NCBI GenBank assembly: GCA_963791565.1
Contig: CAWBSX010000004.1
Coordinates: forward strand, 372,601-436,600
Source of the DNA: an uncultured Verrucomicrobiae bacterium
Lineage (GTDB): Bacteria; Verrucomicrobiota; Verrucomicrobiia; Chthoniobacterales; UBA10450
Length of the DNA: 64,000 nucleotides
Reading direction: 5' to 3'
Both the position numbers and the translations under genes were made by a program. This document shows positions 1 through 64,000 of the stretch, in pieces (positions within the stretch are counted from its first letter, which is position 1; every line of letters begins with the position of its first letter). The notes beneath the pieces are model-generated. The model worked only from the letters and a program-made list of their open reading frames with translations, was not told the DNA's origin and did no database searches.

Positions 1-2004
1 CGCAGCCAGGCTAATCGCGCCGACCAGCGCAGCGGCCAAGGCAACGATGCGCATGACATCTGTCACCGCCGCGAAATGTTCCTCGAGCGCTTTTCGAAAA
101 TCGCCGCGCGTTTGAATACTGCTGGAAACGAAGTGCGCATCGAGCAGCGCTTGATCGAGCGCGTTGGAAATCGAATCCGGTGCGTCCGCCGACGTCTTCA
201 CGCGCAGGAGCGTGTTGTTATCGCCCATCGCGGTAATCGCTTCGAATGTCTGATACGTGCCGTAGATAATCGGCGCGCCGATTTCTTCTACCACGCCGAC
301 CACACGCACGGTCTTGCGTCGATCGCGAAAATGAATTTCGAGTTCGCTGCCGACGCGCGCCCCGGCAACAGCTTCCTGCACCAAGCGGTTGATTACGATC
401 GTGTCCGATTCGCCGTTAAGTGGGAGACGTCCCTCTTTCACCGGCAGCTGGAACAAACGCGTCTCCGTCGGATAACCGAGGAGCGAAATCCGCGACGATT
501 CCTGTTGGTTGGTCGCGATGGTAATTGCCGCCGTCCGCCAGGCTTCGGCGATTTCAATCTCTGGAACTTGTCGCGCGACCGCCGTCAATTCGGCGGAAGT
601 CGCCGGGCGTTGCAACTGCACTTGAATGTCGTGAGCCTGATTGCCTAACGAGACGTCAACCACGCGCATCAGGCTTTCGTAAGTGTTGTCCGCAGTCAGC
701 AACATTGCGCCGCCGGCAGACAATGCCAGGAGCGTGATGGTCAGCCGACCGGGACGCCGAAAAGTATTTCGCAACGCAAAGGTCCAGCGGCGATTCCCGG
801 GCATCTTCACCCACCTTGCCGTCCTTCCCGGCGCGACAATTCCCGGTTCTTGAATCGCCTTGTGCGCCGTCATTCGCGCGGCGCGGGCGATTGGCACAAA
901 CATCGCGAGCAACGGAATGGCAAAAGTGAAAAGCAGTTCGAAACGCAGAAGCGAATTCGGCGGCGACCAATCGGCCACATCGATATTGAAAACCGTTTGA
1001 TAATAGCGGACCAGCGCGCGTCCAAGAAATGCGCCCAGGGGAAAAGCAATCGCATTCGCCGCCACGACGATCGGTGCGACCAATCCGAAATATTGTGCGG
1101 CCAGTTGATGCGAACGCGCCCCGAGCGTTTTCATGATTCCGACCTGGCGCACTTCGCGTTTCATCCAGATCGAAACCATGTAGAGGGCGAGCGACGCGCC
1201 GCAGACAAACGCAATCGCGGCGAAGGCCTGCAGCACGCGCAACATCGTGGCCATGAGCGAGGAATGCGGGTGTTGGTCGGGCAAGGCATCGGCGCGTAGC
1301 GGATTTTCGCCGGTCGCCTTAAGCGCATCGCGCAGTTCATGCGCGTAATCAGCCGTGTCGCTTAAGTCACTAGCATTTTTTAGCCTAACGAGTAGTTGAT
1401 CGAGATCTTCACTCTGTCCGATCACGTTCGCCGTCACGCGATTCACATAACCGTAGATCACACGATCCTGCGGGCTCGGCGCGACCGCCGGATCGTGCAC
1501 AAAACCCGCGAACGGAAGCGACGCCGTTCCGCCGCTCGGTTTTCGGATCTGCAACTCTTCGCCAGGTTGGGTCTCGAGCATTGATTGGCCGGATTGCTCG
1601 ATGAAAATTTCGCCGTCAGTTGGCGGCCAGGTTGCATCATGCTGGTGGATTTTGCTCAATCGCTGGCCATCGAAATTTCGCAGCACCGTCAGCCGCATGG
1701 GAAACCATTTTCCTCCTTTGCCAGCAACGCGGCTGAAGACCACACGCCGCGCGTCCACCTCGGCCACGCCTGGTTGCGCTCGAACTTTTTGCAGCAACGC
1801 GGAATTAACTTTGTCGAACCAAACGACGATGTTGGGCGATTCCGATCCGGCGAAACTGCGCGCGACTTCGCGTTGCAAAACGGCACGTGCATTCAAGGCC
1901 GCGACGACACCGGCGGCGCCGAGTGTCAGCACCAAACCGATCAACGCGATCTGCAATCGATGCGCCCGAAAATCGCCAAGAATCTTGCGCCACTGTGTGT
2001 TCAC
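1..2004 (-). CDS. ABC transporter permease, FtsX/MacB-like with two permease halves. The 3' end runs off the left edge of the window.
   Basis: It is absent from the ORF track because it is edge-truncated. Hand translation of the minus strand from GTG at 2004 is open down to position 1 (668 codons): [32 protein letters not shown]... It has an FtsX-type segment GIMKTLGARSHQLAAQYFGLV and a second half starting WTFALRNTFRRPGRLTITLLALSAGG. The GTG overlaps the TGA of the upstream ATPase (GTGA). Confidence 0.8.
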   Translation of the reverse strand, partial: MNTQWRKILGDFRAHRLQIALIGLVLTLGAAGVVAALNARAVLQREVARSFAGSESPNIVVWFDKVNSALLQKVRAQPGVAEVDARRVVFSRVAGKGGKWFPMRLTVLRNFDGQRLSKIHQHDATWPPTDGEIFIEQSGQSMLETQPGEELQIRKPSGGTASLPFAGFVHDPAVAPSPQDRVIYGYVNRVTANVIGQSEDLDQLLVRLKNASDLSDTADYAHELRDALKATGENPLRADALPDQHPHSSLMATMLRVLQAFAAIAFVCGASLALYMVSIWMKREVRQVGIMKTLGARSHQLAAQYFGLVAPIVVAANAIAFPLGAFLGRALVRYYQTVFNIDVADWSPPNSLLRFELLFTFAIPLLAMFVPIARAARMTAHKAIQEPGIVAPGRTARWVKMPGNRRWTFALRNTFRRPGRLTITLLALSAGGAMLLTADNTYESLMRVVDVSLGNQAHDIQVQLQRPATSAELTAVARQVPEIEIAEAWRTAAITIATNQQESSRISLLGYPTETRLFQLPVKEGRLPLNGESDTIVINRLVQEAVAGARVGSELEIHFRDRRKTVRVVGVVEEIGAPIIYGTYQTFEAITAMGDNNTLLRVKTSADAPDSISNALDQALLDAHFVSSSIQTRGDFRKALEEHFAAVTDVMRIVALAAALVGAISLAA

Positions 2005-2720
2005 GAAGGTGACGACCTGTCGGCGATAACGGCGCCGTCCTGTAATTCGATGACGCGATGCGCGCGGCGCGCCAAATTCGCGTCGTGCGTCACGATCATC
2101 AGCGTTTTGTTCTGCGCGATTAGTCCGTGAAAAAGTTCCGTCACGGCCGCGGCTGTTTCGGTGTCGAGATTGCCCGTTGGTTCGTCCGCGAGAACGACCG
2201 GCGGATCATTGGCCAGTGCGCGCGCGATCGCAGCGCGTTGCTGCTGGCCGCCCGATAATGCGGACGGCAATTTATTCGCCTGATCGCTCAGACCGACGAG
2301 CGCGAGCAATTCTTCCGCGCGAGTTCGTCGTTTTTCCGCGGGAATTTTCCCGACAAAGTCCATCGCGAGCAGAATGTTTTCTTCAACCGTGAGTGTCGGC
2401 AGCAGCTGAAAGAATTGGAAAACGATCCCGAGATTGCGGCCGCGCCAGAGCGCCATTTTTGATTCGGTCAATCGATTCAGGCTCTCGCCCGCCGCGCGCA
2501 CGTCGCCGGAGGTAACTCGATCGAGTCCGGCGATGAGATTGAGCAAAGTCGACTTGCCACTGCCGGATTTTCCCAGAACGGCGACGAACTCGCCGCGTGC
2601 CACTCGTAAGGAAACACCACGCAACGCGTGAAACTTGCGGCCGCCCGGTGAAGTATACGACTTCGTCGCAATGTCCAACTCCACGATCGCGGCCGGCCCG
2701 CCATTCGTTAGGCCAGACAT
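2001..2720 (-). CDS. ABC transporter ATP-binding protein (LolD/MacB-type)
   Basis: 239-aa ORF with Walker [13 protein letters not shown] signature LSGGQQQR and Walker B VVLADEPT. It is translationally coupled to the downstream permease. Confidence 0.9.
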
Positions 2721-2723
2721 CGC

Positions 2724-3215
2724 CTAAAAAAATCGGTGACGCTGCAGCGCGAAGAAATCGGTGCCGCTTAATTTGCCCTCCGCATCGAAGCGAAATGTTT
2801 TCGTTCTTGCCGGTCGATCGGCTGAGCGAAACTCGAGAGTGGCGACGCGCACATCGCCGTTGGTTTCAACCTTTGTCACAATTAACTCGTTAGGCGATTT
2901 CGCTTTCACCATCGCCTGCATGAGAAAATCCGTGGCGTTACTTCCTTCCGGCGCGCCTTCGACCGTAAACTTTTCCGAGACGCGCGGCTTCAACGCCGTG
3001 CCATCATGCACACGCATCGCTTCGGCAAAGGCGAGCATGAAATCCATGATCGGCTTGTCGGGCGCGACGTCGGCGGCGAACAAAACATTCGCGACTTTAG
3101 CGTCCGGCGGGCCGGGAGTGGCCGCTGGTTGAGTCCCGTGTATCCATTCTTTCAAACCGCCCTGCGCCCCGGCCATGGAAAAGAAAATGAGAATGAGGGT
3201 GAGTATTTTTTTCAT
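2724..3215 (-). CDS. Secreted hypothetical protein, first gene of the ABC operon
   Basis: 163-aa ORF with an N-terminal signal-like MKKILTLILIFFSMAGAQG. Its stop lies 4 nt upstream of the ATPase start. I recognise no family. Confidence 0.55.
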   Translation of the reverse strand: MKKILTLILIFFSMAGAQGGLKEWIHGTQPAATPGPPDAKVANVLFAADVAPDKPIMDFMLAFAEAMRVHDGTALKPRVSEKFTVEGAPEGSNATDFLMQAMVKAKSPNELIVTKVETNGDVRVATLEFRSADRPARTKTFRFDAEGKLSGTDFFALQRHRFF

Positions 3216-3313
3216 GGGGAGAACGTGATCTTCTCCGACAAGACTGCGTGCGCCAGCCGGCGGTTACAAAAGTCGTTAGGCGAAAAGCATAAAGTCCAGA
3301 AACATCGGAAGTC

Positions 3314-3343
3314 TGTAACCGAATCCTTGGCGAAACTGTCTTA
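3314..3343 (+). promoter_or_regulatory. Candidate ECF-type promoter (TGTAACC ... N17-18 ... TGTCTTA) upstream of the ECF sigma gene
   Basis: An AAC-containing -35-like element at 3314-3320 and a GTCT-containing -10-like element at 3337-3343 lie about 20 nt upstream of the sigma start. They resemble the generic GGAAC-N16-17-CGTCT ECF pattern. This is pattern match only. Confidence 0.3.
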
Positions 3344-3363
3344 TCGGACAGAGTGGAAACATT

Positions 3364-3960
3364 GTGGTGGGCATGGTTAACGATCTCGACGTCTCCGCAC
3401 TGGTGGCGGCTGCGCTACGAGACGACGATGAAGCTGCGCGAGCACTCGTGCGGCATCTCTACCCCTTTGTCGTCAAAATGGTTCGATCGCACCGACCGCA
3501 ACGCGCCGCCGAAGAGGACCTTTGCCAAATGATCTTCATCAAAATTTTTCAGAAGCTCGATCAATATTCCGGCGCGGTTCCGCTTGAGCACTGGGTCTCG
3601 CGCATCGCGATCAACACCTGCCTCAATCAGATCGCGGCGGAAAAAGCGCGGCCGGAATTGCGTCGAGCGGATTTGAGTGAAGAACAGGCCGCAGTAGTGG
3701 ATAATCTGGCGACGACTTCAGATGAACTTGCTCCCGGTCAACAACTCGCCTCGCGCGATCTCGTGGCACATTTGCTCGATAGGCTCAAGCCAGCCGAGCG
3801 TCTGGTGATGGATATGCTTTATCTGCAACAAAAGTCGGTGGAAGAAATTCGCAAGGCCACCGGCTGGAGCGCGGCCCTGGTAAAAGTGCGCGCATTTCGG
3901 GCGCGGCAAAAATTGAAAAGCCAGTTCGAGCGTTTGCAGCGAAAGGAAGACAATGTCTAA
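3364..3960 (+). CDS. ECF (sigma-70 family) RNA polymerase sigma factor
   Basis: 198 aa. There is a region-2-like LYPFVVKMVRSH...EEDLCQMIFIKIF and a region-4-like LKPAERLVMDMLYLQQKSVEEIRKATGWSAALVKVRAFRARQKL. The stop overlaps the next start (ATGTCTAA). Confidence 0.85.
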   Translation: MVGMVNDLDVSALVAAALRDDDEAARALVRHLYPFVVKMVRSHRPQRAAEEDLCQMIFIKIFQKLDQYSGAVPLEHWVSRIAINTCLNQIAAEKARPELRRADLSEEQAAVVDNLATTSDELAPGQQLASRDLVAHLLDRLKPAERLVMDMLYLQQKSVEEIRKATGWSAALVKVRAFRARQKLKSQFERLQRKEDNV

Positions 3961-4261
3961 CATCGACCGCCTTTTTCGCGCGGCTAGTGCTGCGCCTAAC
4001 GAATCGTTGCCGGAAGAAATGCCGTTCGGTTTCGACACACGCGTCTTGGCCAATTGGCGCGCATCACGTTCGAGCAATGGAAATGGTTCGCTGGAATTTG
4101 CGCGTTACTTCAAACGCATTGCCATGGCCGCAGTCGTGGTCGCGGCTTGTGCCGGCACGGGTGCCTTTTGGCAACTGCAGCAAAATGATGATCTCGACGA
4201 AGCGACCGGCGGCGCTTACGCCATGGCCGACAGCGCGATAGAAGCGAACACTTTGCAATGA
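3953..4261 (+). CDS. Putative anti-sigma factor (single-pass membrane protein)
   Basis: 102 aa with one hydrophobic helix, IAMAAVVVAACAGTGAFW. It overlaps the sigma gene stop and the next gene's start (ATGA). The function is inferred from position only. Confidence 0.5.
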   Translation: MSNIDRLFRAASAAPNESLPEEMPFGFDTRVLANWRASRSSNGNGSLEFARYFKRIAMAAVVVAACAGTGAFWQLQQNDDLDEATGGAYAMADSAIEANTLQ

Positions 4262-4668
4262 CCAAACACTGGAAATTATGGTTAGCGCTCGCGCTCCTTG
4301 TCGTCTTTTTGGCTGGCGGCGCGCTTGGTCTCTGCGCCGGCGTGATCCATGCGCGTCAGGTTTTTTTTGCGCGGCATGGTGGCTTTGCTGGCGGTCGCAT
4401 GCGGGAACATTTGCGCCGCAAATTAGAGCTCACGCCGGAGCAATACGACAAGGTCAGTCCGATCCTCGATCAGACCGAACGGCGTCTGGAAGAGATTCGG
4501 GCGGAGACTGGCCAGCGCGTGCGCGAAGCGATGAATCAATCGCACGATCAAATTGTTCCGCTGCTCAATCCGGACCAACGAAAGAAACTCGACGAAATGC
4601 GCGAACGTCATCGGCACATCATGCGCATGCACGGCGGCGACATGCCGCCCCCGCCCGACGGTCACTAA
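4258..4668 (+). CDS. Periplasmic Spy/CpxP-like (LTXXQ-type) protein
   Basis: 136 aa with an N-terminal hydrophobic helix, LELTPEQYDKV and LLNPDQRKKLDEM repeats typical of the LTXXQ/Spy family, and a His/Met-rich tail. Confidence 0.55.
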   Translation: MTKHWKLWLALALLVVFLAGGALGLCAGVIHARQVFFARHGGFAGGRMREHLRRKLELTPEQYDKVSPILDQTERRLEEIRAETGQRVREAMNQSHDQIVPLLNPDQRKKLDEMRERHRHIMRMHGGDMPPPPDGH

Positions 4669-4679
4669 TCGACCACTCG

Positions 4680-5672
4680 TTAGGCGAACTCGCGAAAAAT
4701 CTCCGCGCCAATTTCGAACGAGCGCAGCCGCGCCGCGTGATCGAAAATTTGTCCGGTGGCAATTATTTCGTCGGCGCCGGTTTCGTCCAGAATGGATTTT
4801 ACCCGCGTGCGAATGGTCGCGGGCGATCCGATGAGCGCATAACGCATTCGCTCGTCCACGGCCGCGCGCTCCAGCATATTCCACTCAACTTCCATGTCGT
4901 CGACGGGCGGCGGCAATTCGCCGGGCTGGCCGCGCACAAGATTCAAAAACATCAGCTGCGCGGAAGTGGCGATTCGCTGACCTTCTCGGTCGGTCTCCGC
5001 GCCAAAGAGTCCGGCGCCGATCATGACGTAAGGTTTCTGCAACTGCGCCGACGGTTTGAATTCGCTGCGATAAATCTTGAGAGCGACGTGCAGATATTCC
5101 GGCGCGAAATGTGAGGCGAAGGCGAAAGGCAGGCCGAGCTCCGCCGCGAGACGCGCGCTAAAATCGCTCGAGCCTAACAAGTAGAGCGGCACCTTTAAAC
5201 CCGCGCCCGGTACCGCACGCAACCTCTCGTTAGGCGCAGCCGGCTTGAAATAGGATTGCAGTTCGAGAAGGTCTTGCGGAAAAGTCTCGCCGCTGCTGCC
5301 GAGATAACGCCGCAAAGCGCGTGCAGTCAGCTGGTCGCTCCCCGGCGCGCGACCGAGGCCGAGATCGATCCGTCCGGGATAGAGCGATTCCAGCGTGCCG
5401 AACTGTTCCGCGATCACGAGCGGCGCGTGATTCGGCAGCATGATCCCGCCCGCGCCGACGCGAATCTTTTTCGTCGCGCCCGCGACATGACCGATAACGA
5501 TCGACGTCGCCGCGCTCGCGATTCCTGGAAGATTGTGATGCTCCGCTAGCCAGAAGCGATGATAACCCCACTCCTCCGCGTGCCGCGCCAGATCGGCCGT
5601 GTTGCGAAATGCCTGCGACGCGTCACCGCCTTCGACAATCGGTGACAGATCGAGAACGGAATAGAACTGCAT
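4680..5672 (-). CDS. LLM-class (luciferase-like) flavin-dependent oxidoreductase
   Basis: Start chosen at [12 protein letters not shown] (ATG at 5672, overlapping the TGA of the upstream gene). [26 protein letters not shown] is typical of this family. The TAA stop lies inside a motif copy. Confidence 0.8.
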
Positions 5673-6016
5673 CAGGTCCGAACGGACTGCACGATCAGCA
5701 GCACGATATCGAGCAAGGCCACAACGATGATGAAGGCGCCGAATTTCTTCTTGCTCCAATACGGAATGGTCTCGTTAGGCGAAAGCTCCTCTGTGCGCTT
5801 CATCCCGGTCGGCGTCATCTCGAATCGCCAACCGATGATGAGCGCCATGGGAAATCCCAGCGCGACGATGATGATGAAAAACTTGAGCAGACCCGGTGCA
5901 TCCATCATTGGAAAAAAGATCCAGGCGAGATCAATCGCCAGCCAGGCGAGCAACAGGTAAACGACCGTGACCTTGTGCACGTTGCGGCGTCGAAATTCGC
6001 GAAAGAAATTGGTCAT
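5672..6016 (-). CDS. Small integral membrane protein
   Basis: 114 aa with 3 hydrophobic helices. It is overlap-coupled on both sides (ATGA at 6013-6016 and TGATG at 5670-5674). Confidence 0.55.
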
Positions 6017-6903
6017 GCGCCGTGATATTTCCGCCAGTAGCGCACCGCGCCACTCACTGCCATGTAGCTTGGATCGGCCGCCTCGTAGTTGTCGACCTCA
6101 TCCTGCTTCGCGCCATGCTCGCGCAAATCGGTGTGTTCGTATTCAGCAAAAGGCGCAATGAGTTGCGGCTCCTCTTTGCCTTCGCGCAACCGATCGCGAA
6201 ACCATTCCGACCAGCGCCGCACACGCTCTTCCAGTTGGTCGAAATGCATCGCGATCGAATTTTCCACCAAACCAAAATGCGGAAGATAAAGTTTCGCCGG
6301 ATCGAGAACGCGCATCTTCGCGATCGATTCGAGCCACGATTCGACGTGCAATTCCGGCGGGACGAAGGGCGGGATCGGCGGACCGCTGCCAATTCGCACG
6401 CCAGCAATGTCGCCACCGAAAAGGATGTCGTCCCAATGGTAAACGTGATGATGACTGGCGTGACCGGGCGTGGCGATGGCGCGAATGCCTAATGAATCCA
6501 GTTTAACCACATCGCCATCCTGCAGGATCCTGATTTTGTCTTCCGGCACGGGCGCGATTTTTCCCCACAATCGTTCCATGTCGTCGCCAAAAATCCGCGT
6601 GGCGGAATCGACTAATTTTTTCGGATCGATCAGATGCGGCGCGCCGCGCGGGTGCACGTAAATCCTCGCGCCCAATTCCGCGAAGCGCCAGCCTGCCCCG
6701 GCATGATCAAAATGAATGTGACTAAGAAAAACGTGCCGAACCTCTTTTGCTTCCGCCCCAATCCGCCGGAGTTCGGCCACGACGTTCTCGAAAGTGGATT
6801 CGGGACCGGTGTCGAAGAGCGCGATACCGTCCTTCGTTTCGAGCGCCGTCGCCGCAATCACGCCCGGGCATCCCAGCTGTCGCGTATCGAGAACGTGCAT
6901 CAT
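6013..6903 (-). CDS. MBL-fold metallo-hydrolase
   Basis: 296 aa with an HxHxDH motif (SHIHFDHAG) and downstream TPGHASHH. Confidence 0.85.
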   Translation of the reverse strand: MMHVLDTRQLGCPGVIAATALETKDGIALFDTGPESTFENVVAELRRIGAEAKEVRHVFLSHIHFDHAGAGWRFAELGARIYVHPRGAPHLIDPKKLVDSATRIFGDDMERLWGKIAPVPEDKIRILQDGDVVKLDSLGIRAIATPGHASHHHVYHWDDILFGGDIAGVRIGSGPPIPPFVPPELHVESWLESIAKMRVLDPAKLYLPHFGLVENSIAMHFDQLEERVRRWSEWFRDRLREGKEEPQLIAPFAEYEHTDLREHGAKQDEVDNYEAADPSYMAVSGAVRYWRKYHGA

Positions 6904-6951
6904 CGGAAATTCGCGTTCGCACTCTCACGTCATTTGGTCGAAAAGAAAATC

Positions 6952-8022
6952 ATGAGTGCTCTTCGAATTCTCGCGGTTCTGCTCGCCTCGATTGCCATCT
7001 CGTTCGCGGCCGATTATCCGCAGCCGGCCGAAAGTGATTACATCATTAAGGACTTCAAGTTTGCGTCCGGTGAATCCTTGCCGGAATTGCGCATTCATTA
7101 TCGGACTATCGGTAAACCGGATACCGACGCGCACGGGGAAATTCATAACGCCGTGCTGATCACGCACGGCACCACCGGGAGCGGCGCACAATTCGTTAGG
7201 CCGGAATTTGCCGGCGAACTTTTCGGCGCGGGACAGCCGCTCGATGCCGCAAAATTTTTCATCATCCTGCCGGACGGAATCGGCCACGGAAAATCGAGCC
7301 GGCCGAGCGAAGGCTTGCACGCGAAGTTTCCGCGCTACGGCTATCGCGACATGGTCGAAGCGCAGTTCCGTTTGTTAACCGACGGCCTTGGCATCAAACA
7401 CGCGCGGCTCATCATGGGCACATCGATGGGCGGAATGCACACCTGGCTCTGGGGCGAAATGCATCCGGATTTCATGGACGCCCTCATGCCGCTGGCGAGT
7501 TTGCCGACGCAAATTTCCGGTCGCAATCGCGGGTGGCGCAAAACAGTCAGCGACGCTATCCGCAACGATCCCTCCTGGGAAAACGGCGATTACAAGACAC
7601 AGCCGCAGAGTTTGCGCACCGCGGCGGAGATGTTGTGGTTCATGAGCAGCAATCCGGTCTTGCGCCAAACGGAAGCCCCGACTTTGGAGAAGACGGATGA
7701 GGTGCTCGAAAAGTTCGTCGCTGATCATCTGAAAAATGACGACGCGAACGACGTGCTCTATGCAATCGAAGCATCGCGTGATTACGATCCCGGTCCGAAC
7801 CTGGAGAAAATTCGCGCTCCACTTCTCGCGATCAACTCCGCCGATGATCTGATCAATCCGCCTGAGCTCGGAATTCTGGAACGCGAAATCAAACGCGTCC
7901 CGCACGGACGCGCCATCGTTATTCCATTAAGCGACAAGACGCGCGGGCATGGCAGCCACACGCTGGCGGCGTTGTGGAAAGATGAGTTGGTAAAACTACT
8001 GGCCGAATCTACTACTCGTTAG
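6952..8022 (+). CDS. Secreted alpha/beta hydrolase (homoserine O-acetyltransferase-like fold)
   Basis: Start at MSALRILAVLLASIAISFA (signal-like). It has the nucleophile elbow GTSMGGM. The stop is the TAG inside the motif copy at 8015. It overlaps the convergent gene by 11 nt. Confidence 0.75.
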   Translation: MSALRILAVLLASIAISFAADYPQPAESDYIIKDFKFASGESLPELRIHYRTIGKPDTDAHGEIHNAVLITHGTTGSGAQFVRPEFAGELFGAGQPLDAAKFFIILPDGIGHGKSSRPSEGLHAKFPRYGYRDMVEAQFRLLTDGLGIKHARLIMGTSMGGMHTWLWGEMHPDFMDALMPLASLPTQISGRNRGWRKTVSDAIRNDPSWENGDYKTQPQSLRTAAEMLWFMSSNPVLRQTEAPTLEKTDEVLEKFVADHLKNDDANDVLYAIEASRDYDPGPNLEKIRAPLLAINSADDLINPPELGILEREIKRVPHGRAIVIPLSDKTRGHGSHTLAALWKDELVKLLAESTTR

Positions 8023-9103
8023 GCCGAATTCCGCGTTGCGTCACCAGATAGACCGCGAAACTGCCTAACCAGTGGCCACCTTCGTAATGTTCGCCGGTGA
8101 CGGCGGCTAACCCCGCGCGACGATGCGCCGCGGCCGCGGCTTGCAAAGCACCACGGCGCGAATCGTCTTTGGGCAAAACGGAAAGAATTCCTTCCAGCAT
8201 CCAGGCACGGCTTAGATTCAAGCCGTCGAGGTGCGCCAACTTTGGATCGCTCGGATCCGGCGAGACAGCTATTGGCAGCCAGTCGATCTTGGACTCGTTA
8301 GGCAATTGCGGCAGAAAATCCTTCAGCCATTTCGCAAAATCATCCGCTGGAAGAACGCGGCGCATGACGTCCGCTTCCGCCAAACAGGGCGAAAGAAAAT
8401 CTTCCCCGGAAGGTTCGTAAGCCAGGGGCGCGTTCTTGTCGGCGTCGAAAAATTGTCTGGCCTTTGCGCTCACCAGTTTCGCGAACTCTTCGTTCTTAAC
8501 CACGCGCGCGTAGTCCAGCATCAAGCCCAGGGAAAAGGCCGTTTGATTGTGTTCGCCGATGCGAATTGGGTGAGAAAGTTTCGGCAGCCAGTTCGTTAGG
8601 CGCTCAAGCGCGGCCGTTTCGACCGGCTGCAAGTTTGTCGATAATTCGCGTGCCTCCGGATCATCCCATTCGCGCAATTCGGCGCAGAGTTGCAGCAACC
8701 ATGCTAATCCATATGGCCGCTCGAAACTGGCGCGACCTTCGCCGCGCAAATAGGCCGCCTCCTGTTTGAGATTCTCCGCGCTCAAACTCTTGCGCAGTGC
8801 TTCGCGCGCCGCGGCCGCGAAAGGCGCATCGGGAAATGTTCTCGTCAGGCGAACGAGCAACCAATGGCCGTGCACGGAGGAATGCCAGTCGTAACAGCCG
8901 AAAAATGCCGGCGTCAGTTTGCGCGGCGGCGCGACATCGGCGTCGCTGTTCAAATTGTGGCTGATCTTGTTCGGATACTCTTTGGCGACGCAGGCGAGCG
9001 CCAGATCGGCGAAACGTTGCGCGGCTGCGACATCGAATTTCGGCGAAGATTCTTCCGCCATAACCACGAGCGGGAGCAAAAATAGAAATGCGCACGTTTT
9101 CAC
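8012..9103 (-). CDS. Secreted hypothetical protein (DUF2891-like)
   Basis: 363 aa with signal-like MKTCAFLFLLPLVVMA and CYDWHSSVHGHW, as I recall for DUF2891. The family assignment is from memory and unverified. Confidence 0.55.
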   Translation of the reverse strand: MKTCAFLFLLPLVVMAEESSPKFDVAAAQRFADLALACVAKEYPNKISHNLNSDADVAPPRKLTPAFFGCYDWHSSVHGHWLLVRLTRTFPDAPFAAAAREALRKSLSAENLKQEAAYLRGEGRASFERPYGLAWLLQLCAELREWDDPEARELSTNLQPVETAALERLTNWLPKLSHPIRIGEHNQTAFSLGLMLDYARVVKNEEFAKLVSAKARQFFDADKNAPLAYEPSGEDFLSPCLAEADVMRRVLPADDFAKWLKDFLPQLPNESKIDWLPIAVSPDPSDPKLAHLDGLNLSRAWMLEGILSVLPKDDSRRGALQAAAAAHRRAGLAAVTGEHYEGGHWLGSFAVYLVTQRGIRPNE

Positions 9104-9119
9104 TTGCGGTAGTTATGGT

Positions 9120-9749
9120 TTGAATTTGAAAACCAGAAAACCAGAAAGTTCTGATTTCACCAAAGCGGAGCTGCGCAAACTGCGGGCGTTGAAAACACCG
9201 CAAGGCATTCAACGCTTTCTCGATTCGTTGCCGTATCATCTGGCGACGACGGCCTGGTCGCCGCGGCGCGTTTTGCAGGAAGGCACGGCGCATTGTCTGG
9301 AAGGCGCGATTTTCGCCGCGGCTGCGCTGCGCGCGCTCGGATATGCGCCGCTTATTTTCGACTTGGAAGCGGAACAGGATACCGATCACGTCGTGGCGAT
9401 TTATCGGACGCGCGGACACTGGGGCGCGATCGCCAAATCGAACTTCTCAGGTTGCCGCGATCGCACGCCGGTTTATCCGACCTTGCGCGAATTGGCCCTG
9501 AGTTATTTTCACATCTATTTCAATCTGCGCGGCGAACGGACGTTGCGTCGCTATTCGCAACCGGTGAATCTCGCGCGTTTCGATAAACGCGATTGGATGA
9601 CAACGGACCAGGAGGTTTGGTTTATCGCCGATTATCTCTGCGAAATTCCGCATCGTCCGGTGGTCAAGCGGACCTTGTTAAAAAATGCGTACCGCATAGA
9701 CGCGCGCACGATGCAGGCCGAGATGGTCGGTCATCGAAAGAAGCACTAA
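9120..9749 (+). CDS. Transglutaminase-like putative cysteine peptidase
   Basis: There is a Cys motif GTAHCLEGAIFAAAALRALGY and a His motif DHVVAIYRTRGHWGAI. The start is uncertain (TTG at 9120 or 9126), because the upstream part of the track ORF is antisense to the neighbouring gene. Confidence 0.5.
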   Translation: MNLKTRKPESSDFTKAELRKLRALKTPQGIQRFLDSLPYHLATTAWSPRRVLQEGTAHCLEGAIFAAAALRALGYAPLIFDLEAEQDTDHVVAIYRTRGHWGAIAKSNFSGCRDRTPVYPTLRELALSYFHIYFNLRGERTLRRYSQPVNLARFDKRDWMTTDQEVWFIADYLCEIPHRPVVKRTLLKNAYRIDARTMQAEMVGHRKKH

Positions 9750-9758
9750 CCTGCGTTC

Positions 9759-10478
9759 GTGGAGACGAAGACACATATTCTAATCACCGGTTCGACGCGT
9801 GGCATCGGCGCCGTCACGCGCGACGAATTGAAGAAACAGGGCGCTCGTGTCATCGGTCACGGTTCGCGCGCAGCCGGAGCGGAAGAAATCCCCGCGGATC
9901 TCTCGCAGCCCAATGCAGCGGATGCACTGTGGCGCGAAGCGATCGAACGACTCGACGGCCGGATTGACGTCCTGATCAATAATGCCGGCATTTACGAACC
10001 TGTGTCCGTTGGAGAGAGCACGGAAGTTTGGGAAGCGCGCTGGAATCGCACCATGCAGATCAACCTCCAGGCCGCAGCGGATCTTTGCCGACTGGCCGTT
10101 TCGCATTTCCGATCGCGCGCCGGAGGCGGTCGCATCGTCAATGTCGCGAGTCGCGCGGCCCATCGCGGTGATTCGCCGGAGCACTGGCATTACGCGGCGT
10201 CGAAAGCGGGCTTGATCGCTGTGACAAAGTCGATCGCGCGTGGATTCGCGACCGAAGAAATCTACGCCTTTGCCGTCGCGCCCGGTTTCACCATGACTGG
10301 AATGGCGGAAGATTACCTAACGAGTCGTGGAGGTGACGCGATCCTGAAAGAGATACCATTACGTCGCGTGAATTCCGCGGAAGAAGTTGCCAACGCGATC
10401 GTTTATCTCGCTCTGCACGCTCCAGCCGCAATGACCGGCGCGGTGATTGATATCAATGGCGCGAGTTACGTGCGCTGA
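9759..10478 (+). CDS. SDR-family oxidoreductase
   Basis: 239 aa with TGSTRGIG cofactor motif, NNAG, and catalytic YAASKAG (YxxxK). Confidence 0.9.
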   Translation: METKTHILITGSTRGIGAVTRDELKKQGARVIGHGSRAAGAEEIPADLSQPNAADALWREAIERLDGRIDVLINNAGIYEPVSVGESTEVWEARWNRTMQINLQAAADLCRLAVSHFRSRAGGGRIVNVASRAAHRGDSPEHWHYAASKAGLIAVTKSIARGFATEEIYAFAVAPGFTMTGMAEDYLTSRGGDAILKEIPLRRVNSAEEVANAIVYLALHAPAAMTGAVIDINGASYVR

Positions 10479-10698
10479 TTTGCCTAACGAGTAGTTAATT
10501 CGCTGCTAAAACGCGGCTGTCCTACCGCGTTTCAACCGTTGTCCCAAAAGCGGAACGGTCACATCCCAAGCACGACACGTTTCCGATGGACTCGTAAAAT
10601 GATCCACATTCTCAAGTGGCTGATTTAATGGTATTTGTGACTTGTTTTTGGCGGTGGCATAGGCCTTGCAAATAGAAGCGGCCTAACCAAACAAACCA

Positions 10699-10947
10699 AT
10701 GAAAAACAAAAACACTTATTCGCTTCTCGTTCAGTCCCAGGAGAAGGGTCGCTCGATTTTCGAAGCTTCGATTTATGGCCTCGTGATTCTCTGCACCGTT
10801 TTCTCCGCCTGGTCGTTCGCGGCGCATTCGATCATGTTGCCCGGAATGAACCACGTGGACAAAAACGCGGGGACGGAAATGGCCGCGCAAGCAGCGGCGG
10901 AGAACCCTGTCGCCATCGCGAGCAACGCCGACGCCAACGCGCTGTAA
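10699..10947 (+). CDS. Small single-pass membrane protein preceding the permease array
   Basis: 82 aa with one helix, IYGLVILCTVFSAWSFAA. It is preceded by the most AT-rich intergenic stretch of this region. No homology recognised. Confidence 0.35.
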   Translation: MKNKNTYSLLVQSQEKGRSIFEASIYGLVILCTVFSAWSFAAHSIMLPGMNHVDKNAGTEMAAQAAAENPVAIASNADANAL

Positions 10948-10980
10948 TCGTGGCGTTGCTAAACGCCTAACGAGTCCTGC

Positions 10981-13443
10981 GTGAACACGTTCCTGAAGGA
11001 TCTGCAGTATGCCGCGCGCATGCTGCTGAAAAATCCTGGTTTCAGCGCCATCGCGGTCATCGCTTTGGCGCTCGGGATCGGTGCCAACACCGCGATCTTC
11101 AGCGTGGTCAGCGCAGTTCTGCTGCGTCCGCTGCCTTATCCGCAGCCGGAACAAATCGCCGCCGTCTGGGCGGCGGACAATACCAAAGGACACGCGAAGA
11201 CTTCGTTTTCGTTTCCGGATTTTGCGGACGTGCGCGCGCAGAACCAGGTCTTCAGCGCGATGGCGGCGTACGACGATTCCGACATGACCGCGACCGACCG
11301 CGGCGCGGATGCCGAGCACATGCACGGCCTGCTGGTGACGTCGGATCTTTTTCGTGTCTTAAACGTGAATCCGATTCTCGGACGCGGCTTCACTGCCGAT
11401 GACGACAAACCCGGCGTGCGCGTCGTCGTTTTGAGCTACGACCTTTGGCAACGCCGGTTCGGCGGTGATCGCAACGTTCTCGAAAAAACGATCACGTTGA
11501 ACGAAACGCCGCATCAAATCATCGGCGTCATGCCGCCGACGTTCCGTTTTCCAATCGAAAAAACGTCCGCCGTTTTCTGGACTTCCGCCGCAACGCAATT
11601 TGAAGCCGCGCCCGGCAGCACCGAGACCTCAGCTTCGCAGCGCGGCATGCACTTCTTGCACTCCATCGCACGCCTCAAACCGGGTGTGAGCGCGGCACAG
11701 GCGGAAGCGAACACGAAGACCATCATGGCTTCGCTGGCCACGCAATATCCCGATTCGAACAAGCGCTTCGATTCCTCGCGCGTCGTCGCGCTTCTCTCCG
11801 ATCTAACTACCGATGTCCGTCCCGCGCTCGTCGTTCTCCTCGCCGCCGCCGGCTGCGTCTTGCTGATCGCATGCGTGAACGTGGCCAACCTTCTTCTCGC
11901 CCGCGCCACTTCGCGCGAAAAGGAAATGGGAATTCGCGCCGCGCTCGGCGCGAGTCGGGCGAGAATTTTCCGGCAGCTCCTCACCGAAAGCGCCTTGCTC
12001 TCGTTAGGCGGTGGCGCCGCCGGGATGTTGCTGGCCGTTTGGGGAACAGCCGGCCTCGCCGCGTTGCTTCCGCAAAATTTTCCGCGCGCAGAGGAGATCG
12101 GACCCGACCTGCGCGTGCTCGCGTTTACCGCACTCGTTAGTCTTTTTACCGGCCTCCTTTTCGGACTCGCCCCGGCCTGGCGCGTTTCGCGGCCTGATGT
12201 TGTCAGCGCGCTCAATGAAAGCGCGCGCGGCTCGAGCGAAACCGCGCGCGGTCGCCGCCTGCGCGGAATTCTTGTCACCGCCGAAATGGTGCTCGCGTTT
12301 GTCTTGCTCGTCGGCGCCGGGCTCTTGATCCGCAGCTTTTGGCAATTGCAGAAAGTGCCGATCGGCTTTGATCCAAACCACGTCATGACCGCGAGTGTTT
12401 CGCTGCCCGAGGGCGACGGCGGACCGGAAATCACCAAGCGCGACGAACAATTTTACGTGCAGCTGATGGAACGGGCCAACGCCATTCCCGGCGTCCGTTC
12501 GGTCGCGGCGATCAGCCCATTGCCCTTGAGCGGCGCGGATTGGCGAACCGGGTTCGACATCGCCGGCCGTCCCACCGCGAAGTCCGATCGAGCGCTGAGC
12601 GCGGCGCGCGTCGTTACGCCGGGTTATTTCGGCACGATGGGAATTCCGCTGCGCAAAGGCCGCGATTTCGATCCGCGCGATAAGTTCGAATCGGCCGGCG
12701 TTGTCATCGTGAACGAATCACTCGTTAGGCAATATTTTCCTAACGAAGATCCAATCGGGAAAAGAATCACACCGCAAATTTCACTGGATGTGCGCGAACC
12801 GATCGAGCGCGAGATCATCGGCGTGGTCGGCGATGTGAAGGCGCGCAAGCTAACCGCGGAAAATATGGCCGAGTTGTATCTGCCGCACACGCAGGCGCCG
12901 AGCGGCAGCATGACGATTGTCGCGCGCACCCATATGGAACCGCAGGCGATCCTGCCTTCGCTGCGCGGCGCGGTTGAAAGTTTGAACAAAGATCTGCCGC
13001 TCTACGAAACGCGGACCATGCAGCAATATCTTGATCGCGCCGTCGCGCAGCCGCGCTTGAACATGACACTGCTCATCGTTTTCGCGGGTGTGGCCATCGT
13101 CCTCACCGCCGTCGGAATTTACGGCGTGATGGCTTACTCGGTCGCACAACGCACCCAGGAAATCGGCATTCGCATGGCGCTCGGCGCGCAACGTTTCGAT
13201 GTTCTGCGACTCATCGTCGGACAAGGCGCGCGCTTGGTTGCGCTCGCGATGGTCATCGGCGTCGGCGCTGCGTTCGCCATGACTCGATCAATCGCCAGTC
13301 TGCTCTACGGCGTCGGGGCGACAGATTTCCCCACACTTTTCTCGGTCGCGCTTCTTCTCGCACTCATCGCGCTCCTGGCTTGCTGGTTGCCGGCGCGCCG
13401 CGCGAGCGGGATTGATCCGATCACCGCGCTACGCACGGAATAA
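10981..13443 (+). CDS. ADOP-type (MacB-like, duplicated FtsX) orphan ABC permease, paralog 1
   Basis: 820 aa. N-terminus [36 protein letters not shown], two FtsX halves, and C-terminus [19 protein letters not shown]. Confidence 0.9.
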
Positions 13444-13503
13444 TTCGTATGCGAGAAGAAGCGCGGCGCGACACTCTGGGTAGCGCAAGCGTCTCGCGCG
13501 CCG

Positions 13504-13535
13504 GTTTCGGTGTCTCGCCGAAACGAACTTTTTTT
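13504..13535 (+). terminator. Candidate rho-independent terminator after paralog 1
   Basis: Stem GTTTCGG (13504-13510) pairs with CCGAAAC (13518-13524). After 4 nt there is a T7 run (13529-13535). Confidence 0.45.
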
Positions 13536-13575
13536 CGAGCAAAGTCCACATCGCCTAAGGAGAGGAGAAACTTCG

Positions 13576-15987
13576 ATGAATAATTTTCGCTACGCACTTC
13601 GCCAGTTGCGTAAGTCGCCCGGGTTCACTTTTGTCGCTGTACTAACGCTTGCGCTCGGCATCGGCGCGAACACCGCGATCTTCACTGTCGTTCACGCAGT
13701 TTTGCTTTCACCGCTGCCGTTCCCCGACGCCGATCGCATCGTCGCGGTGCAATCGCGCAACCTGCAGGAGAATCTCAAAGGGCTGGGCTTCGCGCCCGCC
13801 GGATTCCGCGATGTCGAGAAACAGGTCACCTCTTTCGAGGCCATCGCGGCTTATCGCTATAACTACGACAATCTCACGCGCGTGGAGAAACCAACTTCGG
13901 TCAGCGGAAGTCTTGTCACGCAAGATTACTTTCGCGTGCTCGGCGAGAAGGCGCTGATCGGGCGCACTTTCACGCCCGAAGACGCCGCGGCCAACGCAAA
14001 ACCGACCGTTCTTCTGAGCTATGATTTCTGGCAGAAACAATTCGGCGGCCGGCGCGATCTCGTCGGCCAAACGGTCACGCTCGATGACGTTCCGCACGAG
14101 GTCATCGGCGTCATGCCGCGCACTTTCAAAGATCCATTTGGCATCGCCGCCGAGTGGCGACTCTTTCCGAACGAAGGCGGCGAGAACTTCGTCGCCAATG
14201 CGCGTTTCTGGGCCGTCATCGGACACATGAAAGCTGACGTACCAATGTCCACTGTTCAGGCCGAGCTCGGTACAATCAGCGCGCGACTCGCGCAGAGCGA
14301 TGCGAAATTCTACAAAGGCTGGGACATCAATCTGAGTCCGTTGCGCGATCAGGTCGTCGGAAATTATCGCGAAGGTTTACTGCTGGTGGTGGGCGCCGCG
14401 CTGGTCGTGTTGCTTATCACCTGCGCCAATGTCGCGGGTCTGCAATTTGTTCGCGCCTCGACACGACAACGCGAAGTCGCGATTCGACTCGCTCTTGGCG
14501 CGAGTCGCGGGGCGGTCGCGCGCGGACATCTGATCGAATCGCTGTTGCTCGTCGCGGTCGGTGGACTCGGGGGTGTGTTGCTCGCGAGTTGGGGATTGGA
14601 TGTGCTTCTCGCGAGCCTGGCGCGCGATTGGATTCCGCGCAGCGATGAAATCGCGCTCAACACGACGGTGCTTTTGGTCACCGGCGTGACCGCATTAGTA
14701 ACCGGAATTCTCTTCGGACTTTTCCCCGCATGGCACGCCACGCGCATCGACGCGATCGATTCGTTGCGCGACGGCGGCAAAGGGGGCTCGGCCGGTCTGC
14801 AATCGGTGCGACTGCGCGGCGCGCTCGTCATCGCACAAATCGCGCTCACGCTCGTGCTGCTGGTTTGCGCGGGACTGGTCTGGAAGAGTTTCGCCGCGAT
14901 CACGCGCGTGAATCCCGGGATTCAAATCGAGAACACGCTCAGCATGGTCATCACGCTCGCGCCCACGCAATACGACACGGGTCCCAAACGCATCGACTAT
15001 TTTCGTCAGCTTCTCGAACGCACAAGTGTGATTCCGGGAGTGGAATCAGTCGCGTTCACTCAGACGATGCCGTTCACGTGGGGAATCCCGGCGACGTTTT
15101 CTGTTTACGGCTCTTCGAACGACGAAAACAAATTGCCACCGGCCATCTACGATTCCGTTAGTCCATCGTATTTTTCGACGATGCACATTCCGCTGCTGGC
15201 TGGCCGGGTATTTGCGGAAACCGACAACGCGCAATCGCCCGGTGTGATCATGATCAGCCAATCAACGGCGAAGAAATTTTTCCCGAATGAAGATCCGATT
15301 GGAAAGCGTCTGATTCTTCCGCCGGGCCGTCAGCAACCGAATCCCGTGCCGCTCGAAATCATCGGCGTGGTCGGCGATGTGCCGCGCGATGGACTCAACG
15401 CCGACACGCCATACCAGGTCTACGCGAGTTTGAATCAGCGTGCGTGGGCCTTCGCCACATTGCTTGTGCGCTCGCCGCTTCCAGTCGAAACACTCACGCA
15501 GACAGTTCAGCGCGCGATCTGGGCCTTCAATCCGGAGCAGACAATTTCCAACGTCGCGCCGGTGCGCACGCTGGTGAAACAAAGCCTGACGCAGCCGCAA
15601 CTTTATCTCACGCTCTTCAGTCTCTTCGCGCTCCTCGCATTGCTGCTCGCCAGCATCGGTCTTTACGGGCTCATCGCTTACAGCGTCGCGCAGCGCACGC
15701 GCGAATTCGGCATTCGCTTCGCACTCGGCGCGCAGATTGGCGATGTGCTGCGACTCGTTCTCGGACAAGGCGCGCGGCTGACCGCGCTTGGCCTTGTCCT
15801 TGGTTTGCTGGGCGCGGCGGGAGTCGCGCGTCTCATGCAAACACTTCTCTTTCATACCGCCGCTTACGACCCGCTGGTCTTCGGCGGTGTTGTGTTAGTA
15901 CTCGCGGTCATCGGCCTTCTCGCCGCGTTGTTGCCAGCGTTGCGCGCGACCAAGGCCGACCCAGTCGCCGCTCTCCGCACCGAATAG
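13576..15987 (+). CDS. ADOP-type orphan ABC permease, paralog 2
   Basis: Start at [38 protein letters not shown], preceded by AAGGAGAGGAG. About 803 aa with the same architecture as paralog 1. Confidence 0.9.
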
Positions 15988-15997
15988 GAACGCCAAC

Positions 15998-18430
15998 ATG
16001 AACACACTGCTTCAAGATTTTCGTTACGCACTGCGCAAGCTCGTGCAGCAGCCCGCCTACACCATCATCGCCGTGCTCACGCTCGCGCTCGGCATCGGCG
16101 CGAACACTGCGATCTTCAGTGTGGTCAACGCGGTGCTTTTACGCCCGCTGCCTTATCCGGAACCTGATCGCATCGTTTATCTCAGCGAAGTAAACGGCGG
16201 GACGAACAGCGCGATCGCATTTCCGGATTACATCGATTGGCGCAACGATGCGAAATCGTTCGAGCATCTCGCACTCTCGCGCACGGAATCGCGAAACCTC
16301 AGCGGCATTGCCGGTCGTGAACCGGAGCGCGTCTCGGTCTCGTTCGTCACTGCGAACTTCTTTCGCGTGATCGGCCTCAATCCACAAATCGGCCGCACCT
16401 TTACGGACGACGAAGACAAGCCGGGCGCGCCGGCGCTGGTCGTGCTGAGCGATCGTTTGTGGGACCGCGTCTTCAATCGCGACCCAAACATCATCGGTCG
16501 CGCGGTGACGTTTCACGGTCAGCCGTTCACGGTCACGGGCGTGATGCCGCGGGAAATGGATTCGCCGCATGGCGTGGACGCGTGGTTCTCGGTGATGCGA
16601 CGGAGCGCAAACGCCGCCTGGCAGAATCGCGCCAATCATCCAATGCTCTTCGCCTGGGGCCGGCTGAAGAAAGGTATCACGGTCGAGCAGGCGCGAAGCG
16701 AGATAAAAACCATCGCGGCGCGATTGGAAAAAACTTACCCGGAAACGAACGCGGGCACGAGCGGCGAAGTAAAACCGCTGCTCGATAACTTGTTAGGCAA
16801 CTACCGCACAAGTCTCACGCTGTTGCTTTGCGCGGTCGCGCTCGTCCTCCTCATCGCTTGCGCGAATCTCGCCAATCTTTTCGCCGCGCGCGGTGCTTCG
16901 CGTTCGCGTGAGTTTGCCATTCGCGCCGCTATTGGTGCATCGCGCTTAGGAGTCGTTAGGCAATTGCTCATTGAAAGTTTTTGTATCGCGCTGATCGGCG
17001 GCGCGCTCGGTTTGCTCTTTGCCATTTGGGGACGCGACGCTCTTGTCGCCTTCGCGCCGGGTAATGCGCCGCGCTTCGAAGGCATCGGCTTCGATGCGCG
17101 CGTGCTCGGTTTCACTTTTCTGCTGGCCAGCCTGACGACAATTCTTTTCGGCCTCTGGCCCGCATGGCAGGTCGCGCACGCCGACATTCAAACCGCACTT
17201 CAAGCCGGTTCATTCGGTAGTTCCGAAACAAAAACAGCGCGGCGTAGTCGCGATTGGCTGGTCATCGCCGAAGTCGCGCTCACACTTTTGTTGCTCAGCG
17301 CCGCCGGTCTTGTTTTGAAGAGCTTCGCCAAGATGCAATCGGTCGCGCTCGGTTTCGAGCCGCGCGGACTTCTCACCGCGCGCATCGATTTGCCCTACAC
17401 GAAATACACCGATCACGAAAAGGTCGCGAACTTCGACAACGCATTGCTCGACGGCGTGCGGCGCTTGCCCGGCGTGCAAAACGCAGCCGTTGGCGCGAAT
17501 CCTCCGATGCTGAGCGGATGGCAGCTGAATTTTTTACCCGAAGGCGCGCCGCCGACTGATCCGAGCCAGCAGCCATCCGCCGATTCGGAAGTGATCGCGG
17601 GTGATTACTTCGCTGCGCTGCAAACAACATTGATCCGCGGCCGCACCTTCAACGCCGGCGACACCAAAGATTCGCCGCCGGTCGTGATCATCGATCAAAC
17701 GTTGGCCGAGACAGCTTTCCCGAAACAGGATCCGTTAGGCAAACGTCTCGCCATCGGTGGTGCCGACGGGAACAGCGAGGACATCATTCTCTATGAAATC
17801 GTCGGCGTGGTCGCGCACATGAAACTGCGCGGATACGACGACGTGCCAGCGATACCGGCATTCTTTTTTGCCGAAACGCAAACGGCGCGAACGAATCAGG
17901 TATTACTCGTTAGGGCGAGCGGCAATGTGAAGTCGCTCGAGAGATCGATTCGCGAAGTCATCAATCGCGTCGATCCAACACAGCCGGTTTTCGACTTCCG
18001 CGCCATGGAAGAACGCGTGGCCGAAACCTGGTCGACGCAACGTCTGCTTTCATTTCTTCTCGCGATTTTTGCGGGTCTCGCGTTGCTCCTCGCCGCAGTC
18101 GGCTTGTATGGCGTGCTTTCTTACACTGCATTGCGACGCTTACGCGAAATGGCGGTGCGCATCGCATTCGGCGCGCGACCTGCGGACATCCGCGGTTTGG
18201 TTTTCGGTCACGGCTTCCGTTTGTTCGGCGTAGGAATCGCGCTCGGCGCAATCGGCGTTGCTGGCTCTGCGCCCGTCATCCGCAGTTTTCTTTTCGGGGT
18301 CGCAACCGCTGATCTGCAGATTTTTGCCGCTGTCGGTATTCTGCTCTCGTTAGTCACCGTGCTCGCCGCGTGGTTACCCGCGCAACGCGCCTGCCGCGTG
18401 AATCCGATCATTGCGCTGCGCGCAGAATAA
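15998..18430 (+). CDS. ADOP-type orphan ABC permease, paralog 3
   Basis: 810 aa. [42 protein letters not shown] ... [19 protein letters not shown]. Confidence 0.9.
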
Positions 18431-18448
18431 TTCGCCTAACGAGTCCTA

Positions 18449-20863
18449 ATGGAAACAACCCTTCGCGACATTCGCTATGGCTTGCGCACCCTGCGCAAAA
18501 ATCTCGGCTTCACCGCGGTGGCGGTGGTCGCCCTCATGCTCGGAATCGCGAGCACGACCGTCATCTTCAGCGTGATCAATGGCGTCCTGCTCCGCCCGCT
18601 GCCTTATCCGGACGCGGATCGGATCGTCACCATCTCGCAGACCATCGCCGCTTCGAATATTGCGCGCGGAGCGACAGCGCCGGCGAATTACGTCGATCTG
18701 GCGGCGCAGTCCGATGCCTTCGTCGCCATGGCTGCGTCGCGTGGCTGGCAGGGAAATCTCACCGAGGGCGACATGCCCGAACGTCTGCGCGTGACCATGA
18801 CGACGACGAACTTGTTTCAAGTTTTTGCGAGCGCGCCGATCCTCGGTCGCGGTTTGCAAGCGGCGGATGAACAGCCCGGTCGTTCGAATGTCGCCGTGCT
18901 TAGTCAGGGTTTGTGGGAACGGAAATTCGGGAGCGATCGCAACATCATCGGTCGCGAAATTCGTTTCGATGGCGAACCGCGCACCATCGTTGGCGTGATG
19001 CCGGCCAGTTTTTCACCGGATGATTACGGCGAACTTTGGGTGCCATCGCCTTTCGGTGTGCCAACGCATGCCTTGCGGCCGACGCAAGACCCGCGCCGAA
19101 TGCGCGACAGCAATTATCTCGATGTTTATGCGCGTCTGAAACCGGGCGTGACTTTGCAGCAGGCGCAAACGCAGTTGAGCGCGGTCATGGCGCGTTTGGA
19201 AAAAGATTACCCCGACGACAACATGGGCGAAGGCGTCGCCGTTACGCCGTTGCAGGAAGACAAAGCGGGCAGCATGCGGCCAGCGCTGCTCATGCTGGGC
19301 GCGGCGGTTGGATTTCTTCTTCTGATCGGTTGCGCGAACGTGGCGAACCTGCAGCTGGCGCGCGCGGCAGCGCGGTCACGCGAAGTTTCCATTCGCGCCG
19401 CGCTGGGCGCGGATCGCTCACGACTCGTTAGGCAACTTCTGACCGAAAGTATTTTGCTCGCGCTGATTGGCGGCGCGCTGGGAATTCTGGTCGCGGCCTG
19501 GGCCGTGCCGGTTTTGATGGCGATGGCGCCGCCCGCCTTGACAAGCTTCAAGGAAATTACACTCGATCGCGGCGTGCTCTTGTTCAGCCTGATCATTTCA
19601 TTACTAACTGGCGTGCTCTTCGGGCTGGCACCGGCTTTTCAAGCCTCATCGGCGAATCCGAACGACTCGTTAGGCGAAGGCGAACGCGGCAGCACGGCCA
19701 GTCACAGCCGCAGCCGGTCCGTTCTGATCGCGACGGAAGTTGGACTAACACTGGTCCTGCTCATCGGCGCGGGATTGCTCATCAGAAGTTTCGGGAAGGT
19801 CACCAAAGTCGATCCCGGTTTCACGCCGGAGAACTTACTTGTCTTTGACGTCGGCCTTCCGCCCGCGACGGACGACGCGCACAATCTCGCCTTTTATCAG
19901 CAGGTGGTGGAACGCGTGCAGGCTGTTCCCGGTGTGATGCGCGTCGGCGCGGTCAGCCGGTTGCCGTTCTCCGGCGGTAACAGCGGCCGCTCCTTCAATC
20001 TTCCCGGCAGCGACAAAAACTACGACGCCGACATTCGCGTGAGCACGCCGGATTATTTTCGCACGATGAACATTCCGCTTTTGCGCGGACGCGTCTTTAC
20101 TGAACAGGACACGAAAGATTCTGTGCGCGTTTGTGTGATCAACGACGCCACCGCGCGGATGGCGTTTCCCGGCGAAGATCCGGTCGGCAAATTCGTCGTC
20201 AATTTCGGACCGGACAGCGAGAAGCTGCAGATCATCGGCGTGGTCGGAAACATCCGGCATCTCGCGCTCGACACCGCGCCGCATCCGGAACTCTATCAAC
20301 CACTCGGCCAGGCAAAATGGCCGCGCATGTTCATCGCAATGCGAAGCGCCGTGGGAAATTCGCTCGCGTTATTACCGGCCGCGCAGAACGCGGTCTGGAG
20401 CGTCGATCGCAACGTCGCGCTCGGTAATGTACGCACGATGGAAGACACGATCGCGCGGACGTTGTTGAAGCGAAAATTCACCATGACGCTGCTGACAATT
20501 TTCGCCGGCATCGCCGTCGCGCTCGCCTCGATCGGTTTGTATGGTGTGATGTCGTATTCCGTTTCGCAACGCACGCGTGAGATCGGAATTCGCATGGCGC
20601 TCGGTGCGCAACGTGCGGATGTGCTGCGACTGGTCGTTAGGCAAGGGATGTTACTAACCGCGATTGGCGTCGGGCTTGGGCTGGCCGGTTCGCTTGGCCT
20701 AACGAGACTTATCTCGAGTTTGCTCTTTGGTATCAGCGCGACGGATGTCAGTACCTTCGGCGCGGTTTCGATTTTGCTGCTCGCGATCGCGTTACTGGCC
20801 TGCTGGCTGCCGGCGCGGCGCGCGAGTGGCGTCGATCCGATGGTGGCGCTACGAGCGGAGTAA
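18449..20863 (+). CDS. ADOP-type orphan ABC permease, paralog 4
   Basis: 804 aa. METTLRDIRYGLRTLRKNLGFTAVAVVALMLGIASTTVIFSV ... [19 protein letters not shown]. Confidence 0.9.
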   Translation: METTLRDIRYGLRTLRKNLGFTAVAVVALMLGIASTTVIFSVINGVLLRPLPYPDADRIVTISQTIAASNIARGATAPANYVDLAAQSDAFVAMAASRGWQGNLTEGDMPERLRVTMTTTNLFQVFASAPILGRGLQAADEQPGRSNVAVLSQGLWERKFGSDRNIIGREIRFDGEPRTIVGVMPASFSPDDYGELWVPSPFGVPTHALRPTQDPRRMRDSNYLDVYARLKPGVTLQQAQTQLSAVMARLEKDYPDDNMGEGVAVTPLQEDKAGSMRPALLMLGAAVGFLLLIGCANVANLQLARAAARSREVSIRAALGADRSRLVRQLLTESILLALIGGALGILVAAWAVPVLMAMAPPALTSFKEITLDRGVLLFSLIISLLTGVLFGLAPAFQASSANPNDSLGEGERGSTASHSRSRSVLIATEVGLTLVLLIGAGLLIRSFGKVTKVDPGFTPENLLVFDVGLPPATDDAHNLAFYQQVVERVQAVPGVMRVGAVSRLPFSGGNSGRSFNLPGSDKNYDADIRVSTPDYFRTMNIPLLRGRVFTEQDTKDSVRVCVINDATARMAFPGEDPVGKFVVNFGPDSEKLQIIGVVGNIRHLALDTAPHPELYQPLGQAKWPRMFIAMRSAVGNSLALLPAAQNAVWSVDRNVALGNVRTMEDTIARTLLKRKFTMTLLTIFAGIAVALASIGLYGVMSYSVSQRTREIGIRMALGAQRADVLRLVVRQGMLLTAIGVGLGLAGSLGLTRLISSLLFGISATDVSTFGAVSILLLAIALLACWLPARRASGVDPMVALRAE

Positions 20864-20880
20864 ACGTTCCAAGCGCTTGC

Positions 20881-20965
20881 GTTGTAGCGACGCCGCTCTG
20901 TCGGCGTAAGAACCTTTTGCCTGCAATCCGCGCGTGTGACGGCGATAGAGCGCCGTCGCTACAAC
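20881..20965. repeat. Long imperfect inverted repeat (stem-loop) between convergent genes
   Basis: The left arm 20881-20906 (GTTGTAGCGACGCCGCTCTGTCGGCG) matches the reverse complement of 20940-20965 at 23 of 26 positions, with the first 12 perfect. The loop is about 33 nt. A motif copy at 20970 follows immediately. Confidence 0.6.
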
Positions 20966-20971
20966 ATCTGC

Positions 20972-21424
20972 CTAACGAGTCAGTTGTAAACGCCAGTTGA
21001 GCTTGCCGTCGGCGGCGATGTCGAGATAAGCGACGCTGGCCGGCGCGCCACGATTCGGCCGCGTCACGCATCCGGGATTAAGGAATAAGACATCGTGAAC
21101 ACGCTCGTACCGCGGTACGTGCGTGTGACCATGCAGAACGACGTCGACATTTTTCGGCGAGTCGTCAGGCGGAATATGAACAAGGCGAAAGCAGAGTCCG
21201 TTTCGTTTCAGAAGAACAACGAGAGGCCACTCGGTCTCACTGTCGCAATTTCCCCGGACAAGCGTCAGCGGCGGCCCGGCAGCGCGAATTTCCTCAAGCA
21301 AGCTCGGCGCGCAGACATCGCCGAGATGCCAGATTTCATCCACGTCGTCGGCCAATCGATTGAAGTTCGGCGGCAGATGATTGTGCGTGTCGGCCATGAC
21401 CAGGACGCGAATCGATTTTCCCAT
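20972..21424 (-). CDS. Metallophosphoesterase (YfcE/MJ0936-like)
   Basis: 150 aa with MADTHNH, GDVC, GNCD and HGHTH motifs. The stop is the TAG of the motif copy at 20970. Confidence 0.85.
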   Translation of the reverse strand: MGKSIRVLVMADTHNHLPPNFNRLADDVDEIWHLGDVCAPSLLEEIRAAGPPLTLVRGNCDSETEWPLVVLLKRNGLCFRLVHIPPDDSPKNVDVVLHGHTHVPRYERVHDVLFLNPGCVTRPNRGAPASVAYLDIAADGKLNWRLQLTR

Positions 21425-21459
21425 GTGCGCAGTATCTGTATCGGCGTAAGCTTCGGCCA

Positions 21460-22677
21460 GTGTCTTTCCGTGATTTTGGCCTTTCTGATGAAGTCGTGCG
21501 CGGCACGCAAGCGATGGGATTTACTGATCCCACGCCGATCCAGCTGCGTGCGTTTCCCATCGTCCTCGCCGGTAAAGATTTGATCGGCACCGCGCAAACC
21601 GGCACGGGCAAGACGGCGGCGTTTGCCTTGCCCATTTTGACGAACCTTTCGCGACACGGTGCGTTTCGTTGTTTGGTTTTGGAACCGACGCGCGAATTGG
21701 CGGCACAAGTCGAGACGGCTTTTCGCGATTACGGACGCTTCACCAATTTGTTGGCCTCGTTAGTCCACGGCGGTGTCGGCTACGGCAAGCAACGCGAAGA
21801 AGCCGCGCGCGGCAGCGACATCGTGGTCGCGACGCCCGGCCGTCTGCTCGATCATTTACAGCAAGGCACGATGCGCCTCGACAAGGTAAATGTCCTCGTG
21901 CTCGACGAAGTCGATCGCATGCTCGACATGGGATTTCTGCCGGACGTACGCCGGATCGTGGAAAAGATTTCCACCGATCGACAGACGCTTTTGTTTTCCG
22001 CCACTCTGCCGCCAGAGATCGAACGCCTCGCTTCCTGGGTGCTACGCGATCCGGAGACGGTCGAGATCGGCGCACAGCGTTCGCCCGCGGAAACCGTGAC
22101 GCACGCAGTCTATCCCGTCGCAGCGGAACAGAAATTCGAACTGCTCATGGCGTTGCTCGAGCGAACGAATTTCGATAGCGCGCTGATTTTTTCGCGCACC
22201 AAACATGGCGCCGACAAGATCGCGGTGAAGCTGAAGGCGGGCCGGCATTCCGTAGCGGTGCTGCATTCGAATCGCACGCAGCGCGAACGCGTCGAAGCGC
22301 TCGACGGTTTTAAGAGCGGCAAATACGAAATCATGGTCGCGACCGACATCGCGGCCCGCGGCATTGACGTCGCCGGCGTGAGTCACGTGATCAATTACGA
22401 TGTGCCGGAGCATCCGGAAGATTACGTCCATCGGATCGGCCGAACCGGGCGCGCGCAAAAAGTGGGCGACGCATTCACGCTGATGAATGGTGAGGAAGTC
22501 GGATCGTTGCAGGCGATCGAGCGTTTCATCGGCGCGAAAATTCCGCGCCTGAAGCTGGACAATTTCGCCTATAAATATACGGCGCTTTTCGAGCCGGAAT
22601 CGATGAGCGGCGGCAAACGCGCCATCGGCGGGGGGCGCACCCACGGCGGATATTCCTACGGCCGGCGGCGACGATAG
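21460..22677 (+). CDS. DEAD-box ATP-dependent RNA helicase (RhlE-like)
   Basis: 405 aa with Q-motif/PTPIQ, AQTGTGKT, DEVD box, SAT, HRIGRTGRA and an Arg/Gly-rich tail. Confidence 0.9.
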   Translation: MSFRDFGLSDEVVRGTQAMGFTDPTPIQLRAFPIVLAGKDLIGTAQTGTGKTAAFALPILTNLSRHGAFRCLVLEPTRELAAQVETAFRDYGRFTNLLASLVHGGVGYGKQREEAARGSDIVVATPGRLLDHLQQGTMRLDKVNVLVLDEVDRMLDMGFLPDVRRIVEKISTDRQTLLFSATLPPEIERLASWVLRDPETVEIGAQRSPAETVTHAVYPVAAEQKFELLMALLERTNFDSALIFSRTKHGADKIAVKLKAGRHSVAVLHSNRTQRERVEALDGFKSGKYEIMVATDIAARGIDVAGVSHVINYDVPEHPEDYVHRIGRTGRAQKVGDAFTLMNGEEVGSLQAIERFIGAKIPRLKLDNFAYKYTALFEPESMSGGKRAIGGGRTHGGYSYGRRRR

Positions 22678-22734
22678 ACAGAAGCTTGCTCAAGACGCGC
22701 GCGTTTCATAAAGTCGACGCGGCGGACGCATCGC

Positions 22735-24126
22735 ATGTCACTCGTTTTCGAACGTTTTCAGACAGAAGGAATCGCAGAACTCTCTTACTTGTTAGGCGAT
22801 GACGATGAAGGCATCGCCGCTGTGTTTGATCCGACGCCGGATGTCGACAAGTACATAGAACTGGCGCGAGAGAAGGGCGTTTCGATCACGCACATTTTCG
22901 AAACGCACATTCACGCCGATTTGGTGAGCGGCGCGCGCGAGCTCTGCGCACGAGTGGATTCCGCAAAAATTTATGTGAGCCACGAAGCCGGCGCGAAATA
23001 CGGCTTTGAAACGGAGAAGCTGCACGACGGCGATTCGTTTTCATTTGGCGACACACTTGTGACCGTGCGTCACACACCAGGCCACACGCCCGAACATATC
23101 AGTTTCGAGATGGCGGAATCGGCAACGCCGGAGAAACCGTGGGGCGTGCTGACCGGCGATTCGCTTTTCGTTAACTCAGCAGGTCGGCCTGACTTGTTAG
23201 GCAATTCGATGACCAAACAACTGGCGGCGCAGCAATTCAAAACGTTGCGCGAATATTTTCTCGAGCTGGCCGATAGCGTCATGATTCATCCGGGACACGG
23301 CGCGGGTTCGCCTTGCGGCGCGGATATCGGCGATCGCTTGCAAAGCACGATCGGCTACGAGCGCCTAACGAATCCTTTTCTGCAATTCGATGACGTGGAG
23401 AAGTTCACCGACTTCGCAATCGAGACTGCGCCACCGGTTCCAACTTACTACCCGCGGATGAAAAAAGTGAACGCGGAGGGGCCGGAGATCATCGGAAATT
23501 TGCCGAAGGTCGCCGCGGTTCCAGCGAAGGCATTTAAGAAGGCGATCGAAGAGAAAAAAGGTGTGTTGGTCGATACGCGCTCGATGCTCGCCTTCGGCGG
23601 CGGACATATTCCGGGTGCGCTGAACATCGGCGGCTCGCCATCGCTTTCGATCTGGGCCGGCTGGCTGCTTGATCCGGCGCAGCCAATCCTGCTCGTACTG
23701 GATAAGAACAACGCGCTCGAAGATGTGTTGAAGCTTTTCATTCGCACCGGCTACACAAAATTCGCCGGTTATCTCGTCGGCGGAATTCAGGCCTGGGAAG
23801 CGGAGGGATTTCCGCTCGAGCAAATTCCGCAATTGAGCGTGCACGAGATTCAAAAAAACGGCCGCGGCCTGCAGCTTCTCGACGTGCGGGGTCCGGGCGA
23901 ATGGAAGAAAGGTCACATCCCCGGCGCGCAACATTTCTTCCTCCCGCAATTGCGCGAGAAAAGTTCCGCGCTCGATAAATCGAAGCCGACTGCGGTTTAT
24001 TGTGCAAGCGGTTATCGCGCGAGTCTCGCGGCCAGCATTTTGAAACAGGAAGGTTTCACCGACGTGCGCAACGTGCCCGGCAGCTGGCACGCGTGGAGGA
24101 AGGCCGGTTTCCCGGTCGAGAAGTAA
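22735..24126 (+). CDS. MBL-fold hydrolase fused to rhodanese domains (persulfide dioxygenase-sulfurtransferase-like)
   Basis: 463 aa with [19 protein letters not shown], and a C-terminal rhodanese domain with active-site CASGYRAS. Confidence 0.8.
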
Positions 24127-24163
24127 GCTTGCCGCGACGCGAAAGCGGATAGAACATTTCCGC

Positions 24164-25024
24164 ATGGCCACAAACTCCTACGCACATCCAGAAGCCTTGG
24201 TGGACGCGGACTGGCTTGAAAAACATCGCAACGACGAAGGGATCCGCATCGTCGAGTCCAACGAAGACATCCTCCTTTACGACAACGGTCACATTCCCGG
24301 CGCCGTGCATATTGATTGGCGGACCGATCTTCAAGATCCGATCATTCGCGATTACATCACACCCGATAAGTTCGCCGAGCTATGCAGTCGCAATGGCATT
24401 ACGCCCGACACGACGTGCATCTTTTACGGCGACAAAGCGAACTGGTGGGCCTGCTACGCGCTGTGGGCTTTCCGCTTGTTCGGTCACGAGAAGGTAAAAA
24501 TCCTCAACGGCGGCCGCGACAAATGGAAAGCGGAAGGCCGGGAGATGACGCGGGAAGTTCCGAAGTATGCGCGCGCAAATTATCCGGTGCCGAAGAAACG
24601 TTACGACAAAGAGATTCGCGCTTTCGCCGATGAAGCACTCGCGCAGAGCAAGGCGGGTAAGCCGATGATCGATGTGCGTTCGCCTGGCGAATTCAAGGGC
24701 GAGATCACGCACATGCCCGAGTATCCGCAGGAGGGCGTACTGCGCGGCGGTCACATTCCCGGCGCGAAAAGCGTGCCCTGGAAAACGGCGACGAACGACG
24801 ACAGCACATTCAAATCCGCCGCGGAGCTGGAGAAAATCTACAAAGAGAACTGCGGCGTATCGTCCGACAAAGAAACGATCGTCTATTGCCGAATCGGGGA
24901 ACGTTCGAGTCACACCTGGTTCGTCCTCACGTATCTGCTTGGGATTGATAACGTGCGGAATTACGACGGCTCGTGGACGGAGTGGGGCAATAAAGTCGGC
25001 GCGCCAATCGAACGGAGCGCGTAA
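24164..25024 (+). CDS. sseA: Thiosulfate/3-mercaptopyruvate sulfurtransferase (two-domain rhodanese)
   Basis: 286 aa with the active-site loop [11 protein letters not shown]. The symbol is assigned by family resemblance only. Confidence 0.8.
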
Positions 25025-25032
25025 GATTCTGC

Positions 25033-25488
25033 GTGTACCCGCCGAAACTCGATAAGATCATCCATCTCTTCGAAACGCTGCCGGAAGTGGAGCGGCGTGA
25101 GACGCTCGTTTCCTATGCCGACGGCGCGAAGAAGCAGGAACCGCGGCCTAACGAGAAGTTCGATCTCGAAGATATCCGCAAAGATGAGGAATGCGCCGAT
25201 ACCGTCGGCGTTTATTTACAGGTCGATGACGAAGGCAAAGCGCACTTCCGGATGTCGCTCGGACCGGAAGTGCAAACGCTGACACGCGCGATGACCTCGA
25301 TTCTTTGCAAAGGCCTCGACGGCGCGACGCCGCAGGAAGTTCTCGATCTGCCGAGCGATTTCGTTACGCGCATTGTCGGCGCCGAACTCGTGCGCGTGCG
25401 CAGCCAAACGACTTACTACATTCTCACCCGCATGAAGGGCATCTGTAAGGTTTATCTTGATCGGCAGCGCAAGATGGCCGCGGCTTAA
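25033..25488 (+). CDS. SufE-like sulfur-acceptor protein
   Basis: 151 aa with a GTG start. The SufE-family call rests on general sequence resemblance that I did not verify by search, and on genomic context next to the sulfurtransferases. Confidence 0.55.
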   Translation: MYPPKLDKIIHLFETLPEVERRETLVSYADGAKKQEPRPNEKFDLEDIRKDEECADTVGVYLQVDDEGKAHFRMSLGPEVQTLTRAMTSILCKGLDGATPQEVLDLPSDFVTRIVGAELVRVRSQTTYYILTRMKGICKVYLDRQRKMAAA

Positions 25489-25539
25489 TCGGCTTTCGCT
25501 CGTGACGCGCTGAGGTTTTCGCCTACAGTTCGCGCGCCC

Positions 25540-28500
25540 ATGCCGCGGAACAACGAGCTGCGAAAAATTCTCCTCATCGGCTCCGGCCCGATCGTGATCG
25601 GGCAGGGCTGCGAGTTCGATTATTCCGGCGTGCAGGCCTGCAAGGCTTTGCAGGAAGAGGGCTACGAGGTCGTGCTGGTGAACTCGAACCCGGCTACCAT
25701 CATGACCGATCCGGAATTCGCGGACCGCACTTACATCGAGCCGATCACGCCGGAAGTGATCGAAGCGATTCTCGAGCGCGAAAAGCCGGACGCGATTCTG
25801 CCAACAATGGGCGGCCAAACCGCGCTCAACGCCGCGATGGAATTGAATCGCAACGGCGCGCTCGCTAGGCACGGCGTGAAATTGATCGGCGCGAACGCGC
25901 AGGCCATCGCGAAAGGCGAAGATCGCCAGCTTTTCAAGGAAGCGATGTTGCGCATCGGTCTCGACGTTCCGCGCTCCGGCATCGCGCACAATCGCTCGCC
26001 GATGCGAACCGCGTCGCGGACACGATCGGAACTTTTCCGCTCATCATTCGACCCGCTTTCACGCTCGGCGGCACCGGCGGCGGCATCGCCTACAATCGCG
26101 AAGAGCTCGAGGAAATCGCCGAGCGCGGGCTCGCGCTTTCGCCGGTCACGCGAAGTCTTGATCGAGGAGTCGCTCGTCGGCTGGAAGGAATTCGAGATGG
26201 AAGTGATGCGCGACCACGCCGACAACTGCGTAGTCGTTTGCTCGATCGAAAACTTCGATCCGATGGGCGTGCACACCGGCGACTCGATCACTGTCGCGCC
26301 GGCGCAAACGCTGACCGATCGCGAATATCAATTGATGCGCGACGCGTCGTTCGCCGTGATTCGCGAGATCGGCGTGGAGACCGGCGGATCGAACATTCAG
26401 TTCGCCGTCAATCCGGACAACGGCCGCATGGTGGTGATCGAAATGAATCCGCGCGTCTCGCGTTCGAGCGCGCTCGCTTCGAAAGCCACCGGATTTCCCA
26501 TCGCGAAAATCGCCGCCAAACTCGCGGTCGGCTACACGCTCGACGAAATCAAGAACGACATCACGCGCGAAACGCCGGCGAGCTTCGAGCCAACGATCGA
26601 CTACTGCGTGGTCAAAGTTCCGCGCTTCACTTTCGAAAAATTTCCGCACGCCGACCCGACTCTAACGACGCAGATGAAGAGCGTCGGCGAAGCGATGGCG
26701 ATCGGCCGCACTTTCAAGGAGGCGCTGCAAAAAGCGCTGCGTTCACTCGAGATCAAGCGCTTCGGTCTGTGCGGCGACGGCGAAGGAAAAGCGCGTCGAT
26801 CCCGAAACATTGCGTCTCAAGCTCGCCATTCCGAATGCCGAGCGCATTTTCCATCTCGCGCAGGCGTTCCAGGACGGCATGCGATCGACGACGTCTTCGA
26901 GCTGACGAAAATCGACCGCTGGTTCCTGCACAATGTCGAGCAGATCGTGTAGGGCAGAACTGCACAGCTGGCAATCGATCGACTTGCGCCGAGCGAAGAA
27001 GCTCGGATTTTCCGATCGGCAACTGGCGATCGCGCACGGAACTTGAAAGAACAGACGATTCGCGCAACGGCGGAAAGCAGCAGAAAGTCATCCCCACTTA
27101 CCGACTGGTCGATACCTGCGCGGCGGAGTTCGAAGCGTTCACGCCGTATTACTATTCCACCTACGGGATCGAGAACGAGATGCGCCGCGACGCGAACGGC
27201 GCAAGATCATGATTCTCGGCGGCGGGCCGAATCGCATCGGGCAGGGAATTGAATTCGATTACTGCTGCGTGCACGCGGCTTTCGCGCTGCGCGAACTCGG
27301 ATTCGAAACCATCATGGTGAACTCGAATCCGGAAACGGTTTCGACCGATTACGACACGAGCGACAAACTCTATTTCGAGCCGCTCACGCTCGAAGACGTG
27401 CTCAATATTTACGATCAGGAAAAGCCGGAAGGTGTGATCGTGCAGTTCGGCGGACAAACGCCGCTGAATCTCGCGGCCGGTTTGCGCGCGGCCGGCGTTC
27501 CGATTCTCGGGACGCAACCGGAGAGCATCGAGATGGCGGAAGACCGCAAGCTTTTCGCCGCGATGCTGGACAAGCTCGGTTTGCGGCAAACGCCGAGCGG
27601 ATCGGCGGTGAGCGCCGACGGAAGCGATAGCGATCGCGGAACGAATCGGTTATCCAGTGCTCGTTAGGCCGTCGTTCGTCCTGGGCGGTCGCGCGATGGA
27701 ACTGGTTTACAACGACGACAGATCTCGAGCGTTACATGCAGAGCGCGATCGAGGTCAGCTCGGATCGGCCGGTCTTGGTCGATCGGTTTCTCGAAGACGC
27801 GATCGAGGTCGACGTCGATTGCATCGCTGATGGTGAGACTAGCCGTGATCGGCGCGATCATGGAGCACGTCGCAGCTCGCCGGCATTCATAGCGGGGACA
27901 GCGCCTGCGCCATCCCGACTTTTTCGCTCTCGACAAAACGTGCTCGACGGAAATCTCGCGCGCGACGAAGGCGATGGCGCGCGAGCTCGAACGTGCGCGG
28001 GCTGATGAATGTGCAATTCGCGGTGAAAGGCGACGACGTCTACGTGCTCGAAGTGAATCCGCGCGCCTCGCGCACCGCGCCGTTTGTCAGCAAAGCGATC
28101 GGCGTTCCGTTCGCAAAACTCGCCGCCAAAGTGATGACGGGAAAGACGTTGAGCGAACTCGGCTTCACCAAAGAAATTATTCCGAAACATTTTTCGGTGA
28201 AGGAACCGGTCTTTCCTTTCCTGCGTTATCAAGGAAGCGACACTGCGCCTGGGCCCGGAAATGAAATCTACCGGCGAAGTGATGGGCATCGATGCCGATC
28301 TCGGTCTTGCTTACGCCAAGGCGCAGATGGCCGCGCCGCCGCCCTGCCGAAGATCAGGAAATGTTTTCATCAGCGTGAAAGATTCGGACAAGGAAAGCGT
28401 CGTGCCATTGGCGCGTGATTACATCGCGCTCGGTTTCGGGATTATCGCGACCAGCGGAACGGCGGCGATGTTGGCCGCGGTCGGAATTCCAGTGCACCAG

Positions 28501-28750
28501 CGTTTTCAAATTACGCGAAGGCCGGCCGAACGTGCTCGATCGGATCAAGAACGGCGACATGCAGTTGATCATCAATACGCCGAGCGGAAAAATTCCACGC
28601 GAAGATGAAATCAAAATGCGCAGCGGCGCGCGCACATTGAAAATTCCGATCATCACGACGATGCGCGCGGCGCAGGCCAGCGTACACGGCATTGCTTCAC
28701 TGCAGAAAAGCAGTCTGCAGGTTAAGACGTTGCAGGAATATCACCTGTAA
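25540..28750 (+). pseudogene. carB: Carbamoyl-phosphate synthase large subunit, reading frame broken by about 17-19 single-base indels
   Basis: CarB sequence is recognisable end to end, but only by hopping frames. Examples are [30 protein letters not shown]..., [117 protein letters not shown] and REGRPNVLDRIKNGDMQLIINTPSG. Track ORFs 25540, 26238, 27209, 27736, 27993, 28261 and 28415 are fragments of this gene. Confidence 0.85.
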
Positions 28751-28954
28751 ACCCTACCATGCGCCGCCGCTGCAACCGCGCATGAGGACGAGCAAAATAA
28801 TCGTGCCGATAATTGAAACGACGATCGAGCCAAGACAGCCCATGCGGGAGGAAAAGAAAGCGAACATCGCCGCGGAAACGATGGTGGCGAGCGCATCAGC
28901 TGTGTGAAACGCAAAACGCGTGACACCGCGCGCGCTTCGTGTGACAGGTCTCGG

Positions 28955-29596
28955 ATGAAACTGACCTTGCTCGCTTGTCTCGCGACCGCGCTGGCCGCGA
29001 CGAACTTGTTTGGCCAAACCGAAACACCATCTGCTTCTCCGAACGCTTCTATGACTCCATCACCATCATCCAGTCCTGCCGCGAAAGAAGTCGCCGTCAT
29101 CAAAACAAGCGAAGGCGAAATGGTCGCCGAATTCTGGCCCGATGTCGCGCCGAACACGGTGGAGAATTTCAAGAAATTAGCGCGGCAGGGTTTCTACGAT
29201 GGCACTGCTTTTCATCGCATCATCAAAGGTTTCATGGCGCAGGGCGGCGATCCGCTGACCAAAGATCCCGCGAAAGAAAGCATGTGGGGCACCGGCGGTC
29301 CGGGTTACAAAGTGAAAGCCGAATTCAACAAAAAGCCGCATGAGCGCGGGGTTCTTTCCATGGCGCGCTCGAGCGATCCGGATTCGGCTGGTAGCCAGTT
29401 TTTTCTCTGCTTCGGCAAAGTCAGCCAGCTCGACGGGCAATACACGACCTTCGGCAAAATCATTAAAGGCGACGCCGTGCTCGACAAACTGGCCAACGTC
29501 GAAGTAACAACGAGCAACAGCGGCGAAAAAAGTAAGCCGGTCAATCGCGTCGGTCTTGAGAGCATCAAGATCGTGCCGGCGGACTCGGTGAAGTAA
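28955..29596 (+). CDS. Secreted cyclophilin-type peptidyl-prolyl cis-trans isomerase
   Basis: Start at MKLTLLACLATALAATNLFG (signal-like). It has FHRIIKGFMAQGGDP and SAGSQFFLCF. Confidence 0.9.
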   Translation: MKLTLLACLATALAATNLFGQTETPSASPNASMTPSPSSSPAAKEVAVIKTSEGEMVAEFWPDVAPNTVENFKKLARQGFYDGTAFHRIIKGFMAQGGDPLTKDPAKESMWGTGGPGYKVKAEFNKKPHERGVLSMARSSDPDSAGSQFFLCFGKVSQLDGQYTTFGKIIKGDAVLDKLANVEVTTSNSGEKSKPVNRVGLESIKIVPADSVK

Positions 29597-29598
29597 CA

Positions 29599-30483
29599 AT
29601 GTCGGAGGCGAGCACCAACGTCGCATTGGTGCAGATGCAATGCGGGACGGATCCCGCGGCGAATCTGGAAAAGGCGATCGGGTTCATCCGCGATGCGGCG
29701 AAGAGCGGCGCGCAGATAATCTGTCTGCCGGAGCTTTTTCGATCGCAGTATTTTTGCCAATCGGAAGATCACAAATACTTCGCGCTCGCGGAAGAAATTC
29801 CCGGGCCGACCACGGACTCGTTAGGCAAACTCGCGGGCGAGCTTAAGGTTGTCATCGTCGCGTCGCTTTTCGAAAAGCGCGCTGCCGGCGTTTATCACAA
29901 CACCGCCGCCATCATCGATGCCGATGGGAAATTTCTCGGAAAATATCGCAAGATGCACATCCCGGATGATCCATCGTTTTACGAAAAATTTTATTTCGCG
30001 CCGGGCGACTTGGGCTTCAAAAACTGGCCCACACAACGTGGGAATATTGGTGTCTGTGTTTGCTGGGACCAATGGTATCCGGAGGCAGCCCGCCTGACGG
30101 CATTGCGCGGTGCGCAGTTACTTTTTTATCCGACTGCGATCGGATGGCATCCTTCTGAGAAGGAAAAGTATGGTCGCGCGCAATATTCCGCTTGGGAAAC
30201 AATGCAACGCAGTCACGCCATTTCGAATGGTTGTTTCGTCGCAGCCGTGAATCGCGTCGGTTTCGAAAATCCCGCGGGCGGCGACGGCATCGAATTCTGG
30301 GGACAAAGTTTCATGGTCGCGCCGAGCGGCGAAATTCTCGCGAAAGGCAGCGTTGATCGCGAAGAAATCATCCTGGCCGACGTGGATTGGAAACGCGTCG
30401 ATGAACACCGCACGCATTGGCCATTCCTGCGCGATCGTCGCATCGACGCCTACGCAGGCCTCGAGCGGCGGATGATCGACTGA
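29599..30483 (+). CDS. Carbon-nitrogen hydrolase (N-carbamoylputrescine amidase-like)
   Basis: 294 aa with catalytic-Cys context GVCVCWDQWYPE, plus PELF and YRKMHIPD. Confidence 0.85.
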   Translation: MSEASTNVALVQMQCGTDPAANLEKAIGFIRDAAKSGAQIICLPELFRSQYFCQSEDHKYFALAEEIPGPTTDSLGKLAGELKVVIVASLFEKRAAGVYHNTAAIIDADGKFLGKYRKMHIPDDPSFYEKFYFAPGDLGFKNWPTQRGNIGVCVCWDQWYPEAARLTALRGAQLLFYPTAIGWHPSEKEKYGRAQYSAWETMQRSHAISNGCFVAAVNRVGFENPAGGDGIEFWGQSFMVAPSGEILAKGSVDREEIILADVDWKRVDEHRTHWPFLRDRRIDAYAGLERRMID

Positions 30484-30509
30484 ACATTCAAGCGGGTGTA
30501 GCGTACCGC

Positions 30510-31058
30510 ATGAAAATCAGCTCCTTCGTTTTTCTTTTCGCGCTCGTTGTTGGTATGAGTGCGCCGTTTGCGGTTGCGCAGGATGTGCAACAAGCAGTCG
30601 CCGTAGTTCAACCGACCGCCAACAGCAAAGTCACCGGCACGATCACGTTCACGAAATCAGCCGATGGTGTGAAAGTTGTCGGCGACATTAATGGCCTCAC
30701 ACCGGGCAAACATGGTTTCCATATCCACGAATTCGGTGATTGCTCTGCGCCCGACGCCACCTCGGCTGGCTCTCATTTCAATCCGAGCAAACACCAACAC
30801 GGTGCGCCGGATGCGAGCGATCGTCATGACGGCGACATGGGAAACATCGAAGCCGATGCTTCCGGCAAAGCACATGTCGATTACACAGATAAAATGATGA
30901 AACTGAGCGGCGCTGATTCCATCATCGGTCATGCGGTGATCGTGCACGAAAAAGCCGATGATTTGAAAACGCAGCCGACCGGCGATGCCGGCGGTCGTCT
31001 GGCGTGCGGTGTAATCGGAGTGGCAAACCCTAACATGTCTCTGCATAGCACTCGTTAG
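30510..31058 (+). CDS. sodC: Periplasmic Cu/Zn superoxide dismutase
   Basis: Start at MKISSFVFLFALVV. It has GFHIHEFGDC and GDAGGRLACGVIG. The stop is the TAG of the motif copy at 31051. Confidence 0.9.
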   Translation: MKISSFVFLFALVVGMSAPFAVAQDVQQAVAVVQPTANSKVTGTITFTKSADGVKVVGDINGLTPGKHGFHIHEFGDCSAPDATSAGSHFNPSKHQHGAPDASDRHDGDMGNIEADASGKAHVDYTDKMMKLSGADSIIGHAVIVHEKADDLKTQPTGDAGGRLACGVIGVANPNMSLHSTR

Positions 31059-31348
31059 GCGCCACTCAGACACCCCTGAACGCCGCTGTTCCGTAACTGT
31101 CTAATATCGCAGTTCTTTGTTAGTGCTGAGCGGATCCGCCTGGGGCGGATTCGACGGGGGACCCAAATTTCGCGCAAGCGATCGGGGCGCATGACGCTGC
31201 GGCGTCAGGAGCACTTGGTGGCTCTAGCCCGACAGCTAACTCCGTAAGCGAAACACCGAGAGCAGGGAGCGATTCCTGAGTCTCAAAAAAAGTTCGCCTT
31301 CCGCAAATAGTGCGAGCGCAAGCCGCAAGGCTTTAGAAGGAGATAGTC

Positions 31349-32653
31349 ATGAATGCCGTCAGGAAACTGGTGGTGTTTGTGGTGCTCGTGTCGGTCGCGA
31401 TTGCGATCGAGCGGGCGTGGTTAGGTGCAGTGCAGCCGCAAATCGCGACGCGGGTCGCGGTCGAGCAGCTCAATGGAAACGACAATGCGTTTCGGCAACT
31501 GCGTTTGTTCGAAGTGTTCAAGGACATCGCGGATGGCGTCGTGGTCATCGCAGCGATCGGACTCGCGTGGTGGCTTGTCGCCAAACCGGCCAGCACGCGG
31601 CGCGATTGGCCACGTTTGATATTGATCGGCGCGTTGCCGCTCCTGGCAATGAGCGGTTGCGTGCGGCCCTTCGACACGCCGGAATATGCGGAGATCAATA
31701 CCTCCGAGACGGGATTCCTTATTCCGCTCGAAGGCGACAGCACCGCGCAGGCAAAATTCCAATCGGAAGAATATCTGCGCGATTTGAAAGTCGCAGCCAA
31801 ACGCGTGCAGATCACGCATCGTTGGTCGCAGGAAGGACGGCTGCCGGGAAACGGCCGCTGGATTCCGACCGTGCGTTTGATCAAAGTGAATCGTTCGCCG
31901 ATCACGCGCGAATGGACAGCGGAAGCTACGACCGGCACGGCGGCGAAGAACCAGGCCATCTGGATCGAGAGCTCCGATAGCGTCGGATTCAGTATGGGAT
32001 TTACCTGCACTGCTTTCATTCCCGAAGAGCAGGCGGCGAAATTCCTGTATTGGTATCCGAGCGGCTCGCTCTCGGAAGTGATGGATGCCGAAGTGCGCGG
32101 CCGTATTCAACAAGTATCGGCTGAGATCGCGGCGAAATATCCGCTCGACGCCTTGCGTGCACGCAAACAGGAAATATCCGACGCGGTGAAGACTGACGTC
32201 ACGCAATTCTTCGCGCAACGCGGTGTTGTGATCACGACCGTCGGAATGTTCGGCGGCATGACCTACGAGAACGGCGAGATCCAGAAGGCGATCGACAACA
32301 CGATCATCGCACAACAGCTCAAAGTGGTGAACGAAGCGAAATGGGAAGCACAACAGCGCGATAACGATCGCGTAACGCTCGAGGCAAACGCAGTAGCGGA
32401 ACGGGCGCGGCGCATTGCCGCTGGCGAAGCGGATGCGAAAAAAATCGCGGCTGATGCCGAAGCACAGTCGATTCGCGAAGTCACGAAAGCTCTCGCGGAC
32501 GCCAAAGAGAATCCGTTGCTCTATCAACTGCGCGCGCTCGAAGTAGAACGCGCCCGAGTCGAACACTGGAACGGTCAATACCCAAGCTGGTTCATGGGCA
32601 CCGCGGCGAGTTCGCCGAATCTGATGCTGCAAATGCCCGCGCCCCCGCGCTAA
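31349..32653 (+). CDS. SPFH/band-7 domain membrane protein
   Basis: 434 aa with AGGAG 7 nt upstream, N-terminal helices, and a coiled Ala/Glu-rich region (AERARRIAAGEADAKKIAADAEAQSIREV) typical of SPFH proteins. Confidence 0.6.
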   Translation: MNAVRKLVVFVVLVSVAIAIERAWLGAVQPQIATRVAVEQLNGNDNAFRQLRLFEVFKDIADGVVVIAAIGLAWWLVAKPASTRRDWPRLILIGALPLLAMSGCVRPFDTPEYAEINTSETGFLIPLEGDSTAQAKFQSEEYLRDLKVAAKRVQITHRWSQEGRLPGNGRWIPTVRLIKVNRSPITREWTAEATTGTAAKNQAIWIESSDSVGFSMGFTCTAFIPEEQAAKFLYWYPSGSLSEVMDAEVRGRIQQVSAEIAAKYPLDALRARKQEISDAVKTDVTQFFAQRGVVITTVGMFGGMTYENGEIQKAIDNTIIAQQLKVVNEAKWEAQQRDNDRVTLEANAVAERARRIAAGEADAKKIAADAEAQSIREVTKALADAKENPLLYQLRALEVERARVEHWNGQYPSWFMGTAASSPNLMLQMPAPPR

Positions 32654-32662
32654 GTTGTCGAT

Positions 32663-33688
32663 GTGGAATTGTTGACCATCGGCGAAATCAGGCGACGCGC
32701 GCAGAACGGTTTCGTTACTGCGCGCGTTCATGTGCAGATCAGTGCGGCAGAAGCGAAGGCAACCCGCGAAGGAAAACCCTACTGCGAAATGACGCTGGCC
32801 GATGCGCGCGATCGCATGACCTTGCGCGTCTGGAGCGATCATCCGGAATATCGCGCCTGCGAAACATTACAAGCTTCCGAGTTCATCGAGATCAGCGGAG
32901 AATTTGCGCAGCACCAGCAATTCGGACTCGAGGCGAAGCAGTGGAACGTTCGTCGCCTAACGAGTGATGAAATCGCCGACCTGCTGGCCGGCCCGCCGGA
33001 GTTGCGCGCGAAACAAACCGCGGACTGGAGTCTGATTACGGAACGAATCAAAACGATCGGCGATCCTCGTCTGCGCGCGTTATGCGAAGCGTTCATCACG
33101 GAATTCGGCGAACGATTTCGCCGTACCGCGGGCGCGCGCAGTTATCATCACGCGCGCCGCGGCGGATTAGTCGAGCACGTCGCGCAGATGTTGCGCACGG
33201 CCGATGCGCTCGCGCCGCTTTATCCGCAATTGAATCTCGATCTCCTCATCGCCGGAATTGTTTTTCACGATTCCGGAAAACTTTGGGAAAACCATCTGCC
33301 GGAAGATGGCTTTACCATGGGTTTCGACGAGCGCGGCGAATTGATGGGGCACATTTCGATCGGGATTGAGCTGGTCAATTCGCTCTGGCGCAAAGTGAAT
33401 TTGCCTAACGAGTGGAATGGCCTGTCGCCCGCGGCTGAAGATGTGCGGCTGCATCTTTTGCATTTGATCGGCGCGCATCATGGCGAGCCGCAATTTGGTT
33501 CGCCGGTTAGTCCGAAAACTCCGGAGGCGATGGCGCTCAACTACATCGACAACCTCGACGCTCGTCTGGAGATGTTCGCCGCGGGATATCTCGTGGCGAA
33601 ACCAATCGCCGATCGAATTTTTGATCGCGTCCGGCCTTTGCCCGGAAATTTGGTCAAGCCACTGGAAAAATTTTCGCCGGCGAACTAA
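32663..33688 (+). CDS. OB-fold plus HD-domain phosphohydrolase (YhaM-like 3'-5' exoribonuclease family)
   Basis: 341 aa. The N-terminus has an OB-like segment (KATREGKPYCEMTLADARDRMTLRVW). The HD domain shows HHARRGGLVEHV and FHDSGK. Confidence 0.65.
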   Translation: MELLTIGEIRRRAQNGFVTARVHVQISAAEAKATREGKPYCEMTLADARDRMTLRVWSDHPEYRACETLQASEFIEISGEFAQHQQFGLEAKQWNVRRLTSDEIADLLAGPPELRAKQTADWSLITERIKTIGDPRLRALCEAFITEFGERFRRTAGARSYHHARRGGLVEHVAQMLRTADALAPLYPQLNLDLLIAGIVFHDSGKLWENHLPEDGFTMGFDERGELMGHISIGIELVNSLWRKVNLPNEWNGLSPAAEDVRLHLLHLIGAHHGEPQFGSPVSPKTPEAMALNYIDNLDARLEMFAAGYLVAKPIADRIFDRVRPLPGNLVKPLEKFSPAN

Positions 33689-34413
33689 TTGCCCGGCGGG
33701 CCCTGCGTGGCAATGACCATTTGATTGCCCTGCAGGGTGATCGTCTTCACGTTCGGCCAAAACGTGTGCTGATTATTTTTTCGCAAGCTCTCCCCGAATC
33801 CAGTGGTGAAGCTACGACCGAAAGTTGACGCGAATGCGCGTAGGAACCCCCCCGTGATTTGATGACCATTCGCTTCGATCCATTCCGGATCGAAATAAAA
33901 ATTGTTATCGTCGTAACTGAATCGGAGGCGGGTACTGCCGTTGAACCAACGCTGTTTCATCGAGGGTAGCGGAGCGGCATTTAGCGGCACACTCACTTCC
34001 AGTGTCGCCATCGAATCCGCGAGGGCGACGTGCATTCTGTTTTTGCGACTCGCGAAATCCGGATGGCGTGCAATCAGCGCGTTCAGGTCATCGGCGGTGA
34101 AAGCAACCGTGCTTGCTTGATTGGTGGCGAGCGCGTTTTTCAGCTGCGCGAACTTGGCGCTGGCCGCGTTGAATTCGCCATCAGTCGGCATCGTAATCTT
34201 AGTGTCGATCGGATCAGCCGTGGTTAGTTTTTTGACCGCTCCCAGGTAAAGAAACCAACATGCGCAAACGAGAATGATGCAGCCGACAAACGCCGCAAAG
34301 AGGACGCTGAGGCAGCCGCCCGCGAAACAACCGCAACCAGAAGGCTTGGGCGGCGGAAGAACGACTTGCTGTTGCGGAGCTGCGGGCGCGGGAACTGGCG
34401 GCGGCGTGTCCAT
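33685..34413 (-). CDS. Membrane-anchored hypothetical protein
   Basis: 242 aa with a Pro-rich N-terminus and a Cys-rich hydrophobic helix (GCGCFAGGCLSVLFAAFVGCIILVCACWFLYL). No family recognised. Confidence 0.5.
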   Translation of the reverse strand: MDTPPPVPAPAAPQQQVVLPPPKPSGCGCFAGGCLSVLFAAFVGCIILVCACWFLYLGAVKKLTTADPIDTKITMPTDGEFNAASAKFAQLKNALATNQASTVAFTADDLNALIARHPDFASRKNRMHVALADSMATLEVSVPLNAAPLPSMKQRWFNGSTRLRFSYDDNNFYFDPEWIEANGHQITGGFLRAFASTFGRSFTTGFGESLRKNNQHTFWPNVKTITLQGNQMVIATQGPPGN

Positions 34414-34468
34414 CCGTCCCGTTTAACTGCTCGTTAGGCGCGAAGAAAGCTCTTTTGTTGGCGTGGCG

Positions 34469-34503
34469 AATAAAGAAAAAGCGGCGGTCAATTCGACCGC
34501 CGC
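34469..34503 (-). terminator. Rho-independent terminator of rpoA-rplQ (palindromic, potentially bidirectional)
   Basis: A 9-bp GC-rich stem pairs GCGGCGGTC (34481-34489) with GACCGCCGC (34495-34503). On the minus strand it is followed by TTTTTCTTTATT (plus-strand 34469-34480). Confidence 0.8.
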
Positions 34504-34537
34504 TTTTCTGAACATTCTGCCTAACGAATGGTTACAA

Positions 34538-35011
34538 CTACTCGTTAGTCTCTTTCGATTTCTTGCTCTTCGGCGCAGGCTTCGAATCGGCCGCGCTCTT
34601 CTTGGATTTCGCCTTCTTGGTTGTTTCTGCCGTTTCCGGCTCATCGACAACGACTGCGGCATCGACCCATTCAATGAACGCAACCGAAGCAGAGTCGCTC
34701 TTGCGTTGACCGAGCCGGACGATGCGGGTGTAGCCGCCTTTGCGATCAGCCGAGCGCGGAGCGATGTCGTCGAACAGTTTCTTCACCGCATCCGCCTGAC
34801 GCAACGTGGCGAGCGCAGTGCGTCGCGCGTGCAGCGAGCCTTTCTTTCCCAGCGTCACCATTTTTTCCGCGAGCGGGCGAACCGCTTTCGCTTTGGCGAG
34901 CGTCGTCTTGATGCGGTGATGTTCGATCAAGCTGCAAACCTGATTGGCCAGCAGCGCTTTTCGATGCGCGGCGGTCAGGCCGAGCTTCAAGGTTTTCTTC
35001 TGGTGTCTCAT
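34538..35011 (-). CDS. rplQ: 50S ribosomal protein L17
   Basis: 157 aa. MRHQKKTLKLGLTAAHRKALLANQVCSLIEHHRIKTTLAKAKAVRPLAEKMVTLGK, with a Lys-rich tail. Confidence 0.95.
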   Translation of the reverse strand: MRHQKKTLKLGLTAAHRKALLANQVCSLIEHHRIKTTLAKAKAVRPLAEKMVTLGKKGSLHARRTALATLRQADAVKKLFDDIAPRSADRKGGYTRIVRLGQRKSDSASVAFIEWVDAAVVVDEPETAETTKKAKSKKSAADSKPAPKSKKSKETNE

Positions 35012-35031
35012 GATGATTCGCCTAACGAGTG

Positions 35032-36072
35032 CTATTCGTGATCAGCCGAGCCATTCATGCTCGCGCCGTCCACACCGACCGGGACTTCCACCAAACCTGG
35101 ATCGAATTTCATCCCAAGACCAAGGCCGAGCTGTTGCAGCTTGTCCTTGATTTCGTTGAGCGATTTTTTGCCGAAGTTGCGATACTTCAGCATCTCAGCT
35201 TCGGATTTTCTGCGCGAGCTGGCCAACCGTGGTGATATTGGCGTTGTTCAAGCAATTGGCGGCGCGGACACTGAGTTCGATTTCGTTCACGCTCATATTG
35301 AGAAGCTTCTTCAGCTTCATGTTTTCCTCGGAAACACCGGCAGGCGTTTCGTCGAACTCGATCACGTCTTCGTTGAAATTCACGAAAACATCGAGGTGAT
35401 GGCGCAGGATCGCCGAGGCCTGGAGCAACGCATCATCTGGCGTGAGACGACCGTCCGTCCAGACTTCGAGGACGAGCTTGTCGTAATCGGTCCGCTGACC
35501 GACGCGGGTGTTTTCCACCGCATATTTCACGCGCGTAACTGGCGAGAAAATGGAATCAATTGGAATAAGACCAATCGGTTGGTCGGCACGCTTGTTCTCG
35601 TCGCCCGTGGCAAAACCGCGGCCGACGCGCACTTCCAGTTCGGCATGTCGAACTTGTGCTTCTTGTCGAGAGTGCAGATGAGCTGCTTCGGATTCAAAAC
35701 CTCGAACCCTTGCGCGAGCTGAATGTCGTGCGCGGTGACTTCGCCTTCTTTGTTGACCGCGAGCGAGAGTTTGCGCGGCTCGTGTTCCGCGGCCTTGAAT
35801 TTGATCCGCTTCAGGTTGAGCACGATGTCGGTCACGTCTTCGACCACGCCGGGCAGAGTAGCGAATTCATGTTGCGCCCCGGTGATTTTCACCGCGGTGA
35901 TGGCGGCGCCTTCGAGCGACGAAAGCAAAACTCGGCGGAGCGAATTTCCGACCGTGTGACCGTAACCGGCTTCAAACGGCTCGGCGACGAACTTGGCGTA
36001 GGTTTCTGTGGAGCCGTCCTCAACTTTGGTGAGGGTCTTCGGCATTTCAAAACGACCGTATCTTACTGGCAT
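35032..36072 (-). pseudogene. rpoA: DNA-directed RNA polymerase alpha subunit with two single-base frameshifts in this sequence
   Basis: The gene is covered by three track ORFs (35527-36072, 35195-35632, 35032-35226). The N-terminal domain reads GHTVGNSLRRVLLSSLEGAAIT. The middle reads ELEVRVGRGFATGDENK. The C-terminal domain reads [20 protein letters not shown] then [23 protein letters not shown]. The frame breaks lie at about 35641-35643 and in the T4 run at 35206-35209. Confidence 0.9.
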
Positions 36073-36228
36073 AGTGTGCCTTTTCCTTTTTCTGACGCGC
36101 CGGGTTACCCCTGACGAGTGCGGCTTACATCTGATGACGTAAACCCAGGGACCAACGGCGCAGCTTCTACAAACTCGCTGCGGGACGTGGAATCAACACT
36201 ACTCCCGCTTTTTTGCAAGCGGCGGATT

Positions 36229-36666
36229 CTATTCCTCGATAATCGTGTTGGGCAGCTCGTCTTTATCGGTCGCCTGCCGCGGAAAAAATCGCCCGAGCAA
36301 ATCGCCCGCATTCTCGATTCCGTGAATCAACGCTTCGGTGAAATTCTCTTTCTTGAAGTGCGTCTGCATTTCATCGACCAACCGTTGCCAGAATTCATCG
36401 CCGCATTTTTGATGAACGGCTTCGTCACCCACGACCGCGAATTTCCGCGCGCGCGGCGCCACGAAAATGAGAATGCTATTGCGGCCAGCCGTCTGGTGCA
36501 TTTTCAGTTCCTGAAATTTTTTCTGCGCCACCGGCAACGGATCGCCCGCGATTTCACCGCGCTGAATATAGAGTCGGATCTCGCCGGATGTTTTCGCCTC
36601 CGCCGCTGCGATCGCGGAGACGATCCGGTCATGACTCAGACGAGTGAGAAATTCCTTCGAGCGCAT
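36229..36666 (-). CDS. TPM-domain protein (TLP18.3/Psb32/MOLO-1 family)
   Basis: Start at MRSKEFLTRL. It has SGEIRLYI, NSILIFVAPRARKFAVVGD and the standard TPM layout. Confidence 0.7.
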   Translation of the reverse strand: MRSKEFLTRLSHDRIVSAIAAAEAKTSGEIRLYIQRGEIAGDPLPVAQKKFQELKMHQTAGRNSILIFVAPRARKFAVVGDEAVHQKCGDEFWQRLVDEMQTHFKKENFTEALIHGIENAGDLLGRFFPRQATDKDELPNTIIEE

Positions 36667-36673
36667 TTCGATT

Positions 36674-37450
36674 TTACCAACTCGAGCCCGCCCCGCCGCC
36701 GCCGAAGCTACCACCGCCGCCGCTGAAACCACTAAAGCCTCCGCCGCCTGAGGAACCGCCCGACCAGCCGCCGCCACCACCACCCCACCCGCCGATGAAC
36801 GGTCCGCCCATTCCAGTATAACCCCAACCGCGCCGCTGCGATCGTCGCGCGATCATAATTAGAATGATGAGAAAGATTACAAACGGCAAAAACGGAATGA
36901 CGCCTGTCGCGATCGACCCGCCTTTGTCGTCCGCCACGGTTTTGCCGGTGCCTTTGTATTCGCCGCGAATCGCCTTGCCGATCAGGTCGATGCCAGTGGC
37001 CAGTCCGCCTTCATAATCCGCCGTGCGAAATTTCGGTTTGATGTGGCGCTCGGTAATATCGAAAGCCGTCGCATCCGGGAGCGCGCCTTCCAAACCGTAG
37101 CCGACCTGAATGAACATTTTGCGATCGTCCTTGAAGACGAAAAGCACGGCGCCGTTGCGCCGATCTTTTTGTCCCACGCCCCAGGATTGCGCGATGCGCT
37201 GCGTGTAATCCGCGATGTCCGAATCGGTCTGCATCTTCGGATAAATGGCGACCAACACTTGGTTGGAAGTGTCGCGTTCGAACTGCGCGAGCTGTTCGTT
37301 GAAACGCGCCGCCGCATCTCGGGAAACAACGCCAGCATAGTCGTTGAAATAACGATCCGGCTTCGGCGGCATGACTTCCGCCGCCCGTAGCCTAACGAGT
37401 GCTGCAAAAACGAGCAGCGCAGCGCCGGCGAAATTCCTGATCGGATGCAA
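36674..37450 (-). CDS. TPM-domain membrane protein (YgcG-like) with Gly-rich tail
   Basis: 258 aa with a signal-like N-terminus, DYAGVVS...QVLVAIYP...NGAVLFVFKDDRKMFIQVGYGLEG, a TM helix, and a GGGGGWSGGSSGGGG tail. Confidence 0.75.
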   Translation of the reverse strand: MHPIRNFAGAALLVFAALVRLRAAEVMPPKPDRYFNDYAGVVSRDAAARFNEQLAQFERDTSNQVLVAIYPKMQTDSDIADYTQRIAQSWGVGQKDRRNGAVLFVFKDDRKMFIQVGYGLEGALPDATAFDITERHIKPKFRTADYEGGLATGIDLIGKAIRGEYKGTGKTVADDKGGSIATGVIPFLPFVIFLIILIMIARRSQRRGWGYTGMGGPFIGGWGGGGGGWSGGSSGGGGFSGFSGGGGSFGGGGAGSSW

Positions 37451-37462
37451 TGAAGCTCGTTA

Positions 37463-38134
37463 CTACGGCGTCGGCACAGGTGTGGCGGCCGGCTTCGTCA
37501 TTGTAGGTGGCACCGAAGGCGCGTTGCCGAAGTTTCCGAAATTCACCGCGGGCGCTCTTTCTGATCCAGGCTGCGCGTTGAAAAATGGTTTCGGCTGAAA
37601 ACCAAACATCTTGTTCAGCATGTTTGTCGGGAAAGTTCCGAGGGCCGTGTTGTAATCTTGCACCGCGCCGTTGAAATTATTTCGCTCCACCGAGATGCGG
37701 TTCTCCGTTCCTTCGAGTTGAACTTGCAGATCTTGGAAGCCCTTCGTCGCCGTCAGCTGCGGATAATTTTCGCTCACGACTAGCAAACGCGAGAGAGCGT
37801 TGCTCAATTGCCCCTGCGCTTCCTGGAATTGCTGCAATTGCGCTGCGTCTGTCGGCGCCTTGTTCGGATCAAGCTGCACACGGCCCACACTGGCGCGCGC
37901 GTTCGTCACCTCGGTCAGCGTCGATTTTTCGAAATTCGCCTCGCCTTGTACGGTGTTGACCAGATTCGGAATCAAATCCGCGCGGCGTTGATAGACCGAC
38001 TGCACGTCGGCCCATTTCTTGTTCACGTTTTGTTCGAGAGCGACGAGCCGGTTGTAGGTCCCGCAACCGGTCAGTCCGTGAAGCGCAACCAGCGCGATTA
38101 ATAACCCTCCGCATCTCGACGCGAATGTTTTCAT
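37463..38134 (-). CDS. lemA: LemA family protein
   Basis: 223 aa. NVNKKWADVQSVYQRRADLIPNLVNTVQG...YPQLTATKGFQDLQVQLEGTENRISVERNNFN. Confidence 0.85.
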   Translation of the reverse strand: MKTFASRCGGLLIALVALHGLTGCGTYNRLVALEQNVNKKWADVQSVYQRRADLIPNLVNTVQGEANFEKSTLTEVTNARASVGRVQLDPNKAPTDAAQLQQFQEAQGQLSNALSRLLVVSENYPQLTATKGFQDLQVQLEGTENRISVERNNFNGAVQDYNTALGTFPTNMLNKMFGFQPKPFFNAQPGSERAPAVNFGNFGNAPSVPPTMTKPAATPVPTP

Positions 38135-38222
38135 AGTTGCGAGACGTTCGCGAATCGCTCCGGCAAGTCAATGCGCGTGGCGCGCCGGCAGGTTTCGCGG
38201 TAGTTTGCGCGGCGAAATTTCC

Positions 38223-39242
38223 ATGCAACGTCCCGTCGCAATTTCCTACGCAGTCTTCGCCCTGCTCTTGATTTTGGTCGCCGCCCTGGGCTTGGGGACG
38301 CCGTTTATCGCCGCCCTTTTTTGTTATTTGGCGCTGAAAAAATTTGCCTTCACCGGGCGCCGCTGGATCGCGCTTACCTTATTCCTCATTCTCTTCGCCG
38401 CTGTTTTCGCCGGCTCCGTTATTTTCATCACCAAGGGCGCGCGCGCGTTTCCCGAAATTGCCGAGCAATCCATCCCACGCGTGGTGAAATTCACCCAGGA
38501 TCACGGGATCGAGCCGCCTTTCACCGACATGGAAAGTCTCAAGGCCCTCACGCTCGACAGCGTGCGCGATGCGTTCGGTCAGCTGAGCAAATATGTGCGG
38601 GTCGCGACCAAGGAATTTGTCTTTCTGATCATCGGCATCGTGGTGGCGATTGGGATTTTCCTGAATCCAGATTTTGAATCGAAGCGACCAGGGCGCGCCG
38701 GCCCGCTCGATTTGTATTCCTATTACACCGGGCGGATCAAAGAACGGTTTGCGTCGTTTTTCGCCAGCTTCGAAACGGTCATCGGCGCGCAGATTATTAT
38801 CTCTGCCATCAACACCGCGTTCACGGCCGTGTTCCTTTACTTTTCCGGTCTGCGTTACGCCACGCTGGTGTTGATTCTCACTTTCATTTGCGGACTTCTG
38901 CCGATCGTCGGCAACGTCATCAGCAACACCATCATTGTCTGCATCGCCTTCATCGCCTCGCCGAAACTCGCCGGGGCCGCGCTCATCTTTCTCGTCCTCG
39001 TGCACAAGTTTGAATATTTTCTCAACAGCCGAATCATCGGCGGTCGCATTCAAAATCCGATGTGGCTGACTTTGCTCGCGTTGCTCATCGGCGAACAACT
39101 CATGGGAATTCCGGGAATGATTCTCGCGCCGGTGGTTTTGAGCTTCATCAAGATCGAGATGAAGAAAATCGGGATGGACGATTCCGATTTCGAACGGCCG
39201 ACGACGGAGACATTGCCGCGCCGCGAACTAACGCGTGTCTAG
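38223..39242 (+). CDS. AI-2E family (PerM-like) transporter
   Basis: ATG at 38223 is preferred over the track's TTG at 38205. It has multiple TM helices and a conserved C-terminal part, GLLPIVGNVISNTIIV...MGIPGMILAPVV. Confidence 0.8.
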   Translation: MQRPVAISYAVFALLLILVAALGLGTPFIAALFCYLALKKFAFTGRRWIALTLFLILFAAVFAGSVIFITKGARAFPEIAEQSIPRVVKFTQDHGIEPPFTDMESLKALTLDSVRDAFGQLSKYVRVATKEFVFLIIGIVVAIGIFLNPDFESKRPGRAGPLDLYSYYTGRIKERFASFFASFETVIGAQIIISAINTAFTAVFLYFSGLRYATLVLILTFICGLLPIVGNVISNTIIVCIAFIASPKLAGAALIFLVLVHKFEYFLNSRIIGGRIQNPMWLTLLALLIGEQLMGIPGMILAPVVLSFIKIEMKKIGMDDSDFERPTTETLPRRELTRV

Positions 39243-39871
39243 CTCTCGTCAGGCGGAACCAGCTCCGGCGTCTCAACAACTGGCGCCGGCTCTGGTTTGG
39301 GCGCGGTCGGTAGATAACGCTTTCGCAGTTCGTCCGCGTTCGGCAATTCGTCGAGATTACGCAGGCCAAAATGCTCCAGGAAAAACTGAGTCGTTTCGTA
39401 GAGTAACGGACGCCCCGGCACTTCGGCGCGACCAGCGATTCTGACAAGGCCGCGCTCCATCAGATTTTGTAGCACGCCATCGACTGCTACGCCGCGTACG
39501 GCTTCAACATCGGCGCGCGTAATCGGCTGGCGATAAGCAATAATCGCCAGCGTCTCCAACGACGGCGGCGTGAGACGCTGCGGTTTCGGCGCGGGAAAAA
39601 GCTGGCGAACCCATTGCGCGTAAGCCGGCTCACTTGCCAGCTGCCAGCCTTCCGCTTTTTCCACTAATTGAAATGCATGTTGCTGCTCGATGTATTCGAC
39701 TTTCAACTGCTCGAGCGCGGCGGAAATGTTGGCCTCGGTCACTTTCGCGAACTCGTTAGGCAAAAGTTCGTCCGCATCGCCCGCGCCTTTAATTGCATCT
39801 TTCAACTCGCGCGTGGTCAGCGGTTTTTGCGCGCTGAAAAGCAAAGCCTCGACTACTTGAACGAGTGTCAT
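39239..39871 (-). CDS. scpB: Segregation and condensation protein B
   Basis: Start at MTLVQVVEALLFSAQKPLTTRELK, where the ATG overlaps the glmM stop (ATGA). It also has ETLAIIAYRQPITRADVEAVRGV. Confidence 0.85.
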   Translation of the reverse strand: MTLVQVVEALLFSAQKPLTTRELKDAIKGAGDADELLPNEFAKVTEANISAALEQLKVEYIEQQHAFQLVEKAEGWQLASEPAYAQWVRQLFPAPKPQRLTPPSLETLAIIAYRQPITRADVEAVRGVAVDGVLQNLMERGLVRIAGRAEVPGRPLLYETTQFFLEHFGLRNLDELPNADELRKRYLPTAPKPEPAPVVETPELVPPDES

Positions 39872-41256
39872 GAGTTGAGCCCGATCGCTGATTGAATCGC
39901 GTCCGCAATGCGATCGGCCTGGCGATCGATCTGCGACAGCTCGCGTCCTTCGATGAGTAAACGGATTTTCGGCTCCGTGCCGGAGTAGCGCAGCAAGACG
40001 CGTCCTTTGCCGTTCAGTTCTTTCTCGGCATCGCCGACCAGCTTCATTACGTCGGGCAATTTTTCCAGCGGCGGTTTTTCTTTCACCTTCAGATTCCGCT
40101 GCGCTTGCGGATATTTCGACAAGCAACGCTTCAATTCGCTGAGCGGTTTGCCGGTCGATTTCATGATGCGCAGAATTTGCAGTGCGCAGACGATGCCGTC
40201 GCCCGTCGTGCCGAAGTCGCGAAAAATCATATGGCCGCTTTGTTCGCCGCCGACATTCAGATCGCGCTTCACCATTTCTTCGATGACGTAACGATCACCG
40301 ACTTTCGTGCGCAGCACTTTTCCACCGGCCGCGTTGATCGCTTCGTCGAGTCCGAAGTTGCTCATAACCGTCGCGACCAGCGTATTTTCACGCAAACGTC
40401 CCGCACCTAACAAGTCCGTCGCAGCGATCGCGAGAATCTCGTCGCCATCAACAATTTCGCCATTCTCATCGCAAAGGAGAACGCGATCGGCATCGCCGTC
40501 ATGGGTGATGCCGACTTCTACGCCGGTCGCTTTGACGATGCGCTGAATTTCCTGCGGATGAGTGCTACCGCAATCGGCGTTGATGTTGGTTCCGTTCGGT
40601 TCGTTGTGCGCGACGATGAGATCCGCGCCGAGCTCTCGCAGAATGCACGGCGTCGATTTGTAAGCAGCCCCGTTCGCGACATCGACGGCGATGCGCATCT
40701 TCTCCAATGACATGCCGCGCGGAAAACTCGCTTTGGCAAATTCGACATATCGACCGAGCGCATCATCGATGCGTCGCGCGCGACCAATTTTTTTGGCAGT
40801 TGGTCGAATCGCATCAATCTCGCCAGAGAAAACCAGCTGCTCGATTTGTTCTTCGATTTGATCGTCGAGTTTGTAGCCGTCGTGCCGGAAAAATTTGATG
40901 CCGTTGTCTTCGTAGGAATTGTGCGAAGCTGAGAGAACGATGCCGGCGTCGGCCCGAAGCGAACGCGTGATGTAGGCGACGCCTGGCGTCGGCAACGGAC
41001 CAATGACGAGAACATCGACCCCTAACGAAGTGATGCCGGCGACGAGCGCGTTCTCCAACATGTAGCCGGAAAGGCGCGTGTCTTTGCCCAGGACAATTTT
41101 CGGGCGAGTGCCGGCCGGCAGTGTGCGGGGATTCAGTTGAGTGAAAACGTGCGCAGCAGCGCGCCCGAGCTTGAGCGCCGTTTCCGCGGTCACCGGTTCG
41201 ACGTTCGCCACACCGCGAACCCCGTCCGTGCCGAAAAGTTTATTCCGCTGCGTCAC
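39868..41256 (-). CDS. glmM: Phosphoglucosamine mutase
   Basis: Start at GTG 41256 (MTQRNKLFGTDGVRGVAN). It has the phospho-Ser loop SASHNSYEDNGIKFF. The longer N-terminal extension in the track looks spurious. Confidence 0.9.
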   Translation of the reverse strand: MTQRNKLFGTDGVRGVANVEPVTAETALKLGRAAAHVFTQLNPRTLPAGTRPKIVLGKDTRLSGYMLENALVAGITSLGVDVLVIGPLPTPGVAYITRSLRADAGIVLSASHNSYEDNGIKFFRHDGYKLDDQIEEQIEQLVFSGEIDAIRPTAKKIGRARRIDDALGRYVEFAKASFPRGMSLEKMRIAVDVANGAAYKSTPCILRELGADLIVAHNEPNGTNINADCGSTHPQEIQRIVKATGVEVGITHDGDADRVLLCDENGEIVDGDEILAIAATDLLGAGRLRENTLVATVMSNFGLDEAINAAGGKVLRTKVGDRYVIEEMVKRDLNVGGEQSGHMIFRDFGTTGDGIVCALQILRIMKSTGKPLSELKRCLSKYPQAQRNLKVKEKPPLEKLPDVMKLVGDAEKELNGKGRVLLRYSGTEPKIRLLIEGRELSQIDRQADRIADAIQSAIGLNS

Positions 41257-41279
41257 GAAGAAGATTGAACCGCGCTTCG

Positions 41280-41855
41280 TTAGGTTCGTAAACCGATTTT
41301 CCGCGCGGGCACGCCGCCCCAGATTTCGTGGGCGGGTATGTTTTCCCTCACCACCGCGCCAGCGGCGACGATCGCGCCGGCACGGATCCTGACATTTTTC
41401 AGGACAACAACGTTCGCGCCTAACCAGACATCGGATTCGAGAACGATCGCTCCTTCCGCACCGTCGAGTTGTTGATTCATCGGTAAATCGCGGCGCGCGT
41501 TTCCGTGATCGTGATCGATGAATTTGCAGCCGGACCCGATCAAACAATCGACGCCGATTTCCACGCGTCGGCGCACATTGAATTCACAGCCAAAGCCGAT
41601 GAAGACGCGATCGCCGATAATGATCGACGGGCCGGGCGCGTAGATGCCGTCGAATTTGAAATAGATGTCATGCTCAAGCCGGCAATTTTTGCCTAACGAG
41701 ACCTGATGCGGCCAGGTCACGTGAACTCGCGGAAGCAAAGTTCCTTGGCCGATCTGCATTCCCAGCACGCGCCACCACAAAGTGCGCATCTCGGCGACGA
41801 CCGCGGCGCAATTGGCCCGCAGACGAAACATCGCGCGGCCAGCCGTCGCGCTCAT
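41280..41855 (-). CDS. Hexapeptide-repeat (LbH) acetyltransferase
   Basis: 191 aa. DVWLGANVVVLKNVRIRAGAIVAAGAVVRENIPAHEIWGGVPARKI. Confidence 0.85.
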   Translation of the reverse strand: MSATAGRAMFRLRANCAAVVAEMRTLWWRVLGMQIGQGTLLPRVHVTWPHQVSLGKNCRLEHDIYFKFDGIYAPGPSIIIGDRVFIGFGCEFNVRRRVEIGVDCLIGSGCKFIDHDHGNARRDLPMNQQLDGAEGAIVLESDVWLGANVVVLKNVRIRAGAIVAAGAVVRENIPAHEIWGGVPARKIGLRT

Positions 41856-41862
41856 CGAAATT

Positions 41863-43593
41863 CTACGGCACCGCGATGCGTTGCCGGTCGTGATCGGAGA
41901 AGAAGACGCATTCGTTTTCCAACCCGAGAAGCGTGGCCCATTTCAACGGGAATTTTTGCAGGTCGATATTGCGCGTAATCACGCCGGCCCAATCCTTGTA
42001 TTCGCCTTTCAAAATATCTCCGAGCCTATTCTGACTGCCGCTGATCGGCGTGAGATAAAGGCCGTTCACCGGCGCGCCGAAGGTGTTGTAATCGTTAAAT
42101 TCGGTAAAGGCATGGATGGTGTCGGGCAGCCAAAGCGATTTGCGATCGGCATACCACGAGATGGCCCATGGCATGTCGGAAGCGATCACTTCATTCGGCT
42201 TCATCCACGCGTTCAGCACGGAAATGTAAGGCGGAACATAGGGCGGCCAGCGAATGGTGCGCGTGGTCGGGGTTAAAAAAGTGAAGGCGATCGGCACGGA
42301 ACAAATGAGGAAGAGCAAGGTGAGAAATCCGATGCGCGCGAGGCGCCATTCGATTTCCAGCCGGTTCCATTGCACCAACAGGTAGGCGAGTCCGTAACAG
42401 GTCATGATCGGAATGAAGAGGAGATGCAACTGGTTCGCCGCTACGTCCATCTCTTCGCTCAGCCCGTAGATCGACATCCCGATAAATGCGAAGCCCCACA
42501 TGCACAAAACCAGCCAGCGCATCGCGGCCGTTTCGGGTTTCCGAAAAATGTGAAGCAAGCCGGTGAAAAACATCAGCGCGACAAAACTCCACCCGAAATA
42601 TTCCAGCCCGCGTCCGATCTGCAAAACGACATTGCCGGTAAACTTATTCTTGAAATGGCCGAGGCCGACGTCTGCCAGATCGAGATCGACCCGGCGCATG
42701 TGTCCCGCCTCGGGATGATTGATGGTATCCAGCACCGAATAGATCGCGACGCCGCCGGGATTGCCGCACACGGCATAGTTCCGCACCAGCCATGGCGAAT
42801 AGATGATCGCGAAGGCCGCCAGCATGATAACCGCCGCCCAGAAGCGCGGCCGGAAATGGAAAATGCAAAAAATGAATGCGCCGAGAAAAATCCAGATCGT
42901 CAGCGCGTGTGAGAGCGCGAGCAGTCCGAAACCGACGCCGGCCAGCGCGAGCCAAAGACCAACCCGACCGCCGCCCGTTTGCGCCAACATCGCGCGCACG
43001 AGGACGTAAAGCGTCCCGTTGAAAAGAAACAGCATGAGCATCTGCGGCAAGCCGGAAATCGAGTAACGCCAGAGCGCGTCGCATAACAAAACAAGCCAGG
43101 CCGCGAGCACGGCCAGTCGATCATCGAAGAGAAGCTTCGCGAGAAAATAAAGAATGACGACCGAGCCGAGCAAGAGGAGCACCTGCAATCCGACGAGAAT
43201 CTTCTCGGCCGGATACGTGATGTCCTTCGGCGTCATGGCCCAGCTGGATTTGAATGGCTTGAGCGCAATGGCATCAACCAGCGGTGGCAACGGCGCGTTG
43301 TAGGTATCGAACCAAATTTTCTCCGCCACATTCTTGCCGTGCGCTTCCAACTGCCCGACCGCAAGTGGCCGGATCATTTGCGTCCGAAAACCTTCGCCGC
43401 GCGCGAGATTGCGGCCGATCTGCGCCTGATCCATCCCTTGGGAAGCGGCGAATCCCTTGAACTCGTGCACCAGATAAAAAACGCTCAGCGCCAGAATGGC
43501 GAAAACCGTGAGTGCGATCTTGACCCACTTCGCGCCGACCCCCTCTTCGAGACCGTGGATAGTGCGTTGGATGAAATCAGCGGCGCCGGGCAT
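41863..43593 (-). CDS. Polytopic membrane protein, GT39/ArnT-like glycosyltransferase candidate
   Basis: 576 aa with 10 or more hydrophobic helices followed by a soluble C-terminal domain. The family call rests on architecture only. Confidence 0.5.
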   Translation of the reverse strand: MPGAADFIQRTIHGLEEGVGAKWVKIALTVFAILALSVFYLVHEFKGFAASQGMDQAQIGRNLARGEGFRTQMIRPLAVGQLEAHGKNVAEKIWFDTYNAPLPPLVDAIALKPFKSSWAMTPKDITYPAEKILVGLQVLLLLGSVVILYFLAKLLFDDRLAVLAAWLVLLCDALWRYSISGLPQMLMLFLFNGTLYVLVRAMLAQTGGGRVGLWLALAGVGFGLLALSHALTIWIFLGAFIFCIFHFRPRFWAAVIMLAAFAIIYSPWLVRNYAVCGNPGGVAIYSVLDTINHPEAGHMRRVDLDLADVGLGHFKNKFTGNVVLQIGRGLEYFGWSFVALMFFTGLLHIFRKPETAAMRWLVLCMWGFAFIGMSIYGLSEEMDVAANQLHLLFIPIMTCYGLAYLLVQWNRLEIEWRLARIGFLTLLFLICSVPIAFTFLTPTTRTIRWPPYVPPYISVLNAWMKPNEVIASDMPWAISWYADRKSLWLPDTIHAFTEFNDYNTFGAPVNGLYLTPISGSQNRLGDILKGEYKDWAGVITRNIDLQKFPLKWATLLGLENECVFFSDHDRQRIAVP

Positions 43594-43621
43594 AAGAAAA
43601 AGTTAGCGGGTGAACGAAAAG

Positions 43622-45061
43622 CTACTCGGGACGAAGTTGGGGAGTTTCTCGTTCAAGCGACGGGCTGTCCAGTTCCTTTGCTTTCTCCGCATTCATCTCG
43701 TTGATCTTGCGGTGCAGGGTGCGTCGGCTAATCCCGAGCCGTTTCGCGGCCGCGGTGACGTTGCCGTTGGTGCTGGCCAACGCTTGCATAATCAAACGCC
43801 GCTCAGTGTCGTGCAGATCGAGTGGACTGGATTTTTCGCCCCACGCTTTTGCCGGCGTGACACCGCCCGGCAAATTCCGCGGCGCATTTTGCCGCACGCT
43901 GGCCGGTAACTCGCGCACCGTAATTTTCGGACCGTTGGCCATGACCACGCCGTGTTCGATGGCGGTCCGCAGCTCGCGCACGTTTCCCGGCCAATCATAA
44001 TTCAGCAGCAGATTCATGGCGTCGGAAGTCAGTTCGAGGAGCGGTTTCTCGTTCACCTTGCAAAAATGTTTCAGGAAAGTTCGCACGAGCAGCGGGATGT
44101 CTTCCTTCCGCTCACGCAACGGCGGCATGGTGATGTGCACGACGTTCAACCGGAAGTAGAGATCGTCGCGAAATTTTCCTTCGCGGACTAACGAGTCCAA
44201 ATTCTTGTTCGTGGCCGCGATCAATCGCACATCGGCTTTCAGCAATTGATTGCCGCCGACGCGTTCAAAAGCGCGTTCCTCGCTGATCACGCGTAGCAAT
44301 TTAACCTGCGTGCTCGGATCGATCTCGCCGATTTCATCCAGGAAAATCGTTCCGCCGTTGGCTTGTTCGAAACGTCCGATGCGGCGCTCGTGCGCCCCGG
44401 TGAAAGAGCCGCGTTCATGCCCGAAGAGTTCGCTCTCCAGCAATGTCGGCGAAAGTGCCGCGCAGTGAACCGTGACGAATTTCGCTTTGCTGCGTCGGCT
44501 CAGATTATGAATAGCGTGCGCGACCAATTCTTTGCCGGTTCCACTTTCGCCGTCGATCAAGACGTTGGCGTTCGATGGCGCGACCTGACGAATGGTGTCG
44601 AGCACTTCGTGTAACGACGGCGATTCGCCGATGATATTTTCCAGCCCGTAACGCTCATCCACCTGCTGACGGAGCGTGCGATTTTCCTGCTCCAGTCGGC
44701 GCGAAGACAGAGCGCGCGCGATCAACATCTCGACCTTGTCGAGATTGAGCGGCTTGGTCACGAAATCGTAGGCGCCCCGTTTCATCGCTTCGACCGCGGT
44801 ATCGACTGAGCCGTAGGCCGTCATCATGATGCAGATCGGCGGCCGCGACATTTTTAAGGCGCGCTCAATCAAGGTCATGCCGTCTTCGCCGCTGAGCCGC
44901 AGATCAGTGATGAGCACATCGACCTGTTCACGTTCGAGCACATCCATCGCTCCCGCGATATCGGCCGCGACGTAAACGTCATACTCATCTTCCAACAAAC
45001 GGCGCATCCCATCGCGGGTATGCTTTTCGTCATCGACGATCAGTATCGTGCCCTTTGTCAT
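43622..45061 (-). CDS. Sigma-54-dependent response regulator (NtrC family)
   Basis: 479 aa with a receiver domain (DVLITDLRLSGEDG), an AAA+ domain (GESGTGKE, ERGSFTGA) and a C-terminal HTH (AAKRLGISRRTLHRKI). No adjacent histidine kinase. Confidence 0.9.
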   Translation of the reverse strand: MTKGTILIVDDEKHTRDGMRRLLEDEYDVYVAADIAGAMDVLEREQVDVLITDLRLSGEDGMTLIERALKMSRPPICIMMTAYGSVDTAVEAMKRGAYDFVTKPLNLDKVEMLIARALSSRRLEQENRTLRQQVDERYGLENIIGESPSLHEVLDTIRQVAPSNANVLIDGESGTGKELVAHAIHNLSRRSKAKFVTVHCAALSPTLLESELFGHERGSFTGAHERRIGRFEQANGGTIFLDEIGEIDPSTQVKLLRVISEERAFERVGGNQLLKADVRLIAATNKNLDSLVREGKFRDDLYFRLNVVHITMPPLRERKEDIPLLVRTFLKHFCKVNEKPLLELTSDAMNLLLNYDWPGNVRELRTAIEHGVVMANGPKITVRELPASVRQNAPRNLPGGVTPAKAWGEKSSPLDLHDTERRLIMQALASTNGNVTAAAKRLGISRRTLHRKINEMNAEKAKELDSPSLERETPQLRPE

Positions 45062-45075
45062 TTCAAATCAGCGCC

Positions 45076-47022
45076 TCAATTTTCTTTCCCCCAAAGAAAC
45101 GCATCCTCAAACGTCACCCAAGCCGCGACGCGTTGCCGCAAGTTTTTTGCGCGCTCGGTTTCGTTAGCCAGCACATCGTGTTGTTCGGTCGGATCGGTTG
45201 CGAGATTGAAGAACGATTCGTGTGCGCTGGTCACGTCGTAGATGTATTTCCAATCGTCTTCGCGCACCCCGAAAATATCGCCACCCGCGATCGCCATGAA
45301 GAAAGCGCGGTTCGGTTTCGCAGGATCGAACAAACTATAACCCTGCCACTCCGGATCGGGTTCCATGCCTAACAAGTCCACGATCGTAGGATTGAGATCG
45401 ACGTGGCCACCGATTATTTGCGCGCGGCCGCCATTTGGAAACAGTCGCGGACTCCAAAACATCAGCGGCACATGCGTTTCCTCTTCAAAGACCGACCAGG
45501 CGTGGCCGCGTTGCTCGTGCGGATCGGCGAAGGCTTCACCGTGATCGCCGGTGACGACCACGAGCGTGTCATCCGCCAGTCCGCGCGCGCGCAAAGCGTC
45601 GAACATTTCGCCGAGATGCTTATCGGTTTCGTGCACGACGTTGAGATAGGCGGACAAATCTTTTGCCAGGGGCGGCGCGGGTTTTCCGGCGAAGAAATCG
45701 ATCGTCGTCATGCCGGGACTGGCGGGATAAGGATCGTGCGTTTGATCTGTCCAACAAATGGCGAAGAACGACTCGTTAGGCTTTTCGTCGATCCAGCGGA
45801 TGAGACGATCGAAGACGCACCGGTCTTCTGTTCCCCAGGAACTAAGCGGCGGACAACCGACCGTGGAATAATCGTCTAACGAGTCGAAGGCACCGCTTTT
45901 TTCCAAAAGCCAATGTTCGTCTTCCCAATAAAGATTGCCGTTATTGATGTAGGCGGTGCGACATCCGCGTCCGCGCATTTTGGCGGCGAGAGTCGCGGGA
46001 AACGCGCGCGCATCGCCCAGCGCCGCATAATGCCACGGCAAACCCGGGTAGATGGAAAAATTCAGCGTGCGAAAGGAGCAGTAAGTGAAACTGGCATGCG
46101 CGTAAATGTTATCGAAGACGAGCGCGTGAGCCGCTTCCGCTTCAAAGCGCGGCATGGCGTCGTGGATGTATTTCGTTCCGATCGATTCGAGCACGATAAT
46201 GATGACGTTCTTCGGTCGCGCGATGCCGGCCGGCACCCCGAAATACGAACTACTCGTTAGGCCACGCGCCTTGAAGGTGCGAAACTCGTTGGCGTATTCC
46301 GGCGGAAAATCCTTCGGAAACGATGGACGTTGCCCACCTTTCAGACGCAGCGCCGTCGTGCGCAGCAATTCGAAATGTGGACTCAGCCAAAGATGTGTCA
46401 GCTGCTGTTCCTTCCATAAATTTCGTTGCAAAACGTAGCCGGCTGGCCACCAAACGATCGTAAAGACGAGAAGTCCGCGCGTTAGTCTCGGCCAGCGCTG
46501 AGTTCGGATCGCGATGATGAGATAGACTATCGGCACGAGCAGAAGTGCCAGAGCCATTCCAATTCCAAGCCGATCGAAGATGGACGAACGGACCGCCGAT
46601 GCGTTCCCGATCATTGCGAAAAGTTCGAAGGTGATTGGCCGGTTGAAGTAGCGAAATAATCCGATCGAACCAACGCCGTAGAGAGCGCAGAGCGCGAAAA
46701 ACCCGAGGAAGATTCCGCGCGCGATCGCAGCGGCGCGCAGCAAATTTCGCAGAACGAAAACGATCATCGCGCCGATCGCGCCGCAGACGAGCGCGAAAAA
46801 CACATCGGTCCATGAGGACATCAGCAACCCGAGCGAACGCTCGAAGAAATGTCCGAACCATGGCTTATCCCACGTCGCTGCCTTGGTCGCGATGAGGAGA
46901 AGCGCAAGCCACGCGCTGGCGCCGAGCAAAGAAACGCCGGCCTTCCTTCGCGCGTTTTCGGACTCCAGGTATAATCCTTCGATCACGAGCAAGGCTACTA
47001 GCTCGCGCAGTGCGCCGCGCAA
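45076..47022 (-). CDS. LTA-synthase/sulfatase-family membrane enzyme (alkaline-phosphatase superfamily transferase)
   Basis: 648 aa with N-terminal TM helices and a sulfatase domain (VIIIVLESIG, TGDHGEAF). Confidence 0.8.
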   Translation of the reverse strand: MRGALRELVALLVIEGLYLESENARRKAGVSLLGASAWLALLLIATKAATWDKPWFGHFFERSLGLLMSSWTDVFFALVCGAIGAMIVFVLRNLLRAAAIARGIFLGFFALCALYGVGSIGLFRYFNRPITFELFAMIGNASAVRSSIFDRLGIGMALALLLVPIVYLIIAIRTQRWPRLTRGLLVFTIVWWPAGYVLQRNLWKEQQLTHLWLSPHFELLRTTALRLKGGQRPSFPKDFPPEYANEFRTFKARGLTSSSYFGVPAGIARPKNVIIIVLESIGTKYIHDAMPRFEAEAAHALVFDNIYAHASFTYCSFRTLNFSIYPGLPWHYAALGDARAFPATLAAKMRGRGCRTAYINNGNLYWEDEHWLLEKSGAFDSLDDYSTVGCPPLSSWGTEDRCVFDRLIRWIDEKPNESFFAICWTDQTHDPYPASPGMTTIDFFAGKPAPPLAKDLSAYLNVVHETDKHLGEMFDALRARGLADDTLVVVTGDHGEAFADPHEQRGHAWSVFEEETHVPLMFWSPRLFPNGGRAQIIGGHVDLNPTIVDLLGMEPDPEWQGYSLFDPAKPNRAFFMAIAGGDIFGVREDDWKYIYDVTSAHESFFNLATDPTEQHDVLANETERAKNLRQRVAAWVTFEDAFLWGKEN

Positions 47023-47071
47023 CTTTCCTTTTTTCTGGTCTCGTTAGGCGCGCACTGCCACTCTCCGCCGC

Positions 47072-47587
47072 ATGAAGATTTTCCTCGGGATTGTTATCGC
47101 CCTGCTGGTCCTCGCTGGTGGCGCTTATTTCTACGCCTCGTCGTTGCCGGAACAGACCACGCACACGCGCAGCATCACGCTCCAGCAATCGCCCGCCGCC
47201 GTCTTCGCCTTACTCACCGACATGGAGAACATGCCGAAGTGGAATCGCAACATGGAGAAAATCGAAATACTTCCGCCGATCGACGGCAAAGAAGCGACGC
47301 GTCAATACTTCAAGGGCAACATGCAGATGACCATCATCACCAGCGAGAGCACACCGCCGTCGCATCTCGTGCGCACCCTGGGCGACGCGGGCGGCCCGTT
47401 CTCCGGTTCGTGGACTTACGAAATCAAACCGACGAACGGCGGCAGCGACGTCGTGCTGACGGAAGATTCCCACATGAAGAATCCGCTCTTTCGTTTGATG
47501 ACGAAGATTTTCGGCGAAACGAAATATCTCGACGAACATCTCGCAGACATGGCCAAGCACTTCGGCGAAACGGCTACTATTCGTTAG
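47072..47587 (+). CDS. SRPBCC (START/polyketide-cyclase-like) family protein
   Basis: 171 aa with an N-terminal helix. LLTDMENMPKWNRNMEKIE is typical of the SRPBCC/CoxG-like fold. Confidence 0.55.
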   Translation: MKIFLGIVIALLVLAGGAYFYASSLPEQTTHTRSITLQQSPAAVFALLTDMENMPKWNRNMEKIEILPPIDGKEATRQYFKGNMQMTIITSESTPPSHLVRTLGDAGGPFSGSWTYEIKPTNGGSDVVLTEDSHMKNPLFRLMTKIFGETKYLDEHLADMAKHFGETATIR

Positions 47588-47601
47588 GCAGCTACTTCGC
47601 T

Positions 47602-49684
47602 TTACACCACTGGTCGACCCACTCGTTCACGGTCTGGTACCACAAAACCGGAATTCTGTGGCTTCAGGACCCAATGCCCTTCGTCGGGGAAGTAGAGGAA
47701 CTTGGACGGCACTTTGAGACGCTGCAGCGTGGTGAAAAGCTGCATGCCTTCCGCGACATCGAGCCGGTAATCGAGCTGACCGTGCACGACCAGCGTGGGC
47801 GTTTTGAATTTGTCCGCGAACAAGTGCGGCGAAAATTTCCGGTAAAGCTCGCGCTGTTTCCACGGCGGGCCTTTGAATTCCCATTCGTTAAACCAAAGTT
47901 CCTCCGTCTCGCCGTAGGCCGACTCGGTATTGAAGACGCCGTCATGCGAAACGATGCACTTGAAGCGATCGGTGTGGCCTAACAACCAGTTGGCCATGTA
48001 GCCGCCGTAGCTCGCGCCCATCGCCGCTTCGCGCGTTTTGTCGATGAACGGATAAGTCTTTTCCACGTAATCGAGACCCTTCATCAAATCTTCATACGGC
48101 TTGCCGCCCCAATCGCCGCTGATCGCGTCGCAAAATTTCTGTCCGTAACCGGTCGAGCCGTGGAAGTTGATCATGACCACTACATAACTGCCGGTTGCCG
48201 CGAAAAGTTCGGCGTTCCAGCGATACGTCCACGAATTTCCCCACGCGCCTTGCGGACCGCCATGAAGCAAAAACTTCAGCGGATATTTTTTCGACGCATC
48301 AAACCCCGGCGGCTTGATGATGAAGCCCTGCACATCATCGTTATTCGCGCCTTTGAAGGTGAACGACTCTATCGGCGGCATGTCGATTTGTGACAAGAGC
48401 GCATCGTTTACATGCGTAACCTCTGTGACCGCGGGATTCGTTCCGCTCGGCGTCAGTGGAGAAGCTGTTGCGAACCATCGGCGAACTTTCAGGCTTACAA
48501 TCTCATTCGGCACCTCGATCTGAGATATGCTCAAGTACAGACTGTCGGCATCTCCGCCAAAGGCGAGATCATCCGCGTGGCCCATTCGCACAAGCTCAAG
48601 CGCTTTGTTTGTCGCGAGCGATAAAACATAAATCGGCGACATGCCGTGATCCTCGGCGCTGAAGAAAATCGTCTGCGAATCCGGTGCCCAAGCAAAACTG
48701 CCTAACGAACGGTCGAAATCCGCCGTTGCATTTCGCATTTGTGCGGACTGCCGCTGATAAACGATGAGCGATTGCTTATCTGCTTCGAAACCGGCGCGCG
48801 CCATTGATCGCCAGGCGATGTGGTTTCCATCCGGCGAATAGCGCGGCGTGTTGTCGTTACCGGGGCTGGTGGAAATTTTCTTGGGCGACCCGCCGGTGAT
48901 CGGGACGAGAAAGATGTCGTTGTTCGTGCTGGTCGCGCCGACTTCATCGATGTTGCTGGTGTAGGCAACTTCCTGTCCGTCGGGGGAAATGGCGTACATA
49001 TCCGCACCGCCGAGATTGAATGGCGGCACATCGTGATCGCCCGGCGTGATGTCGCGCACAGTCCCCGCGCCGCCGGTGCTAATTACGAAAAGATGGCTGC
49101 GTTTGAAATTCAGTGAACGAAGTCCAATGACGATAAAGCAGTGAGGTGAAGATTTTTGCCTTCACTTTGCTTTTCTCGATTTTCTCGTCGCGGTCCTTGT
49201 TGCAGGCGTCGTCTTTGCAATCGGGAAAAACGGAGGAAACAAAGACGATATTTTTCCCGTCCGGCGACCAGATACCGCCGTCCGCGCCGGTGGAAATATT
49301 CGTGACCTGATGCGGTTCGCCGTCGAGTCCGCCGCTTTCCGGCGTAAAATTGCACATCCAGATTTGCGTCGGATCGGTTGCCTTCGAAGTCCAGATCAAC
49401 TTGGTGCCGTCGGGCGAAAAGCGCGGCCGTTCCTCCTGGTTCTCCGTTTGATTCAAGCGCCGCGCGTCGCCGCCGCTGGCCGGCACAATCCAGAGATGTG
49501 TCTTCTTCGTGTTCGCCGCCAGATCCACATCGACCGCGTCGAAGACAACCCATTTCCCATCGGGCGAGGGCGCCAATCCACCGACGCGTTTCAATTTCAT
49601 CATGTCTTCGAAGGTGAACGGGCGCGTTTGCGCAAAAGACGTGGCGACGAAAAGGAAAACGAGCGTGGGAATTCGGAAGTGCAT
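47602..49684 (-). pseudogene. S9-family serine peptidase (beta-propeller plus alpha/beta hydrolase), one frameshift
   Basis: Track ORFs 49079-49684 (signal peptide plus propeller) and 47602-49059 (GASYGGYMANW, HGQLDYRLD, FPDEGHWV) join if 1 nt is removed near 49104: ...HWTSFTEF / KRSHLFVISTGGAGTVRDITPGDHD. Confidence 0.85.
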
Positions 49685-49761
49685 AGGTTCGCGGCACGCT
49701 CTGGCGGAAGCGGTCGCGATGCAACTTAGGCGCGGCAGGAATTCTGCTTACTCACGTGCCG

Positions 49762-50538
49762 ATGAAAAAAAGTGCCCGCGGTACGCTTCTCCTGTTGCTC
49801 TTCTGCTTTTCCGGAACGCTTGAGGCCTTCCCGCCAGAGATCCAAATGAATTGGGGCGTCGGCGCGCAAAATATTTCCGGAGACAGTGATGTCGCGACGG
49901 ACGGCACCCTGGTGGATGCTTTCGTTTTTGGTGATAACACCGTCGCTGACGTGACGGTCAACGGCGTGACTTTCCGCGCATTCAACGTCCCGAGCGACGG
50001 CTCCACGCAATTTGGAGCGGTCGGAAATTACACTCTGAGCACGACCTCGACTCCGCTCGTCGCTTACAGCAACCTCAGCAGTCAGGAAGCGCCTTACGGC
50101 CTGCTCTCGAACGGCTATCAAACCATGCTCGGCCAGGCGGGCAGCACCAGTTCGCCAGGCATGCTCGTTCTAAGCATCGATGGCCTGACGGTTGGCCAGC
50201 AGTATCTCTTTCAATTTTGGACTTCGAACTCTCCGCTGACGACAGCGAGCCCGTCGGGGAATCGTTTTTCCACCATCGGGACCGCGGTCAACTCCATCAA
50301 TCTGGTCGATAACATGCCCAATACCGACGGCGGAATCGGACAGTTCGCCATCGGCACTTTTACCGCCACGGCTTCTTCAGAATTCATGAGCTTCTCGGGG
50401 ATCGACGGCAGCAACGATCCCGCCATCAACGCCTTTCAATTGCGCGCTTTGGCCGTGCCGGAACCGGGCAGCAGTGTCCTGCTCGGTTTGGGATTGCTCA
50501 TGGGCAGTTTTGTTTTTCGGCGCCGCCGTCCTGCCTAA
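49762..50538 (+). CDS. PEP-CTERM sorting-domain secreted protein
   Basis: It has the signal MKKSARGTLLLLLFCFSGTLEA and a C-terminal VPEPGSSVLLGLGLLMGSFVFRRRRPA (PEP motif, TM helix, Arg cluster). The TAA stop lies inside the motif copy at 50533. Confidence 0.85.
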   Translation: MKKSARGTLLLLLFCFSGTLEAFPPEIQMNWGVGAQNISGDSDVATDGTLVDAFVFGDNTVADVTVNGVTFRAFNVPSDGSTQFGAVGNYTLSTTSTPLVAYSNLSSQEAPYGLLSNGYQTMLGQAGSTSSPGMLVLSIDGLTVGQQYLFQFWTSNSPLTTASPSGNRFSTIGTAVNSINLVDNMPNTDGGIGQFAIGTFTATASSEFMSFSGIDGSNDPAINAFQLRALAVPEPGSSVLLGLGLLMGSFVFRRRRPA

Positions 50539-50563
50539 CGAGTGCCTAACAAGTCCTTCTGAA

Positions 50564-50599
50564 AAGCCGGGAGAGCAATCTTCCGGCTTTCGTTTTTCT
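50564..50599 (+). terminator. Candidate rho-independent terminator after the PEP-CTERM gene
   Basis: Stem AAGCCGG (50564-50570) pairs with CCGGCTT (50583-50589), followed by TCGTTTTTCT. Confidence 0.6.
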
Positions 50600-50690
50600 G
50601 CGGCGCCGTGACCTTCGATCACTCTTTGTTTGCCATTGATCTTCGCTTTTTTCCGATCAGAATCGTCTTCCCCAAACGGAAGGACATTTT

Positions 50691-53600
50691 ATGGTTTTCC
50701 GATCCCCCCGCGCTGGCTGGAAAGCGCGGTCGATCATTGCCGGTGGCTTTTTTCTTTTCTCACTCGGCTCCGCCTGCGCGGCGCCAGATTACAGCAGGGA
50801 CATCGCAGTGTACGATCGATTCCTCGCCCAGGTAAAATCGGACGACGAAATTGTGCGCTTTGGCGATGTGGGACTTACGCCAGCGCAGCTACGCACCTTT
50901 CGAGAACGACTCGTTAGGCTACAAGGCGCCGCCGAAAAAGGCGCCGCGATCGAACCGGACGTGGTCACGCCCGCCGGCACAACCTTCAAGTGGCCGAGCG
51001 GAAATGTTTTCTACCGTTTCGATCCGTCGCAGGTCACGGCCGGGACCATTACCTCGGCGAAGATGCAGGCATTTCGCGATGGCATCGCGGAATGGGCCGC
51101 GTTCGCTAATTTGCATTTCAACGAATTTACCGGGACGCCGCCGGCGAATTACATCACCGTCCAGCAAAACACCACGGGCAACGAAGGCGGCTTCTCCTCA
51201 TCGGTAGGAATGGCGGGTGGCGAACAGTTTGTGCAGTTCGGTCCGAACAGTTGGAATCGCGGCACGGTTTGCCACGAAGTCGGTCACGCCATCGGCCTCT
51301 GGCACGAACAACAGCGCCCCGATCGCGACACTTATGTCACGATCAACTTCAGCAACATCGATCCCGCGCAGCAGGGCAACTTCACCATTGTCGCAGGCGG
51401 GCAGACCTTCAGCACCGCTTACGATTTTTACTCGGTGATGCATTACCGGCGCGCTGACCTGACCAACAAAATGGGCACGCCCAATCCGAACGCGCCCGAT
51501 CCAACCATCGACACCGTGGATCCGAACGCGCCCTATCTGTTTTTCCTAAACATCATGGGCAACGTCTATGATCGGACCTTGAGCAAATCCGATCGCGCCG
51601 GCATGGCGGCGATCTACGGAAATCCGTCACCGCTGCCGGGTGCCGTGGTCACTAATACAAACGACAGCGGCCCGGGAAGTTTGCGCAGCGCGATCTATTA
51701 CGCCTTCGATCGCTCGACCGACGCAGTGCCGACCCCGACGACGGTGACATTTCACATTCCGACCAGCGATCCGAACTACAACGCCAGCACCGGTGTCTTC
51801 ACCATCAAGCCGACATTCCTGCTCGTGGCGCTCGGTGCTGGCACGACCATCGATGGCTCTTCGCAAACTGCATTTACTGGCGACACGAATACGAGCGGAC
51901 CCGAGATCGCGCTCGATGGATCGCAAATTGCCGGGCAAGGACTCGGCCTCTTCGCCTCCGGGATTCCCATTCATGACAGCAATTGCACGATCAAGAATTT
52001 GATCATTAACGGATTCAATCAGAATGGCATCGTCCTCGACGGCACCCGCGCCGCGCTCTTTGGTACTTCGGCGAACGGGAACGTCATCACCGGTTGTTAC
52101 ATTGGAACAGATCGGACCGGCACAGTCGGCGTGGCCAACACATTTCCCGGCATCGAACTTCTCGGCGGCGCATCGAACAATACCATCGGCGGCCTAACGA
52201 GTACTTTGCGCAACATTATTTCCGGCAACGCCAGTTACGGCATATCGATGCACGACGCCGGCACGAGCAATAATTTGATTGAAGGAAATTACATTGGGAC
52301 AAACGCCGCCGGCGCCGGCGCAGTCTCGAACGCGGCCGCGGGCATAGGAATTTTCAACGGCGCAAACCACAACACCATCGGCGGAACCACCAGCACCGCG
52401 CGCAATCTCATTTCCGGCAACAAGGGGCAGGGCGTCCAGATTTTGGATTCCGGCTCCAACGCCAACGTCATCGCTGGAAATTACATCGGCGTAAACGTGA
52501 GCGGAAACAGCGCCCTGGCCAATGGCTTCTTCGATCCGCCTAACGAGTCGTTTTCTTCCGGCGTCGATATCTTCAACGGCGCGCAAAACAATGTGATCGG
52601 CGGCACCGCACTCGGTTCGGGCAACGTCATCTCCGGCAACGCCGCTTACGGCGTCGGCATTTCCAATTCCGGCACCAATGGCAACATCGTCCGTGGAAAT
52701 CTTATCGGCGTTGGCGCCAACGGCACGACCGCCATTCCAAACGGCAACGCCGATCCCGGCCATATGCCGTTTCCGGTTTTGTTCGCGGGCGTGGGAATCT
52801 TCGGCGGCGCCTCGAACAACATCATCGGCAGCGCCGGTTCCGGTAATGTCATCTCCGGCAACGCTGCGCAAGGTGTCGTCGTCTCCAATAGCGGCACGAA
52901 TGGCAACGTTATTTCTGGAAATATTATCGGTCTGAATGCGTTCGGAAACAGCGCGCTGGCCAACGGCTTTTCCGGCATCGGAATCTTCGGCGGCGCACAA
53001 AACAACACCATCGGCGGCCTAACGAGTAATGCCGGCAACATTATTTCGGGCAACAGCAATCAGGGGATCGCCATCAGCAACAGCGGCACCAACGGCAACG
53101 TTGTGCAGGGAAATTTCATCGGGGTGAACAGCGGCGGCGGAACGGCTTTCCCGAATGCCTTCGAAGGCGTGGCTATTTTCGGCGGCGCCTCCAATAACAC
53201 GATCGGTGGCCTAACGAGTAGTGCGCGCAACATTATTTCCGGCAACACCGGCGCGGGAATTTCCATCGGCAACAGCGGCACCAACGGAAATTCGGTGCAG
53301 GGAAATTACATCGGCACCGATGCCAACGTGTACCACTGCGGTCGGCAATGTTCCCGAAGGCGTGAGTATTTATAACGGCGCTCAGAACAACGTCATCGGT
53401 GGCGGTGCCGGTGCGCGTAATGTCATCTCCGGCAATGGCGCGCGCGGCGTGGGAATTTTCGACGCTGCGACAATGAACAACACCGTGCAGGGAAATTACA
53501 TCGGGCTAAATACGAACGGGAACGCGGCCATTCCGAATAATTTTTCCGGCGTGGAAATTTATCTCGGCTCCAACAACACCATCGGCGGCACGACCGGCAG

Positions 53601-54678
53601 TACGCGCAATTTTATTTCCGGCAACAACGATCGCGGCGTGCTTATCGACGGCGCCAACGCGAGCGGAAATGTCGTGCAAGGAAACACCATCGGCCTTGAT
53701 ATTACCGGCACCGCGCGACCGAATGGAAATACCGGCGTGGAATTCTTCACCGGTTCCCACGCGAACACGATCGGCGGCAGCGCGTTTGGCGCGAGCAATC
53801 AAATCGCGAGCAACACGAACGATGGTATTCGGGTTTACGACAGCGGCACCGACGGCACCAACATGATGGCGCTCCTTGGGAATTCCATTTTCAACAACAG
53901 CGCTCTCGGAATCGATTTGCTCTACGGCAATAGCGGTCCGCAGCATCCGAACAATCAGCAGGCCGCGCCGACCTTGAGTTCCGCGGTGCTCGGCTCCGCC
54001 AGTAACATCAGTGGCACCGATGTCAGCGGCACGTTGAACAGCACGGCCAGCACAACTTTCCGCATCGAATTTTTCGCCAGCCCGGGCGGGACGAGTCAGG
54101 GGAAAAATTTTATCGGTTCAACTAGTGTGACCACGAACGGTTCTGGTTCCGCTTCGTTTGCTTCGCTGCATCTCGCCGCCGCCGTTCCGATCGCGCCCGT
54201 GCAAAGTGGCGGCAGCGTGATCACGGCGACCGCGACTGATCCAAGCAACAATACGTCGCAATTTTCCGCACCGGTTGCGGTAACTGCGACCGATAGCGGT
54301 GGCGCGGGAATTCCCGATAACTGGATGGTTGCACACTTTGGCCCCACTTGGCAGACGAACCCGAGCGCAGCGCCGAATGCGGATCCGGACGGTGACGGCC
54401 TAACGAATGCTCAGGAATTTCTCGCCGGAACCGATCCAAAATCAGGTGGCAATTCGCTGCACATCACGGCCATCGCGCGCAGCGGCATAGACCGGCTCGT
54501 CGCCTTCGCTTCCGTGACCGGAAAAACTTATCGCGTCGATTACAAAGATGATCTGCTCAGCGCGAATTGGATTCTGCTGCAAGATCAACTCAACGCCACA
54601 GGCAACAGCACACAAATCACCGACACTGGCGCGGGAAATCTCGCCCGCCGTTTTTATCGCATCGCGCTCGATCAGTAG
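50691..54678 (+). pseudogene. Giant secreted astacin-like (M12) metalloprotease fused to a long parallel beta-helix repeat region, one frameshift
   Basis: It has the signal-like MVFRSPRAGWKARSIIAGGFFLFSLGSACA, the zinc site HEVGHAIGLWHEQQRPDRD and the Met-turn SVMHY. More than 25 repeats of the type NNTIGG(L)TS.ARN.ISGN...G..I...GT.GN.V.GN.IG follow. There is a DPDGDGLTNAQEF Ca-binding-like segment. The two track ORFs join if the T at about 53329 is removed (GTDANG TTAVGNVPEG). Confidence 0.8.
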
Positions 54679-54729
54679 GTTGTAGCAAGCGCATTGACGA
54701 TCCCGAGCACGCTGCGCGACACTGCGCCG

Positions 54730-55813
54730 ATGGAGTGCCCGTTTAATGGCGAACGGCCGGTGCAGTATTACGGCGATTATCTCGGGTCGAAAAACTCCTC
54801 GAGCTACAGAAGCCGCTCAGCCTCAAAGAAGGCAAGCTCATCGCCCACGATGAAATGCTCTTCATCATCATCCACCAGGCCTACGAACTCTGGTTCAAAC
54901 AAATCCTGCACGAGTTGATGGCGTGCGGCGAAGTTCTCGAGAAACCGGCGGCGGACGATGACGGCCCGGACATGAACGTCGTCGTGCATCGTTTGAAACG
55001 GACCGTGGAAATTTGGAAACTTTCAACCATCAGGTAGACGTCCTGGAAACAATGACGCCACTCGATTTTCTGGAGTTCCGTCGAAAGCCTCCAAGGCGCC
55101 TCGGGTTTTCAAAGCACCCAATTCCGCCAGATCGAAGCGACTCTCGGCTTGCGGATGGAGAACGTTTCCGGCCGGATTACTACAAGCACACCGAGATGGG
55201 TGGCTTTAACGAGGCGGACTACCAGAGATTGTCGAGTGCGGAAAAGGGCGAGTCCTGTTGCGAATGGTGGAACGGTGGTTGGCCCGCATGCCATTCTTCG
55301 ACGAATCCTTCTGGCAAAAGTGGGATGGCGAAGAACGGACCGGCCAACCCGGTAACGGCCAAATTTTGGAACCACTACCGAAAACTTTACGAGCAAAGTC
55401 TTTCCGAACGCGATGAAAAAAACGACTTTTAGGCAAATTCGACGCATGTTTTTCGAGGAAGGGCCCGGGCGATTTCTCCGCCGCCCGCTTTGCGGGCCGC
55501 GCTTTTCATCATGCTCTATCGCGACGAGCCGCTCTTTCGTTTGCCCTTCGCTCTGCTTAACAGCTTGATCGAGATCGACGAACAGCTGGCCAACTTCCGT
55601 TATCGCCATCTGCAGATGGTGCGGCGCATGATCGGCACAAGGGTCGGGACTGGTGGAAGCAGCGGCGAGCAATACCTGCAAGGCGCGGTAAATAAAAACT
55701 ACGTCTACAAAGAACTGGCCGGCGTCATCACGTTCCTGATCGAGCGACGAAATCTGCCCGCGCTGCCCGCGCGTTTGCATAAGGCGCTCCGTTTCAGTTT
55801 CGCGGAAGTCTAA
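54730..55813 (+). pseudogene. kynA: Tryptophan 2,3-dioxygenase, reading frame broken about 10 times
   Basis: TDO sequence is recovered only by frame hopping. Segments are YYGDYLG / EKLLELQKPLSLKEGKLIAHDEMLFIIIHQAYELWFKQILHEL / VDVLETMTPLDFLEFR / GASGFQSTQFRQIEATLGL / RPDYYKHTEMGGFNEADYQRL / LLRMVERWLARMPFF / ALRAALFIMLYRDEPLFRLPFALLNSLIEIDEQLANFRYRHLQMVRRMIGTRVGTGGSSG. Confidence 0.75.
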
Positions 55814-55828
55814 CGAGTAGTCGAATCC

Positions 55829-56641
55829 ATGGCCGAAACAGATTACGTCCTCGGCACGCACGATGAAGAAGTCGCGCGGCTCGGCCTGCAACATCGCGTC
55901 TGGCGACCGGTCGTGACCGAATGCTGGCAGCGCGCCGGCATTACCGACGGCTGGCGCGTCATCGACATCGGCGCAGGACCGGGTTACGCCACCGCTGACC
56001 TCGCGGAAATTGTCGGACCGACCGGCGCTGTTCTCGGCATCGAACGCTCGGCGCGTTTTCTCGAAGCCGCACGCGATCGTTGCGCGCGTCGCGGCCTGAC
56101 GAATGTCAAATTCCGCGAGAGCGACCTGATGGAGCTCTCGTTAGGCAATCTCAATTACGACGCCAGCTGGTGTCGCTGGGTCGCGTCATTTGTTTCATCG
56201 CCGAAACTCCTGGTCGAAAAAATTGCCGGCGCCTTGCGCAAAGGCGGCATCGCCATTTTTCACGAGTACAGCGACTACGAAACGTTTTGCTTCATGCCGC
56301 TTCGTCCGGCGATCGAAAACTTCCGGCGCGAGGTCGCATCGAGCTGGCGCGCCAGTGGCGGCGAACCCGATGTCGCGCGTCAGTTGCCGGGACTGCTGCG
56401 CGACGCGGGAATGCGCGTGCGCGAAATCCGGCCGCGCGTCATCACCATTTCACCGCACGATTATGCCTGGCAATGGCCGGCGAGCTTCATCGAGATTAAC
56501 GTCCTGCGTTTACAGGAGCTCGGTCGCCTAACGAGTGAACAAGGCGCGGAGGCCTTGCGCGAATTTCACGAAGCCAATGCTGATCCCGAGTCCTGGTTCA
56601 CCACGCCGATGTTTCTCGAAATCGTGGCGGAGAAAAAATGA
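55829..56641 (+). CDS. Class I SAM-dependent methyltransferase
   Basis: 270 aa with motif I VIDIGAGPGYAT. The stop overlaps the next start (ATGA). Confidence 0.8.
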   Translation: MAETDYVLGTHDEEVARLGLQHRVWRPVVTECWQRAGITDGWRVIDIGAGPGYATADLAEIVGPTGAVLGIERSARFLEAARDRCARRGLTNVKFRESDLMELSLGNLNYDASWCRWVASFVSSPKLLVEKIAGALRKGGIAIFHEYSDYETFCFMPLRPAIENFRREVASSWRASGGEPDVARQLPGLLRDAGMRVREIRPRVITISPHDYAWQWPASFIEINVLRLQELGRLTSEQGAEALREFHEANADPESWFTTPMFLEIVAEKK

Positions 56642-57893
56642 AACGACTGCTCGTTTCGTTTTTGTTGTTCACTGCGATCGCTCGCGCCGACCAGCCTATC
56701 CTGTTGAAACCAGCCGCCGTTTTCGACGGACAGGAAATGCATCCCGGTTGGTCGGTCTTGATAAATGGAGACAAAATTTCTGCGGTCGGGCAGCGGATGT
56801 CTCCGCGCCGGCGGACGCGCGCACGATCGAGTTGCCTAACGAGACCTTGATGCCGGGAATGATCGAAGGTCATTCGCACATGTTCCTTCACCCGTACAAC
56901 GAGACGAGTTGGAACGAGCAGGTGACTAACGAATCGTTGGCCTTGCGCACTGCGCGCGCCACTGTGCATGCGCGCAAAACTTTGGAAGCTGGTTTCACCA
57001 CCGCGCGCGATCTCGGGACGGAAGGCGCCGGTTATGCCGATGTCGGACTGAAGCAGGCGATCGATAGCGGAATTATTCCCGGTCCGCGTCTCATCGTGGT
57101 TACGCGCGCGATCGTCGCGACGAAAAGTTACGGGCCGAAATACGCGAGCGAACTCGACGTTCCGCAAGGCGCGCAGGAATGCAGCGCCGTCGATGAATGT
57201 ACCCGCGTGACGCGCGAGCAAATCGGCAAAGGCGCGGACTGGGTGAAGGTCTACGCCGATTATCGCTGGACGCCTAACGAGTCATCGCGCCCGACATTTT
57301 CGCAGGAAGAATTAAATGCGATCGTGCAGACAGCTCGTTCTGCGGGTCGGCCGACTGTGGCGCACGCCACAACCGCGGAAGGAATGCGTCGCGCGATTAA
57401 CGCCGGCGTGGACTCCATTGAGCACGGCGATGAAGGAACCGCGGAAGTGTTCCGTTTAATGAAACAAAAAAACGTCGCGTTTTGCCCGACGGTCGCTGCG
57501 GGCGATGCCGTCTCCCGTTATCACGGCTGGAAAAAAGGAACGGATCCGGATCCACCGCGCATCGCGCAAAAACGCGCGAGCATGAAAGCCGCGCGCGAAG
57601 CCGGCGTGACCTTTGCGATGGGCGGCGATGTCGGCGTTTTCACTCATGGCGAGAACGCGCTCGAAATGGAATTGCTCGTGCACGAGTACGGCTTCACGCC
57701 TCTGGAAGTGTTGCGCCAGGCGACGAGCGGCAACGCCGCCGTGTTCCATCTCACCGACCGAGGACTCGTTAGGCCAAATTTGCTCGCCGATCTCGTGGGT
57801 GTGGAAGGCGATCCGACGCGCGACATCGATCTTGTGCGCAAAGTAAAGTTCGTCATGAAAGGCGGGACAGTCGTGCCTTTGCCTAACGAGTGA
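56638..57893 (+). pseudogene. Secreted amidohydrolase (metal-dependent, imidazolonepropionase/Xaa-Pro dipeptidase-like), one frameshift
   Basis: The true N-terminus is MKRLLVSFLLFTAIARADQPILLKPAAVFDG...INGDKISAVG (track ORF 56638). It continues as ADVSAPADARTIELPNETLMPGMIEGHSHMF in the frame of track ORF 56535, with 1 nt missing near 56791-56793. Confidence 0.8.
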
Positions 57894-58727
57894 TGGAAAC
57901 ACCCGACGCTCTCCCGCCAAAACCAAAACGTTGGCCGGTCGCGCTGCTGGTCGGCTTCATCAGTGCGATCATCGGCGCGGCGATCTCCGCGCCCGTCTCC
58001 GACTGGGCGATGCAGATGCATCACGTTTCCGCGCGCGAAGGCGAACGCGGGTATGCGGTCATGTGCCTCTGGATACCGCTTGCGTTTGTCATCTGTTTCG
58101 TCGCTGGATTTGTCGTTAGTCTGCTAATCAAGCGCAGCGGTTTCGTCGGTTATTTGCTGCGCCAAGGTGCGGCGCTCGCCATTGTTCTATTTTGGTCGGC
58201 GATCGGGCGCCGTTGGTTACGCCACCGCCGATCATCCGCCGTTGGTCGATGGAAAAAATCTCGCGCTCGAAATCGAAGTGCGCGTGCCACGCAAAGGTCG
58301 ATCCATCGAAGATTTGAAAAAAGCCGATTTCAGTGTTGCGCTCGTCGTCTCAAATTCCGATCGCAGTTATTCCGACATGCGTTGGACGGAAGCGAGCGAG
58401 TCTAACGAAACCATCACTATTCCCGCCTGGGCCAATTTGAATTCGCGCAACGCTGGCCGCGAAATCACCGCCGGCATAAAAGATGAGAACCGGCAAATCT
58501 TTAACGTCATGCGTCGCGCCTCGCCTGCGATCGATGAAGCCTGGTCGGAATGGGAACCGCCGCGCGAGCGGTTCGATGGCAGCAAGCCGGCGCCGGGAGA
58601 TCAATATCAGGTTCGCTATCGCGTGCGTTTCGCGGGCGAATACTCACCGACCCCGCGACCGACGCTTACTTACGAGCCATCGACCCCGGAAGAAACGGCG
58701 TCGCCTAACGAGTCGTCGTCGCCATAG
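57890..58727 (+). pseudogene. Membrane protein with C-terminal soluble domain, probable single frameshift
   Basis: Track ORFs 57890 and 58167 join at about 58208, where there is an extra C. The third TM helix is then complete across the junction (GAALAIVLFWSAIG/AVGYATADHPP). No family recognised. Confidence 0.5.
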
Positions 58728-60163
58728 TGCGCGATCGTCGCATCGAGTTCATTCTGGTCCTGTGCGCCGCCGTCATGATTGGCGCGCGGATTTTTGGACC
58801 AAGCGCGTTGCAGCGACAGGATCAACCCCGCACTGCTTCCTACACGGCCGACATCGCGGCGAATGATCGTTGGCTGCTACCGCGCGACATGCTCGGCAAC
58901 ACCGCCACGAAACCGCCGCTGGTGAATTGGTTGGCCGCGCCACTGCTTAAGCTGGGTTTCTGGACGGAATTCGCGGTGAAATTACCAATGCTGCTCGCCA
59001 GCCTCGCGACACTCGCGCTCACAATCTGGTTCGCCAACCATTCGTTAGGCAATCGCGATCTCGCCTACCTCGCCGGCATCGTCTGGCTGGTGAATCCCGC
59101 GAACATCAACATGATTTACCATTGCCGGCCCGATCCGGTGCTGATCGCGTTTCTCACCGCCGCGTGGATTCTCGCGACGCGAATCATTCGCGACGAAAAT
59201 CCGGCGCGTGGAATCGTCGCCGGTTTTTGGATTTGCGTCGGACTAGCCGGCCTAACGAAAGGTCCAGCCGCACTCGTTGCGGTCATTTATCTTCCACTGG
59301 CGGCGCGTTTGATCGGCGGGCGTTGGTCAACCGCCAATCGCAGCCAGTGGTGGTGGGGCCTTCCGCTGGCCGCGGCAATTTTCTGCGCGTGGGCCATTCC
59401 GTGCGCCCTTCGTTATCCGGACGCCTTCTACAAAACGCTCGTCGGTCACGAGCTGCTCGCGCACTCCTTAGGCCTCGGCCAGCAATTCGGTAACAATCAT
59501 CTCACGAGCGAAGGACCAATCGCCGCGTTGAAATTGATCTGGCAGAATCCGGTCTGGTTCGTCACGCGATTTGCGCCGTGGTCATTAGCTACCGTGGCCG
59601 CACTCATCGTCATCGGCGCGCGCCAGTGGTTCCGTCATGAACTCGCGCCGGCCATTCTTTGGTTGCTCGTCGTTCTGTGTTTCTTCGCGCTCTCCGCGCA
59701 CAAAACGGCCGATTACATTCAGCCTGCATTTCCGGCCGCCGCTATTCTCGCCGCCTGGTTCTTTCAATATCTTCGCGTTCCGTTACGCATCGTCGCGATC
59801 GCATCACTTCTCTTTGCCATCGGACTCGCGCTGCATTTCGTTTTCCTCAGCAATTTCTCGCGCGATCGGCGCGGCGAAGATGTAAAAGCCTTCGCGCGTG
59901 ATGTGAGTGCCATCGTCCACGACGATCCGGTTGTTTTCGCCGGCACCGGCTACAACACGCTCGAATTATTTCTGCGTCGTTGTCAGCCGAGCATGTTGCC
60001 GTCGGCGGAAGAAAAGGCGCGGGCGAAATGGATGGTGGCGCCGTTGTTGCCGGGAATTCCGGCGGAAATTGTTTCGAAGCGATTACCAACCGCGCCGATT
60101 TCGCGCAGTGTTATTCTCGGTTTGTATCCGATGGATCGGGTGCGAGATCGCATCGAGAAATGA
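58727..60163 (+). CDS. GT39/ArnT-like polytopic glycosyltransferase candidate
   Basis: 478 aa with many TM helices. KPPLVNWL and GLTKGPAALV are reminiscent of ArnT/PMT-type enzymes. The call rests on architecture only. Confidence 0.5.
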   Translation: MRDRRIEFILVLCAAVMIGARIFGPSALQRQDQPRTASYTADIAANDRWLLPRDMLGNTATKPPLVNWLAAPLLKLGFWTEFAVKLPMLLASLATLALTIWFANHSLGNRDLAYLAGIVWLVNPANINMIYHCRPDPVLIAFLTAAWILATRIIRDENPARGIVAGFWICVGLAGLTKGPAALVAVIYLPLAARLIGGRWSTANRSQWWWGLPLAAAIFCAWAIPCALRYPDAFYKTLVGHELLAHSLGLGQQFGNNHLTSEGPIAALKLIWQNPVWFVTRFAPWSLATVAALIVIGARQWFRHELAPAILWLLVVLCFFALSAHKTADYIQPAFPAAAILAAWFFQYLRVPLRIVAIASLLFAIGLALHFVFLSNFSRDRRGEDVKAFARDVSAIVHDDPVVFAGTGYNTLELFLRRCQPSMLPSAEEKARAKWMVAPLLPGIPAEIVSKRLPTAPISRSVILGLYPMDRVRDRIEK

Positions 60164-62970
60164 CTTCGATCGAAAAGAAATTGCGGACCGCAGATTGCGA
60201 TGTCGCCTTCGACAATCTTACGCGCCAACTCTTCGCCAGCGATGCCTCCTTATATCAAATCGAACCGCTCGGCGTCGCATATCCGCGCAGTCCGCAGCAG
60301 GCGCGCTCGATCATAACTACCGCGGCCGAGGCCGGCATCTCCGTCATTCCGCGCGGCGCCGGCAGCGGACTTTCTGGCGGCGCGATTGGCGATGGATTGA
60401 TCGTCGATTTCTCGCGCTTCAATCGCGAGATCAGTGCGTTTGATTTGGAGAAACGAACGGTGCGCATCGGTGCCGGCGTCGTGCTCGATCAACTCAACGC
60501 CTTCTTGAAGCCACACGGCTTTTGTTTTGGTCCGGACGTAGCGACGAGTTCGCGCGCCACGCTCGGCGGCATGATCGCGAACAATTCTTCCGGCGCGCGT
60601 GTGCCGGTTTACGGCACGACGGCTGATCATGTCGTCGCGCTCGAAGTGGTCCTGGCTGATGGCCGGATTGAAAACATTTCGACGAACAACCACTCGTTAG
60701 GCGCGGAACACCAATTCATCGCGCAGCTCGTGCAGCGTCACGCCGCTGACATCGCGGAATGGATGCCGCCGGGAATGTTGAAACGCTGGAGCGGCTATGG
60801 GCTCGCGCGTTTTCTTAATGAGCCGAACGACTTAACGGAGATCTTTTCGGCGAGTGAAGGAACGCTCGGCGCGATTTGTTCTGCCGAACTCAACATCGTG
60901 CCACTGCCGCGGGAAAAAGGTTTGGGCCTGGTGTTTTTCGCGTCGGTCGCCGAGGCGATGCAAGCGACGGTCGAATTGCTGGACCTCAAGCCATCGGCCA
61001 TCGAGCACATCGACAAGCCACTCTTCGATCAGACGAAGGGTCAGCTTCTTTTCCAGGCCGCGCGCGATTTGATGGAGCTCGATACGAAACCGTGCGAAGC
61101 GATCTTGATCGTCGAATTCTACGAAGATGTCGCCGCGTGCCTAACGACACTCGCATCGAAACAGCTCGGGCTTCGCACCTTGATCTGCAAAAACGCGGCG
61201 GAGATGAATCTCATCTGGGCGATGCGCAAAGCCGGATTGTCGCTCCTGACCGGCCGGGTCGGTCCCGCGAAGCCGGTGGCTTTCATCGAAGATGCCGCCA
61301 TTCCACCGCACAAGCTGCCGGAATACGTCGCGGGCTTGAGATCGCTCATGGATCCGCTCGGTCTCGAGGTTTGTTATTACGGCCACGCCGCCACCGGACT
61401 ATTACACGTGCGGCCGGTGCTCGATCTGCGGCGAGCAGATGACCTGCGGAAGTATCGGCAAATCGCCGACGGAGTTTCAGCACTCGTTAGGCAATTCAAA
61501 GGCTCGCTCGCCGGTGAGCACGGCGTGGGCATCGCGCGGACTGAATACATGCGCGCACAAGTGGGCGACGAATTGTTCGGTGTCATGCGCGAGATCAAGC
61601 GCCTCTTCGATCCGAAGAATCTTTTTAATCCGGGGAAATTGATCGGCGACGGCGAATTCAAAGTCGATTCGCATTTGCGCAGCACCTACACCTCGCATCC
61701 GACGCTGCCGTTTGAACCACGCCTCGCGTTCGCGTTTAAAGATGGTTCGTTCATCGGCAATCTCGAGCAGTGCAATGGCTGCGGCGGGTGTCGCAAAGAT
61801 GCGCCGACGATGTGTCCAACTTTCCTCGCTACCGGTGAGGAATACATGTCGACGCGCGGTCGCGCCAATGCCATCCGCGCCGCGCTGGAATTGCGCACGG
61901 ACAATCATGATCCCCTGCGCGCGCATGAGTTGGAAAAAGCGCTGAGCAACTGTCTTTCGTGCAAAGCTTGCACGACGGAGTGTCCGTCGAACGTCAATCT
62001 GGCATTGCTCAAGGCCGAGCTGCTTTATGCGCGCCACCGACGCGATGGTTTGCCGCTGCGCGAACGAATGCTGAGTGCGGTGGACTTGTTAAGCAAGCTC
62101 GGTTGTCTCGCTCCGCGTCTGGCCAACGCCACGCTGGAAAATCGATTCGTGCGCGGGTTGATGCAGAACTCGTTAGGCATTTCGGCGAAACGACCCTTGC
62201 CGCATTATGCGCGGGAGCGTTTCGATAAATGGTTCGTGAAACATTCGCCGACGAAAACGACGCGAGGGCGTGTGATTCTTTGGGATGACACCTTCGTCCG
62301 CTATCATGAACCGAACATCGGCATCGCCGCCGTAACGGTTCTGGAGTCGTTAGGCTTCGAAGTTGCGCTGGCGAAGAATCGGAAATGCTGCGGACGTCCG
62401 GCGTTCAGTCAGGGAAACATCGATGAAGCCAAACGGCTCGGTCAGCATAATCTCGCGCTGCTGAAGGGATCCGACGCACCGATTCTGTTTCTGGAACCTT
62501 CGTGTTACTCAATGTTCGCGGAAGATTATCGCGAGATGAATTTGACCGACGCGGTGGCCGTTGCGCCACGCGCATTTCTCTTCGAACGATTCGTCGAAGA
62601 CATTCTCGAACGCGAACCGAATGCGTTGCACCTCAAGCAAACCGCGGGACACGTCGCAATCCATGCGCATTGTCACGCCAAAGCGCTGATGAAGCCCGAC
62701 TTTATGAAGCAGCTCGCGCAACGTTTGCCCGGCAGAAAGGTGGAGCTACTCGACACCGGCTGCTGCGGAATGGCGGGCGCATTTGGCGCGCTGGAATCAA
62801 AATACGAATTATCGCTACAAGTGGCGGAACCACTCGTTAGGCAAGTTGAGGCGCAACCGAACGAGACGACAATCGTCGCCTCTGGCACGAGTTGCCGTCA
62901 TCAAATCGAACATCTCACGACCGCCAAGCCGCAGCACATGGCAGAGTTACTGGCCGATGCCTTAGTCTGA
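60160..62970 (+). CDS. FAD-binding (GlcD-like) dehydrogenase fused to a 4Fe-4S / CCG-domain module (YdiJ-like)
   Basis: Start at MTSIEKKL, where the ATG overlaps the upstream TGA. It has an FAD PCMH domain (PRGAGSGLSGGAIG), Fe-S motifs CNGCGGCRKDAPTMCP and CLSCKACTTECP, and CCG motifs CCGRPA and CCGMAG. About 936 aa. Confidence 0.85.
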   Translation: MTSIEKKLRTADCDVAFDNLTRQLFASDASLYQIEPLGVAYPRSPQQARSIITTAAEAGISVIPRGAGSGLSGGAIGDGLIVDFSRFNREISAFDLEKRTVRIGAGVVLDQLNAFLKPHGFCFGPDVATSSRATLGGMIANNSSGARVPVYGTTADHVVALEVVLADGRIENISTNNHSLGAEHQFIAQLVQRHAADIAEWMPPGMLKRWSGYGLARFLNEPNDLTEIFSASEGTLGAICSAELNIVPLPREKGLGLVFFASVAEAMQATVELLDLKPSAIEHIDKPLFDQTKGQLLFQAARDLMELDTKPCEAILIVEFYEDVAACLTTLASKQLGLRTLICKNAAEMNLIWAMRKAGLSLLTGRVGPAKPVAFIEDAAIPPHKLPEYVAGLRSLMDPLGLEVCYYGHAATGLLHVRPVLDLRRADDLRKYRQIADGVSALVRQFKGSLAGEHGVGIARTEYMRAQVGDELFGVMREIKRLFDPKNLFNPGKLIGDGEFKVDSHLRSTYTSHPTLPFEPRLAFAFKDGSFIGNLEQCNGCGGCRKDAPTMCPTFLATGEEYMSTRGRANAIRAALELRTDNHDPLRAHELEKALSNCLSCKACTTECPSNVNLALLKAELLYARHRRDGLPLRERMLSAVDLLSKLGCLAPRLANATLENRFVRGLMQNSLGISAKRPLPHYARERFDKWFVKHSPTKTTRGRVILWDDTFVRYHEPNIGIAAVTVLESLGFEVALAKNRKCCGRPAFSQGNIDEAKRLGQHNLALLKGSDAPILFLEPSCYSMFAEDYREMNLTDAVAVAPRAFLFERFVEDILEREPNALHLKQTAGHVAIHAHCHAKALMKPDFMKQLAQRLPGRKVELLDTGCCGMAGAFGALESKYELSLQVAEPLVRQVEAQPNETTIVASGTSCRHQIEHLTTAKPQHMAELLADALV

Positions 62971-62995
62971 CAATTGTCATCGCCTAACGAGTGAT

Positions 62996-64000
62996 TCAGA
63001 ACGGAATTTTTATTCCGAGATTCTTAACCAGGAACGAAAGTTGATCGGTCACATCTTCGATCACTTTCGAAGTCGGCTTGCCCGCACCATGTCCGGCGCG
63101 TGTTTCGATGCGAATCAAAACCGGGGCTGGTCCGGCTTGATCGGCTTGCAGCGTGGCAGCGAACTTGAAGCTGTGTCCGGGAAAAACGCGGTCGTCGTGA
63201 TCGGCGGTCGAGACCAGAGTGGGCGGATATTTCGTTCCCGGTTTGATGTTATGCAGCGGCGAATATTTGTAGATCGCCTTGAATTGCTCCGGATCATCCG
63301 ACGAGCCGTAGTCGCTCGCCCACGCCCAGCCGATGGTGAATTTCTGGAAACGCAGCATGTCCATCACGCCGACGGCTGGTAACGTCGCGCCCCAGAGATC
63401 GGGACGTTGCGTAAGCGCGGCACCGACCAGCAAACCACCATTGCTGCGTCCGCTGATCGCGAGCTTCGGCGTGGAAGTATATTTGTTCGCGATCAGCCAT
63501 TCGCCGGCGGCGATGAAATCATCGAAGACATTTTGCTTTTGCAATTTCGTTCCAGCGAGATGCCATTCCTCGCCGTACTCGCCGCCGCCGCGCAAATTCG
63601 CGACTGCATAAATACCGCCCATATCGAGCCAGGTGGCCGCGTAGGGTGAGAATGTCGGCACGCTGGAAAGATCGAATCCGCCGTAGCCGTAAAGGATGGT
63701 TGGATTGTTGCCGTTTTTCTTCAGATCTTTGCGATGGGTCAGGAACATCGGCACGCGCGTGCCGTCTTTGCTTTTGTAGAAAACCTGTTCGGTCGTGTAG
63801 TCGTCCGATTTGAAATCGATCTTCGGTTGAAACAGGACGCTGCTCTTACCACTCGTTAGGTCGCAGCGGAAAATCGTCGGCGGCTGCGTGTAGCTGACAT
63901 AACTGTAGAAGGTCTCCTTGTCCTTGCGCTTGCCCGTGAGTCCGCCGGCGGTGCCGAGACCGGGCAAGGCGATTTCGCCCGCGGGTTTGCCCGTGAGATC
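62996..64000 (-). CDS. Prolyl oligopeptidase (S9A), C-terminal catalytic part. The N-terminus lies beyond the right edge.
   Basis: It has GRSNGGLLVGA (nucleophile), DHDDRV and RAGHGAGKP. The frame stays open from the track's TTG at 63967 up to position 64000. Confidence 0.9.
   Translation of the reverse strand, partial: DLTGKPAGEIALPGLGTAGGLTGKRKDKETFYSYVSYTQPPTIFRCDLTSGKSSVLFQPKIDFKSDDYTTEQVFYKSKDGTRVPMFLTHRKDLKKNGNNPTILYGYGGFDLSSVPTFSPYAATWLDMGGIYAVANLRGGGEYGEEWHLAGTKLQKQNVFDDFIAAGEWLIANKYTSTPKLAISGRSNGGLLVGAALTQRPDLWGATLPAVGVMDMLRFQKFTIGWAWASDYGSSDDPEQFKAIYKYSPLHNIKPGTKYPPTLVSTADHDDRVFPGHSFKFAATLQADQAGPAPVLIRIETRAGHGAGKPTSKVIEDVTDQLSFLVKNLGIKIPF

Follow-up and report, generated by a model that had tools for sequence, protein, structure and literature searches.

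The frame-breaking indels of the window, by which we mean the whole 64,000-nucleotide stretch of DNA analysed here, are concentrated in two genes, and comparison with related sequences suggests, with a probability of about 0.75, that they are consensus (polishing) errors of a long-read MAG contig blended from co-aligned reads of related populations. Frameshift-aware protein-to-DNA alignment, together with DNA alignments against relatives, finds 32 such events between 25990 and 58208: 17 in carB, 8 in kynA, two each in rpoA and an S9 peptidase gene, and one each in genes for an astacin-domain protein, an amidohydrolase and a membrane protein. Insertions number 25 and deletions 6. The clustering far exceeds chance. 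For carB, 1.6 indels are expected where 17 are observed (Poisson P = 2e-12), for kynA 0.54 where 8 are observed (P = 1e-7), and counts in 1-kb bins give a variance-to-mean ratio of 5.65. Outside the two clusters there are seven scattered single events, about 0.12 per kb or roughly one per 8 kb. A preliminary description of this DNA had claimed strong clustering and had argued that a uniform process would not spare the approximately 10-kb block of ADOP genes; both points are confirmed, the probability of zero events in that 9.9-kb block being 0.005 under uniformity. We also find the numbers it had given for rpoA (2) and for the astacin, amidohydrolase and membrane protein genes (1 each). For carB and kynA it was right about the clusters and too high in the counts (about 18 and about 10), an apparent +3 in carB being kept apart here; in the S9 peptidase gene it had one event, which stands, and missed a second at the C-terminal end.

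The carB gene, encoding the carbamoyl-phosphate synthase large subunit (25540..28750, plus strand), is broken into at least 8 ORF fragments. Over its full length, its repaired product has 93% identity to the CarB of L002, a relative. Indel sites were taken as the gap columns unique to the window in a MAFFT alignment with 14 relatives, and frameshift alignment agrees with them. The cluster extends from 25990 to 28495 and has a 16:1 bias of insertions over deletions, with three +2 events (25990-91, 27043-44 and 27190-91), thirteen +1 events (26150, 26782, 27066, 27084, 27615, 27719, 27840, 27873, 27934, 27949, 27988, 28251 and 28495) and one -1 event (26881). The apparent +3 at 26954-56, which is additional to these 17, may be several single events. 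An in-frame TAG at 26950-52 stands at an indel site, so it is best read as the product of that indel. The kynA gene, for tryptophan 2,3-dioxygenase (54730..55818, plus strand), is also fragmented, and the homologs found for its stitched protein are about 360 aa long and 75-83% identical to it. The cluster (54786..55477) is deletion-biased, with 5 deletions and 3 insertions, located at 54786, 55021, 55081, 55163, 55223, ~55333, 55429 and 55477 by DNA alignment with L161, L162 and L163; these three DNA relatives are distant, with no sister lineage amongst them. Eight events also come out of the frameshift alignment, whichever of four references is used. The kynA deletions are mostly outside homopolymer runs.

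The scattered events are found in five genes. In rpoA (35035..36072, minus strand), a +1 at 35210 and a +2 at 35642 appear in the frameshift alignment with the L002 RpoA (96.6% identity) and also by DNA alignment. The S9 peptidase gene (47595..49684, minus strand) has a +1 at 49108 and a second +1 at about 47645-47649, where a T4 replaces a T3. The astacin-domain gene (50691..54678, plus strand) has one +1 frameshift within an ORF overlap at 53221-53375, which frameshift alignment with a 1119-aa homolog (L163) places at ~53325. The amidohydrolase gene (56635..57893, plus strand) has a +2 at about 56792, as seen by frameshift alignment with the L083 and L084 homologs and by DNA alignment. The gene for a membrane protein of about 278 aa (57893..58727, plus strand) has one frameshift at 58202-58208, reported as one event with each of five references, and 96-100% of the stitched protein is covered by homologs about 280 aa long. 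Of all these events, the Logan contigs retrieved for run ERR11523670 span only the S9 C-terminal one at ~47649, and they carry it. Since that event is also in Logan contig L167, from an independent assembly, either a genuine change or an error common to the reads may underlie it.

All other genes of the window that were tested are intact, as the preliminary description had it. The negative control region is formed by four ADOP-family permease genes (10981..20863, plus strand), whose ORFs each match TIGR03434 in a single stretch, positions 2-803 of 803. The glmM gene is full length, and we find zero events in NtrC, GT39-like and other genes aligned with relatives. The sulfatase gene (45076-47022), the 478-codon GT39-like gene and the FAD/Fe-S ORF are separate from that set: they are uninterrupted, judged without a close relative to align, the first two with a gapless match to independent Logan contigs and the third matching its families over most of its length. 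The ORFs within 1-10.9 kb have full-length Pfam domains. Conservation alone does not predict where the clusters fall: genes of comparable conservation, namely DEAD helicase, rhodanese and glmM, are clean.

Two properties of the carB cluster carry the argument for a blended consensus. One is that at all 13 testable single insertions the extra base is an alternative allele found amongst the 14 relatives at the adjacent column, where 3000 simulated insertions give an expectation of 46% (p = 4e-5). These stacked alleles typically stand at third codon positions, as in GT[C][G], CT[C][G] and GA[C][G]. The same test in other Nanopore-only MAG loci gives 17 of 19, for a combined 30 of 32 against about 50% (p about 1e-7). 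The other is a loss of lineage-specific substitutions. In a relative-rate test over 25990-28495, the window has 112 lineage-unique differences and L002 has 206 (p = 1.5e-7); against L001 the figures are 106 and 224 (p = 7.5e-11), while L001 and L002 are symmetric with each other (175 to 151). Within the cluster, about half of the lineage-specific substitutions of the window carB have gone, and the best-matching relative shifts along it. The DEAD, SufE, PPIase, CN-hydrolase and HD genes are symmetric. The test is somewhat noisy, as the indel-free rhodanese gene has a weak asymmetry in the same direction as carB (50 to 78, p = 0.017) and SOD has the reverse. Microdiversity exists: for 4.3 kb the Logan contigs of ERR11523670 are 100% identical to the window, and elsewhere they have three substitutions relative to it, all at synonymous third positions.

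The kind of sequencing data matters as well. In 23 Nanopore MAG loci there are about 80 events, mostly +1 and often concentrated in a single gene (loci with 5, 7 and about 19 events), and in 26 Illumina loci there are about 21 calls, mostly single, close to ORF ends and resembling scan noise. Broken carB genes occur in 6 of the 15 Nanopore loci and in 1 of the 30 Illumina loci compared (Fisher p = 0.003), and in other ENA assemblies carB fragments are broken at different positions. In the Nanopore MAG loci elsewhere, carB is not above other genes per kb (about 0.23 vs 0.19 per kb). Related MAGs were built from Nanopore reads only, using metaFlye with a minimum read coverage cut-off of 8 and one Medaka round, with no short-read polishing (PMC12313526). 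From the error signature and the deposit pattern, we infer that the window contig probably also comes from long reads only, through a Nanopore/metaFlye/Medaka pipeline. Flye merges strains of 97.6-98.65% identity into one consensus (PMC8302730), and with R10.4 data a near-finished assembly takes about 40x coverage (PMC9262707). Of the causes listed in the preliminary description, collapsed strain variants are the one favoured by the stacked alleles, the blended carB and a pattern seen in Nanopore and not Illumina data.

A blended consensus could arise if reads of at least two related haplotypes were piled on the same stretch. The haplotypes would possibly be co-existing strains and, for carB, evidently also other Chthoniobacterales lineages, whose reads would be able to align over long conserved genes only; this recruitment of foreign reads is a step that we infer. 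In the pile-up, substitution differences between haplotypes might be represented as an insertion beside a deletion, and the consensus caller would then write out both alleles in succession, giving the +1 or +2 stacked allele, or less often drop both, giving a -1. A patch of frame-breaking indels limited to the blended segment would follow, and segments covered by the genome's own reads alone would have hardly any, roughly one per 8 kb. A comparable case is the strain-collapsed metaFlye contig (the Strainberry problem), in which several related haplotypes are likewise merged into one consensus, and as there the carB segment is a blend, to the extent that every real lineage stands farther from the family consensus than it does. 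Unlike such contigs, the collapse here appears local (2.5 kb and 0.7 kb in single genes) and not genome-wide, in carB lineages beyond conspecific strains seem to take part in it, and its symptom is stacked-allele insertions in place of mosaic SNPs.

Several alternatives could produce broken frames without mixed haplotypes. In patches of low coverage or noisy reads, the consensus would rest on one or a few long reads and raw errors would survive polishing. Nanopore-only assemblies below about 40x do retain gene-truncating indels, with a homopolymer indel profile (PMC9262707). The seven scattered events, at their low density, resemble such a background, and the kynA profile mixes insertions and deletions. 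Residual indels of this homopolymer type, as seen by the IDEEL test, are alike in being 1-2 base frame breaks within conserved genes, in being seen in long-read-only assemblies and absent from the short-read assemblies of relatives, and in a background of about one per 8 kb. Raw noise, however, should also bring substitutions at a similar rate, and the repaired CarB has no excess of them: 5 of 715 near-invariant columns deviate, versus 0-5 in control proteins. Raw Nanopore reads are deletion-biased, which also argues against this origin for the insertion-biased carB cluster. Nor is there a homopolymer link in carB, as only 4 of the 13 single insertions tested touch an identical base, versus 43% for random insertions, and the clustering is 10- to 20-fold, in two genes. 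Noisy patches also do not predict the 30 of 32 stacked alleles or the halved number of lineage-specific substitutions in carB. This option, which the preliminary description had listed, fits less well, and we regard it as unlikely. Homopolymer exceptions do exist, such as the T4 at about 47649. Another alternative is that base-calling errs systematically at DNA-modification motifs, where methylated sites distort the Nanopore signal and reproducible miscalls survive polishing. In its favour, the same 8-mer CGACGGAA occurs at two carB insertions (27615 and 27949), one kynA deletion takes out the A of a GATC, and the Logan contig has two base differences from the window in and beside a GGTACC site adjoining the S9 C-terminal event. 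Such errors are mainly substitutions, and they would be expected across all 64 kb wherever the motif stands, not in 2.5 kb and 0.7 kb. The 32 indel contexts have no motif in common, and the blended carB sequence is left unexplained, all of which makes modification motifs an improbable cause.

Real mutations are a still weaker candidate. The indels, which do stand in the deposited sequence, could mark carB, kynA and the other genes as recent pseudogenes, or as alleles of a subpopulation from a localised indel-generating process, maybe rescued by frameshifting or slippage, and the T4 event at ~47649 does recur in an independently built Logan contig. Pseudogenes of genome-reducing bacteria also have multiple frameshifts within a recognisable gene. 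Here, however, the 17 carB indels come with a dN/dS against L002 of 0.062 (0.057 for the L001-L002 pair) and with no excess at near-invariant sites, there is no nonsense or missense load (the repaired kynA translation has no internal stop), and the genes affected include rpoA and carB, which are essential or near-essential and single-copy. For these reasons we reject gene decay, in agreement with the earlier argument against it and the earlier remark that substitutions and nonsense codons had not been added. The lesions are absent from the short-read genomes of relatives, whose Illumina MAGs have the genes intact; the Nanopore MAGs are broken at differing, non-conserved positions. Real mutation also does not predict that an inserted base is the alternative allele of a neighbouring site. 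Programmed ribosomal frameshifting and the slippage rescue known from endosymbionts are similar in that the frame is broken and the protein is conserved on both sides. We reject both here: the contexts are heterogeneous, with no slippery heptamer, long poly-A/T tract or homopolymer motif common to the sites, a single gene has as many as 17 sites, and the relatives keep their frame at these positions, with the carB of other assemblies breaking elsewhere. It is more doubtful again that real alleles of the soil population account for some or all of the indels, with a localised insertion-prone mutation or recombination process acting on carB and kynA and expression rescued by recoding. The only direct hint of real alleles is the S9 C-terminal +1 with its independent Logan counterpart. 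The earlier ranking of artefacts above real localised mutation, which had settled on no single cause, is supported.

Editing after deposition, deliberate or accidental, has next to no probability, even if the clustering and the indel-only character seem artificial at first sight. A single public contig of 613,444 bp (sources NCBI and ENA) contains ten intact ORFs verbatim, and it holds, verbatim too, frameshifted fragments of carB (470 aa and 152 aa), rpoA (181 aa), the S9 peptidase (201 and 485 aa) and the astacin protein (894 aa). As these exact frameshifted products are already in the public protein collection, nothing was planted, and the deliberate alteration considered earlier is refuted for the events that the fragments cover. 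Random planting would also give about 46% stacked-allele sites and not 13 of 13.

With the indels attributed to a blended consensus, the case is no biological discovery; it is an ordinary artefact, and its value is for data quality. The deposited carB segment would be a chimeric consensus of several lineages, and the kynA segment probably likewise. Annotation pipelines will label such genes as pseudogenes or fragments, which lowers apparent completeness and suggests false auxotrophies (pyrimidine/arginine synthesis and the kynurenine pathway), and the blended sequences enter trees. The stacked-allele signature and the relative-rate asymmetry are both computable from sequence alone; where reads are lacking, they could help to spot blended segments in catalogues of long-read MAGs.

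The sequence is metagenome-derived, an origin that the preliminary description had offered as an option, and the closest relatives of the window are soil Chthoniobacterales MAGs. The name ADOP is no pointer to an acidobacterium, and the preliminary description had claimed no taxon; the window belongs to Verrucomicrobiota, order Chthoniobacterales.

Translated in three frames, the readings of carB (25540-28750) and kynA (54730-55818) jump from frame to frame. We located the frame-breaking indels with a custom-written, frameshift-tolerant protein-to-DNA alignment, in which the event positions agree across several references, and for carB we collected the gap columns found only in the window in a MAFFT alignment with 14 relatives. 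There are 32 events in total, and the first and the last of them, at 25990 and 58208, fall exactly where a preliminary description made from the sequence alone had set the limits of the indel span. They comprise 17 events in carB plus an apparent +3 at 26954-56, 8 in kynA, and two each in rpoA and the S9 peptidase gene; the genes for the astacin protein, the amidohydrolase and the membrane protein carry one apiece. The earlier counts hold for rpoA and the last three genes, and were slightly off for carB (about 18), kynA (about 10) and S9 (one); the genes named as clean are clean on checking. The stitched membrane protein is 96-100% covered by homologs of approximately 280 aa. Apparent indels at 21449, 36087/36119 and 38179/38222, relative to L002 (a relative with a 93% identical CarB), are intergenic and were left out of the count. 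The clustering reported in the description is overwhelming: carB has 17 events for 1.6 expected (P = 2e-12), kynA has 8 for 0.54 expected (P = 1e-7), and the number of events per 1-kb bin has a variance-to-mean ratio of 5.65.

The indels are not gene decay, which had already been argued against. They strike the core genes rpoA and carB. The dN/dS of repaired carB relative to L002 is 0.062, no different from the 0.057 of the pair formed by L002 and another relative, L001. Against 97 homologs, repaired CarB deviates at 5 of 715 near-invariant columns (controls, 0-5), and four of those five adjoin repair sites. Repaired kynA has no internal stop. The repair of carB is alignment-guided, since plain removal of the MAFFT columns loses the frame in a variable linker. 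The sole in-frame TAG of carB (26950-52) lies on an indel site, reading GT[G]T AGG in the window and GTT AGG in L001. We give real mutation or recoding only a slim chance. Deliberate alteration of the sequence, another of the causes proposed at the outset, is refuted. An exact-sequence look-up places ten intact ORFs of the window on one public contig of 613,444 bp (NCBI, ENA), and the same contig holds the frameshifted carB products of 470 and 152 aa as well as products of the other broken genes: rpoA (181 aa), S9 (201 and 485 aa) and astacin (894 aa). The indels were thus already part of the deposit.

The events have a characteristic composition. Insertions outnumber deletions 25 to 6 overall and 16 to 1 in carB, and the kynA events are deletion-biased. 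Of the 13 single insertions in carB, just 4 adjoin an identical base, compared to 43% of random insertions; they are not classical homopolymer errors. Inspection of the alignment shows that the added base usually matches the alternative allele at a variable site close by, as in AC[G][C], GA[C][G] (twice), GA[C][A], GT[C][G] and CT[C][G], and that at 25990, with its 2-base insertion, the window has AA|TCG and each relative either AAT or TCG. We quantified these stacked alleles by placing each insertion optimally and comparing the inserted base with the alleles of the relatives at the adjacent column. All 13 carB insertions are positive, compared to 46% of 3000 simulated random insertions put through the identical procedure (p = 4e-5). 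In independent Nanopore MAG loci 17 of 19 insertions are positive, and the pooled result is 30/32 (p ~1e-7).

If reads from foreign lineages entered the consensus, some lineage-specific alleles should have been replaced by common ones. We examined this expectation with a relative-rate test in which the reference is the majority of 23 outgroup sequences, picked via the adjoining CN-hydrolase gene and hence unbiased for carB. Between 25990 and 28495, the window has 112 unique differences to 206 for L002 (p = 1.5e-7), and 106 to 224 for L001 (p = 7.5e-11); L001 and L002 compared with each other are symmetric (175 to 151). Symmetry is also found in the control genes DEAD (63/71), SufE (29/23), PPIase (27/33), CN-hydrolase (55/48) and HD (31/35). 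The rhodanese control has a weak asymmetry in the direction of carB (50/78), and the SOD control has one in the reverse direction. The window carB is the most consensus-like of 15 aligned sequences, and its closest relative shifts along the cluster. A mosaic with one specific donor lineage is not supported, as the best relative alternates among many lineages. Because a conspecific strain would carry the same lineage-specific alleles, the asymmetry points to reads of other lineages that aligned over the long conserved carB.

We then searched MAG loci from the clade of the window for such events, 23 of them Nanopore-only (Microflora Danica set) and 26 from Illumina MAGs, using Illumina-derived reference proteins. 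The Nanopore loci have about 80 events, mainly +1 and often crowded into one gene or region (5 in L017, 7 in L033, about 19 in L034, 11 in L066), and the Illumina loci have about 21 calls, almost all single ones at ORF ends that look like scan noise. The carB frame is broken in 6/15 Nanopore loci and 1/30 Illumina loci (Fisher p = 0.003). The protein cluster of the 152-aa carB fragment also includes fragments from other ENA assemblies, with different breakpoints. carB is not a universal hot spot, as other Nanopore MAG loci give about equal events per kb in other genes. Patches of +1 frameshifts are widespread in the Nanopore-only data set of this clade. Multi-kb patches appear on the public Nanopore-only MAG or assembly contigs L034 (2965-9600), L033 (13-1489), L017 (16462-17262), L066 (160-9051) and L161, the last with fragmented S9 and astacin genes; a patch has up to about 19 events in 6.6 kb. 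The comparison MAGs were built from Nanopore reads only, with a metaFlye minimum read coverage cut-off of 8, one Medaka round and no short-read polishing, from soils of high microdiversity (PMC12313526).

Stacked alleles, the relative-rate asymmetry of carB and the difference between Nanopore and Illumina loci all support an artefact, and specifically the collapsed variants that had been listed among its possible causes. Where a related population has no contig of its own, its reads would settle on the most similar homolog in the assembly, and only over stretches whose conservation is sufficiently long and strong. Aligners faced with such a mixed pile-up would often represent neighbouring mismatches by pairing an insertion with a deletion, and a haploid consensus caller could then retain the two alleles together (+1 or +2) or lose both (-1). 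Scattered single events would be ordinary residual error. We infer the mixing of reads, the pipeline step at which it occurred, and Nanopore as the technology of the source contig. Flye is reported to merge strains of 97.6-98.65% identity (PMC8302730). Conservation alone is insufficient as an explanation, given the spared DEAD helicase and glmM genes. Noise from low coverage is an unlikely cause: R10.4 consensus is near-finished only at about 40x coverage (PMC9262707), but such noise would give substitutions and no allele signature. Miscalls at methylation motifs are less plausible still, as they would leave the events unclustered and we found no common motif. The clustered indels are no biological feature, and the practical lesson concerns quality control of long-read MAG catalogues.

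Three Logan contigs, assembled independently from run ERR11523670, have matches in the window, all outside carB and kynA. L165 is 100% identical over 30629-34960. L166, over 58309-60373, has three differences (58478, 58954, 60028), all at synonymous third-codon positions, which indicate closely related co-occurring strains with about 0.15% divergence. L167, over 44960-47764, is gap-free with two differences, and it includes the extra T of the C-terminal +1 in S9 (a T4 in place of the T3 that relatives imply), which disrupts the conserved ending WYQTVNEWVDQW. This event is either real or a read-level error common to both assemblies. The two base differences (47639-47649) are in and beside a GGTACC, 3-10 nt from the extra T; read in the conserved frame, they would change a conserved WY to RD. 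Either a local haplotype or a miscall related to base modification may account for them.

With the CN-hydrolase gene (29599-30483) as query, the hits among species-representative genomes were solely soil MAGs of Verrucomicrobiota/Chthoniobacterales, the top two with 94% protein identity. Synteny with the Illumina MAG L002 extends over 19.6-42 kb of the window at 85-90% nucleotide identity, and synteny with L163, from a JGI metagenome, over much of 41.9-58 kb. Synteny around kynA was found in 0 of the 80 metagenome loci returned by a scan with the adjoining methyltransferase. The CN-hydrolase matches rule out the acidobacterial origin first guessed from the ADOP (Acidobacterial duplicated orphan permease) genes, a name that could mislead guesses on taxon. 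The four tandem, full-length ADOP-family genes (TIGR03434) at 10981-20863 (+) thus belong to a verrucomicrobial, not an acidobacterial, genome. A c-di-AMP riboswitch (RF00379) at 31114-31265 (+), a full-length model match with 53.7 bits, precedes an SPFH/Band_7-like ORF (31349-32653).

Many Chthoniobacterales CarB proteins (1300-1384 aa) have an in-frame insertion of approximately 270-320 aa. It lies between the two synthetase halves and splits the oligomerisation domain there. We observe it in the relatives L003, L005, L017, L018, L054, L056, L068, L069 and L073, and in proteins P0191 and P0270; the window CarB has the corresponding linker (26950-26985) without it. Among the short-read loci, carB frame changes occur only in L057 (Illumina MAG, carB at 5151-9133). 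They fall at the borders of this insertion, which in that locus may have lost the reading frame or may be a genuine IS insertion. Several of the insertions contain an IS200/Y1-type transposase domain (RayT, PF01797), and it is unusual for an enzyme to harbour a transposase domain that many genomes keep in frame.

Follow-up and report, generated by a model that had tools for sequence, protein, structure and literature searches.

In the canonical alpha operon, the gene for the alpha subunit of RNA polymerase is found in the order rpmJ-rpsM-rpsK-rpsD-rpoA-rplQ, and in E. coli this operon is autoregulated by S4. Genes that need a change of reading frame are known from programmed frameshifting, as in prfB (+1) and dnaX (-1), for which conservation is a hallmark. 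As for leader RNAs, an L17 leader has been predicted in Actinobacteria and Proteobacteria, where it immediately precedes rplQ (Eckert and Weinberg 2020, PMC7247131). The genomes of the MFD-LR collection are MAGs obtained from Nanopore reads only, using Flye assembly and one Medaka round (PMC12313526). A check by its authors for Nanopore-associated errors pointed to 0.5% of the MAGs, mostly of lower coverage, with reduced coding density (PMC12313526).

The rpoA gene analysed here lies on the minus strand (36072 to 35032, 1041 nt) of a 64-kb stretch of DNA, hereafter called the window. The initial annotation had described it as split across three frames, and this is borne out by translation, by tblastn and by the Pfam matches of the fragments: reading starts in one frame (A), passes to a second (B) and returns to the first (Table 1). 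The first segment starts MPVRYGRFEMPK... and ends ...LDKKHKFD, the second runs from ELEVRVGRGF... to ...TVGQLAQK, and the first frame is back from (S/T)... to the stop codon; a tblastn search with the repaired RpoA placed residues 287 to 345 at 35211 to 35035, again in the first frame. The fragments share out the domains of the protein. The 181-aa N-terminal ORF fragment matches positions 1 to 87 (of 119) of PF01000, the middle fragment matches positions 28 to 74 of PF01193 and 2 to 42 of PF03118, and the 64-aa C-terminal fragment matches positions 41 to 67 (of 67) of PF03118.

Table 1. Features of the rpoA-rplQ locus, with positions in the window
Feature	Position	Strand	Description and support
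rpoA segment 1	35647..36072	-	Residues 1-142; part of N-terminal domain (PF01193) and first part of PF01000 insert domain; tblastn with repaired protein, 100%
Site 1, extra dinucleotide	35645..35646	-	AT, or equivalently CA at 35647-35646; throws the frame; alignment to 17 relatives
rpoA segment 2	35207..35644	-	Residues 143-288; rest of N-terminal domain, linker and first half of C-terminal domain; shifted frame; tblastn, 100%
Site 2, single extra base	35205..35209	-	One A of the A4 run 35209-35206, or the T at 35205; restores the first frame
rpoA segment 3	35032..35204	-	Residues ~290-345; second half of alpha C-terminal domain and tail; first frame; stop codon 35034-35032
Shine-Dalgarno-like purine-rich stretch AAGGAAAAGG	36079..36088	-	6 nt before rpoA ATG; read from the sequence, putative function
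Structured leader RNA of the detached rpoA-rplQ	36096..36163	-	~68 nt; ends 23 nt before ATG; alignment, covariation, covariance model
rplQ (ribosomal protein L17), intact	34538..35011	-	PF01196 1-97/97, E 5e-37; starts 20 nt past rpoA stop
Intrinsic terminator-like hairpin and T-run	34476..34508	-	15-bp stem, 8 GC pairs, loop of 3; ends the rpoA-rplQ unit

The two break points were defined by alignment to 17 relatives, which are among the closest species-representative genomes (about 92 to 93% identity at the protein level and about 81 to 85% at the nucleotide level). According to exact protein look-ups, the proteins of the window all belong to one contig of 613,444 bp present in NCBI and ENA, from a soil Chthoniobacterales (Udaeobacter-like) MAG. 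The relatives of the window are annotated as soil Chthoniobacterales or Verrucomicrobiota MAGs, and many of those with long contigs are 'MFD...bin' MAGs belonging to the Microflora Danica long-read catalogue. At site 1, the window reads TTCGAC-AT-GCC-GAA, against TTCGA(C/T)-GCN-GAA (F-D-A-E) in all 17 relatives. Their protein reads KFD-A-ELEV at this place, and the 'M' of the window reading lies outside the true protein. The break had been placed near 35641-35643 and taken for a 1-nt gap; two bases, CC (35643-35642), stand between ATG and GAA, and the lesion is a 2-nt insertion. The extra dinucleotide lies in the middle of a short inverted repeat, AGTTCG-ACATGC-CGAACT. At site 2, the window reads CAG AAA A(T)CC GAA, against CAGAAGA-CCGAG (QKTE or QKSE) in the relatives. 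The earlier placing of this second break in or beside the A4 run proved right, and the alignment gives it as a 1-nt insertion. A frameshift-aware alignment of protein to DNA agrees, with +2 nt near 35642 and +1 nt near 35206.

Since the insertions add up to +3 nt, the length of the gene remains a multiple of three. As it stands, the gene does not contain a single ORF of the usual size (about 330 to 350 codons), which is recovered only if three bases are removed. The product is then a 1038-nt ORF encoding an RpoA of 345 aa, with 92 to 93% identity to relatives, no in-frame stop codon, and matches to PF01193 (1-74/74, E 5e-26), PF01000 (1-119/119, E 2e-30) and PF03118 (2-67/67, E 1e-25).

A pseudogene would be expected to show relaxed selection, with dN/dS rising towards 1, and nonsense substitutions. 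The dN/dS ratio was calculated by the Nei-Gojobori method against five relatives, each segment being taken in its own frame. It was 0.04 to 0.12 for the N-terminal segment, 0.009 to 0.029 for the middle, out-of-frame segment, and 0.025 to 0.065 for the C-terminal segment, compared to 0.011 to 0.067 among the intact relatives themselves. For the middle segment, protein identity to relatives was 97 to 99%, despite a nucleotide identity of 85 to 87%. All three segments are thus under strong purifying selection, without decay. Because these values are like those of intact genes, the frameshifts have left no evolutionary trace, and they are either extremely young or absent from the organism. Broken rpoA genes are rare among the relatives: 79 of the 80 species-representative genomes have rpoA as a single ORF. 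The sole exception, L069, is itself an 'MFD...bin' MAG, and has frameshifts in rpoA, at other positions, and in rplQ. Neither of the two insertions of the window was found in any of the 17 aligned relatives.

These data bear on the possibility that the gene is a true pseudogene, the alpha subunit coming from a second, intact rpoA located elsewhere in the genome. With its three frames and early stop codons, the gene does look like a pseudogene, and the window shows only 64 kb of the genome. Yet dN/dS values of 0.009 to 0.12 in all three segments show no decay, and the gene sits in a conserved orthologous position, together with a conserved leader, rplQ and terminator, so that a second copy is unnecessary. 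No second copy was found within the 64-kb window by tblastn with the repaired protein and, to our knowledge, duplicated rpoA genes are very unusual in bacteria. We therefore regard a pseudogene as very unlikely.

Alternatively, the breaks could be bypassed, either by programmed ribosomal frameshifting (-1 or +2 at site 1, and +1 at the A AAA U of site 2) or by transcriptional slippage. As in prfB and dnaX, an essential gene would then need a frame change. At site 2, a +1 slip on A-AAA after which the lysine tRNA pairs again is conceivable, and a stop codon follows four codons further on in the shifted frame, a layout which recalls that of prfB. The resemblance ends there. Site 1 (GAC AUG CCG AAC) has neither a slippery heptamer nor a repeat, and would need a -1 or +2 shift, so that two different shifts would be required in the same gene. 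Inspection of the sequence by eye shows no Shine-Dalgarno-like stimulator before site 2, and a run of four A is far too short for slippage by RNA polymerase. Real recoding sites are conserved, whereas these insertions are shared by none of the 17 close relatives. Slippage at the A-run, which had been put forward initially, is thus not supported, and bypass in general is contradicted by the lack of conservation. Bypass would moreover have to account for more than 25 other, non-slippery indels nearby. It is the least probable of the explanations considered here, to the point of being hardly credible.

Those other indels were found when the remaining genes were analysed: the same 64-kb window contains at least 25 further frame breaks that are due to indels only. 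The most affected gene is carB (25540-28747, plus strand), whose coding sequence is scattered across three frames. Ten stop-to-stop fragments could be placed one after another on the NCBIfam model NF003671 (carbamoyl-phosphate synthase large subunit), at positions 1-467, 147-204, 543-691, 691-725, 722-764, 777-901, 893-988 and 972-1058, with neighbouring fragments in differing frames. Protein-guided alignment gave at least 14 indels or frame changes in this gene; the guide, an E. coli CarB sequence with 61% identity over 1055 codons, served for frame placement only. Comparison of carB with a related Logan contig (L083, 83% nucleotide identity) showed 11 gaps in 1 kb, of which 9 were extra bases in the window. 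A tryptophan 2,3-dioxygenase-like gene (about 54.66 to 55.81 kb) has 8 or 9 indels, and an S9 peptidase gene (47.6 to 49.7 kb) has 2. Once the frames were corrected, no nonsense codon was left in rpoA, the S9 peptidase or the dioxygenase, and the damage is therefore of the indel type only. For carB, where the check covered the N-terminal 548 codons, two stops were seen in a poorly aligned stretch, and are explained by further frameshifts.

Most of the indels in the window are insertions, and their density is patchy, from up to about 1 per 100 to 230 nt in carB and the dioxygenase to zero over 10 kb in another part. Among the many intact genes are four ORFs in a row of about 810 aa each (10981-20863, about 10 kb), and those for PGM, ScpB, LemA and the TPM proteins.

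Several local causes for the indels were tried and rejected. The mean longest homopolymer was 2.59 at 27 indel sites, compared to 2.50 in the background. A methylation motif was not apparent either, no 4-mer being enriched at the 27 sites after correction for multiple testing (best raw P = 0.003, 136 4-mers). An association with GATC, TCGA or palindromic hexamers, which was a by-eye impression, disappeared on testing. Three regions with overlapping ORF pairs (39.2-43.6, 50.7-54.7 and 58.7-63.0 kb) were also considered as frameshifts, and turned out to be separate genes whose mechanically assigned starts were over-extended.

Part of the window could be compared with Logan contigs from run ERR11523670. 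One of them (L081) covers 30663-34960 with 100% identity over 4298 nt, and ends 72 nt short of the rpoA stop codon. The other (L082) covers 44960-47764 with two substitutions and no gap. It has the same extra T as the window in the tail of the S9 peptidase gene (around 47644), and both of its substitutions directly adjoin that site. If ERR11523670 corresponds to the same long-read data, this extra T would be a shared error; if it corresponds to independent short-read data, it would be a real indel. Protein look-ups gave no match: none of 10 plausible repaired RpoA sequences had an exact counterpart in a collection of 15 billion proteins, a short query spanning site 1 gave no uninterrupted protein with 100% identity in the protein collection, and exact look-ups for an independent contig, using RplQ, the RpoA N-terminal fragment, LemA, a TPM protein and a carB fragment, were likewise without result.

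The frameshifts might be real but very recent, the sequenced haplotype being a defective variant, from a dying lineage or a minority allele chosen by the consensus, while the main allele of the population is intact. Unrelaxed selection fits lesions too young to leave a trace, and the indel in the S9 peptidase tail is present in two assemblies of material from ERR11523670. For this to hold, however, over 25 indels would have had to arise recently and at the same time in several genes, among them the essential genes rpoA and carB, and all this without nonsense substitutions in rpoA, the S9 peptidase and the dioxygenase, or in the part of carB that was checked, once further frameshifts are allowed for. 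From what is established about the assembly of RNA polymerase, a cell with an rpoA broken in this way could not make a functional alpha subunit. Real and recent frameshifts are unlikely on these grounds, if somewhat less so than a pseudogene.

We conclude that rpoA is intact and functional in the organism, and that both frame breaks are insertions wrongly introduced into the consensus of a metagenome assembly of patchy quality, with a probability of roughly 0.88. Sequence error, one of the alternatives raised in the initial annotation, is favoured because the lesions consist of indels only, selection is unrelaxed, many other conserved genes within the 64 kb show the same kind of break, and the relatives are intact. 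The situation has much in common with the indel errors of long-read-only assemblies (Nanopore or PacBio): small indels without nonsense codons, conserved or essential genes cut into pieces that are highly similar to intact orthologues, many genes hit on the same contig, a long MAG contig, and a lineage whose long-contig genomes are mostly Nanopore-only (PMC12313526). The contig would be that of a long-read-only MAG, probably based on Nanopore reads, with Flye assembly and one Medaka round. The +2 nt and +1 nt insertions would have arisen while the contig consensus was built. The quality of this consensus would be patchy, some stretches being clean over kilobases, while carB, rpoA, the S9 peptidase and the dioxygenase have dense small indels, and the error patches may reflect locally low or mixed-strain read support.

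What speaks against such errors is that the indels do not resemble the classical homopolymer error of Nanopore reads: they show no enrichment for homopolymers or 4-mers, they are mostly insertions, and they are strongly clustered in patches. Our confidence in an artefact is limited mainly by the extra T shared with L082, the meaning of which depends on the sequencing platform of ERR11523670. Read literally, the sequence would mean that a single-copy rpoA is frameshifted, and hence that either an essential gene is recoded or the genome is not viable; its recognition as an artefact averts a false call of pseudogene or recoding. The contig, and probably its MAG, contains patches of indel errors, which would lead to faulty gene predictions for carB, the dioxygenase, the S9 peptidase and rpoA.

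The second particularity of the locus is its gene order. Upstream of rpoA, after a non-coding stretch of 156 nt preceding the ATG, lies a TPM-domain gene ending at 36229, followed further upstream by a second TPM gene and LemA (Pfam). An upstream region of about 150 nt of its own, behind the end of a LemA/TPM operon, and a terminator had been noted before, and both were recovered, the terminator as the hairpin listed in Table 1. No signature motif of S11, S13, S4 or L36 was found within the window. The detachment of rpoA-rplQ from rpsM-rpsK-rpsD, also noted initially, is thus real, but it is typical of the clade. The order PGM-ScpB-LemA-TPM-TPM-rpoA-rplQ is kept in 13 of the closest relatives, and in Haloferula, rpoA is likewise preceded by unrelated genes. 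Among 80 related loci, motifs of L36, S13 and S11 just upstream of rpoA were found only in Pedosphaera-like, Limisphaerales and subdivision-3 loci, which have the canonical order. As the order of the window is shared with its relatives and the motifs of the rpsM-rpsK-rpsD side occur only in other groups, detachment characterises the lineage as a whole (Chthoniobacterales, Terrimicrobiaceae and Verrucomicrobiales), and is not a peculiarity of the source genome.

What is retained from the canonical operon is its end, with rplQ directly after rpoA, followed by a terminator. This adjacency is seen in 79 of the 80 related loci, the exception (L067) being a contig that ends just past rpoA. The difference is that, at this locus and 56 related ones, the rpoA-rplQ pair forms a separate unit downstream of unrelated genes, and has a structured leader of its own. 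The succession LemA-TPM-TPM, leader, rpoA-rplQ and terminator is real, and normal in this part of the Verrucomicrobiota.

The leader (Table 1) has the shape of a long irregular hairpin, made of P1 (GCCG/CGGC), GGU/ACC, P2 (CCCUGG/CCAGGG) and a variable apical hairpin, and is conserved in all aligned Chthoniobacterales and Terrimicrobiaceae loci. RNAalifold predicted 21 pairs, of which 13 have double-sided compensatory changes. Over 53 distinct sequences, 93.3% of the cells were paired, compared to 79.3% in column shuffles (0 of 500 reached 93.3%), and this proportion dropped to 28 to 54% in a control in which the partners were slid. Double-sided changes numbered 162, where 49 were expected. 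The minimum-energy fold of the leader of the window is the consensus structure (-40.3 kcal/mol, z = -2.95). The leader is invariant at CCGUNGGUCC...GGGNAACCCGG, and in most lineages it ends 15 to 25 nt before the start codon. When the leader region was scanned for sigma-70 promoters under a strict rule, none was detected; a TTGACA-like box is visible about 45 to 50 nt upstream of the leader motif in several of the aligned relatives.

The distribution of the leader was then investigated with a covariance model, to which the leader of the window scores 69.8 bits. In a search space of 1.3 Mb (the window and 80 loci, both strands), the model had exactly one match in each of 57 sources, two of them outside the seed alignment, and all 57 matches were directly 5' of rpoA. 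It found no leader at 24 loci, 22 of which have the L36/S13/S11 motifs just upstream of rpoA; the other two are represented by 508 nt of upstream sequence only (L048) and by a sequence that starts inside rpoA (L010). A scan of metagenome contigs that started from the pattern gave 80 loci. At 56 of these, an rpoA gene followed on the same strand 15 to 122 nt further on, and nine more matches, scoring 64 to 81 bits, were at contig ends. The 15 matches without rpoA scored 9 to 25 bits and lacked the structure, and are thus taken as chance matches to the pattern. One true match was on a human-gut contig. The leader heads the detached operon in Chthoniobacterales, Terrimicrobiaceae and Verrucomicrobiales, and probably also in Akkermansia-like bacteria of the gut.

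A search of Rfam 15 with the leader of the window and of six related loci returned only noise, and no family, the leaders already described included. The closest described element is the L17 leader (PMC7247131), which is also a conserved, covarying 5' UTR structure in an operon with rplQ as its sole ribosomal-protein gene. The described leader lies directly upstream of rplQ, and is therefore distinct from the present one, which is found upstream of rpoA and is limited to the Verrucomicrobiota. As with ribosomal-protein leaders, the Verrucomicrobiota leader is close to the ribosome-binding site, as feedback by an encoded protein would need. This position and the invariant nucleotides suggest a protein-binding feedback element. 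We tentatively propose, at slightly less than even odds, that the leader is a previously undescribed RNA acting as a feedback sensor, which would replace the S4-based control lost on leaving the alpha operon. L17, as the only ribosomal protein of the operon, would be a candidate ligand, and the alpha subunit would be another.

At the rpoA locus, this leader RNA is the only feature that potentially represents new biology. A stand-alone rpoA-rplQ pair with a well-supported, unannotated leader is a modest but usable result, and it provides a candidate for autoregulation in a phylum from which hardly any cis-regulatory RNAs are known.

Frame-broken rpoA is probably not confined to the window. In the long-contig MAG 'MFD04580.bin.2.110' (L069, one of the 80 related rpoA loci; 10001-11760), rpoA loses its frame after about residue 44, and rplQ is frameshifted too; the lesions are of the same kind as those in the window but differ in position. 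In addition, short RpoA fragments of 113 to 140 aa (P0200, P0208 and P0209, matched with a query spanning the 2-nt rpoA insertion) are encoded mid-contig on long ENA contigs (9.6 to 17 kb), suggesting that other public metagenome assemblies also contain split rpoA calls. At the position of the insertion, relatives carry AGTTCG-ACGC-CGAACT, in which the palindrome at the centre is CG; with the two extra nucleotides it is extended to CATG. Their placement within an inverted repeat (see table) may be a coincidence.

Features in the window, with strand and remarks
Feature	Window position	Strand	Remark
Four consecutive ORFs, ~804-825 aa each, head to tail, all unbroken	10981-20863	+	
carB (carbamoyl-phosphate synthase large subunit), frame-broken	25540-28747	+	
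Short inverted repeat AGTTCG-ACATGC-CGAACT	35637-35654		2-nt rpoA insertion at exact centre
Conserved covarying leader RNA, ~68 nt	36096-36163	-	Covariance-model match 36090-36168
S9-family peptidase, frame-broken	47595-49724	-	Stretch of L082 compared: 2621-2801
Tryptophan 2,3-dioxygenase-like gene, frame-broken	54660-55810	+	

Three other genes of the window are interrupted by small indels, and the four long ORFs listed in the table were used solely as a contrast to these indel-ridden patches. At least 14 indels, single extra bases for the most part, divide carB into at least 10 frame segments; its 'out and back' shift from ~25994 to 26150 corresponds to one indel pair, across which the ORF stays open. 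Within ~750 nt, the tryptophan 2,3-dioxygenase-like gene holds 8 to 9 small indels. Once its frame is corrected, it shares 75% identity with relatives, and a search of the corrected gene for in-frame stop codons found none. In the S9-family peptidase the frame is broken twice by a +1 shift, at ~49105 and ~47644. The extra T at the latter is common to the window and to Logan contig L082 (run ERR11523670), and the sole differences between the two are substitutions at 47639 and 47642, in or adjoining a GGTACC site that is itself right next to the ~47644 indel. This extra T may be either a read error common to both sequences or a genuine frameshift of the tail.

Among the window, the 80 related loci (L001-L080) and the 80 metagenome-contig loci from the pattern-first leader scan (L084-L163), the leader lies directly 5' of rpoA at every locus where rpoA-rplQ is separated from rpsM-rpsK-rpsD, and loci keeping the canonical alpha operon are devoid of it. 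No family in Rfam 15 matched it. In the window, as in most other lineages, just 15 to 27 nt lie between leader and rpoA ATG; the nearest relatives, which are Udaeobacter-like (L001-L018), have a spacer of 85 to 110 nt there that is rich in repeats and weakly conserved. The leader is also present on one human-gut metagenome contig (L122).
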